Shown: positions 1 through 44,620 of the stretch, piece by piece | How positions within the stretch are numbered: position 1 is the first letter of the stretch | How the letters are laid out: every line of letters starts with the position of its first letter | Assembly: GCF_004010195.1 (NCBI RefSeq) | Contig: NC_057759.1 | Location: 2,492,295 to 2,536,914 of the forward strand | DNA: 44,620 nucleotides | Direction of reading: 5' to 3' | From: Chiloscyllium plagiosum | Lineage: Eukaryota | Notes under the pieces: generated by a model | Database searches by the model: none | Told to the model about the DNA's origin: nothing | The model's input: only the letters and a program-made list of their open reading frames with translations | Program-made: the position numbers and the translations under genes

Positions 1-575
1 GAGAGAGAGAGAGAGCGGGCATGTGTGTGTGAGAGAGAGACAGCATGTGTGTGTGAGAGAGAGCATGTGTGTATGCGTGGGGATTGAGAGATTGCATGTG
101 TGTGCGAGTGTGTGTGTGCGTGTGTGTGTGTGTGAGAGAGAGGGTGTGTGCTTGCGTAGGGAGAGAGCACATGTATGTGTGGGAGAGACTGCATGTGTGA
201 GACAGAGGACAAGAGAGAGTGTGTATGTGAGAGAGAGACCAAGTGCGTGTGTGTGTGAAAATTAGTGTGTGTGTGTGTGTGTCTGTGTGTGAGAGAGAGA
301 GATAGATAGAGAAGGTCTGTGTGTGCGTGAGAGAGAGAGGATGTGTGTGGGTGTGGGATTGAGCATGTGTGTATGTGAGAGGATTGAGAGATTGCACGTG
401 TATGGGAGAGAGTGTGTGTGCTTGTGAAGATAGAGAGAGCACATGTGTATGTTAGAGAGACTACGTGTGTGTGAGAGAGGGAGAGAGATTGTGTAATTGT
501 CAGAGAGAGAGGTAAGAGAGAAAGTACCTGCTCGTACGTGAGTGTGTGTGTGTGAGAGAGAGATAGAGTACGTGA
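1..575. repeat. Degenerate (GT)n/(GA)n microsatellite tract
   Basis: Seen directly; mirrored by the (CA)/(CT) tract at 44190-44620. Confidence 0.95.
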
Positions 576-1859
576 GATGGTGGAATTGTCTGCCACGGAA
601 AGACGTTGAGACCAAAACACTGAATGTTATTCAGGAAGGAGTTGTATAGAGTTTAATGAAAACCAGAATGTGCTGGATAAATTCGGGCAGCATCTGTAAA
701 AGAGAGAGAATAAACACATTTCATTCGAGTGACACTTCTTCGGAACTGAGAAACAAAGTTCCAATTATACAATGCTGAAGTGGTCCTTCGGCCCATCGTG
801 TTCTTTGGACTAAAGGATCAAAGGGTATGTGGGAGGAGAGGAAGATAGTTGGGGGCAGGGGATTGAGTTAGATGGTTCGCCAAGATCCTGGTGAATGGCA
901 AGGAGCGGGGAATCAGGCTTGAAGGGCATACTCCGGCTCCTATTTGTGGTGGGTCGATAATTTGTTGTGACCAGGCGAGGTAAATTTACACAGAAGCAAC
1001 ATTTCTGTTACCTGTCACCTCAGCGTTGTGGCCGTGATGGAGAGAATGTGACATTTTCTGCCCTATATCCCACAGACGTCGTAGCGTGCACACACCCCCA
1101 ACACTGTCGGGTTAACTCGTGGCCGGGGACCACGTTGATGATATTACCCATTGCCATTTCCTCACGGAGCTGCCTCAGAGCACACGGTGCCTTTCGAGTT
1201 GAGCTTAGCCCGGCTGTCAATCACATGTTTCACAGCAGGCTGGTTACGGTCGCGGGGTTGTTGTTGGTGGTGGGGAGCTCACCCAGATGGATTGAAGCAG
1301 AGATTGATCAGTCAAAATTGAACTTGTCACCAGCACAGAGGAAATGGGCTGAAGGTCCTCTGCCTGTGCTCTCCCGTCTCCATCACTCCAAATATTAAAT
1401 CCTTAGCAATCCCAAGAATGTGGTCACCAACTCAACTCTCTTCATGTTAAAGGAAGGTGACCATTTATTTTACATTAATTCATGGGACGGGTGGGGGCAC
1501 TGGCTGGGACATTGTTTATTGCACCCATCCCGAATTGTCCCACGGGGCTTTTAAGATAAATGGCACAGAATTATCGAAATCTGCAGTGCAGAAAAAAGGC
1601 CCATCAGCCCATTGAGTCCGTGATGGTCATAGCAGCTACCTCACTATTTCCTGATCCCAATTCCCCAGCTCTTGTCTCATAGCCTTGGCATCGGGAGTGC
1701 ACATGTACAACCTTTTTCAATGTGATGAGGGTTTCTGCCTCTCCCACCCTTACAAGCAGTGAGTTCCAGATTCTTCACTACCCTCTGAGTGAACAAGACA
1801 GCGAGATGAGGAAGTGAATGCAGTGAGATGAGGAAGTGCTCCAGTCGACTGAGGAATAG

Positions 1860-2670
1860 CAGATAGACATCAATTTCTAAAATTTTAAGGTGCTGCATTT
1901 TGCTAAGTCAAAACAGGGCACGACTTACACAGTCTGGAGAATGCTGCAGAACAAAGAGATCTATGGTACAGGTTCATTGCTCCTTGAAAATAGAATCAAA
2001 AGGTAAACAGGTTGGTGAAGGAGGCTTTCGATATGTGTGCGTTGATCGGCCAGAGCATTGAATATAGGATTTTAGATGTAGTTTTGAAGCTGTTCAAGAC
2101 ATTGGTCAGTCCACTTTTGGGGTACTGTGTGCAATTCCGGCTACCATCCTATGCAAACGATATTTTTTAAACTAGAAAGAGCTCAGAGAAGATTTATTAC
2201 GATGCTACCTGGACTGGAAGGCTTGAGTAATAAGGATTGGTTGGATAGGCTGGCACTTCTTTGCCTGCAGTGTAGCAGATTAAAGGGTGACCTTGTAGAG
2301 TTCTATAAAGTCATGACAGGCATAGATAAGTTGGATAGCTGGCAGCTTCTCCCCATTTTAGGGAATCTAAAATTAGAGTGCATATGTTTAATGTAAGAGG
2401 GAAAAGATACCAAAGAGTTAAGAAGTGCAATTTTTTCACACAGAGTGTGAATGTCTGGAACAAGATGCCCATAGGAGTGATCGGAGCGAGTACAGTTTTG
2501 TTATTTCAGAAACACTTAAGCAGGTGCATGGATTGGATAGGTATGAAAGGGTATGGAAGGTTATGGTCCAAAATTAGCACATGGGACTATTTTAACTTGT
2601 GAAAACTGGGTGGAACGGGCAAGTTGGCCCGGCGGGTCTGTTTCCATGCTGTTGATATTTATGACTCTAT
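1860..2670 (+). mobile_element. CR1 LINE 3' fragment (decayed)
   Basis: ORF2 C-terminal remnant LERAQRRFITMLPGLEGLS...RLKGDLVEFYK; ends in an atgactctatg tail. Confidence 0.9.
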
Positions 2671-2699
2671 GTCTGAACTTTCTCCCACACTCTGTTTTG

Positions 2700-2706
2700 C
2701 GCACAA

Positions 2707-2750
<44 letters not shown>

Positions 2751-2950
2751 TCTGTCTCTGTCTCTGACTCTGTCTCTAACACACACATCCTCACCCACAC
2801 TCTCACACACTCTTACACACACACTCTGTCTCACCCACACTCTCTCAAACACACAGACGCAGTCTCACGCAAACACTGTCTCACACACACTCTGTCTCAC
2901 ACAATCCCTTTCTCTCAAACACACTCATGCTCTCTCTGTCACACACATGT
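2700..2950. repeat. (CT)n/(CA)n microsatellite tract
   Basis: Seen directly; mirrored by the longer (GT)/(GA) tract at 42305-42795. Confidence 0.95.
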
Positions 2951-3589
2951 CCTATTCACATGAAGCCCTCCCCTGCATTTTATCTGAAACAAACCAGCTA
3001 AAGATACAGCCACCGGAAAGAAGAGGAAATCTGGGGATTCTGTGAAAAATTGACTCGCTGTGCAGCCAAAAAAATAAACTGCCCATGTACAGAAAACAGA
3101 GGGCAGAAGTAACATGCAAATGGATAAGTTGCAAAGAGAGAGTCGTGAGCAGATTAGCAAAACTTGCATAAGTGAATAGAAAGCAGAACACAAATGTTTG
3201 TTTTAAACGTAAATAGGAAAGGTGATTTGAATCCAGACTAAGACAGATAAGGGACAGAAAGAGGGGGCAATTAATGCAGATTCGTGGTGAATGCTGATTT
3301 TATAGAGGGATACGAACTAGATTACTTGTTCCTCAGGGAATGCATATCACCCACTGAGTAAGATTAACATAAGATCTGCCCATCTCCAATCATACCGTGA
3401 CACTCTGCAATTCTCTCTGATGTTGTGGTAAATGAGGAACCCTTCAAAAGCACCAGCTACAAATATAGGAGATTGTTTGAAGACCTCAAGCAGTTGAGCA
3501 AACTAATTATTAGTATCTAGGTGTTGTTTGGATTCCAGAGGTAGAAACAACTTTTTTTAAAAAAAATGAAAAACACTCCCATAGAGAAA

Positions 3590-4290
3590 TTCCTTATCAG
3601 AGGAATCTGGATGTCATCGTCAGTGAGTCACAAAAATCGCATCAATGTTTAGCAGGTCGTAGGGAAGCCTTCATTTCAAAGGAAATGGTGGATAAAAGTT
3701 CAGAAGTTTTACAAAAAAATATATGCAAGGCACTAGTCGTACCACAGCTGGGAGATTGTGAATATAATGTGGATTCTTATCTAAAAGGTAGGCTGGGCAT
3801 TAGGGACAGTCCAGAGAAGGTTCACTCAGCTGATCCCGGTTATGGAAGGACTGTCTGACGAGGGAGAGGTTGGATAGTTCGGGCTTGTTTTTATTGGAGT
3901 TTCGAAGAAAGAGAGGCGACCTTATTGAGGATTTTTAGATGGATTTGACAGAGGAGATGTGGATAGAGGTTGTTTTCTCTTATGTGGGAGACTCTAGAAC
4001 CAGAGGGGCATCGTCTCAGAATAAAGAGTAGCCGCTCTTTAAATACGGAGATAGGAGGAATTGCTTCTCTATGAGGGGAGTGAATCTGTGGAATTATTTT
4101 CTTCAGAGGGCTGCCGAGGCTAGGCCTTTCAGTATATTCAAGGCTAACAGAGAGATTTTAATCAGGAAAAGGAATGGAGGATTAGCAAAGTGGAGTTGAG
4201 AATGATCGTATCATCTACAATCTGTTTAAATAACAGAACAGACGCTATGGGCTGATTGGCCTACAGCTAGTCCTTTAGTCATATGGACCC
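3590..4290 (+). mobile_element. CR1 LINE 3' fragment (mirrored at ~40950-41640)
   Basis: gtccagagaaggttcactcagctgatccc and gtgaatctgtggaatt motifs of the CR1 ORF2 end. Confidence 0.85.
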
Positions 4291-5254
4291 TATTCCCATA
4301 AATAGTAGTCACATAATCCTGTGTTTCCTTTCTGACAGAGCGATGCAGAGTTTGTTTGAAATGTGTCACCCCCGTCTTTCCTTTTCACTTGTACAGCAGT
4401 GGACATACGTGCACCAGGGGTGGAGCAATTAGCACCTGATGCAAATAATACATTTGTCAGGTTCCAAAAGCAACATAGTGCTGGAATCAGGAAATCTGAA
4501 ACCAACACAGATAGCACTGGAGAAACTCAGCAAGTCTGGCGGCATCTCTGGAGAGAGGCGAAATGAAAAGAGTTAATATTTCAGTGTATAAGCACAGAAA
4601 GTGCTGCAGAAACTCGGCAGGTCTGGCAAAATCTGTTGACAGACAGAGAAAAACAGAGGTAATGATACAGTTTATACACACAGAAAATGTTAGAGAAAAT
4701 CAGCAGGTCTGGCAATATCTGTGGAGAGAAAGAGGAAGAGAGTTAGCGTTTTTAGTATGTAGATTTTAATCTGTCCTTTTGCTTTGCTGGGCAAGTGTTT
4801 CTATCAGATAAGGAGCTCACTGTGTCAACTGATGCAGCTTAGTTCCTCTTTTTTATGTTTCAGTTGCAGGCAGTCCATCATAGTTGTTTCTGGGTGGTTA
4901 GTAACATATCCTGTTCTCGCAAACCCAAGGTTGCCCCACAGACGCCACTAGAGTATCCCTGTGACCCTAAAGTGCAGCATACCGATCTGCAAATCCCAAA
5001 CCTGATCCCCCCCCTTGGGTTGTCTCCCTGGACCCTGGAGTGAGGGGGGCGCGTTGTTGGGGTCCGTGCCTCAAGGGTAATGTACCCTTTGGAAAGGCTG
5101 TGCATTGGTCGGTCATATGTCTCTGGCATATTGATGGAAGAGAAAGGGAAGGGAAAACTAGAAGCAATCCATTCCCTTTGAAGAATCTATTGTAGAAATT
5201 GATCCTGAGGCAAAGTCCTCTAATGACTGAAATGGAAATGCCTGAGATGCTACG

Positions 5255-5760
5255 GGGAGAATGCTATTAAACTGGAAAGTGTGCAGAAAGATTTGAAAAG
5301 GATACTACCAGGACTGAAAGGTTTGAGTTGTAGAGAGAGACTGGATAGCCTGGTACTTCTTTCCCTGGAGCATCTGAGGCTGATAGGTGACCTTCAAATC
5401 ATGTGTAAGATCATGAGGGGCATAGATTGGGTGAATAGCTAAGGTCGTTTCTCCTGATAAAGGAGTCCAACACTGTAGGGCAATGGTTTAAGGTAAGCGG
5501 GAAAACATTTACAATGGAGCGAAGGGGCAACTTCTTCACACAGAGGGCGGTGCATGTATGGAGTAAGCCTCCAGAGGAAGTGGTAAAAGTAGGTACAATT
5601 TTAACATTTAAAACATATTTGTACAGGTACATGAAATGGTAAGGATTAGCAGGATATGGGCCAATTGCAGGTAATTGGGGCTAGTTCAGTTTGGGAAACC
5701 TGGTCACCATGGATGAGTTGGTCGGAAGGGCCTATTTCCATGCTGTATGATTCGATGTCT
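5255..5760 (+). mobile_element. CR1 LINE 3' fragment (mirrored at ~39130-39620)
   Basis: KLESVQKDLKRILPGL-like start; 3' end ggccgaagggcctatttccatgctgtatgattc-like. Confidence 0.85.
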
Positions 5761-6039
5761 GCTGATCTCCCTTTACTTCTCGCAGTTGAAGTGAGAAAAT
5801 TGGGGGAAATGGAGAGCTTGGGAGAAACCAAGTTGTAACACACTCGGGGAGATAGATCATCTCAGGTTGCAACTATCTTGTTGGAAATAGAATGAGTGGC
5901 ATCTTTCCCACCTCACTAACACCACACACTCATTGATTTTGCTTTTAAGGAAGGCCAAAGGAGAAATTAATTGCCTCCTTGAAGTGCTTACCCTCCCAGA
6001 GAGGGAAATGTCGATTTAATGTTTGGATTCCATGCAATC

Positions 6040-6073
6040 ATGCATACGATGGCATTTTGCTTACTCGTTTTCT
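6040..6073 (+). pseudogene. Orphan paralogous signal-peptide exon 1 (MHTMAFCLLVF), with no downstream exons visible
   Basis: ATG CAT ACG ATG GCA TTT TGC TTA CTC GTT TTC T|gtaaga. Positional homolog of 38814-38853 inside the inverted duplication. Confidence 0.55.
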
Positions 6074-6234
6074 GTAAGAGATCGTTACGGACTTATATAT
6101 AAATGAAACATTGTGTCTGTTTGTCTATCAGATCAATCACAACCAAATTAGATTTCAGAGCCATGCTGTTCAGAAGAGCTAAAATAATTCAAATTGATTT
6201 GCGTGTTCGAACCTGAAATTAGAATTTTATGGAA

Positions 6235-7410
6235 GTGAGGAGAATGGGTCGAGAGAGATAGAAAGAGGGACTTGGAAGAATTGAGGGAGAGAGAGATGTG
6301 GTTTGGTTTGAAGGAAGGGAAAGAGAGAGATGGCGGCAGGATTGAGGAAGGGAGATGGGGAAGTTTTAACGGAGAGGAAGAGAGAGAGAGATGGGGGCAG
6401 GATTTAGAGAGAGATGGGGCATTGATTAAGAGAGAGATGAGGCAGGATTGAGGGAGAGAGATGGGTCAGGATTGAGGGAAAGAGAGAGAGCTGGGTGTAG
6501 GATTGAGGGAGAGAGATGACGGCAGAATTGAAGGTGACAGAGATGGACAGGGTTGAGGGAGAGAGATGGGGACAGCATTGACGAAGCGGGAGAGNNNNNN
6601 NNNNNNNNNNNNNNNNNNNNNNNNNNNNNNNNNNNNNNNNNNNNNNNNNNNNNNNNNNNNNNNNNNNNNNNNNNNNNNNNNNNNNNNNNNNNNNNNNNNN
6701 NNNNNNNNNNNNNNNNNNNNNNNNNNNNNNNNNNNNNNNNNNNNNNNNNNNNNNNNNNNNNNNNNNNNNNNNNNNNNNNNNNNNNNNNNNNNNNNNNNNN
6801 NNNNNNNNNNNNNNNNNNNNNNNNNNNNNNNNNNNNNNNNNNNNNNNNNNNNNNNNNNNNNNNNGAGAGAAATGAGGATAAGATTGAGGGAGTAAAATGG
6901 GGCAGGATTTAGGGAGAGGGAGAGATATGGTGGCAGGATTGAGGGAGAGTTGGAGAGAGATGTAGCCAGGATTTAGGTAAGAAGAAGAGAAAGATTGGGG
7001 CATGATTATCAGAGAGAGAGAGAGATGGGGCAGAATTGAGGGAGTGAGAGATAGATGGGGCATGATTGAGGGAGAGAGGTGGAGGTAGAATTGACAGAGA
7101 GAGATGAGGCAGAATTCATGGAGTGAAAGGTAGATTGGGGAAGAATGGGGAGAAAGAGAGAGATGGGAGCAGAATTGAGGGAGAGGGAGAGAGATGTGAC
7201 AGGTTTGAGAGGTAGAGTGAGGTAAATCGAGATGAGAGAAGGATTGATAGAAGGAGATATGGGGTCAGGATTGAAATAGACTGTGAGAGACAGCGGTAGA
7301 GAAACATGGTCAGAGTATTGAGAGAGAGAAAACACTTGAGGAAGAGAGATCGAGCCAAGGAGAGAGAGATATGGTAGGCTTTGAAAAGAGAGACAGAGGT
7401 GGATGGGGTT
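6235..7410 (+). repeat. Purine-rich minisatellite (~24-28 bp unit GGGCAGGATTGAGGGAGAGAGATG) spanning the assembly gap
   Basis: Many degenerate copies on both sides of the N run; reverse complement at 38270-38665. Confidence 0.9.
6595..6864. other. Assembly gap (270 N)
   Basis: Run of N. Confidence 1.
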
Positions 7411-7711
7411 GTAAAGAAGGCATATGCAATTCTCTCCTTCATTGGCAGAATGAAGGACATAATTACTCTGGAGAGAGTGCAGAGGATGTTTACTAGCATG
7501 TTGCAAAACTAGACAATTGTAGCTATCAGGAGGGGTTCCCATTGTATTCCTTGGAACAGAGGTGCCATGGTGAAGCAATACCAAATAATGAATACTAAAT
7601 TGTGTGTTGCTAATGAAGGTGCAGAACTCTGAAAGCTAGTACTTTCAAATACATCTGTTGAACTAAAACCCATTGTTCTGTGATTTTTCACTAAACAGTG
7701 AGAGGGAGAGA

Positions 7712-7803
7712 GTCAAGATTAGAGTGGAAAAGCACTGTCGGTCAGGCAGCATCCGAGGAGCAGGAAAATTGACGTTTCGGGAAGAAGCCCTTCATCAGGA
7801 ACG
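7712..7803 (-). mobile_element. Single-arm Penelope-derived repeat with intact hammerhead core
   Basis: Minus strand reads CTGATGA AGGG cttctt CCC GAAACGTC (7798-7771). Confidence 0.7.
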
Positions 7804-9050
7804 AGGGCTGATTTAAGTTTGCTCTGAGCAGAAACAACCGCTAACAATTCTCATCCTGATCATCCAGAATTTCATTTACATTAATGGATCATGGTAGCAG
7901 AGAGCTTGCTATCCCCATCTTTTTAACCACATCACTCTCCATTTCTTCATGTTGCTGGAGTAGTCTTTGTTTTACCTTCTTCAGTTCAGCAAGAAACTGT
8001 TTTTTATATAAAATTTACTTGTATACTCTTTCAGAATTGTTTTTAACTTTCTATAAAGAGCCCTATATTTTCCTGATTCTCCCTAGAATGCATTACAAAA
8101 AAAAGGAAAGAAATTTGGCTGCAATTCTCACATTGTGTCAATGGAATCCAATGGCCATCCTTCAATGCTGTGAAGAAAGGAAAGAAAAAAAGCCAAAATT
8201 GGTTGTTTGTAAAACTGTTCATTGTGCTTTCAAGCAGAGTTAACTCTGTTGATTATTCTATAAATTAAACTTGACTTATTAAATATTCAGCACTGCATGA
8301 CGGAAAATAAAATTCAGTTTGCATTCCTCATGCCTACCATACAGCAACACAGGAGCATTGCAGATAATGCATCAGGGTAATGCCCTGTCTAAATCAGAAA
8401 ATAGAAGTGAATTAGCCAATTGTACTTTATGGTCAAGGAACATTATGATCAGTCAGATACAATGCAGTTGAACTGCTCATTGCACTTTCACTCAGTTGTA
8501 AATGGATTCGGTTTACACTGATTGTTGCTTCAGCAGCATTTAGAAAAGTACATCAATAAGCACTGAAACAAAAAAGAACTGATGGCATTCTGAACACCAA
8601 CACTTTTATATCATTACTCTGTTATATTCTGCACGATACAAATATAGAGTTCCATTGTGGTTCCTACCTAACTTGACTCCGAAGAACAGCATAGTCTCCT
8701 TTCAGTGGCAGTGCGTTACATTTTTACTTGTATGTGATTCTTACTGACAGCAACAATTAAAGCACTCCAGCCGTTTCCCATTCATTACAGGAGGCATGTA
8801 CTGCGATACAGACTGGCAGCACAAGAGAAAACTCACTGTCATACAGCCGTGAATGCTGCAAGGAAAATAATGAAATTTAGCCTCATTTATTTCCAATATG
8901 AATTGATGCTCAAACCATTGATCACGGCTGAGGTTATAAAATTATTGCAGTGCCCAGTAGTGAACCATAAAGTCCACTACACACACACACACACACACAC
9001 AAAATAAACTGAGACTGAAATGCAATACAATTAAATGCCATTGAAAAGAG

Positions 9051-9056
9051 TTTATT
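9051..9056 (-). promoter_or_regulatory. Candidate polyadenylation signal for the FCRL-like gene
   Basis: AATAAA on the minus strand ~1.6 kb past the stop, followed by T-rich and (GT)n sequence. Confidence 0.35.
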
Positions 9057-9579
9057 TACAGAGTTTATGCTGCACGTAGACACAAAACCGCAACTGAGTA
9101 GCGGAGAATAGAGCGATATTCATCAGAACCGGCACTATACATATTAAGAGTCAGGTGACTGCAGAACTGATGTCAAATTGTCCTTTCAACAGTGACAATG
9201 AGCAGATCAAGTTCACATTTCCAAAATGTTCTGCAGAATTGATGCATAATACAATGTCGCAGTACAGACATAATGGGATGAATGGTCTTCTCCTGTGCTG
9301 TACCATATCAGTTTTTCTGATGTCGGTTTGAAAGGAGATGACATGCTGTTGTGTTGTGTCTCGATATTTAAAGGTCATGCAGAAATGGACCTCCATGCAG
9401 AATAAAACTGTCTCTCACGCACAAAAACACAACAATGTCTGTGTCCAAAATGAAAGCAGATGTCTCAGTTTGAACTGACTCTCAAACCAAACAGGAAATG
9501 TGTGACCCTGATTCGAAATGTTTCTCAGAATAAAGCAGTCCACGTTCTGCCGTCGACCTATCTATTCTCTCCCCTGCCC

Positions 9580-10280
9580 ACCCCCACAGACTGACAGTCA
9601 ACCCATAAATCGCAAAATGCAGAAGATATTAAGACCTCTTCTCAGCACTCTAATAATAACTCTCACAGAATGAATCACACAGTCGCAGCGAATATCAGAG
9701 AACTAAACCACTTACACACACACGAGTAGAAACTGATATGTAAAGACTGATAGCTACACTCACTCTATCATGTTGCAGAAGCAAACAAATGATGGGATAC
9801 AGTTACTGCGGTGCAAATGTGTGACTATCATTCTCCATCGGTCCGTTTCTGTTCACTTAAGTCACATATTCGCATTACAGTAACTGTCGGCGATAGATTA
9901 ATAAAAATTTTCTCATTCACAAAGCTAAAACTGGCAGGAACAGAATGATAACTACGTTCCCAGTTTCACAGAGCATAAACGGACAAGCAGAGACTGATAA
10001 CAACACTCTCACATTCACAAGGCAAAATCTCACAGATACATATTGGTACGTGCACGGTTCGCGTTCACCAAACAGGAACTGACAGGTAGAAATCGATAAG
10101 TAAATTCACAAGGCAGTAAATGAGAGGCATAGATTATTAACTGCATTCACATATCATACAGGATAACCTGAGAGATACGGATTAATATTGATACTCTCAA
10201 GTCACAGCAGGAACAGACTCGTAAATGCACTCATACCCACATAGAATGAACTGACAGGAACAAAATGTTAACTACATTGG
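9580..10280 (+). repeat. Degenerate ~48-bp minisatellite (approx. CATTCACAAGGCAGAACTGACAGGAACAGACTGATAACTACACTCTCA)
   Basis: Unit starts recur at ~9915, 9962, 10012, 10061 and 10104; copies are more decayed outward. Confidence 0.7.
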
Positions 10281-10664
10281 TTATACAAATGATTAGGGGT
10301 TGGGTGTTGAGGATCTAATCGCTAAATTTGCAGATGATACTAACCCAGGCAGAAGAGTGAATTGTGAGAATAATGCTGCGAGACTTCACAGGGATATTAA
10401 CAAATTGGCCAAATGGGCAGAAACCTGGCAGGTGAATTGCAATGCGGAGAAGTGTAAGGTTATGAGTTTTGCTACCAGAAACATACGGTAATATTGCAGG
10501 TTCAATGAAACGTCTTTGAGGGGACTAATGGAGTAGATGAACATCAGAGTTCACGTGTATCAATCTCTGAAGGTGGCCAGGCAAGCTGAAATCGTTGTGA
10601 AGATGGTTCAAAGAATCTAAACACAAGGATTTGTGAAGCTTCGAAGGCTTTCTTCTCTGCTGTC

Positions 10665-10796
10665 TCACAATTTCCGTGGAACGTTGGCATAAACATTTCT
10701 TTCTTGGTCTTGATCAACTTCCTCATCCCCTCCTGTATCTGTGTGTCTCAGGGTGGCGTATATGATGCAGGATTGTTGCTGCTCCGCTTGGTCAGC
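10665..10796 (-). CDS. FCRL-like receptor exon 14, last coding exon (ADQAEQQQSCIIYATLRHTDTGGDEEVDQDQERNVYANVPRKL*)
   Basis: gaccttttctcag|gct, phase 0; IIYATL canonical ITIM plus C-terminal NVYANV; TGA stop at 10667-10665. Confidence 0.88.
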   Translation of the reverse strand, partial: ADQAEQQQSCIIYATLRHTDTGGDEEVDQDQERNVYANVPRKL

Positions 10797-10834
10797 CTGA
10801 GAAAAGGTCAACACATAAATGCAGTAGATAGTAG

Positions 10835-11690
10835 AAGGACCAAAATTGGTGGTATTGTGCACAGAGAAAAAGGTTATCTAAGAGTACAATGAAAATTTGA
10901 TCAGCTGTGCCAGTGGGCGAAGGAATGGCAGATGAAGTTTAATTTAGATAGATCTGTGGCATTACATTTTAGTAAGGCAAAATATGGGTAGGACCTATGC
11001 AGTTAATAGTACAACTCTGAGGAGTGTTGCTGAGCAAAGAGCCCTAGGGGTTCCCGTACATTGTTCCTTGAATGTGGCATTGCAGCTCGACACAGTGGTG
11101 AAGACGCCGTTTGGTACGCTTGCTTTCATCAGTCAGAACATTGACAACAGGAGTTGGGCGCTTAATGATACAACCGTACAGGATGTTGGTGAGGCCACGT
11201 TTAGAATACTGTGTACAGTTCTAGTCAGCGCGCTGTAGAAAGGCTGTTGTTAAACTAGAAAACATTTTCAAAAATGTTACGAAAACTGGAGAGTTTCAGC
11301 TCGAAGGAGAAGCTGCATAAGCTGGGAGCTTATCTCCTTTGGAGCATTGGAGGCTGAGGGGTGAACTTACTGATTCTTAGATAAGATGAGAAGTTACAAT
11401 CTTTCCCCCAGGATAGGGGAGTCCAAAACAATTGGGCTTGTATTTAAGGTGAGAGGGGAAAGATTAGAAAGGGACCTGAGAGGAAAATATGAAATGAGCT
11501 GCAAGAGGAAGTATTAGAGGCAGGTACAATTACAACATTTTAAAGACATTTGGAAAGGTACATGGATAAGAAAGGATTAAAGAGGTATGGGACAAATTCA
11601 GACAAATGGGACTAGTTGAGTTTGGGAAACCTGGTCAGCGTGGTCGAGTTAGGCCGAAGGGCTTGTTTCCATGCTGCGTGACTCTATGAA
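10835..11690 (+). mobile_element. CR1 LINE RT/3' fragment
   Basis: TKIGGIV, LRSVAEQRALGV remnants; tail gtgactctatga. A further RT piece (KFADDT) lies at 10280-10600. Confidence 0.9.
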
Positions 11691-12509
11691 AATGGATGAG
11701 AATAACAAACTTTGCCTGTAAGGCAATTGGAGTGTACAGGAGGACCTCTGAATATTTGGTGTCACTACACCGATCATTTCTAATGGCAAGGCACGTCACT
11801 GGAACAAGACTAAACATGACTCCGGCAAATATTATTTCTCTGTACTCTGAACAGGACATAGACATCTCTGTCGGGATGGGAAGTGAATGCCAATTATGAA
11901 ATGTCCTTGAACTGATCGACTTGCTCAACCAGAAGGCAGTGAGGAGTTTTCAAAGAGTTAGGAGTCATGTACAGAGCAGACCGGATAAGGAGGGCAGATT
12001 TCAATCTCTTAAGGACAATCGCAGGGGCGAACAAGCCCCACGAGCCGAATCAGCCATTAAATAGCATTGTGACTGATCCCCCATTCCTCACTTTCATTTT
12101 CCTGCACTTAACCCGTAACACTAGGTTCCACGACTCTATCGACTCCAGCCTTAAACCTTCTCCATATCTCCACACACAGCTCTCTGTGGCAAGGAGTTCC
12201 AAAGACTCATAACCTTCTGAGAGAAGAAATTCCTCCACATCTTAGTCTTCAACTTTGAACAAGATAGTTCTTTGTTCCTGGCAACAGTCGTCATTAGAGT
12301 CTTCTGATCTGTTTTTGTTTAAAATCGAATTCCAAATTCAGCACCTGCCATATCAAGATTCAAATTCACATCTGTAGGGCATACCCTAAGGAGCTGAAAA
12401 CATAGGGTTTTGCTTCCCTATTATTTCAGAAATTGAAAGAAATCTCATCAAAATGCAATATTGAGATCAGGATAAATTGCATCACATCGCTCAATTAAAC
12501 ATTGATATT

Positions 12510-12985
12510 CTTAGAATCCCTACAGCGTGGAAAGTGGCCATTCAACCCATCTATTCTGCACCAAGATTCTGGAACGCATGCTGTCCAAACACTGATCTTA
12601 TCTCCATATTAATCATGGCCAATCCCCTTAAGTTGCACATCATGCAAACCTAGAGTAATGAAGAAGGCTTTTCGTACCATTAAGTCTACAGTGATCCACT
12701 GAGTAGCATCCGACCCAGACTCATCCCTATAATCATACATTTTTCTGGCTCGCCCTCTTAGCCTGCCTATCGCTCACGATATGGGCAACTTAGCATGGCC
12801 AATCCATTTAACCTGCACATCTTTGCACTTTGGGAGGAAACCGGAACATCCAAATGAAACCCACGCAGACACGGGGAGAATGCAAAAGCTACACATGGAA
12901 GGACAGTCACTCGAGGTTGGAAATGTACCTGTGTCCCTGATGCTGGGAGGCAGCAGTGCTAACCATTAAGCCACTGTGCTGCCCA
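12510..12985 (-). mobile_element. HE1-type V-SINE with a duplicated tail
   Basis: ggaggaaaccggaacatcc...acccacgcagacacggggagaatg is the reverse complement of the V-domain. Confidence 0.85.
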
Positions 12986-13156
12986 ATGTGTTTGCCATGG
13001 GCCAAATTAGGTTTGGTTAGCTCAGTTTGGTCTATAGTTGGTTGTTAATGTATCGTCACACTGACAATATGCAGTTCAATTGCTGCTCTGGTTGAGATTG
13101 CTGTCCCTTAGATATGGTGACCATCATCAGAATAAACATTTCTTGCTCTGTCTCTG

Positions 13157-13194
<38 letters not shown>

Positions 13195-13278
13195 TTCCCT
13201 CTCTCTAAAGAGATAATGGTGACTTTACATTAAAAATATAACTTTGCTGATTAAAAATTCAATGCAAAAAAAACTTAC

Positions 13279-13310
13279 GTGTTTCGTTCCTGGTGCACCA
13301 TCAGAGTGTG
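13279..13310 (-). CDS. FCRL-like receptor exon 13, cytoplasmic (AHSDGAPGTKH)
   Basis: ttttttaatttgcag|ca...cac|gtaagt; 32 nt, phase 1 to 0. Confidence 0.8.
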
Positions 13311-13369
13311 CTGCAAATTAAAAAAAAATGCATTTTACCGACTGTATATATCTCAATGAACTGTGAGAG

Positions 13370-14380
13370 AGAGAGCACAGGAAGATTTATCAGCATATTG
13401 TCTTGAGGGCTGGAGAGTTACAGTGATTGAGAGAGATTGGAAGAACTGTGGTCGTTGTCTTTACAGCAGAATGGATTGAAAGAGAGGGAAGTATAACACG
13501 ATGAGGGGCGCGGACAGCGTGGCAGGAATAAACATATGCCCCTGGATGGAGGGATCAATGATTGAGGGAGGGGCATAGATTGAAGTTAAAAGGCAGAGGT
13601 TTCGATGGGGTATAAGGAATGTCTTGTACACCCAAATGCCCGTGGGCCTCCGGAACTCACTGCCTGTAAGGTTGGGAGAGGAAGAAAATATGATCACATT
13701 GAAGGAGGATTTAGATGTGCATTCGTGACGCCAAGGCTTTGGCCAAGTGTTGGGAAATGGGATTTAAAAAATATTGAGGAGGATGTTTCGGACCATCACA
13801 AACTCGATGGACCGATGGACATTTTACTCCGACACTATGACTGAGGAAATTGTGATGTGTATTCTACATCCAAGATACGATTAAAATGTAACGTGTTTTA
13901 GGGTTTGTTTTCAAAAGAACGATTCAGCAGTTCAGGCCGATACTCTCTGGAGTTTCAAGGAAAAGACGAGTTCTCACTGAGGGATGTAAGATGATTGAGA
14001 AAGTGGGATTGACAAAGGAAATGGAGAAAAAATATTTCCTCATGTGGAACAATCTAGAACGTTTCAAGAGAAGCGTGTGAGACAGATTGAAAACAGAGAT
14101 GGGGAGGAATCGTATCCCTCCAAAGGAGAAGGGTGGGAATCTGTGGGAATTCATAACAACACCTCCCACCAACCTCCTGCCCCCGCCGCAAAAATGGACA
14201 CAGTGTGTGAGACATGTCGGGACACTGAATAAGTTAAAGGAGGGGGACAGACAGATTGTTATTCAGTGAGGGATTAAAGGAAATGGGCACAGGAAACTGG
14301 AGTTGAGGCTAAGATGATATCAGCCACTGCCGTATAGAATGGGGGAAGTAGCCTCCTGAGGGTTCCTATCCCGTATGTTG
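13370..14380 (+). mobile_element. Two decayed CR1 3' fragments
   Basis: GLESYSDxERLEEL-like and gtgggaatctgtgggaattc motifs. Confidence 0.75.
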
Positions 14381-14499
14381 TGTTGGTCGTCCAGCTGCCT
14401 GAACATGTTTTAATGTGGGTGGCTCATAGCACGTGCTCACAAGCTCTAAATTGAATGGGCTCACCTGTGCGAGGCATCACATACTTTACTCACTTAGTA

Positions 14500-15760
14500 A
14501 CCAAGACCATAAGATTTAACAGACATTCAACCATCAAGTCTACTTTGGCATTACATCATGGCTGTTATGTTTCTCAATCCCATTCTCCTGCCGTCTCTCT
14601 GGAACACGTCATACCCTCACTGACGAAGAACCTATCTATCTCTGTGTTAACAATATTTAATGGCAGCCCACTGTGGTAATGAGTTCCACAGATTCACCAC
14701 TTGCTGGCTCAAGAAATTCCTCCTCATCTCAGTTCTAAAGGATCGTTCCTTCACTCTGAAGTGGCACGGTGCCTCAGTGATTATGGTCCCTGGTTCAATT
14801 CGTGCCTCGGGCAAATGTCTGTGTGGAGTTTGCACAGTCTCCCCGTGTCTGCATGAGATTCCTCTGGCTGCTCCGGTTTCCTCCCACAGTCCAAAGATGT
14901 GCAGGTCAGGTGAATTGACCATGTTAAACTGCCCATAGTGTTAGTTGGATTAGTCAGGAGTAAATGTAGGGAAATGGGTCTGGGTTGCTCTTCGAAAGGT
15001 CGATGTGGACCGGTTTGGCCCGAAGGTCCTGTTTCCACACTGTAGGGAATCTAGACTCTCCTACTCGTGGAAACATCTTCTCCATGGCCACTCTCTCCGG
15101 ACCTCTCTATTCTGTAAGTTTCAAACAGATTCTCCCTCATCTTTCTGAACTCCATTGATCCAGACCCAGAGTCCTCAACGTTTCCTCATGTGACAAGTTC
15201 CTCAAACCGAGGATCTTTCTTGTAAATCCCTTCTGGACTCCCTCCAAGTTCGGCACATCTTTCCTTAGATAGGGGGCTCAAACCTGCACCCAATATTCCA
15301 AATACAGTCTCAGCAGTACATTCCTGGTCTTGCATTCTAACACTCTTTATTAATTCCAACTTTACGCTTGCCTTCCCAACTGCCAATCAAATCTACCTGT
15401 TAACATGGAGAAAATCCTGAACTCGGACTCTGAAGTACCGTTGTGCTTCCGATTTCCCAAACCTTTCGCCATTTAGAAAACAGTCTGTGTTTCTATTCTT
15501 CCTACGAAAGTGCATGACCTCCTATGTTCCCACATGCTAGTCTATCTGCCATTTCGTTTTCCACTCCCCAACCCTGTCCAAGTCCTTCTGCAGCCTTCTG
15601 CTTCCTTAACATTACCTGTCCTTCCATCTACAGTTGTATAAGACTCTGGTACGGCCGCACATGCTAGTCTATCTGCCATTTCGTTTTCCACTCCCCAACC
15701 CTGTCCAAGTCCTTCTGCAGCCTTCTGCTTCCTTAACATTACCTGTCCTTCCATCTACCT
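14500..15760 (-). mobile_element. CR1 LINE fragment interrupted by an HE1-type SINE
   Basis: RTEMRRNFLSQQVVNLWNSLPQ on the minus strand, continuing after 15055. Confidence 0.85.
14761..15053 (+). mobile_element. HE1-type V-SINE
   Basis: tRNA-like head gtggcacggtg..ggttcaattc, V-domain tgtgtggagtttgcac..ctccggtttcctcccacagtccaaagatgtgcagg, CR1-derived tail. Confidence 0.9.
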
Positions 15761-16272
15761 TTTTGGCACCTAAGAAACACTCGCGACAATGAGATGGCAA
15801 TGCTCCCCGTGAGAATGATGCGAGGCCAAGAGCAAATGGCTCCTTGCCCCAGAGACCAATGCCAGAAGGTGCCACTGTCAGACATTAAGCTGTTGTATTG
15901 GAGCAATAAACAGCTTGACACCCCAGGGCCGAAAGATTAGGCATCCCTCAAAACAAGATAAACAATATAGCAATTAGCCATCATTGTAACTTTCAAGCTC
16001 CAATTCATATTGCCCTGTTGTCAATTTAGTTGACGTGAAGGGAATATAACTATGATTTGGATGATTAAAAAATATTATCGGTTATTAATAAATTCAAGAT
16101 GTAAAAAGATTTGAAAACCCTGCGAAGATCTTCACTCCATTGCTATAGGCAAAAGAAACATCAGCGATGTTTAAAAGTGGCTGAGGTTTTGTGGGTTTGA
16201 GAGAGACCGGAGAAAATCTCCACTATCACTGCGCCAGAAATGTGATAAAAGTATTCTTATTGTATCCTTTAC

Positions 16273-16338
16273 CAGCGTTTCTTGGCTTTGAGATCGTCAC
16301 GACCGAGTACAGCAAACTGCCATCCATTTTGGAGTCAT
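16273..16338 (-). CDS. FCRL-like receptor exon 12, cytoplasmic ITIM (DDSKMDGSLLYSVVTISKPRNA)
   Basis: ttgtttctcgattattag|at...gctg|gtaaag; 66 nt, phase 1/1; LLYSVV fits the ITIM consensus (I/V/L/S)xYxx(L/V). Confidence 0.85.
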
Positions 16339-17419
16339 CTAATAATCGAGAAACAATAGCATAGTGAATCGAAGGTTTAGAGAACAGAATGTTAAAAGAA
16401 CAGCAAATGACTCCTTAATTTAAATAGGGAGTGATAATTAAGGTCAGACAGCCAATCAAGCAGAAACGTAAACTTAAGCTATTGGCTCCATATCTTGGCT
16501 AAATAACATTGAATGGATATTTTGCATCAACGTTCACTACAAATTTTGCATCCACTCTCCCAGAACAAGCGAAAAATGGGGAAAGTGGAGGCTCTGGTAA
16601 ATTTCACTATTTAAAAAAAAGTCACTCATGGCACGTGTTCATCACCCTCTGGGCCCAGCGTTTATCTCCCAATTCATCACTAGTTGCCGCCTTCAGAAGG
16701 TGGGGATGAACTGCTTTCTTGAACTGCTGCAGTCCATGTGCTGTATATAGACACACATTACCCTGAGGGAAGAAATTCCAAGATTTTGATCCAATGATAC
16801 TGAACGAATGGCGTTATATTTCCGAGTCAGGACACTGAGCGGCCCGAAGGGGAACTTGTAGAGGGTGGGTGTTCCCATGTATCTGCTGCACTTGTCCTTC
16901 TAGATGGAAGTTGTTGCGGGTTCGGAAAGTGTTGTCTGAGAATCTTTGGTGAATCTGTGCAGTACATCTTATAGATGGTACACAATGCTGCTACTGAGCT
17001 TGGTTGAGGAGGGAATAGATGCTTTTGGATGTTGTGTCAATAACCAGGCCTGCTTTGTCTCTTGGATGGTGTCAAGCTTCTCGAATGTTGTTGGAGCTGC
17101 CACCATACAGGCAAGTGGGGAGTATTCCCTCACACTCCTGGCCTGTAACTGAGGTATTTGGAATGGCTCAATCGGGACAGCTTCTGATCATATATATCGC
17201 GCTGAAGAATAAAGGAATGATATCACGAAGAATCAATATTGTTCTGTCTTCCTCCGATGGATCCCAGGGTCTATCCTACAAATTACAAGTTGAGCCATAC
17301 CTATCACACACAGTCTTCCTCAGATATGCGCCTTTGATTTTCCACCGTTTATTAATAATTCTCAGAGTACGCCCCCTTGCTCGAGAATCTCGAGGTTTGC
17401 AAGCAAAATGAATAGTTAC

Positions 17420-17476
17420 CATTGTGTGTGTGTGTGTTCTTTACTGAAGAGTACACGGCTGCAGCGCAGCTCGAAA
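17420..17476 (-). CDS. FCRL-like receptor exon 11, cytoplasmic (VSSCAAAVYSSVKNTHTHN)
   Basis: cttttcttttgactctttag|tt...aatg|gtaact; 57 nt, phase 1/1; YSSV motif. Confidence 0.78.
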
Positions 17477-17609
17477 CTAAAGAGTCAAAAGAAAAGATAG
17501 AAATTTGTCTTCAACAGCAAACAGTCTGTCCCCAGGTGGTAAATAATATCTGTCCCTGCTGAGTTTTTCAAACAATTTCTGTGTTTCATTTTATTCCTGA
17601 CATGCGTTG

Positions 17610-18110
17610 CCTGAAGAAAGCTAATGGAATGATGGTCTTTACATCTAGAGGACTGGAGTACAAGGATACAGAAGAGATGCTGCAGTTATACTAAACCCCA
17701 GTTAGACACCACTTTGAACAAACTGGGCACCACACCTGAGGATGGATAGATTGTCCTGTACAGTATAGGTTTACAAGAGTGATACCTGGATTTCAAGTTA
17801 TGAGTTGAGATTAGACAAATGAGGCCTGTTTTCTCTACTGTTTTGAGATTTAAGGGCTGATCTGAGGGACGATGTTGAAAGGAAAAGGCAGGGTGTGTAA
17901 CTAGAAACGATTTCCACTGTTTAGAGATTCTAGAACTAGTGAGGGCATAGTCTGCGAATTAGTGCCAGACCGTTCAGGAGAGATGTTAGGAAGCATTTTT
18001 ATCCACAAAGGGTTGGAGAGGATTAGACATCTCTTCCACAAACGGTAAGGAATGCTAGATCAATTGTTAGTTTTCAATCTGCAAGACAGAGGCTTTTTTT
18101 GTTGAGCTAA
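17610..18110 (+). mobile_element. CR1 LINE fragment
   Basis: KANGMMVFTSRGLEYKDTEEMLQLY remnant. Confidence 0.8.
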
Positions 18111-18129
18111 TGTATTGGATACATTCTTC

Positions 18130-19572
18130 TAAACATGTTCCCAAACTAAACGAGTCACACTTGGCAGATTTTGGCGCATTTCACTCCAAACGTTTCCATT
18201 TCATGTACTTCCTCAAATGTCCTTTAAACATTATAACTGTACCCACATTCATCACTTCCCCAGCAAGCTCATTCTACACACGAACCTCTCTCTGTGTAAA
18301 AAAGTAACTCCTCATGATTTTTTAAAAACTTTCTCCTCTGAATTGAAAATTAAACCCAATTTTGAAGTCCCTCACCATAGAGAAAAGACACCTGCCATTC
18401 ACTTTATCAATACCTTTCGTGATTTCATAAACGTCTATAAAGTGACCCTTCAAACTTCCAAACCCTTCCTATTCATATACCCATCCAAATGCCTCTTAAA
18501 TGTTGCGATTGAACCAGCCTCCACCAGATCCTCTGGCAGCTCATTCCATATACGTACTAGCCTCTGCGTGAAAAAGTTGTCCCTTAGGTCTCTTTTATAT
18601 CTTTCACCTCTCAACCTAAACCTATGCCCTCCAATCCTGGACTCCCCGACTCCAGGGAAAATACTTTGTTTATTTATCCTATCCATGCCCCTCATAATTT
18701 TGTAAACCTCTATAAGGTTACCACTCAGCCTCCGACGCTCCAGGGAAAACAGCCCCCGCCTGTTCAGCCTCTCCCTGTAGCTCAGATCCTCCAAACCTGG
18801 CAACATCCTTGTAAATCTTTTCTGAACCCTTTCAAGTTTCACAACATCTTTCCGATAGGAAGGAGACCAGAATTACACACAATATTCAAATAGTGGCCTA
18901 ATCAATGTCCTGCACAGCCGCAACATGACCTCCAAACTCCTGTACTCAACATTCTGACCAATAAAGGAAAACATATTAAACACCTTCTTCACTAACCTAT
19001 CTACCTGCGACTCCACTTTCAAGGAGCTATGAACCTGCACTCCAAGGTCTCTTTGTTCAGCAACATTCCCTAGGACCTTTCCATAAAGTGTATAATTCCT
19101 GTAAGATTTGCTTTCCAAAAATGCAGCACCTCACATTTATCTCAATAAACTCCATCTGCTACTTCTCAGCCCATTGGCCGATCTGGTCCAGATCCTGTGT
19201 AATCTGAGGTAACCCTCTTCGCTGTCCACTACACCTCCAATTTTGGTGTCATCTGCAAACTTACTAACTGTACCTCTTATGCTCGGATCCAAATCATTTA
19301 TGTACATGACAAAAAGTAGAGGTCCCAGCACCGATCCTTGTGACACTCCACTGGTCACAGGCCTCCAGTCTGAAAAACAACCCTGCACCACCACCGTCTG
19401 TCTTCTACCTTTGAGCCAGTTCTGTATCCAAATGGCGAGTTCTCCCTGTATTCCATGAGATCTAACCTTGCTAACCAGTATCCCATGGGAACCTTGCCGA
19501 ACGCCTTACTGAAGTCCATATAGATCACATCTACTGCTCTGCACTCATCAATCTTCTTTGTTACTTCTTCAG
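18130..19572 (-). mobile_element. Relatively young CR1 LINE ORF2 (RT and C-terminus) with frameshifts, plus an older 3' piece
   Basis: WRPVTSGVSQGSVLGPLLFVMYINDL..SKFADDTKIGG; LERVQKRFTRMLPGLEDLSYRERL..NFFTQRLVRIWNELP. Confidence 0.96.
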
Positions 19573-19591
19573 GTCACAGATTCACACTCAC

Positions 19592-19683
19592 CATTTAATT
19601 GACTTGACTCAATTTCCGCGTAATCGAAATTTCTTGCAGGTCTGTCCTCACTCTTGCTCTCAGCACGATTTCCCATCATCTCC
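19592..19683 (-). CDS. FCRL-like receptor exon 10, cytoplasmic (REMMGNRAESKSEDRPARNFDYAEIESSQLN)
   Basis: tttctttctgag|g (GAG acceptor), donor aatg|gtgagt; 92 nt, phase 2 to 1, matching both neighbours; YAEI tyrosine motif. Confidence 0.78.
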
Positions 19684-19849
19684 CTCAGAAAGAAATATTT
19701 CGGAATTATTACCCAACCAAGTTCCAACTCACTCGTGACATCAATTTACTGCTGTTCACGTACCAAACTCCCTGATAATGAGTTCACTGAGCCATGGTCC
19801 CAAGGAATGGCTTCTCGGAATTGTCCAGAATGTTGCTCAGAACTTCTAC

Positions 19850-21570
19850 GTTCATAGAATTATAACATTTCATGTGCAGAAGGAGGCCATTCATGTGTGG
19901 TCTAGCTCCTGATAGAGCTACACAGTTAGTTCCACTCTCCAGTCTATCTCCGTTGCTCTCTAAAATCATCCCTTTGAAATTCATGTCCAGCTCTCTTTAG
20001 AAACCTCACATGGAATCTACCTCCACTAATCTCCCAGGCAGCACATTCTCAACCCAACAACTCACTGAAAAAAATGTTCTCCTCATCTAACTCGCTTACT
20101 GATAATCTTGTAATTCTGAGCAGCCCGTTACTAACAGAGCAAACAGTGGGAAACAATAACTTTCTTTCCCCTGTCAGAATTGTTCATATCGTTCAATATC
20201 TCAATAACGTCACCACTTCACCTCCTCTGTTTGAAAGGGAATAAGCTCAATCTCTTGAAACTTTCTCTGTATCTAAAATCTCTCTTCTTTGATATCATTC
20301 TTGTAAATCTCCTTCACACTCCCTCCAGCGTTTGAACATTCTTCCTCGAACCAGGTGCCCAGAATTGAACAAAACCTGGCTGGGTAATAAAAGGCCAAAG
20401 CTGTTCTTCAACTGTATTTCTAAGTTCATTTTCTGTTGTCTCCAATGGTAAGGTGTCAAATAATTATCCGACAGATGAACAATGTATTTCCCCACGTTTC
20501 AACTAATCGTCATGACCTAGTATTCTCCATTCACTACGTATGCTCTCAGTGGAATGAATTTCTTTTCAGCGCTCTGCTTTATGTTGGATGTTGGGTTGGC
20601 TCAGTTGGCTGAATGGCCTATTTGGAATACAGAGTAATATCGACAGCATGGGGTTGAATCTCTCACTGGCTGAAGTGACATTGAAGGAGTCTCCTTCTTC
20701 ACCTCTCCCATTGTTTGAGGTTTGGCAACCAACAGGTTAAAGCACCACCTACCAGTTATTTTTCTCTCTGACACTTCAGCTGAAGTCCAACAAGTGTGTG
20801 GTAGAAGTTCAACATCACCTCCTTCCTCCCGGACTCTACACCCCCATTCCTCAGGCCGAGGACTCTGTGAGCTTTATTATCTGCACTGCTCCTATCCTGC
20901 CACCTTCACCGATCTTTGCACATATACTCCCAACTCCCCCTTTAGAATTGTACCCCCACTTTAAAATGCCTTTCTGTTCCTTACAAACAACATCCATCAC
21001 CAAATTTGTTTTGAATCATTTTTGTCTTTATTTTCTAATTTTCCCGAATTAAAACCTGTTTTGTTGAATCTAAGACACCCTTCGTCTCGGAAATGATAAA
21101 GAGAATCTTCTCTCAACCGCCTACAGTATAATTACATCTGTCCTCAACTACAGAGATCTAAATTGTACCAGCCTCTCCTCCTCAGACTAATCTTTCAGCT
21201 TGGTATGCAATTTAATTAATCTCCCCTAAACTCCCCCGAATTTAACTATATCCCCCTTTAATAAGGGGATCCAAACTCTATGAAGTACTCTGTACACGGA
21301 AACTCCAATCTCTTGTACAGTTGCAGTAGAACTTCAATACTTTCATACTCCGTCCCTTTAGCAATTAATATCTTCCTTATTACTTGCTGTAGCTGTATAC
21401 TACTTTCTGCGATTCATGCACAAAGACAGCCAGATCCCTTTGCACAAACACATTTTGAACATTCTCTACAATTCCAATGATAACTTAGCTGTTTGTCGTC
21501 TTCCAACAACAATGGATATCCTCACCACAGAGGGGACTGACCCACGCACCGTTCAGTGTCAACCAGAAAT
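19850..21570 (-). mobile_element. Cluster of decayed CR1 3' fragments with a tRNA-derived SINE at ~20590-20770
   Basis: cattcttgtaaatctccttcacactccctccag motifs; SINE head gggttggctcagttggct, with related copies at ~13005-13140 and 35950-36120. Confidence 0.65.
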
Positions 21571-21639
21571 TGAGAGAGTGTCCTCGATTTGAACTGTTGT
21601 GCTTTAAATTCAAAAGATTCAGATACAGAAGTTCGTTTC

Positions 21640-21846
21640 GAAAGTGTGGTGCAGCAAAAGTGCACCAGGTCAAGGAGCATCCGAATAGCAGGAGAACCAA
21701 CATTTCGGGCAGAAACATGAGGCTAATTCATGATGAAGGGCCTATGCACGAAATATCGATTTTCCTGCTCCTGCGATGCTGCCTGGTCTGCTGTGCTTTG
21801 CCAGCACCACACTCTCGACTCTGATCTCCAGCATCTGCAGTGCTCA
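21640..21846. mobile_element. Older, decayed palindromic copy of the same Penelope-derived repeat
   Basis: Inverted arms homologous to 30811-31040; ribozyme core mutated (catgatga...cgaaatatc). Confidence 0.7.
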
Positions 21847-21984
21847 TATTCTCCTACGAAAGTGCTTTTCACCCAATTTGTCTAACAAATGTAAAATGCT
21901 TGGGTTTGCACTCCAGAGTGATTTTAGTCCATTCAGAATGTGTTTGAATGCTGTTAGAAGTTGGAAACCACCTCACTGACCTAC

Positions 21985-22015
21985 CTTTGCTGCCGGGAAC
22001 TGCTGGAAGAATCAG
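21985..22015 (-). CDS. FCRL-like receptor exon 9, cytoplasmic (ADSSSSSRQQ)
   Basis: Long pyrimidine tract ttattttctccag|ct...caaag|gtaggt; 31 nt, phase 1 to 2. Confidence 0.8.
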
Positions 22016-22779
22016 CTGGAGAAAATAAGAGAGAGAAAAAATGGGAACGTTTTACTGTAAGTGTTCCGTGTCACGAATTGCAAATGAATCTAGTTTCTTT
22101 GACTGATGCGCAAGCAGCAATTATTCTAATGATCATATTTCGTTTATATTTGTACTAATCAATCCTCTGACTGCAACACATTTCTTTGTACGTCGGCCCT
22201 TTTAATTGCATCTGCCAGTCATTCAGCCTGTCCACATTTTCACAAAGTACATTCACCCATAGTGTTTTATGAACTGTCATTTCTAATTTACACAAGGGGC
22301 CTATTTGTTGCCCGCATCCCTCATTGTCCCTTTGAGAAGTCAATGGGGAGCAGCGTTCCTAAACTGCTTCAGTTTGTGTACTGTAGGTACACAATACCCG
22401 TAGGGATGGAATTGTAACATTTTAACCACAGGAAAAGCAGATAGATTTCCACGTCAGGATACTGAGTTGTTCAGAAGGGTGGTGTCCCATACATCTGCTG
22501 CCCTTATACTCCTAGATGGAAGTGGTTGTGGGTTTGGAAGCTCTTGTCTGAGGATCTTTGGTGACTTTCTGCAGTGCATCTTCTAGATAGTACACACTGC
22601 TGCGACTGTGCGTCAGTGGTGGAGAGAGGGGATGTGTGTAGACGTGGCTCTACACACACGCACACACACAAACACTGCGTGCAAAACTGAGATTACATGA
22701 GCAGTGTTAGTTCGAAACCCACGTCAAGTCCTGACTGGACAACTATCGCCCGCATTGCCTGCTGGAGTGTCTCACCCAC

Positions 22780-22881
22780 CTTTTTTCCTGTTCCAGAGTT
22801 TAACGGGAAGCAATGTGAGGAGAGAAAGGATCAGAAACAGTGGGACAATGATTGCTGCCATCTCAGCGCTGTGTTGCTGTG
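22780..22881 (-). CDS. FCRL-like receptor exon 8, transmembrane segment
   Basis: ctctctgaatccag|ca...AAA G|gtgggt; 102 nt; AQQHSAEMAAIIVPLFLILSLLTLLPVKLWNRKK, a hydrophobic run followed by a basic stop-transfer signal. Confidence 0.88.
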
Positions 22882-23249
22882 CTGGATTCAGAGAGAGATT
22901 TCTTGTCAATAACATCATTCCTTCAGCAAGCATCAGCCCCAATGTTCCCCATTCCATGTTGCCCTGACTCCCTGCCAACACCCATCCATTTGGGGGAAAC
23001 CCTCGTGTCTGTCAAATACCCTCCAAACCATTGCCATCGCAGTGACGTCACTGTTTGTGTGTAGCCTTTCTCATTACTAACATCCCATCAATCCAACCTA
23101 GACTATTCAGTGCTAAATTCAAAAGATCGCTCTGCAGCCACCCTCTCCAAATTGCCCACGAGAAATTATTACCCCTCATTTTCACTGACGTCATATCCTG
23201 AGGCAAACTTCACTTTGTCCTCAACCAGTCAGCGGCAAATGTGCCATTC

Positions 23250-23830
23250 ACAGAGAAAAATCGAAAAGATCATCGAGAGGAGGCCAATTGGTCTGTCCCG
23301 CCTCCTCTATCCAGTCAATGGGATCATGGTTGATCATCCAATTTAGTCCTGTGTCTCCTCGCAATCTCCTTTTAGCTACTAAGAATTCTACCCAACTCCT
23401 TCCTGTGCAACGTTCAGTGTTCTGGCCCAGATTCATTTCTATGGCAGAGAATTCCACAGGCGCCCCAGACTCTGGATGGAGACATCAGTTAGATTGTCAC
23501 CCCCTGGTTCTGGAGTCTCCACCCAGTCATCAGGAATGCCCTCCTTGTGTTTATTCTGTCTATTCCTTATTTGAATCCATTACGTTTCTATAAGATTTCC
23601 CTCCTCGTTCTTCTAAACCCCAAAGGATACAATCTTAATCCTACCCAATTCAGTGTCTTTCCAAATGTCACTCCTGCCATCCCAGGAATCAGTCTGGGAT
23701 ATGTTTGCTGTCCTCCAAAACATCTTTAGCCAAAACATCTTTCCTCAGATGCAAAGATCCCAAACTGCACACACAGTTCTCCAGAGTGTGTTCTCATCCT
23801 GCCCAAATGCAGCGAGACATCACTGCTCCT
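23250..23830 (-). mobile_element. CR1 LINE 3' fragment
   Basis: ggcagagaattccacagg and tcccaggaatcagtctg motifs. Confidence 0.75.
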
Positions 23831-24105
23831 GGGATTGAATCATCTCACTCCTCAATCAGAAAAAAAAACATGTTGCTATCTCTTTCTCGCACTTTAAAGA
23901 TGCAGCCCGACCTGATGACTTTCTCCAGCACGTTGTGTTAATAACCTGCAATGGTAACTCTAATTTTCTCTCGTTCTATCCCTCTCCCCACAGATGTTGC
24001 AAGCCCTGCCGAGTTTCTCTAGCAATGTTTTAGAGTGTTCCTGTCACGTCTTCCGCTGTAACCTGGTGAAGAATAGGCACAGTTCTAAGATGAGGAATGG
24101 ATTAC

Positions 24106-24408
24106 CTGGCAGTCTGAGATCGATGGGATTACTGGTCACATTAAATATCATTCCACTGGGACCCCTGTTGATCGCGCTGCATCGGTATTGGCCTTGGTGC
24201 TGGGACTGGAAGGATTCAATGGCGAGCTCTCTCCAGTCTGAGCTAAAGTTGTAATTCACGCTGACATTGTTTAAGGCTTTCTGTTGGAAGTACCATTGAA
24301 AGTAAGGTCTTGTACCTCGGCTCAATACACACTCTAGAACGGGACTACTCCCAATCAGAATCTCCTTTTTATTGGTTCTGAGTTTGAGGAAAACCCCAGC
24401 AACATGAA
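24106..24408 (-). CDS. FCRL-like receptor exon 7, Ig domain D5 (membrane-proximal)
   Basis: ttttgttccag|tt...CCA G|gtaatc; 303 nt; VLECVLSRGTRPYFQWY..HQGQYRCSAIN. Confidence 0.93.
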
Positions 24409-24829
24409 CTGGAACAAAACAAGACAAAGAGGAAATAAAAGATCAAGTGTTGCATTTCTCATTTTTCTGATAGTTATCTCTGTCTTGTGTAAAATCTAAA
24501 CTTTGAAAGATTTGTGTTAACTATGGCTGGCCAAATGGTACATCAACCAACCATCGCCCTTTTGACGTTCTGTGGTCTTATCATCACTGTCCCCATTCCC
24601 AAATGAGTGTCAACGTCCTGGTTGTTACTGACACAGTCCCCACCCCCACCCCACTACCAACATCCTGGGGGTTAACTTCACTGTCTCCACTTCCACCCCA
24701 CTATCTACATCCTGGAGATTACAGACACTGTCCCCACCTCCACCCTACTATCAACATTCTCAGGGTTACAATCAACCTTCTAGTTCTCCTCAGCTTCCGT
24801 CATTCTCTGATGGATTACCAAACATGGAA

Positions 24830-25660
24830 TCGTAGAGTCAGAGATCTACACCACAGAAAAAAATACCCTCAGCTAATTGAGTCCATACCGCTCACAAGCA
24901 CCTTTCTATTCTCTCATCCATTTTTTTCCATGCCCTTTGGTCCAGTGCATTCATGTTGACCAGGTCTCACAAACTGACTGAGTCCCACTTGCCTGCGTTT
25001 GGCCCATATGCCTACAAACGTTTCCTATTCCTGTACCTATCCAAATATCATTTAAATATTGTAATTGTATCTGCCTTGACTACTTCCTCTCGCATCTCCT
25101 TCCATATACACACCACCCTCTGTGTGCGAAAATTCATCCTCCCATCCATTTTAGACCTTTCCCCTCTCTCCTTCAACCAATGTACCCTAGTTTTGGACAC
25201 CCCTACCGTCGGAAATAACTTGGCTATTCACCCTATCCAAGCTCGTATTTCTGCATGAAAATACAAGTGAAATTTCGAGGACCATTTAATCTGACTCCAG
25301 CCTTTGCATCACAAGTGCATTGTGATGAGGATTTCTGCCTCTCTCACCCTTACAGGCAGGGAAGTCCAGATTCCGCACCACCATCTTGATGAAAATGTTT
25401 TCCCACACGTACCCCTCTAAACCTCCTCCCCATTACTTTCAATCTCTGCCTCTTCCCCGGCCATTGATCCCTCCATCAAGGGGGAAAAGGTTTTCTTCCT
25501 GTCTATTCTATTTACACTCCTCCCATCACAATCATGTCCCCGCACTCACAATCTCCTCTGTTGTAAGGAAAACAACCGTAGTCTGTCCAATCACTCTCCA
25601 TCAATAGAACTCTCCAGCCTCCAAGACAGCATCGTGGTAAATCTCCCACTGCACCCTCCC
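24830..25660 (-). mobile_element. Two CR1 3' fragments
   Basis: caccaccctctgtgtgcgaaaatt and catcgtggtaaatctccc motifs. Confidence 0.75.
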
Positions 25661-25719
25661 CCACTGCTATCACATTGCTCTGCTAATGCGGATTTGTATA
25701 GAGTTGCTTAGAAACTCAC

Positions 25720-26004
25720 CAATCACTGAAACGGCGAGTAATTTGCTGTAGCGGAGAGACTCTCCCTCCTGGTTAGAAACAGCACAGTGATAATTGCCCT
25801 CTTGACTTTTGCTGATGTTGGCGATTGTGTGTATGGTTCTGCTGTGGTTGGAATACTCCCAGTAAATCTCCTGACTATCCTTGTAGAAAATATATTGAAT
25901 TGGGGTCGAACCGCGGGTTACAGAGCAGTTTAACCAGGTGCTGTCTCCTTCCATTACTTCGTTTCCAGGCTTTGCACTCAGATCTGGGACAGACACAGGG
26001 ATGC
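25720..26004 (-). CDS. FCRL-like receptor exon 6, Ig domain D4 (resembles FCRL D4/D5-type)
   Basis: ttctatcacag|gc...ATT G|gtgagt; 285 nt; RIPVSVPDL..EGDSTWLNCSVTRGSTPIQYIFYKD..EGNYHCAVSN. Confidence 0.94.
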
Positions 26005-26099
26005 CTGTGATAGAACAAAACTGTTAGGCACTTTTCCAAGTCAGGAACTGTTGTCTTCAGTAACAAGCTGCATTTCTAACATACAGTTGGAGATTGTCA

Positions 26100-26430
26100 A
26101 AGATAGTTAGAGAGAGATGGACACACTTAGAGAGTTAGAGAGAGACAGAGGGTCATAGAGGGACAAGGAGAAACATAGAGAGTCACAGACGTAACAGAGA
26201 TATAGAGACACAGAGGGTCGTAAGGAGTTATAAAGAAACATAGTATCATAGAGAGTCAGAGTGAGACATAGAGAGACACAAAGTCACAGAGCCATCGAGA
26301 TTAACAGACATTGAGTCATAGACAATCAATGTATGTCATTGAGAGTCAAACAGCTGTTGACAGATATGGAAACATAGAGAGTCTTAGAGATACATAGAGA
26401 CATAGAGAGTCAGAGAGAGACAAAGATAGA
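26100..26430 (+). repeat. Low-complexity (CATAGAGAGT)n-like repeat
   Basis: Recurrent catagaga / gtcagaga units. Confidence 0.8.
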
Positions 26431-26926
26431 GGGTGATGATGAGGGAGATATTAAGGTTTGTGCCGTTATGAGATGTCTCTCAATGCATTAAGATATCTGC
26501 CATGACTTATAAAGGCAAGTGTCTCATCAGCCTTCTTAATCTCCCTATTAACCTGTCCTGTCTCCTTCAGGGATCTATAGACTTGCTCACTAAGATTCCA
26601 GTGTTCCTCTAAACCTGCAAAGGTCTGTAGCTAATTCGACACAAAAAAACCCCTCAATCTTCAGATGAAATTTAGACTCAGGAAGCAGAAACACTGGAAA
26701 TAGCAAAATAAAATTACAAAGCGGGCAGAATGGGATAGATTTGTGAGGTATGGAGAGGGACTGGTGACCGTAATAAATAGGTGTTCACAAATTCAATAAT
26801 GAGAGAGAGTGTAAACGCTGAAGACCAAAATAAATGTTGGGAAGGACAAGATGAGCTGACAAACCCTTACATTTCCAAAGGTTTGAATAACAGTAAAAAA
26901 ATGAAATAAATGAAGATGTAGCTCAC

Positions 26927-27205
26927 GTTTGATTGAAATGAGAACTATGTTGCTCTTTTTCCTCAAATTACTATCGCGAGTCGTGACCTCACATTGGTAG
27001 GACCCTGAATGGTGCACTGTTGCTTCCTCTTTTGCATAACTGCTCTTCTCTGAAGGGAAGTTAAGAGAATCCCTGTTTTTGTAAAATGTGTATAAAAGGG
27101 GGTGATTTTCGTGAAAGGGTTCAGTCAAACAGACGAGGTTAAAGCCTTCACCAATGAATACTTCCACGTCGGGGTCAGCTTGCAATGTTGGCTTAGAGCA
27201 AAGAT
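26927..27205 (-). CDS. FCRL-like receptor exon 5, Ig domain D3 (resembles FcgRI/FCRL D3-type)
   Basis: ttctgttgtag|at...AAA C|gtgagc; 279 nt; DLCSKPTLQADP..GEGFNLVC..LLYTFYKN..HSGSYQCEV..RKKSNIVLISIK. Confidence 0.94.
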
Positions 27206-27539
27206 CTACAACAGAACAAAATCAAAGAGATATAAATACAACAGGTGCTGGAGATCTGAGACAAAACGCAAAAATTGCTGGAGAAACTTAACAGGTGTAG
27301 TAGTATTCTTGGAGAGAGAAACGGAAGTAACATTTGGAGTTGTTTGTGCTGTTTTCAGAATAGCCATCCTGACAAAATATAAAAAATAGGGGACACTATC
27401 TGTTTCGACTCATCACATTTTGATGCCACCACAAAGTTCCTAGTGCACAATCGCAAGTCACAATGGGTTTATCCAACATGGACGTCTTTACCTGTGAATC
27501 ATTTAAAGCAAGACAGAACAACTAAAATGAAATACCTAC

Positions 27540-27800
27540 CTTTTATAATGATGCTTACATCGAGTGAGATCCATTTCCTGAAACCAAGTTTCTGTTCACA
27601 TCGATAAGTTGCTCCATCTGAAAATCTCGCCATTGCTATCGTGTACTCTGATTCATGCTCTCCTTCAATTAAGAAATTGTTTCGATACCAAAGGAAGGAG
27701 TAATCTCTGTCAGATCTCCAGGAATAACTGGAGCATTTCAGAACAGAAGTTTCACCAAGCAGCAGGGTCGTTGAATGGACTTGCACAGTCAATGTCATAT
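27540..27800 (-). CDS. FCRL-like receptor exon 4, Ig domain D2
   Basis: ttctttaagcttcag|at...AAA G|gtaggt; 261 nt, phase 1/1; LGETSVLKC...WYRN...DGATYRC. Confidence 0.93.
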
Positions 27801-28051
27801 CTGAAGCTTAAAGAAGAAAATATAACCTGTAAGATCTGAAAGACCTTAGTAGCCCATATTACAATATAAGGGTATGGAAGTCTTACTGCAACAATACAAA
27901 GGTGCTGGAGGGAACCACATCTGGAGCACTGCAGCGTCTTCAATCCACCAATTTAAGGAAAGATTGAATTTAATGGGAGGTAGTTCAGATAATGTTCACA
28001 GAGCTGATCCTTGGAATGGAGGGGCCATCTTATGAGCAAAGGCTACACAAG

Positions 28052-28360
28052 TTGGCATGGTGGCTCATTGGTTAGAAATGTTGCTTCACAGTTGCAGGGA
28101 CCCGGGCTCGATTTCAGCCTCAGGCGCCTGCCTGTGTGGAGTTTTCACATTCTCCCAGCGTCTGCATGGGCTTCCTCTGGGCGTTCCACTTTCTTCCCAC
28201 AATCCAGAGATGTGCAGGTTAGGTGAATTAGCCATGCTAAATTGCCCCAGTAGAGTTCAGGATTGTATGTTAGATGCATTGGTCAAGGGTATTAGATTGT
28301 TATTCGTCGAAGGGATGGTGTCGACTTGTTTGGCCGAAGGGACTGTTTCCACACTGCAGA
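28052..28360 (+). mobile_element. HE1-type V-SINE
   Basis: Same head, V-domain and CR1-tail layout as 14761-15053. Confidence 0.88.
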
Positions 28361-28379
28361 CATGCTATTTTTAAAAGTT

Positions 28380-30015
28380 GTGATTCTGCGCACTGGAGTT
28401 GAGAAGAATGAGAGGTGTTTCATTTAAATATATAGGGGCTTGACAGGGTGAATGCTGAGAGTATGTTTCCCCCTCATGGGATACTCTAGGACCAGTGGTC
28501 ACAGTCTCAGAATAAAGAGGTACTGATTGAAGACTGAGATGAGGAGGCATTCTCTCAGAGTTGGGAATCTTTGGAACTCCTTGCCACAGAGAGCTGTGTG
28601 GGGTGCAGAGTCCTTGTGTACACTGAAGGCATAGATTCTTGATCAGTCGAGGAATCAGGGGAAAGGAAAGGAAAGGGGATGTGAAGAATGTTAGATCAGT
28701 AATGATATAATTGGTCGAGACATACATGTGGAGAATCTCGGGATTATCAGCACGTCAAGATTCTATAATCTAAATTCTGATCCGAGAATGCGTTGTGTAA
28801 GGGGAGGTGCTGGCCTGGTGGAATTATTGACTATTAACTATTAATCCAGTGACCCACGGTCAAATCCCACCATGGTAGGTGGTGGAGTTTAAAATCAGTT
28901 AATAACAATCTAAGTGTAATGATGACACTAAATTAACTGCTGATTGCCAGGGGAAAATAAATGTGTTTCACTAGTGTCGTTTAGGCAGGAAATCTGCCAA
29001 CAGTACCCAGACTAACCTACACGTTAATACAGCCACGTGTGGTCGACTCTCAACTGCCCTCTGGGCAAGTAGAGATCGGTAATAGGTGCCTGCCTAACTA
29101 CCATCATGCACTGCCCAAAAACTCCTAAAAAGGTAATGGGGTGGAATATTAAGTTAATCATCAATTTTAGTTAAAATGTAAACGATATATGGACGGTATG
29201 AATACTGGCTGGGTGGTTCATAGTAAGGGGGAAGGCGTTAGGTTAATAGGTGGATCAGTCAACAGGGCAGGCCATTGACAGATGGAGTTGAAAACTGTTT
29301 AATGAGAAGTAATGCACTTTGGGGAAAAAAACGCGTTAAATGAATGGCAGGACACTAGGAAGCTCAGGAGGAACCGAGAGATCTTGTGGTGATTGTTCAC
29401 AGATCCCTGGAGGTGGCAGGACTGTTTAATATGGTTGTGAAGAAGATATAAGGGACACTTGCCATTATCATGAAGGTGTAGATTATAAGAGCTGGGAGGT
29501 GATTTTGCAGTTGGACAGGACTTTGCTGAGGCCGCAGCTGGAGCACTGTGTGCATTTCCAGTCTCTGCACTATAGGAAGGGTGTGATTGCACTGGAAGGG
29601 GGCATAGCAGATTCAACAGAATTTTCTCTGGGTTATAGCATTTCAGTGATGAAGAGAAGCTGGATAAGCTTTTGAGGGGCATGGACAGGGGAGTTGGAAG
29701 CAACTCCTCCCCTTAACTGAAGAGTCAATAAGAAGGAGGGAGATATCATTTTAGAGTGAAAGGCAGAAGGTTTAGAGAGGGAATTGTGGATAGTTTCGTC
29801 CAGAGGGTGGGAGGGTCTGGAAGGAACTACCTGGGAGGCTGATTGATGCGGGAATCCCCTCAATGTTTAAAATGCTCTCAATCGCCCACTTGACATGTCA
29901 TAACTTCAAGTCTATTGGTCTAGTGCAGGATAGTGGGAATAGTGTAGATACATCAGTACAGAGCTGATGGGCAGAAAGGTCCCTTCTGTAGTTTACATGA
30001 GCAGAACTCTATGAC
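28380..30015 (+). mobile_element. CR1 fragments (28380-28720, 29260-30015) flanking a DeuSINE-like element (~28800-29110)
   Basis: CR1 QLDRTLLRPQLEHCV remnant; SINE body caaatcccaccatggtaggtggtggagttt..ggaaatctgcc..gactctcaactgccctctgggcaa. Confidence 0.75.
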
Positions 30016-30259
30016 TCACTCACTAAAGTAAATGAGAAGCTAAATTAACTTGCGAGTGAAAAGAGATGATTCATTCAATTCAATGCCATTTCCCTCACTA
30101 TATTGTAACTGGGAACAGTGAGCAATCCGTAGGAGACGGCGAAGCTGGTTTGACACTTCTTCCATAATCAGTTGGACCCTCAGCAGTCTTTAGGATGTGG
30201 CAGAGTGTACGATGCAGAGTGTTAAGGACAGAATGTGACACAGCACGGGATGGAAAAGA

Positions 30260-33215
30260 TATGCCCCAGTGCAGGATGACGTCCAGTGGAGGACGTGAGC
30301 CCAGTGTAAGGTGATGCAGAGTGTAGTGTGAGGCCCATTATAGAGTGAGGCCCAGTATCGGATTTGATCCAGTGTAGGTTGAGGCCCAGGTTCGGATAAG
30401 GCTCACTTTAGAATTTATTTTCCCAGTTTATAACGGCAACCAATGTAGGATGTTTCTCAGATTCGAATGGGGCCTGGTTTAGGATGAGACCGAGTTTATA
30501 ATAAGGCCCATGCAAAATGTTTACAAGTTTACATTATGCCTCAGTGTAAGGTGTGGCCTAGTTTCGGAAGTGCCACTGTGTAGGAAATAGCCCAGTGTGG
30601 GATGTTTCCCAGTTTAGTATTAGTCTCAGTTTAGGATAAACTACACTTTAGATGACGCCTAGTGTAGGATGAAGTTTAGTTTGAGATGTGGAAAGGTTTA
30701 GTACGAGGCCCAGTTTAGGATGTGACTCAGGGAACAATGCACCTAGTTTAGGATGAGACTCAGATTCCACTATAGTCCAGTTTAAGATCTGTTCTAATAT
30801 AGCAAGTGGTGAAAGTGAGGACTGCAGATGCTGGAGATCAGAGCTGAAAATGTGTTGCTGGAAAAGCGCAGCAGGTCAGGCAGCATCCAAGGAGCAGGAG
30901 AATCGACGTTTCAGGCACGAGCCCTTCTTCAGGAATCCTTCTTCATTCCTGAAGAAGGTCTCATGCCCGAAACGTCGATTCTCCTGCTCCTTGGATGCTG
31001 CCTGATCTGCTGCGCTTTTCCAGCAACACATTTTCAGCTCTATAGCAAGTGGTCCAGTATAGGATGTTTCCCAATGTAGAATCAAGTCCAGTTTAGGATG
31101 AGGCCTAATTTAGGACTTGGCCTAGCCGAAAGGTCGACTCTCCTGCTCCTCGGATGCTGCATGAATGGCTGTGCTTTTCCAGCACCACAGTTTTTGACTG
31201 TTTAGAATGAGGCGCATTTGAAGATAAGGTCTAATTTGGGATGTGGCCCAGTACAAAATATTTCCCAGTTGAGGACGTATTGCTGTTTAGACTGAGACAC
31301 AGTTGAGGATGTGGCCCAGTTCAGAATAAGACCCTTTTTAGGATTTTACTTAGTTTAGGATGTCACCCAGTTTAGGCTGAGACCCAGTTTTAGAATGTGG
31401 CAAACTTTATGCTGAATTCTAGTTTAGGATTGGGCCCAGTACAGGATATGACTCAATTTGGGATGATACCCAGTTTAGAATGAGGCCTCGTGTAAGGACT
31501 GGCCCAGCTTGGAAGGAGTTGGTGTTTAGGATAAGATTCAGTTAGGATGAGGCCCAGCTTACAATTGGGCGCAATTTATAATGGGGCACAGTTTATGATC
31601 TGAACAACAATTGGAATCGGCTCATCTTTAGGTGAGACCCAGTTTGGTACATAGCCCACTATGCTGAGGCCATGTTTGGGATTAGGCCCAATTTAGCATG
31701 AGGCTCAGAATGAGATGTGGCCCAGATTAAGGTGAGGCCTACATTGTAATGTGGCCCAATTCAGGGTGAGGCCCAGGTTAGGATTGTGCCTAGTCTAACA
31801 TATGGCTTATTTAAGGATGTCATCCAGTTTAGAATGAGGCCCCATGTATGATCTGGACCAGTTTTGAATGAGGCCCAGTTTAGAATAAGTTCCAGTTTAG
31901 GCTGAGGCCCAGTTTAAAATGGGGCACAATTGACAATGGGGCCCAGTTTATGATCTGAACTACAATAGAAAGAGGCTCATCTTAGGGTGAGACCCAGTTT
32001 GGCATGTGTCCTCTATAAGCTGAGGACCAGTTTGGGATGTGGCCCAGTTAAGAGTGAAGCCAACTTAGGATGTGGCCCTTTTAGTGTGAGGCTCAGAATG
32101 GGATGTAGCCCAGTTAAAGATGAGGCCCACTTGACAATGTGGTCCATTTTAGATTGAGGCCCAATTTGAGATGTGACGTAGTTTAGTATGAGACCCAGTT
32201 TAGGATGTGGTCCAATTTAGGGTGAGGCACAGTTTACAATGTGGCCCAATTTACTATGGGGCCCACTTTATGATCTGAACCACATTAGGGTGACGCTCAA
32301 CTTAGAGTTAGACCTAGTTTCGCATATAGCTGACATTAGGCTGAGGCCCAGTTAGGGATGTGGCCCAGTTTAGCATGAGGCCAATTTAGGTTATGGCCCA
32401 GTTGAAGGTAAGGCCCACATTGTAACGTGGCTCAGTTTAGGATGACGCCCGATTTGGGACGTGTCCCAGTTTATGTATCAGGCCCAGTTTGGGATGTGGC
32501 CCAATTTAGGGTGAGGCCAACGTTGTAATGTGGCCCACTTTAGGGTGAGGCCCTGTTTGGTATATGACCCAATTTGGGATTTGGCCCAGTTAGGGTGAGG
32601 TCAATTTAGGATGCAGCCTACTTTAGGGTTAGGCTTGGAATGGGATGTGGCCCAGTTTAAGGTGTGGCCCACTTTGGGATTTAACCCAGTTTAGGGTGAG
32701 GCCCAGTTTACAATGGGGCCCAATTTACGATGGGGTCCAGTTTATTACCTGAACAACTTTAGGGTAAGGCTAATATTAGGGTGAGACCCAGTTTGGTATG
32801 CAGCTGACTTTAGGATGAGGCCCAGTTTGGGATGTGGCCCAGTTTTGGGTGAAGCCAATTTAAGTTATGGCTCAGTTTAAGGTGAGGCTCAGAATGGAAT
32901 GCGGCCCAGGTTAAGGCGAGGCCCTCTTTGTAGTGTGGCCCAGTTTCGGCAGAGTCCGTGTTTGGAATGTGGCCCAGTTTAAAGTGAGGCCCAATTTAGG
33001 ATGATGCCCAGCTTTGAATTTGGCCTAGTTTAGAGTGAGGCCCAGTTTGGAATTTGGCCCAGTTTATGGTAATACCCCTTTTAGAATATGGCCCATTTTG
33101 GAGTAAGACCTAGTTTGGGATGTGGCCAATTTGGGTGAGCTCCAGTTTGAAATGTGGCACAGTTTAGCATCAGGTCTAGTTTGGAATGTGGTGCAGTTTA
33201 GGATGAAGCCCTGTC
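30260..33215 (+). repeat. ~17-bp tandem satellite (GGCCCAGTTTAGGATGT / GGCCCAGTTTAGGGTGA), on the order of 150-170 units
   Basis: Continuous periodicity, most regular at 31650-33150; located in the intron between Ig D1 and D2. Confidence 0.95.
30811..31040. mobile_element. Palindromic Penelope-like (pLTR-derived) insertion with a 13-bp target-site duplication
   Basis: TATAGCAAGTGGT at 30798-30810 and 31041-31053; ~95-bp near-perfect inverted arms 30840-30936 / 30945-31041; CTGANGA..GAAACGTC core in each arm. Confidence 0.8.
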
Positions 33216-33549
33216 AAGTGAGAAAAGTGGGTAAATCTCTCTGGAGCAGCTGGGTCCTGACACCAGATCTCCTATCAGTCATGTATCCGACCGAATACTG
33301 GAGCAGGTTTAAGGGGCCAAATGGCCTACTCCTATTTTAATTTCTTCTGGTCCTGATGGTCAACATTAAAATCTGGGGAGTTCGAGAATTCCCTCCCTTG
33401 GGAAGTGGGATTGGTTGCCTCTGTGCATCGTTGTGTCCCTTGGGACTTGATGAATGGGACAGCATGCAGTATGATATATTGTGTGGTCTCTCCAAAAAGA
33501 TATGGTGTTCGACACAGAGTATGCACATCAAAGCTCAACGTTTCCGTAC

Positions 33550-33801
33550 CAATGGTCACCATTTTCAAAGGTTCAACTCGTGAAGAGGAGCTCCGATCAC
33601 TGTTCCTTCGACACTGGTAAGAGCCTCCAGTTTTACTGTCAGCTTTTCTTCGGAGGTGATAAGTATAATCCTCGTAAATGTTGTTCTTATACCAGAAAGC
33701 TGTTATAAATCTATTGTTGTACCGACACTTTAGAGTGAACCACTCCCCTTCTTTAATGACACCATCCCTGGGATGAGTTATGACGACCTCTGTGGATTGG
33801 C
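33550..33801 (-). CDS. FCRL-like receptor exon 3, Ig domain D1 (only its last codons appear in the ORF track)
   Basis: ttgttctgcag|gc...ATT G|gtacgg; 252 nt, phase 1/1, no stops. Translates QSTEVVITHPRDGVIKEGEWFTLKCRYNNRFITAFWYKNNIYEDYTYHLRRKADSKTGGSYQCRRNSDRSSSSRVEPLKMVTI, with the Ig motifs C...WYKN...GSYQC. Confidence 0.92.
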
Positions 33802-33964
33802 CTGCAGAACAACAATAACAGTCATTTCTAATGAGTAAAACATCAATCGAAACCTTTCACTCTTCATCACAGTTAATGCACTTGCTGTTTCTGCCCGATG
33901 CAAAACTACAATCGGTCGATTAATCAATGTTAATTGATTAATTAATCCAAATACTATCCTCCAT

Positions 33965-34465
33965 TATTAGGAACAAGTCAGGAATGTGATTCAATAATCT
34001 CCATTTGTTTGGATGGGTTCACTCAACACTCAAGAAGGTCGAAACCATCCGAGGACAAAGCAGCCCCTGCTTGTTAGGAACCACATTCCTGAACATCGAT
34101 TCCCACCAAAGTCGATGGTCTGTAGCAGCAGTTTGTACCATCTAGGAGATGCACTGCAGAAATTCACCACAGATCCACAGACAGCAACTTCCAAAGCCAC
34201 AACCAATTCCATTCAGAAGGATAACATGTGAACACCACCGCGTGCTAGTTCCCATCTGACGCACTCACAATCCTAACTTGGAAATACATCAGCCATTGTT
34301 TCGTGTTGCTGGGTCAAAATCCTGGAATTACCTTTTTTAGGGTATTGTGGGTCTGCCAATACATGTGTACTGCTCAGGTTAATGAAGCAGCTCACCACCT
34401 GCTTCTCATTTGGGCAACTAGGGACGGGGACAATAAATAATGTGCCCAGCCAGCGACGCCCAGGT
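33965..34465 (+). mobile_element. 3' end of a second LINE family (CR1/L2-group); minus-strand copies at ~16640-17150 and ~22295-22650
   Basis: caagtcaggaatgtgat..ctccatttgtttggatg (QVRSVMEYSPLAWM-like) and 3' UTR gcagctcaccacc..gggcaactagggacgggg. Confidence 0.75.
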
Positions 34466-34469
34466 CCCA

Positions 34470-35200
34470 TACGCAGAAATAATCTTCAATGGGACTCCAT
34501 CTACACAAGGACAGTGCAGGGGGTCATTCTTATTGATACGGTCATGGACAGATGGATCTGCAGCTGGCATGTTGGTATGGATGAAGTCGGGTTGTTTTTC
34601 CCACTTGGTTGGTTCCCACGCCACCTGCTGCAGACCCCATCTAGCAGCTATGCCCTTTAGGACCCAACCAGCTTGGACAGTAGTGCTGCTGCCGAGTCAC
34701 TGTTGATCCCCCCCTCAGGTTAGATTTTCTGCCCTTGTCATCTTCAGTGCATCCTCTAAAGGTTGTCTAACACGGAGGAATACCGATTCATCACCTGCGG
34801 GAGGATGGTACATGGTATTCAGCAGGAGGTTTCCATGACACCTCATATTGTCCAGAGTCAATGTTGAAGACCCGCAGGGTAACTCCCTCCGGACTGTATC
34901 CCCCTGTTCAGCTACCTCTGCTGGGTCTGTCCTGCTGTGGGACAAAGCGTATTCAGGGATGGTAATATCGGTGTTTGGGAAACTGTCTGTGAGGTATGAT
35001 TCAGTGTGTCCGAAGATGACTCTCCCAATTTTCGCACTAGCCTCCACATGTTAATGAGGAGGTCTCTGCAGGGTCGACAAGCTATTTCCTCCATTGTCTA
35101 TTCTGGTTTCTGGTTTGATGCTGGGTGATGGGTCTAGTTTCATTTCATTGTTGAGACTTTGCAACGATGGATAAAACTGAATGGTTTGCTTGGCCATTCC
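34470..35200 (-). mobile_element. LINE ORF2 APE-endonuclease fragment
   Basis: TESYLTDSFPNTDITIPEYALSH..GNLLLNTMYHPPAGDESV matches the non-LTR AP-endonuclease motifs (TE(S/T)xL, IxGY, YRPP). Confidence 0.8.
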
Positions 35201-35487
35201 AAAGGACAGGGATAAACCGCTTCTAGACTCGACATGTTAACGCTACTTCACTCTCCTTGTAGATGCTGCTAGTCCTGCCGAGTTTCTCCAGTATTTTCTG
35301 TGTTTATAATTTGTAATGTTAATTCTGTTTCTCTCTCACTCCATAGATGCTGCTAGACCTGCTGAGTTCCTCCAGTACTTTCTGTATTTATACCGTTAAG
35401 TCTGTCTCTCTTTCCCGTAGATGCTGCTGGACCTGCTGGGTTTCTGCAGCACTTGCCATGTTTGGAAGCTGTAACGTTAATTTTGTT

Positions 35488-35503
35488 TCTCTCTCTCTCT
35501 CGC

Positions 35504-35570
<67 letters not shown>

Positions 35571-35582
35571 CTCTCTCTCTCT
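35488..35582. repeat. Compound (CT)n(CA)n microsatellite
   Basis: Long perfect CA run at 35509-35566. Confidence 0.97.
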
Positions 35583-36269
35583 CGTAGCCCCCCACTCCCC
35601 ATCTCTTTCCCAACAGATCTGCTAGAATGTTGAAACATGGCATTTTTACTTTCCTGTCCTGATTAATTCGAGACAAGAAACTTCAAACAGAATCCGTTCA
35701 TTCCCCAGGAACAGTGCTGCCAAGTGTATATCAGCAAAGAGTCCCAACTTCCTAAAGTGACCAGGATCTATTAAATGAATTATTCTACCAGGGCAAAGGG
35801 TATCAATGTTAATGAGATCCACCTTCGCAGTATTGGTTGCTACAAAATACAGCTTTCTATCAACTTTGGATGTTTATAAAGGAACATGTGATTGGAACAT
35901 TGCTGTCTGTTACACATATGGCAAATTCACCACAGTCTTACAAGATCATTGGGCTCCTCTCTCAATACTGGGTGATGGTTTAACTTGAGGGTCACCACTC
36001 CTCAGGCGAGGGGAGAGGTTGAGAAGGAGAGTGCTTCACGGTTACCTCAGCTGCCATGGGAACTGACCTCATGTTGTTGGCATTTCAGTGTATTACAAAG
36101 CAGCGTTCCAAGGGAGTTCTCCGCCCCCAACCCTCCATTGGGGCGGTAATGGGAGGAGTTCTGGAGCAGGGTGTAATTACAATTTAAATAACTTTAATCC
36201 ACATCCAACCCCAAATTCACTGGAGACAAATAAATTGATTTATTCCAGAGATTTATTTTAAGAAGTGTG

Positions 36270-36730
36270 ATTGAGCAGTTTATGCCGATACTCTCTGGAG
36301 TTTAGAGGAATGAAAGGAGATCTAACTTAGGGATATAGGAAAGTAAAAGGGGGGTGGGGTTGACAAAGGAGATGGATAGAGGATGTTTCCTCATGTGGGA
36401 CTATATAGAACGAGACATTATCAATTCAGTAAAAGAGGAAGGCGCAGATTGAGTACAGAGATGGGAAGAAACGGATTCTGTCAAAGGGCGTGTGTGCATC
36501 TGTGGGACTATTGCAACCACCCCCGTCCCCACGGTCCCATGGAGAGGGGTTTTCGGGAAACTGGCTAAACTGAAGGAGGAAATAGACAGACGTTCAATCA
36601 CTGGCAGGTTAAAGGAAGCGAGGACAGAAAAAAGGCGTTGAGGTCCAGATGGCATCAGCTGCGATTGCATGGAATGGGAGAACAGGCTCCAAAGGGGCTG
36701 AACATAATCTCCTGCTTCTAGCCCTTATGT
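36270..36730 (+). mobile_element. CR1 3' fragment (same subfamily as 13930-14380)
   Basis: ccgatactctctggagtttagaggaatgaaaggagatct, near-identical to the copy at 13937. Confidence 0.75.
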
Positions 36731-36829
36731 ATTTATGACGTACAATGCACAACAGAGTAGAATTTGCACACTGCAGGAGTACCGAGGGACAATGCCAATA
36801 GTAAACACAATCAATCCCTAACACTGAGG

Positions 36830-37142
36830 ATCCGTACAGAGCAGAAACAAGCCATTCGGCCCATCAAGTCAACACCAACCCTCTGAAAAGACCCCCCTAC
36901 CCTATCCCTGTAACTCTGCATTTCCCACAGCTAATTCACCTAACCTACACATCCCTGGACATAATGATAATTTCCCATGGCCAACCCGCCTAGTCTGCAC
37001 ATTTTAGACTGTTGGAGGAAACCCAGTTAGACACAGGGAGAATGTGCCAATTGCACATAGACCACAATCCGAGGCTGGAATTGAACCCGGGTTCCTGGCA
37101 CTGTGAATCAGCAGTTTTAATCACTGAAGAACCGTGCCACAC
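36830..37142 (-). mobile_element. HE1-type V-SINE
   Basis: Reverse V-domain and ggaattgaacccgggttcctggcactgtga B-box region. Confidence 0.85.
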
Positions 37143-37570
37143 CCTGAGTCTGATCTGCTATTCAACAGCTGATCTGCAGCCTAACTCCACAAACCTACCG
37201 TTGGACCCTAGCCCGTTAATACCTGAGGAAACACAATCTCTCAGATTGAAAACTAACACCTGGTCCCAGCCTCCACTGTGGCTTGTGAGTGAGAGTTCAA
37301 ACATCTCCTGACCTTTGTGTGCAAATCGTGAAATGTAACATTATCAACATACCGTATGCCACCAGATACGAAATGTTTCTTACTGTTAAAAGAAAAGAGA
37401 GAGAATTTAGCGTCACGTCTACAAATGTTCGTATTTTCAATTGTAAACTCTGTGAGATGATGCACACGCCCATGCGATCAAGAGTCCTTTGCTTAAAGAG
37501 GAATCAGCTGTTGGCCACAGGATTTGAGCAGGATTTCTGTTTGTTAAAGGGGTAAACCGTTTCTTTTTAC

Positions 37571-37606
37571 CCTGAGTTTGTACGTTTGCGTGAGAAGCAC
37601 TGTAGG
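37571..37606 (-). CDS. FCRL-like receptor exon 2 (36-nt signal-peptide mini-exon S2: (S)YSASHANVQTQ(G))
   Basis: Acceptor tcattttctcacag|cc, donor cagg|gtaaaa. Phase 1/1, open, and joins exon 1 to Ig D1 in frame. Confidence 0.7.
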
Positions 37607-38813
37607 CTGTGAGAAAATGATGAGTTATATTTCAGGGACACGAAATATTGAATGGAAATGTCTATTAAATCTGCTCAGATCGATAACTCAGGGCATGCCA
37701 CAGTAGACTCATAGAGTCATTCAGCACGGATACAAGCCCTTCGACCCAACTCGACCATTGTCAACAGGTTTTCCACAATAAATTAAACCAGCCCCACTTG
37801 CCTTCAATTTAGCCCATATTCCTCTAAACCTTTCCAATCCATGTCCCTGTCCAAATATATTTTAAATGTTTTAATTGTACATATTTCTACCACTTCCTCT
37901 GGCATTTTGTTCCAAATACACTTCCTGTTTGAAAAAGATCCCCCTCAGGTCCCTTTTAAATCGTTCCCCTCTCACCCTAAAGCTATGCCCTCTAGTTTTG
38001 GATAAGGACAAGATAGAAGTCTGGGTAACAGTACGTAATATGGAATGCCCACTTTAATACAATAGTGTCTCACAGTACATGAAAAGCCCTTTGAACCAAA
38101 CAATCTGTACCCAAAAATACTAAAGAATGTTCCCATTCAACGGGTGAGGGTGAACTGAAACAGAGAGTCACAGTCTAAAGGAGACTGAGATGGGGAGAAA
38201 TGTCCTCACCCAGAGAGAGGGACCCCTGTGGGATTCCCTACCACAGAAAACAGTCAGGGGCAGAACACAGAAGTGCCCCCATCTCTCTATCTCCCTTGTC
38301 ATCATCCGTTTCTCTCCTTCAATACTGCCCCTCATTTCTCTCTCTCCCTCATTTATATCCCTATCTCTCTCACTCTCTCTCCCTCAATTCTACCATGATC
38401 TCTCTCTCTCCTTGAATTCGATGGAGTCAATGCTCCCTCACTCTCCCCTTTAATCCTGCCCCCACCTTGTCTCTTCCTCAAATCTACCCCATCTCTCTGT
38501 CGCTGTCTCGTTCACTTCTACATCATCCCTCACTCTCTCTCCCTCAAATTAACCCCATCTTTCTTTTTCTCCCTCAATCCTGCCCCATTTCTCTTTCTTT
38601 CCCTTTCCTTCAATCCTGCCCTTCCCATTCTTTCTGTCTATCTCATTCAACCCACCCTCCTCTCTGACAGGAATTATAACTACAAGCTCAAATACACAAA
38701 ATAATTTGAATAATTTTAGCTCCTCCAAACAGCATGGCTCTGACATCTCCCTAATCCTAGTGGCAAATTCACATGATGTTTCATTTATATATAAAGCTGT
38801 AACAACCACTTAC

Positions 38814-38853
38814 AAAACATGAGCAGGCAAAATTCCTTCACATACGTCATCAT
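38814..38853 (-). CDS. FCRL-like receptor exon 1 (signal peptide S1: MMTYVKEFCLLMF)
   Basis: ATG ATG ACG TAT GTG AAG GAA TTT TGC CTG CTC ATG TTT T|gtaagt: perfect phase-1 donor with a hydrophobic FCLLMF stretch. A homologous exon with the same phase lies at 6040-6073. Confidence 0.7.
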
Positions 38854-40169
38854 GTGGAATCCAAACGCAGAGGCCTTCCCTCTTTCTCTGGGAGGGTAAA
38901 TACTTCAGGGGGCAATTAATTTCTCCACCAGCCTTCCTAAGAAAGGAACATAAATAGGTTTCTGGCTTCATTGAGCAGGGAATGAGACCGCTCAGTCTAT
39001 CCACCAGTGGTGGATACTTGTAGTCTGTGACTATCCATCTCCCTGAGTGTGTTACAAACTGTTACTCCACACCGTCCCTTTTATTTCCACAATTTTCTCT
39101 CTTTACCTGTGGCAAGGAAAAGGAGCTCAGCAAACAGAGAATTATGCGGCATGGGAACAGGGCCTTCTGCCCATATCATCCATGCCAACCAGGTTATTCA
39201 AACTTGTCCCATTTGCTTGTGATTGGCCCCTATCCTGCTAAATCTTTCCAATCAAATCCAATCCAGCACCAATGTCTTTTAAATGTTGTAATTGTACCCA
39301 TCTCCATAGCTTCCCCTGGCATTTTATTCCATATGTGCAATCAGTTATGAGAAAGATTTGCCCCTCAGATCCCGTAAACTTTTTCACCTCTCAACTTAAA
39401 CCTATGCTCTCTAGTTTTGAACTCACCTGCCCTGAGGTAAAAACTTTGGCTATTCACCCTATCCAGGCACCTCATGACCTTCGAAACTTTTATGACGTTA
39501 TTCTTCAGGCTCCCATGCTTCAGGGTTAAGACATCCCAGCCTATCCAACGTCTCCTGATAATCCAATCCTCCAGTCATTGTTAATCGTTTCTGTACCCCT
39601 TCTAGTTTAACAACATCCTTCCCGTAGCATCTCCGGCATTGCTATTTCATTCATTAGAGGAATTCTCACCAGAGTTGATCTCTCAATCGATTCTTCAATT
39701 AGAGTGAATTGCCTTCAGTTTTCCTTTCCCTTTTCTCTCTCATTAAAACAGCCAGACAAATATGTCCAGCCGGTGCACAGTTTATCCAAAATGTAGATGA
39801 ACTACGAGGGATTGAACAACACCGCCCACTACTCCCCCACCAGGCCTTTCCCACCACAGGAACCAGGAAGACAACCCTAAGGGGGAGATCTGGTTCTGGC
39901 TTCCGCAGATCGGTCTGCAGCTCTGAATCTTCAGCTGTAGGCTGAAAGGGAAACTCTAGCGGTGTCTGTGGGATAACGTTGGGTTTGAGAGAACAAGAAA
40001 ATATATTAACCACAAGTAGACAAGTATAATGGACTGTCTGCAACTGAAACACACAAAAAAAGGAACTAAGCTTCACCAGTTAACACAGCGTGCTTATTAT
40101 CTGACAGAAACACTTGCCAGCAACGCAAAAGGATTGATGTGGAATCAACATACTCAAAAATGTAATTAT

Positions 40170-40765
40170 CTTTCTCTCTCTCTTCACAGAGACTGCCAGA
40201 ACTGTTGAATTTCTGCGGCATTTTCTGTGTCTATAAACTGTAACATTAACTCTCTCCCTCTCTCTCCACACAGATGCTGCCAGATCTGCTGACTTCCTCC
40301 AGCATTTTGTGTTTATAACCTGTAATATTAACTCTGTTTCCCTCTCCCTCTCTCGCTCTTTCTTTCTCTCTCTCTCTTTCTCTCGCTTTACAAATGCTGC
40401 CAGATCTGCTGATATCCTGCAGCATTTTGCGTTTATAATCTGTAATATTAACTCTATTTCCCGCGCTCTCCCTCTCTCTCGCTCTTTCTCCCCCACTCTC
40501 TTTCTGTCTCTCTCTCTCTCTCGCTCTCTCTCTCTCACTCTACAGATGCTGCCAGATCTGTTGACATCCTCCAGCATTTTGCGTTTATAATCTTTAAAAT
40601 TAACTCTGTTTCTCTGTCTCTGTCTCTCTGTCTCTTGCTCGCTCGCTTTCTCTCGCTGTCTCTCTCTCCCTCTCTCTCTCTACAAATGCTGCCAGATCTG
40701 ATGAGTTTCTCTGGTACTCTCTGTGTTATTTTCAGATCTCCAGCGTCTTGCACTATGTAGCTTTT
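40170..40765 (+). repeat. Tandem units of AGATGCTGCCAGATCTGCTGAGTTTCTCCAGCATTTT separated by CT tracts (probably Penelope-terminus derived)
   Basis: 5 units here; related units at 4480-4745 (inverted), 23880-24030, 27235-27330 and 35250-35480. Confidence 0.65.
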
Positions 40766-43700
40766 GAAACCGGAAAAAAAATGTATTAGTTGTATCAGAC
40801 GGCAGTGACACCACTCCTGGTGAAAGTGTGCCTGCTGCTGTTCAAGAGAAGAGGAAAGACGGAGGCTGACACACTTCAAAATAACTTTGCAACGCTCTGT
40901 CAGAAACATGAGATTATGTGGCTGCAGTTTATGTGGAAGAGATCCATATGACCATAGGATTAGGAGTAGACCATTCAGCCCATCGAGTCTGTTTTGCCAT
41001 TCAAAGAGACTGGGGCTGATCTGATCATCCTCAACTCCATTTTGTTTACCTTTCCTCTACAACCTTGTGTTTCCTTTCCGATTTAAAAATCTCTCTAACT
41101 CAGTCTTGACTATCCTGAAAAACCTAGCGTTGACAGCCCTCTATTGTAAAAAGTTCTACAGATTCACTCCCATCGGAGAGAAGAAATTCCTCCTCATGTC
41201 CGTCTTCAATGATTCTGACATGACATCCCTCTGGGCCCATGCTCTCCCACACAAGGTGAACCAACATCTGTCCACATCTCCCCTGGCAAAGCCCTCGAAG
41301 AATCTTCAATAAGGTCATCTCTCGTTCTTCTGAACTCCAATAAGGACAGGCACAACCTACCCAGCCTCTCCCTCGTCAGGCAGTCCCTCCATACCAGGGA
41401 TCAGCTGAGTAACCTTCTCTGTACTGCGTCTAATGTCCAGTCTATTTTTTAAATAAGAATCCCCAAAACTATTCACAATCTACCAGCTGTAGTCTGACTA
41501 GTTCCTTGTATAGTTTTTTTTTAAGCAAAACGTCCGAAAACACCATTTCTTTTTAAATAAATGCTGTTTGCCTTCCCTACGAACTGACTAACTTTGATGC
41601 TATTTTTTGTGACTCACCAACAATGAATTCCCGATCCCTCTAATAAGGAAATTCTCCGTGGGAATGTTTTTCAACCTTCTCTGAAGTGGCTTCAGCCTCT
41701 GGAATCCAAGCAACACTTCGATCGCAAGGACTAATTTTCTCAATAGCTTGAGGAGTTCAGAGAATTTCTGTATCTTGCGAAGTGTAGTTGGTGTTTTAGA
41801 AGTGGTTCCTCATGTACCAGAACATCGGACAGAGTTGCAACACGTCATGGCGTGATTGGAGATCCCCAGTGGGTAGATCTTATGTTGATCCTATTCAGAG
41901 ATTGACATGCACTCCCTGAAGAACAAGAAAATCTAATTGCCTCCCTCTGTAAAATTAGCTGTCACTACAAATCTGCATTATTTGTCCGCTCTTTCTGTCC
42001 CTAATCTGTCTTAGCCTCAATTTAATTCTGTTTTTATATTTATATTTAAAACAAACATTTGTTCTTCCCCTTTCTTTTGACTTTTTAAAAAAAATTGCTG
42101 ATCTGTTCACTAACTTTATTTGCAACTTATCAATTTGGCTGTTACTTTAACCCTCTGTTTTCTGTCCTGGGCAGTTTAACTATTGACTGCACAGCGAGTC
42201 AATTTTTCACAGAATTCCGAGATTTCCCCTCATTCGCAGTGTTTATATCTTAAGCTGGATTGCCTCAGATATAGGGCAGGAATGGCTTTGTGAATTAATA
42301 GGACCTGTGTGAGAGAGAACATGTGTGAGAACAAAGTGGATGAGAGTAACTGTGTGTGTGTGCATATGTGTGAGAGAGAAAATGTAGATGAGAGGGAGAG
42401 TGTGTGTGTGTCTGTGTGTGTGAGAGAGAGAGTGACAGAGTGATTTTGTGGCAGAGTGTGTGTGAAACAGTGTGTGTGTGTGTGAGAGAGAGTGTGTGTA
42501 ACTGTGTGTGTGAGTGAGATAATGAGATACAGTATGTGTTTCAGAATGTTTGTGTGCATGTGGCTGTGAGAGAGTGCGTGAGACAGAGAGGGTATGTGTG
42601 TGAGAGTGTATGAGACAGAGTGTGTATGTCAGAAAAGGTGTGTGTGAGACAGAACGAGTGAGAGAGCGAATTCTTGTGAGACTTTGTGTGTGAGTGTGTG
42701 TGAGAGAGTGAGAGACAACTTGTGAGACAGCTTGCGTCTGTGTGAGAGTGTGTGCGAGATAGAGTCTGTGTGTGACACAGAGTGTGTGACAGAGTAGAGA
42801 CATAGAGTTGTAGATGTTTACAGCATGCAAACAGGCTGTCCGGCCCAACTTACCAATGCTGTCCAGTTTTCACAAGTTAAACTAGCCCCATGTGACTTTG
42901 CTTGACAAAACCGTATTCGCTTTCAGCGTTACCACGGAGGGCCTGTTCCAGACTCTCAGTACCGTTTGTGTGAAAAAATTGCGCCATTACATTCTTTTGT
43001 ATTTCTCCCCTCTCACCTTGAAGGAACCCTGATCACATTGAAGAAGGATTTAGATGTTAATTGTGATGCCAAGGCTATGGGCCACGTGCTGGGAAAAGAG
43101 GAGAAGATAATAGTGACGTAGCTGCTTTTGATCAGCTCAGACTCAATGGGCCAATGGGACTTTTTTCTGTGTTGCAGACTTCTACAACTCCCTGCATTGA
43201 CTCTTAACTGTCATCTGGGGCAATTAGGGATGCGAGTGATAAATGCTAACCCAGTCAGTGATGCCCATGTCCCATGAGTGAATGTAAAAAATGTTCATCT
43301 TCCTTTAATATGCAGCGAGTTGAGCTGATGTCCACATTCTCGGGATTGCGAAGGATTTGGCCTTTGAAGTAATGGAGACAGAAGAGCACAGAAAGAGGAA
43401 CTTCAGCCCATTGCGTCTGTGCTGGATAATTTTGAGTGACAGTTCAATCTTGACTGATTGATCGCTGCTTCAATCCATCTGGGTGAGCTCCAATTGTAAT
43501 CAATGGCTTGCTATGAAATATGTCACTGATAGCCGGGCAAATCTGAACTCTAAAGGCAACGTGTGATATGAGGCAGCTTGGTGTGGAAATGTTGGTGGGT
43601 CATTGCACCAATGTGCTCCCCACTCACGGGTTAACCCTGTGGGTGTTGGGTGTGTGTGCACTCTAACCAGTCTGTGTTGTATGGGGCTTTTCAACGGATA

Positions 43701-44620
43701 TCCCACATTGTCTCCATCACAGTCACAATGCTGTGGTGAAGCGTAACAGGAGTGTTGCTTCTGTGTAAACTTATCTTGCCTGGCCGCAACAAATCAGAGA
43801 CACATCACAAATAGGAGCAGGGATAAGCTCTTCCAGCCTGCTCCCCCATTCAACAGGATCGTGGCTGATCATTCAATTCCGTCCCCGGTGTCTCCCACTA
43901 TCTCCCCCTATACCCGTTATCCACATCCCCAGTAACACGATGGGCCGAATGGTCACTTCTATGTTGTGCCATTCTATGATTCGAATATGTTCTTTCAGTT
44001 CTGAAGAAGGGTCACTTGACTGATTCTTTTTCTCTTTCTATCTTTCCCCACAGATGATGCCTGAGTTTCTTCAGCATATTCTGTTTTGTCTGAACTCTAA
44101 GCAACCCCTTCCAGAGCAACATTTTTCAATGTTTTGGCCTCAATCTCTTTCCGTGGCAGAGAATTCATCGCTCTCATGCACTCCTTTTCTTTCACACACA
44201 CATGCAGTCGCTCTGTCTCACATACATACACTCTCTCTTACATATACATACATCCTTTCTCACCACACACATGCACTCTCTGTCACACACGCACTTTGTC
44301 ACTCTAACACACGCTCGCTCGCTCTGTCTCTCACACACACTCTCACTCTCTCTCGCACACTCATACCCACTCTCTCTCACACAAACATACACTCTCTCTC
44401 CCTCACACGCATTCACTCTCTCACAAACTGTCTCACACATACATCCCCTCTCACACATATGTATTCTCCCTCTCACACCCCAGCACTCTCTCACACACAT
44501 GCACACGCGCTCTCTCACACACATGCACTCTTTCTCTCACACACATTCAGTCTCCCCTCATGCACACACGCACTCACTCTTTCACACATACAAGCACTCT
44601 CCGTCACACACACACACACA

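Follow-up and report, generated by a model that had tools for sequence, protein, structure and literature searches.

A diverged inverted gene front, probably the remnant of a sister gene, opposite a putative Fc-receptor-like gene in Chiloscyllium plagiosum

Introduction

The closest described relatives of the locus considered here are the Fc receptor-like (FCRL) genes of mammals and the XFL family of Xenopus. According to PMC2413239, the two leader exons of mammalian FCRL1-6, FcgRI and FCRLB measure 30 and 21 bp, a rule with which only a fraction of the Xenopus members comply and which is thus not strict outside mammals. The same source describes the XFLs as multigene Ig receptors with lineage-specific duplicates and fragments, subject to birth-and-death turnover and including activating members with an NxxR membrane motif, and it notes that scaffolds with isolated exons may be misassembled regions, fragments or pseudogenes. 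FcRL genes have been stated to be absent from cartilaginous fish (PMC4016189, 2014; PMC13337447, 2026), and expression of fcrl3, fcrl5 and fcgr1a-like genes is mentioned for bamboo shark B cells (PMC11372145).

The DNA analysed, hereafter the window, is a stretch of 44,620 nt of Chiloscyllium plagiosum (NC_057759.1, 2,492,295-2,536,914, forward strand), within which all positions below are counted. It contains a minus-strand receptor gene bracketed by two mirrored arms. The open-licence PMC and bioRxiv texts searched held no publication on this locus, a search of main texts that shark FCRL lists in supplements could escape.

The receptor gene and its relatives

The enclosed gene encodes a five-Ig, two-ITIM receptor that matches XP_043539740.1 (Chiloscyllium plagiosum). 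Its coding exons are:

38814..38853, minus strand: coding part of leader exon 1, MMTYVKEFCLLMF and one further base before a GT donor; inside the right arm
37353..37382, minus strand: leader exon 2, of 30 nt and not part of the duplicated arm
33550..33801, minus strand: Ig domain 1 exon
27540..27806, minus strand: Ig domain 2 exon
26927..27205, minus strand: Ig domain 3 exon
25720..26004, minus strand: Ig domain 4 exon
24106..24408, minus strand: Ig domain 5 exon
22780..22881, minus strand: transmembrane exon, its core free of charged residues
21985..22015, minus strand: cytoplasmic exon 1
19592..19683, minus strand: cytoplasmic exon 2
17420..17476, minus strand: cytoplasmic exon 3, left out of isoform P0011
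16273..16338, minus strand: cytoplasmic exon 4, with the ITIM LLYSVV
13279..13310, minus strand: cytoplasmic exon 5
10665..10796, minus strand: last coding exon, with the ITIM IIYATL and the stop codon

A crude splice scan had first suggested leaders at 40151-40118 and 4757-4790 (with a GC donor), both of which were abandoned when exon 1 was located at 38853-38814 from the named protein. At 15531-15758 a 101-bp segment is repeated exactly in tandem, perhaps through a local flaw of the assembly.

In common with mammalian FCRL5, FCRL4 and FcgRI, the gene distributes its signal peptide over two exons (38853-38814 and 37382-37353) and carries its ITIMs in a multi-exon tail. The best PDB match of the whole protein is FCRL5 (E 2.3e-49), whose positions 13-437 align in order with residues 33-465. 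The protein has five Ig exons and forms one continuous alignment to the first FCRL5 domains, as in an FcR-type ectodomain. FCRL4 (2.2e-19) and FcgRI (7e-19) follow, and matches to FcgRI, FcgRII and FceRI cover domains 1-3. RefSeq names the window protein 'platelet endothelial cell adhesion molecule-like' and its orthologs 'Fc receptor-like'; no PECAM-1 chain appeared among the best 60 of 218 structure matches, a result that presupposes comparable PECAM-1 domains in the library. The leader exons differ in size from the mammalian ones, measuring 37-40 and 30 nt here against the 30 and 21 reported in PMC2413239. The gene and its relatives, which occur in at least seven shark genera, nonetheless look Fc-receptor-like in sequence, order of domains and division of the leader, contrary to the published statements that such genes are absent from cartilaginous fish, and the five-Ig, ITIM-bearing anatomy indicates that the product is presumably an inhibitory leukocyte receptor.

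The earlier note on this DNA had placed the gene in a multigene receptor cluster under birth-and-death evolution, and both proposals fit the records. Three C. plagiosum family genes, including the one in the window, are recorded under nearby accession numbers on a sequence of 8,079,144 bases, the two further relatives being tentatively assigned to the cluster by that shared sequence length. Turnover is consistent with these relatives and with the zebra shark, in which two near-identical genes and two short forms lie on one sequence. In C. punctatum, a complete sister gene with its own leader (XP_072420101/XP_072420102) is 71% identical to the window protein. A tree of shark sequences only unites it with Hemiscyllium ocellatum XP_060710971 in a clade (100/98) that is sister to the clade of the window gene. 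In both species the sister-type gene lies on a different sequence from the ortholog of the window gene (64.5 vs 50.0 Mb in C. punctatum, 33.3 vs 16.2 Mb in H. ocellatum). Word-index searches found no annotated C. plagiosum protein of the sister type.

The further suggestion of a paired-receptor family was not borne out. Its inhibitory side is present, with two ITIM-pattern motifs in the window protein and at least one in 50 of the 60 sequences closest to its ectodomain. Its activating side, a similar ectodomain joined to a charged NxxR-type segment or an ITAM, is not seen: neither an NxxR motif nor an ITAM occurs in any of these 60, a set that includes many isoforms of few genes and is limited to the search returns. 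A charged residue fell within the called membrane segment in two of them, both mis-calls inside an Ig junction, and the same scan did detect membrane segments of the NxxR type in four distant relatives whose species is unknown. The close shark sequences differ in this respect from the XFLs, whose activating members are described in PMC2413239.

The mirrored arms

The features of the arms and of the DNA at their inner ends are:

1..6594, plus strand: left arm, an inverted paralogous copy comprising leader exon 1, the DNA upstream of it and the first part of intron 1; continues past the window edge
38270..44620, minus strand: right arm, with exon 1, the first part of intron 1 and the upstream DNA of the gene itself; continues past the window edge
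1736..2392, plus strand: interspersed repeat of ~650 bp, confined to the left arm and with no counterpart in the right
5261..5757, plus strand: LINE 3' fragment, mirrored at 39622-39135, at the same site in both arms
6019..6073, plus strand: leader exon 1 of the orphan copy; its frame is open, MFGFHAIMHTMAFCLLVF and one further base, and a GT donor follows at 6074-6079
6250..7390 (limits approximate), plus strand: purine-rich intron-1 satellite, interrupted by the gap; arm homology ends here
6595..6864, no strand: assembly gap of 270 N, the sole gap in the window
38274..38620, minus strand: intron-1 purine-rich satellite of the intact gene, at the inner end of the right arm

Sequence at 1-6594 had been said to be mirrored at 44620-38270, and this mirroring is real: the order is the same and identity is ~76%, window-unique DNA included. 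Self-BLAST, a check of the dot-plot type, returned three ordered anti-diagonal blocks, 97-1736 vs 44620-43022 (70.0% over 1690 columns), 2767-4557 vs 42493-40674 (73.5% over 1861) and 4551-6574 vs 40354-38274 (68.9% over 2137), all with gaps counted. A single local alignment spans both arms; the identity over its columns is 77.0% (4144/5382, with blocks shorter than 8 nt left out), 76.4% (3176/4156) without the hand-marked simple repeats and 77.5% (2331/3009) in window-unique DNA, defined as lacking a match in the window interior and not by a repeat library. The alignment scores 4370, against at most 421 in 11 controls (the same-strand pairing and five interior stretches on both strands). A 96-nt block at 4864, previously aligned by hand, does have exactly 21 mismatches to its partner at 40043-39948. 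As had also been noted, both arms reach the window edges; each starts there in a microsatellite, so their outer ends lie outside view.

Reverse-complement colinearity over more than 1 kb, non-repeat DNA included, is what an old inverted paralogous duplication would leave, and the proposed age agrees with the Kimura two-parameter distance of 0.27-0.29 between the arms. Recent segmental duplications are defined by more than 90% identity, well above the 76-77% found here. The LINE fragment, which we take to be of the CR1 type, behaves as an insertion shared by both arms, since it occupies 5261-5757 and 39622-39135 and its flanks align through both ends. Between the arms it is identical in 320 of 454 columns (70.5%), not above its identity to unrelated copies (69-73%), and the case for a shared insertion therefore rests on position.

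Because leader exon 1 (38853-38814) lies within the right arm, that arm is the 5' region of the gene, and for the same reason a reading of the arms as 3' ends of flanking genes was rejected. The left arm ends differently. Its satellite runs on past the gap to about 7390, and beyond it homology ceases: 7391-10600 against 38270-33801 scores 34, under the best of 20 shuffles (36.5). The ~525 bp of satellite to the right of the gap are oriented as the left arm and most resemble the part before the gap, the first post-gap portion having a 10-mer cosine of 0.43 to the pre-gap part vs 0.23 to the right-arm mirror. Within the window, strong matches to this satellite are confined to these two sites. 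This apparent continuity across the gap favours both arms residing on one molecule, as assembled.

The orphan leader exon

Seven paralog proteins compared with the window (BLOSUM62, E up to 0.5) gave the leader exon as their sole plus-strand match; in a PAM30 run the other matches were short and weak (E at least 0.06). No copy of leader exon 2 was found on the plus strand of the window, where the best match scored 39.5 of 120, nor any plus-strand Ig exon downstream of the orphan leader. With neither exon on this strand, the orphan 5' end cannot make a receptor from exons in this window. Two convergent promoters with leader exons ~32 kb apart had been proposed; the leader exons do face each other, at ~32.7 kb. 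The two promoters find no support, as nothing points to an active left copy and neither exon 2 nor an Ig exon lies behind it.

The orphan exon, which contains a second ATG at 6040, has its best match in the C. punctatum sister gene (E about 1e-6 to 5e-5), whose two isoforms are the only ones of 194 proteins with a matching N-terminus. It shares 11 of 18 residues with this sister N-terminus and 9 of 18 with the leader of the window gene. Of the earlier description as an inverted duplication of the gene's own 5' region, the right half stands, that arm being the gene's 5' end with the coding leader exon; for the left arm, an origin from the 5' end of a sister gene may be, on thin evidence, the better description. 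Direct orthology to the C. punctatum gene is unsure since the remaining seven of the 18 residues differ. Between the leader of the intact gene and those of its orthologs, 1 of 13 residues differs in C. punctatum and 4 of 12 in H. ocellatum; seven differences in 18 have p 0.0002 at the first rate, 0.39 at the second and 0.05 at the pooled rate. Rapid divergence of leaders is thus possible, and at the H. ocellatum rate the orphan exon would not stand out. That the exon is the leader of either other C. plagiosum relative was ruled out, their N-termini being different and without a match.

Within the arms, the leader exon shows no excess conservation (42/61 identical, Fisher p 0.17 vs the rest). 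No promoter footprint emerged from a search of the arms, the best 100-column window (89) being equalled by 305 of 1000 shuffles. A block picked by eye, 4746-4880, is slightly above background at 83.6% (p 0.049, uncorrected). Identity is also somewhat higher in window-unique than in repeat DNA (77.5 vs 73.7%, p 0.011). No Rfam match reached gathering score in the window.

Origin of the left arm

The left arm is probably, at a probability of about 0.6, a genuine, old and non-working 5' remnant of a sister gene. Duplication of an Fc-receptor-like gene in carpet-shark ancestors would have given rise to sister genes, one of them tail-to-tail with the present gene, and the body of that sister after the first part of intron 1 would later have been lost or moved, or would never have been copied. 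The break lies at the purine-rich intron-1 satellite. The remainder, which faces the 3' end of the intact gene, would comprise the first leader exon, the satellite and 6 kb or more of upstream DNA, and presumably drifts at about the background rate. Such a fragment, an inverted 5' end of more than 6 kb and a leader without a body, differs both from the complete C. punctatum sister gene and from the stray Ig exons of the XFL scaffolds (PMC2413239), and it shares with the latter the ambiguity between fragment and misassembly.

The following points speak against a genuine remnant and for an assembly artefact, a less likely explanation that nonetheless deserves serious attention: the sole gap lies inside low-complexity satellite and coincides with the end of arm homology; sister-type genes, of which the one in C. 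punctatum matches the orphan exon best, lie on other sequences in two relatives; and the open frame and donor of the exon are kept. Gaps in low-complexity DNA are an expected site of scaffolding errors. The left contig could then be the real 5' end of a sister gene from elsewhere, possibly another chromosome, mis-joined through the shared satellite, in which case the paralogy would be real and the bracketing would not. However, given the left-oriented satellite to the right of the gap and its resemblance to the pre-gap part, a mis-join needs either a separate inverted satellite copy at the 3' flank of the intact gene or a chimeric contig at about 7390. Seven leader differences in 18 would, moreover, be a high count between orthologs of congeneric species (p 0.0002 if the 1/13 rate applies), and no annotated sister-type body was found in C. 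plagiosum.

The open leader frame and GT donor, together with the family members recorded on a sequence of the same length, could also be accommodated if the exon were the first of a live sister gene whose intron 1, after an inversion, spans the window, with the body on the plus strand beyond 44620 and the visible gene nested antisense within it. We consider this highly improbable, as the two other C. plagiosum relatives have different leaders that do not match the orphan exon, none of the 194 compared proteins has this very leader, and the exon bears no sign of constraint.

Little credence is likewise given to a paired-receptor cluster in which two promoters work convergently, with the left one either driving antisense transcription into the intact gene's 3' end or belonging to an activating partner. 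The converging leader exons 32.7 kb apart, the cluster context, the slight identity excess in unique DNA and two AATAAA poly(A) signals on the minus strand (9056 and 8891), 3' of the receptor gene's last coding exon and ~3 kb from the left donor, speak for such promoters; the absence of the activating type from all 60 close sequences, of a significant conservation peak and of any Rfam match in the window weighs against them. It would be just as surprising if the orphan 5' end had persisted without a body for some 100 million years as a live, tissue-matched promoter running antisense into the 3' end of the sister receptor so as to tune or switch its expression, that is, a regulatory element made from the front end of a dead paralog.

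The inverted arrangement around a gene could also suggest a mobile element with long terminal inverted repeats, or a gene-flipping segment inverted by recombination between its arms. Both are disfavoured, as the arms are only about 76% identical instead of near-identical, have indels of up to about 650 bp, carry a host leader exon within a patchwork of unique DNA, microsatellites and retroelement pieces, and are accompanied by no transposase or recombinase frame recognised by eye among 81 frames of at least 90 codons.

Perspective

The orphan front end is most likely a commonplace by-product of gene duplication, a mis-join in the assembly being the less likely alternative. Immune-receptor clusters are expected to accumulate partial, inverted gene copies, and the duplication alone matters little beyond documenting turnover in a shark receptor family. 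Of more interest is the putative shark Fc-receptor-like gene family itself. Such genes are not wholly new, since RefSeq already uses the name and their expression has been mentioned (PMC11372145). The family could inform the date of FCRL origin and could provide candidate receptors for shark antibodies.

Similarity of the inverted arms

The inverted similarity between the two ends of the window is genuine and lies far above chance level. Three ordered self-BLAST blocks pair 97-6574 with 44620-38274 at 69-73% identity, gaps counted, and a single continuous local alignment spans both arms. Its score is 4370, whereas none of 11 control pairings exceeded 421. Identity is 77.0% across gap-free columns (4144/5382, blocks shorter than 8 nt dropped), 76.4% outside hand-marked simple repeats (3176/4156) and 77.5% in window-unique DNA, defined as having no match in the window interior (2331/3009). 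The mirrored arms described in the earlier note are thus borne out, as is its figure of 21 mismatches in the 96-nt block at 4864, an exact count against 40043-39948. A LINE fragment, presumably CR1 from its sequence appearance, occupies the same site in both arms, and its flanks align past both ends.

Features of the arms and of the intervening gene
1736-2392, left-arm-only segment of about 650 bp without a right-arm counterpart
5261-5757 and 39622-39135, LINE fragment
6019-6073, +, orphan leader exon (open reading frame, GT donor, position matching right-arm exon 1)
about 6250-7390, gap included, purine-rich intron-1 satellite, left copy
6595-6864, assembly gap of 270 N, the only one in the window
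last ending at 10665, -, six tail exons (XP_043539740.1 mapping)
22881-22780, -, membrane exon (XP_043539740.1 mapping)
within 33801-24106, -, five Ig exons (open frames and XP_043539740.1 mapping)
37382-37353, -, leader exon 2 (XP_043539740.1 mapping)
38620-38274, purine-rich intron-1 satellite, right copy
38853-38814, -, leader exon 1 (XP_043539740.1 mapping)

The receptor gene

The five Ig exons between the arms were seen as open frames. With Ig exon 4 as query, the C. plagiosum protein XP_043539740.1 was retrieved at 100% identity, every coding exon of which maps back to the minus strand of the window. The core of its membrane segment lacks charged residues and its tail carries two ITIM-pattern motifs. 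The top solved-structure match is FCRL5 (E 2.3e-49; residues 33-465 in order versus 13-437), with FCRL4 and FcgRI also among the best. In its sequence, the order of its domains and its split leader, the gene is built like an FCRL; it departs from the FCRL 30/21 exon rule, and its formal membership is putative. The right arm contains exon 1 together with over 5 kb of DNA upstream of that exon and is therefore the 5' region of this gene, as originally proposed.

In the intron separating Ig exons 1 and 2, a degenerate 17-bp satellite takes up about 3 kb (30265-33211), and inside it two inverted short repeat copies form a near-perfect palindrome of 202 bp (30840-31041, 92%). The RefSeq predicted isoforms P0003, P0013, P0010 and P0011 omit the membrane exon, Ig exon 1 or a tail exon, skipping that would yield shortened or soluble forms.

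Origin of the left arm

The donor phase of the orphan exon is that of exon 1 of the window gene. When the N-terminal 45 residues of 194 proteins were compared with it, the orphan exon was matched only by the two isoforms of a C. punctatum sister gene (XP_072420101 and XP_072420102), sharing 11/18 residues with that gene and 9/18 with the right-arm frame, a thin indication that it may be closer to the former. DNA past the left satellite did not align with introns 1-2 of the window gene (score 34, below the 36.5 reached by the best among 20 shuffles), leader exon 2 had no good plus-strand match in the window (best 39.5 of 120) and the seven paralog proteins searched gave no plus-strand Ig match. 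The orphan exon is thus followed by none of the further exons sought, and arm homology ends within the intron-1 satellite.

The left copy shows no sign of selection: the orphan exon is identical to its right-arm mirror at 42/61 positions (p 0.17 versus the rest of the arms) and the best 100-column window was equalled by 305/1000 shuffles. Against this, window-unique DNA is slightly more conserved between arms than repeat DNA (p 0.011), and block 4746-4880, chosen by eye, reaches 83.6% (p 0.049, uncorrected). This block and its counterpart (40160-40030), among the better conserved parts of the arms, both contain a GC-type donor and a pyrimidine-rich acceptor about 75 bp apart; they are possibly an untranslated exon or promoter sequence, the conservation not being significant once selection by eye is allowed for.

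The left arm is best read, with a probability of about 60%, as an old remnant of the 5' end of a sister Fc receptor-like gene, inverted and inert. An assembly mis-join of genuine paralogous DNA is possible but less likely. In its favour, the only gap falls in the satellite exactly where arm homology stops, and in both C. punctatum and H. ocellatum the records place sister-type genes and the window-gene ortholog on separate sequences. Against it, about 525 bp of satellite lies to the right of the gap in left-arm orientation; its portion adjoining the gap resembles the satellite before the gap more than the mirror copy in the right arm at all word lengths tried (10-mer cosine 0.43 versus 0.23), and this satellite has no strong matches elsewhere in the window. 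Also against it, 7/18 residues differ between the orphan exon and the sister leader of C. punctatum, versus 1/13 between the leader of the intact gene and that of its ortholog in the same species, although leaders may diverge quickly (4/12 differ versus H. ocellatum, a rate at which 7/18 has p 0.39). An exact 101-bp direct copy elsewhere (15531-15631 and 15658-15758, intronic, 26 bp apart) may have been duplicated very recently or have been produced by gap filling, and in the latter case would be an assembly blemish that favours mis-joining. Protein searches found no sister-type C. plagiosum protein of any length, which fits a dead sister but would fit an unassembled one too. Overall, the odds favour a real orphan by about two to one.

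Age of the duplication

The arms are separated by a K2P distance of 0.27-0.29. PMC13100897 gives a dS of 0.0612-0.111 for whale shark versus zebra shark, which parted about 50 million years ago; on that scale the split falls, at face value, 126-229 million years ago, probably an overestimate because short chromosomes and the regions near chromosome ends are reported to change faster (PMC13100897). In any case, the duplication is far older than the 20.9-million-year split between two Chiloscyllium species reported in PMC7677710. Across three hemiscylliid sharks, the window-gene orthologs share about 90% identity, and the sister gene and zebra shark genes are 71-74% identical to these and to each other. 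In a larger protein tree the zebra shark genes branch off before the sister split, with modest support (91/89), while a smaller one does not settle this order; both agree with an old split, as the earlier note had supposed.

Probable receptor cluster and shark relatives

Two further relatives in C. plagiosum, with ectodomain identity of about 39%, have records on a sequence whose length equals that of the sequence bearing the window gene, and one zebra shark sequence carries two genes differing at 1/653 residues plus two short forms. This fits a small receptor cluster with turnover. Unlike the 5' region, age and cluster, the proposed pairing lacks support, as paired families require activating members and none occurs among the 60 closest sequences. 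A membrane scan covered 194 proteins (135 with a membrane call), and the 60 nearest to the ectodomain were assessed: 50 carry an ITIM pattern, none an ITAM and none the NxxR membrane motif that marks activating Xenopus FcR-like members (PMC2413239). Two charged membrane calls were spurious, falling in an Ig junction of forms without the membrane exon. The same scan flagged four NxxR segments among distant matches without a species name, and activating shark relatives are therefore possible.

Finding a 5' sister-gene fragment within a cluster of immune receptors adds one more case to a familiar phenomenon; the Xenopus FcR-like genes described in PMC2413239 likewise include stray fragments of uncertain assembly. 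Among the main texts of open-licence papers, no literature on this locus was found.

The ITIM-bearing FCRL-like family extends across at least seven shark genera, comprising the window gene (38853-10665, -) and the shark relatives P0004, P0012, P0024, P0027, P0031, P0032, P0175, P0183 and P0191, with relatives named in Chiloscyllium, Hemiscyllium, Stegostoma, Mustelus, Heptranchias, Heterodontus and Scyliorhinus. RefSeq names already hint at such receptors, and a 2024 single-cell paper reported that B cells of bamboo shark express fcrl3, fcrl5 and fcgr1a-like (PMC11372145). Given that FcRL genes are said to be lacking in cartilaginous fish in a 2014 survey (PMC4016189) and a 2026 review (PMC13337447), the FCRL-like family of sharks is worth attention.

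Follow-up and report, generated by a model that had tools for sequence, protein, structure and literature searches.

The analysed window, 44,620 nucleotides of the Chiloscyllium plagiosum genome, carries on its minus strand a gene of 14 exons running from 38853 to 10665. The exon lengths, fixed by script, are 40, 30, 252, 267, 279, 285, 303, 102, 31, 92, 57, 66, 32 and 132 nt and sum to 1968 nt in a single open frame of 655 aa plus stop. All 13 introns are bounded by GT-AG. The first-pass annotation had described exactly this structure, with unbroken phases, a split leader, five phase-1/1 Ig exons, a transmembrane (TM) exon and six cytoplasmic exons; every part of it is reproduced by the script reconstruction, and the joined translation is identical, letter for letter, to RefSeq XP_043539740.1 (Chiloscyllium plagiosum, 'PECAM-like X2', 655 aa). 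The same identity with a bamboo shark protein bears out the cartilaginous fish origin that had been read from the letters. RefSeq already has the 14-exon gene, and its 'PECAM-like' name is misleading.

The leader is encoded by exon 1 (38814..38853, 40 nt, aa 1-14), which matches XP_043539740.1, and by a mini-exon (exon 2, 37353..37382, 30 nt, aa 14-24), which is the RefSeq exon and is kept in the proteins of three other carpet sharks (Hemiscyllium, Stegostoma and C. punctatum). A model combining a 36-nt leader exon 2 at 37606-37571 with a D2 acceptor at 27800, 6 nt downstream, was rejected by comparison with RefSeq and the orthologues; as this model likewise totals 1968 nt, the sum alone cannot fix the exon structure. 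Exon 3 (33550..33801) encodes a divergent Ig domain 1 in the FcR D1 position, and a tandem acceptor 3 nt upstream of it gives rise to RefSeq isoform X1. It is followed by exon 4 (27540..27806; Ig domain 2, FcR D2 type), exon 5 (26927..27205; Ig domain 3, FcR D3 type), exon 6 (25720..26004; Ig domain 4, D4/D5-like and near PECAM domain 4 too) and exon 7 (24106..24408; membrane-proximal Ig domain 5, D6 type). Exon 8 (22780..22881) encodes an uncharged TM segment at about aa 494-512, placed by sequence and by the AlphaFold2 model.

The cytoplasmic tail is spread over exon 9 (21985..22015, 31 nt), exon 10 (19592..19683; Tyr551 in the ITIM-like FDYAEI), exon 11 (17420..17476; Tyr569, AVYSSV), exon 12 (16273..16338; ITIM Tyr590, LLYSVV), exon 13 (13279..13310, 32 nt) and the coding part of exon 14 (10665..10796), which contains ITIM Tyr625 (IIYATL), Tyr648 in a YxN-type motif (YANV) and the stop. 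Exon 11 is skipped in RefSeq X3, and its AVYSSV motif is not conserved in Hemiscyllium. AATAAA signals lie downstream of exon 14 at 9056 and 8891. Each of the five Ig exons matches a Pfam Ig model (E<=0.0025), and three pass the curated cut-off. A crude splice-site score found only two of the four internal cytoplasmic exons within its range. Rfam gave no match in the whole window.

The gene belongs to a cluster that extends across the chromosome and is made up of FCRL-type genes, fragments of such genes and histone genes; most of the neighbouring copies are broken. Such surroundings would fit an untranscribed or pseudogenic copy that has stayed intact by chance, a reading that is hardly credible: none of the 14 exons is interrupted or out of phase, RefSeq has five isoforms distinguished by exon skipping, the alignment with the Hemiscyllium orthologue covers every exon (14 of 14, 62-98% identity), the exons are conserved in four other sharks, and this is the only copy that matches all 83 D1 residues without a stop. 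Splicing and expression are read here from the RefSeq models and from conservation between species.

Family assignment of the ectodomain was examined by matches to PDB entries, a domain tree and profile scores. The matches to PDB entries are collinear for human FCRL4 (72 bits), FcgRI (71 bits) and FCRL5 (aa 33-465 to 13-437), the last at 171 bits, a value exceeded by the 220 bits of a shark PECAM-like protein against the same human FCRL5. PECAM1, CD22 and LILR are absent from the 15 PDB matches of the whole protein at E<=1e-6. In a tree of 106 domains (86 columns x 106 rows, non-mixture model, built without LILR/KIR and tetrapod PECAM1 references and with bony-vertebrate PECAM1 limited to a partial coelacanth protein), D2 falls within the FcR D2 clade (support 96/90) and D3 within the FcR D3 clade (100/98), and D5 clusters (99/91) with the domain next to the membrane in FCRLs of paddlefish, frog, kiwi, alligator and turtle. 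These three clades are free of PECAM, CEACAM-like and CD22-like domains, and no domain of the shark protein joins the CD22-like or CEACAM-like clades, the reference labels of which we assigned by motif. The profile scores agree with the tree, D2, D3 and D5 scoring 73, 135 and 114 against best PECAM scores of 38, 82 and 59. D5 also matches, by eye, two Xenopus D6 rows in a supplementary alignment of PMC2413239. Among the atlas neighbours of aa 24-290 are FCGR3, FcgRII and FCRL5 clusters.

D1 and D4 behave differently, as both form shark-only clades without a supported partner, D1 lying outside the FcR D1 clade. The best profile for D1 is FCRL D1/D2 (51 versus 46 for CD22-like), and D1 searched alone gave no FcR-specific PDB match; it also gave no V-set match at E<=0.1, unlike the CD22/Siglec and CEACAM layout, in which an N-terminal V-set domain precedes C2 repeats of their own type. 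For D4 the PECAM domain 4 profile (102) exceeds FCRL D4/D5 (81/82), while a tree in which D4 is grouped with that of FCRLs survives the AU test (p-AU 0.415). Comparison with the LRC yielded weak LILRB1 and KIR3DL1 matches for single domains, the tree holding no LRC rows. The claim of an FcR/FCRL-type ectodomain, and the per-domain phylogeny proposed as its check, are upheld for D2, D3, D5 and the domain order, D1 and D4 having no supported placement; firm grouping with PECAM1, CD22 or CEACAM, which had been named as the contrary outcome, is not seen, since D2, D3 and D5 sit in FCRL clades. The three motifs quoted as typical of FcgRI/FCRL (D3 start, D3/D4 junction and D4 B-C strand motif) are all present, but the D4 motif is common to PECAM-like proteins also; the FCRL assignment is therefore drawn from D2, D3, D5 and the domain order, not from the D4 motif.

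The five C2-type Ig domains, one phase-1 exon each, follow the order D1 (divergent)-D2-D3-D4/5-D6. A two-exon signal peptide (a family feature given in PMC2413239) and a tail on separate exons with ITIM/ITSM/ITAM-like tyrosines, which mark the FcR/FCRL family in its broad sense, XFLs and sauropsid FCRLs included, are both present. The narrow mammalian FCRL1-6/FcgRI pattern of 30/21-nt leader exons and D1-D5 domains only is not reproduced, as the leader exons measure 40/30 nt and there is a D6-type domain, of which the three sampled mammalian FCRLs have no counterpart. Only a fraction of Xenopus XFLs comply with the 30/21-nt rule (PMC2413239). Taken as a whole, the gene is in our estimation, at a probability of roughly 85%, an FcR/FCRL-family type I membrane receptor and an unbroken copy within an extensive gene cluster of elasmobranchs.

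The RefSeq name would instead make it a PECAM1 paralogue, that is, an adhesion molecule with ITIMs. Besides the name, the nearness of D4 to PECAM domain 4 in the profiles and the occurrence of D3/D5-like domains in both PECAM and FCRL speak for it, and PECAM1 and the shark PECAM-like proteins of C24 (e.g. P0195) share with the shark FCRL a chain of C2 Ig domains, an ITIM tail and D4 similarity. They differ from it in N-terminal domains, chromosome and tail pattern. A separate PECAM1-like gene on C24 matches human PECAM1 D1-D2 and carries the PECAM N-terminal domains, and the six-domain PECAM layout is not found here. With D2, D3 and D5 clustering with FCRL, the absence of a PECAM1 match noted above and the tail scores given below, this reading is largely refuted and very improbable. 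The elasmobranch RefSeq models called 'Fc receptor-like protein 2/3/4/5' or 'PECAM-like' comprise the 14-exon gene itself, its orthologues and its paralogues, with relatives named in 11 elasmobranch species; the automatic names confuse FCRL-type and PECAM-type genes both ways, and the orthologues are named 'Fc receptor-like'.

The tail contains two strict ITIMs (Tyr590 and Tyr625), 35 residues apart, and three further tyrosine motifs (Tyr551, Tyr569 and Tyr648). At least one strict ITIM occurs in 16 of the 17 shark and ray proteins of the same subfamily examined, and among 30 copies of its TM segment none has a charged core residue. The two strict ITIMs favour the inhibitory type of receptor predicted at first. 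With a family tail profile, PECAM tails score 1.8-7.1 bits and bony-vertebrate FCRL-type tails 7.4-28.4 bits, the profile not separating FCRL from CD22-like or LITR-like tails. The AlphaFold2 model (mean pLDDT 71.8, pTM 0.43) folds the ectodomain into five beta sandwiches, followed by a single TM helix and ~140 aa of disordered tail; the best Foldseek match by E-value is PirB at a TM-score of 0.18, a comparison in which multi-Ig chains are not discriminated. A search for the zeta/gamma family gave one match, on C12, which does not imply that FcR-gamma is absent; we take this match to be CD3-zeta.

End-to-end alignment with the sauropsid FCRL-like RefSeq models of kiwi (XP_025934861.1), alligator (XP_059575111.1) and turtle (XP_039369031.1) reveals about 25-26% identity, with Tyr551, 590, 625 and 648 invariant. 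The TM is uncharged in all, and kiwi and alligator possess the D1-D2-D3-D4-D6 order of the shark protein, whereas turtle has an extra D5. Differences are evident in the shark D1, which lacks the sauropsid 'PPW' start, in D2, which lacks the linker Trp, and in D4, which does not group with sauropsid D4. The Xenopus XFLs (Guselnikov 2008, PMC2413239) resemble the shark genes in their expanded cluster, two-exon leader, D1-D6 subtypes and multi-exon tyrosine tails; they are however of the paired type, about equally many of the genes being activating (NxxR TM), unlike the uniformly uncharged shark subfamily. Human FCRL4, FCRL5, FCRL3 and FcgRI share the collinear D1-D4/5 ectodomain, ITIM tails and, probably, the B-cell context. 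Mammalian FCRLs differ in having no D6, and among them Ig binding is demonstrated for FCRL4 and FCRL5 alone.

These agreements bear on the idea that the genes are a shark-specific mosaic family assembled from a common FcR/PECAM/LRC domain pool, a sister or stem lineage and not FCRL orthologues. The shark-only clades of D1 and D4, the PECAM-like character of D4 and the more canonical D1 of a second shark subfamily (P0161 type) are in its favour, and so is synteny: among the human 1q21-23 markers tried, no conserved neighbour of the cluster was found, RPS27 lying on C51, VANGL on C12 and RGS-like genes only on C35 or unplaced, NCSTN and NDUFS2 being unplaced in the shark assembly and PRCC giving no match in the shark genome search. 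Histone H1 genes share the chromosome with the cluster. Bird and crocodilian FCRLs, however, agree with the shark protein over its full length, in three of the domain types, in the order of these and in four tyrosines of the tail, which leaves the mosaic origin little probability.

The gene is best read as an inhibitory FCRL that carries ITIMs and is probably expressed on B cells. By analogy with general ITIM-receptor biology, clustering of the ectodomain would lead a Src-family kinase to phosphorylate Tyr590 and Tyr625, on which the tandem SH2 domains of SHP-1/SHP-2 would dock and dampen antigen-receptor or phagocytic signalling, while Tyr648 may recruit a Grb2-type adaptor. A 'PECAM-like isoform X5' is a bamboo-shark B-cell marker (47.7% vs 3.2% of cells) in the supplement of PMC11372145; the marker's identifier, LOC122544513, falls among those of histone H1 genes, and it could be any of three paralogues. 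This suggests B lymphocytes as the most likely expressing cells. For the B cells of bamboo shark, fcrl3 and fcrl5 are also named in a single-cell paper of 2024.

Ligand contact is probably made via D1-D3. D1 is the fastest-changing domain, with 77, 60 and 55% identity to three orthologues against 92-98, 72-84 and 72-77% for D2-D5. Immunoglobulin or immune complexes are tentatively proposed as ligand; MHC or a different surface protein of the host is doubtful, as is some other kind of ligand, and a microbial one is unlikely. As a sub-case of the inhibitory FCRL, the gene could be a shark Ig Fc receptor (IgM, IgW or IgNAR), acting as a feedback brake on antibody production in the manner of human FCRL4/FCRL5 or FcgRIIB. 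We regard this as possible yet doubtful. The domain order is that of FcgRI, FCRL4 and FCRL5, FCRL4 and FCRL5 bind IgA and IgG (PMC4016189), a 1988 title listed in the references of PMC6795676 reads 'Fc receptor for shark IgM', and B-cell expression is possible. Against this, PMC4016189 knew of no Ig ligand for most FCRLs and gives MHC class II as the ligand of FCRL6, the tryptophan that classical FcgRs carry in the D1-D2 linker is missing, as it is from human FCRL4 and FCRL5 too, and the fast change of D1 with many dead copies rather resembles receptor turnover under pathogen pressure.

Such receptors had been called poorly characterised in sharks. Our literature searches, covering few subscription journals, found no paper describing the gene or cluster; RefSeq already models the gene and names its orthologues 'Fc receptor-like'. 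Reportedly, a 2021 Immunogenetics paper by Wang, Belosevic and Stafford presents two fcrl genes in elephant shark. The surprise is tempered by the RefSeq labels, the 2024 mention of fcrl3/fcrl5 and the reported elephant shark genes. Cartilaginous fish are without FCRLs according to a survey of 2014 (PMC4016189) and a review of 2026 (PMC13337447), which raise the question of how sharks use antibody on cells. A speculative and rather improbable scenario would combine an ancestral jawed-vertebrate FCRL of D1-D2-D3-D4-D6 with a four-tyrosine tail, kept from sharks to birds, a shark Ig Fc receptor in this gene or a cluster-mate, and an LRC-type gene on the cluster chromosome as vestige of an ancestral joint FcR/LRC complex. 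The finding of this gene and of its cluster in a shark speaks for an FCRL family as old as antibodies; D6, called Xenopus-specific in 2008, would be ancient, the shark D5 being of D6 type, and gene and cluster supply concrete candidates for a shark Fc receptor for IgM, IgW or IgNAR.

The joined exons of the studied gene translate exactly to RefSeq XP_043539740.1, annotated as 'PECAM-like X2'. Script-fixed coordinates place its 14 exons from 38853 to 10665 on the minus strand of the window, with GT-AG boundaries in all 13 introns and a single frame of 1968 nt (655 aa); the phase-joined structure proposed in the first-pass annotation is borne out by both script and RefSeq. The Ig domains lie on five exons (Pfam E 0.0025 to 7e-12) and the transmembrane (TM) helix on one (hydropathy peak at aa 494; 489-514 in the predicted structure model), and the cytoplasmic tail is split over six. 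An alternative model of equal length, with another leader exon and another D2 acceptor, was rejected, as RefSeq and three orthologues carry the 30-nt exon. Some of the isoforms in RefSeq lack D1 or cytoplasmic exon 3; models of orthologues lack D5, alone or together with the TM.

The window also holds an inverted copy of exon 1 and its upstream region (5697-6278, plus strand; 70% identity over 594 columns), with an open leader-like frame and a GT donor near 6075; further family exons for it were sought in the window and none was found. A degenerate 17-bp tandem array of ∼82 copies occupies 31824-33211 in the intron following D1, and minus-strand frame fragments of LINE-like appearance (18453-19505 and 34718-35050), presumably LINE retroelement reading frames, lie in introns of the gene. 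An assembly gap of 270 N (6595-6864) lies beyond the gene limits.

Names cannot settle the family, because the orthologues are variously named FCRL2-6, FcgRI-like or PECAM-like, and a PECAM-type gene on C24, another sequence of the C. plagiosum assembly (G000), is named FCRL5 in some species. Among solved structures, the whole protein matched FCRL5 at 171 bits in a single stretch (aa 33-465), FCRL4 at 72 and FcgRI at 63-71 bits, though the FCRL5 score by itself does not discriminate, since P0195, the C24 PECAM-like protein, matches FCRL5 at 220 bits and human PECAM1 D1-D2 at 50 bits. PECAM1, CD22 and LILR were absent from the 15 matches of the studied protein at E<=1e-6. A pair of nearly identical exons for a PECAM-like first domain, separated by 62 kb (G000:C24:47.99-48.10 Mb; L017-L019), indicates duplication of the C24 gene, and the 7.4-Mb region of C24 holds a broken copy of the C50 family.

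The domain tree (106 domains, 86 columns, LG+G4; 38 of 103 branches open) was built from 17 named proteins, four unnamed teleost-like proteins and four exons of sequence C47, with repeats thinned by hand and reference rows without LILR/KIR. D2 groups with FcR D2-type domains in a clade of 19 rows (96/90). The clade of D3 (14 rows, 100/98) contains the FCRL D3 domains from paddlefish, frog, kiwi, alligator, turtle and three mammals, and that of D5 (9 rows, 99/91) contains the last domain in the FCRLs of paddlefish, frog, kiwi, alligator and turtle. D1 and D4 each fall in shark-only clades with no supported partner. Profile scores were 73 for D2 (FCRL D2), 135 for D3 (FCRL D3; PECAM D3, 82), 114 for D5 (FCRL D6) and 51 for D1 (FCRL D1/D2; CD22-like 46, best PECAM 37). 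D4 scored 102 with PECAM D4, 82 with FCRL D5 and 81 with FCRL D4, the PECAM D4 profile being favoured because two of its three rows are chondrichthyan; a topology constraining shark D4 to FCRL D4 was not rejected (p-AU 0.415). The FcR/FCRL-type grouping claimed earlier is supported by D2, D3 and D5. By eye, D5 shares motifs with two D6 rows in the supplement of PMC2413239, a paper that terms D6 Xenopus-specific.

Kiwi, alligator and turtle FCRL-named proteins align end to end with the studied protein at 25-26% identity. In a 9-row whole-protein alignment, the ten cysteines of the domains are all invariant, as are Tyr551, 590, 625 and 648. A tail profile built from 12 shark and ray sequences scored bony-vertebrate FCRL-type tails at 7.4-28.4 bits (9 of 9 exceeding the best of 20 shuffles) and PECAM tails at 1.8-7.1 bits (n=6); tails of proteins that we take to be CD22-like (9.0-15.8 bits) and LITR-like (10.6-19.9 bits; n=3 each) also score, which makes part of the tail signal generic.

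The uncharged TM and two strict ITIMs (Tyr590, Tyr625), present besides three more tyrosine motifs, uphold at sequence level the proposal of a predicted inhibitory-type receptor; strict ITIMs occur in 16 of 17 examined proteins of its subfamily. Known ITIM receptors are phosphorylated by Src-family kinases and recruit SHP-1/2, and co-engaged activating receptors are inhibited. By analogy, a Src-family kinase would phosphorylate the ITIM tyrosines here, the phosphorylated ITIMs would recruit SHP-1/2, and co-engaged activating receptors may thereby be inhibited. Of the ectodomain exons, D1 has diverged furthest in each of the three comparisons with carpet sharks, which suggests that it faces the putative ligand. 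LOC122544513 ('PECAM-like isoform X5') is a B-cell marker in the supplement of PMC11372145 (log2FC 4.45, 47.7% vs 3.2%), and the main text reports fcgr1a-like, fcrl3 and fcrl5 as high in B cells. The LOC122544513 ID falls among histone H1 IDs, suggesting a location on C50, but three genes there have an X5 of that name, and the marker could be any of them.

The window corresponds to G000:C50:2,492,295-2,536,914. C50, the 8.08-Mb chromosome carrying the studied gene, holds 46 of 75 matches to its D4 exon, 22 of 25 to D3 and 16 of 17 to D1; for the TM exon the share is 24 of 34, and for the last exon 27 of 34. These family matches span 0.15 to 7.1 Mb, many with stops; decayed paralogues are present in both flanks of the studied gene, which alone among the D1 matches has a full D1 without a stop, and two other annotated members lie on C50. 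A second subfamily, related to Mustelus 'FCRL3', whose D1 joins the FcR D1 clade of the tree, has 35 of 42 matches there, and histone H1 has 19 of 37, interleaved with the family. Almost all of the chromosome (G000:C50, 0.1-7.1 Mb) consists of FCRL-type genes from both subfamilies, intermixed with histone H1 genes and dozens of broken copies. Human FCGR1A likewise lies among histone genes at 1q21; the other 1q21-23 synteny markers searched showed no link to the C50 cluster. A charged core residue occurs in none of the 30 TM copies examined (of 34), hence no activating partner was found in the subfamily. The species with named relatives are 10 sharks and a single ray.

About 150 kb past the last FCRL-type match lies a minus-strand gene with four exons for Ig domains and one for an uncharged TM (L046:3527-9018; G000:C50:7,253,500-7,259,100), with relatives at C50:7.47 Mb and on sequence C38. 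One of its domains has Atlas neighbours in IGSF1-like, KIR3DX1 and A1BG clusters (0.91-0.92), and its PDB profile search was non-discriminating; that it is LRC-type and linked to the FCRL cluster is possible, as a lead only. On C26, minus-strand exons that we take to encode pIgR/CD300-like V domains adjoin presumed D5-like-domain exons with an altered second Cys motif (L034:5422-5817 and L035:690-8803; G000:C26:11.07-11.09 Mb), and are possibly receptors combining V and FCRL-type domains. An intronless 311-codon minus-strand frame (L044:7656-8588; G000:C50:7.158 Mb) has a GPCR-like reading and is presumably a candidate G-protein-coupled receptor.

Shark genomes are described as without FCRL in PMC4016189, a statement repeated in 2026 in PMC13337447; a 1988 report on an Fc receptor for shark IgM is cited in PMC6795676, and 'Fc receptor' and 'FCRL' occur nowhere in the main text of the genome paper (PMC7677710). 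The literature search found no description of the gene or cluster, although subscription papers and supplements may contain one. A 2021 Immunogenetics paper reportedly describes an elephant-shark LRC-like gene together with two fcrl genes of that species. The view of shark FcR/FCRL receptors as poorly characterised apparently stands as regards published description, but the gene is already annotated in RefSeq. The studied gene is a real, annotated and misnamed member of a known family, not a system of a new kind, and is apparently unstudied so far. It corrects the standing statement that sharks have no FCRL and gives a testable candidate.
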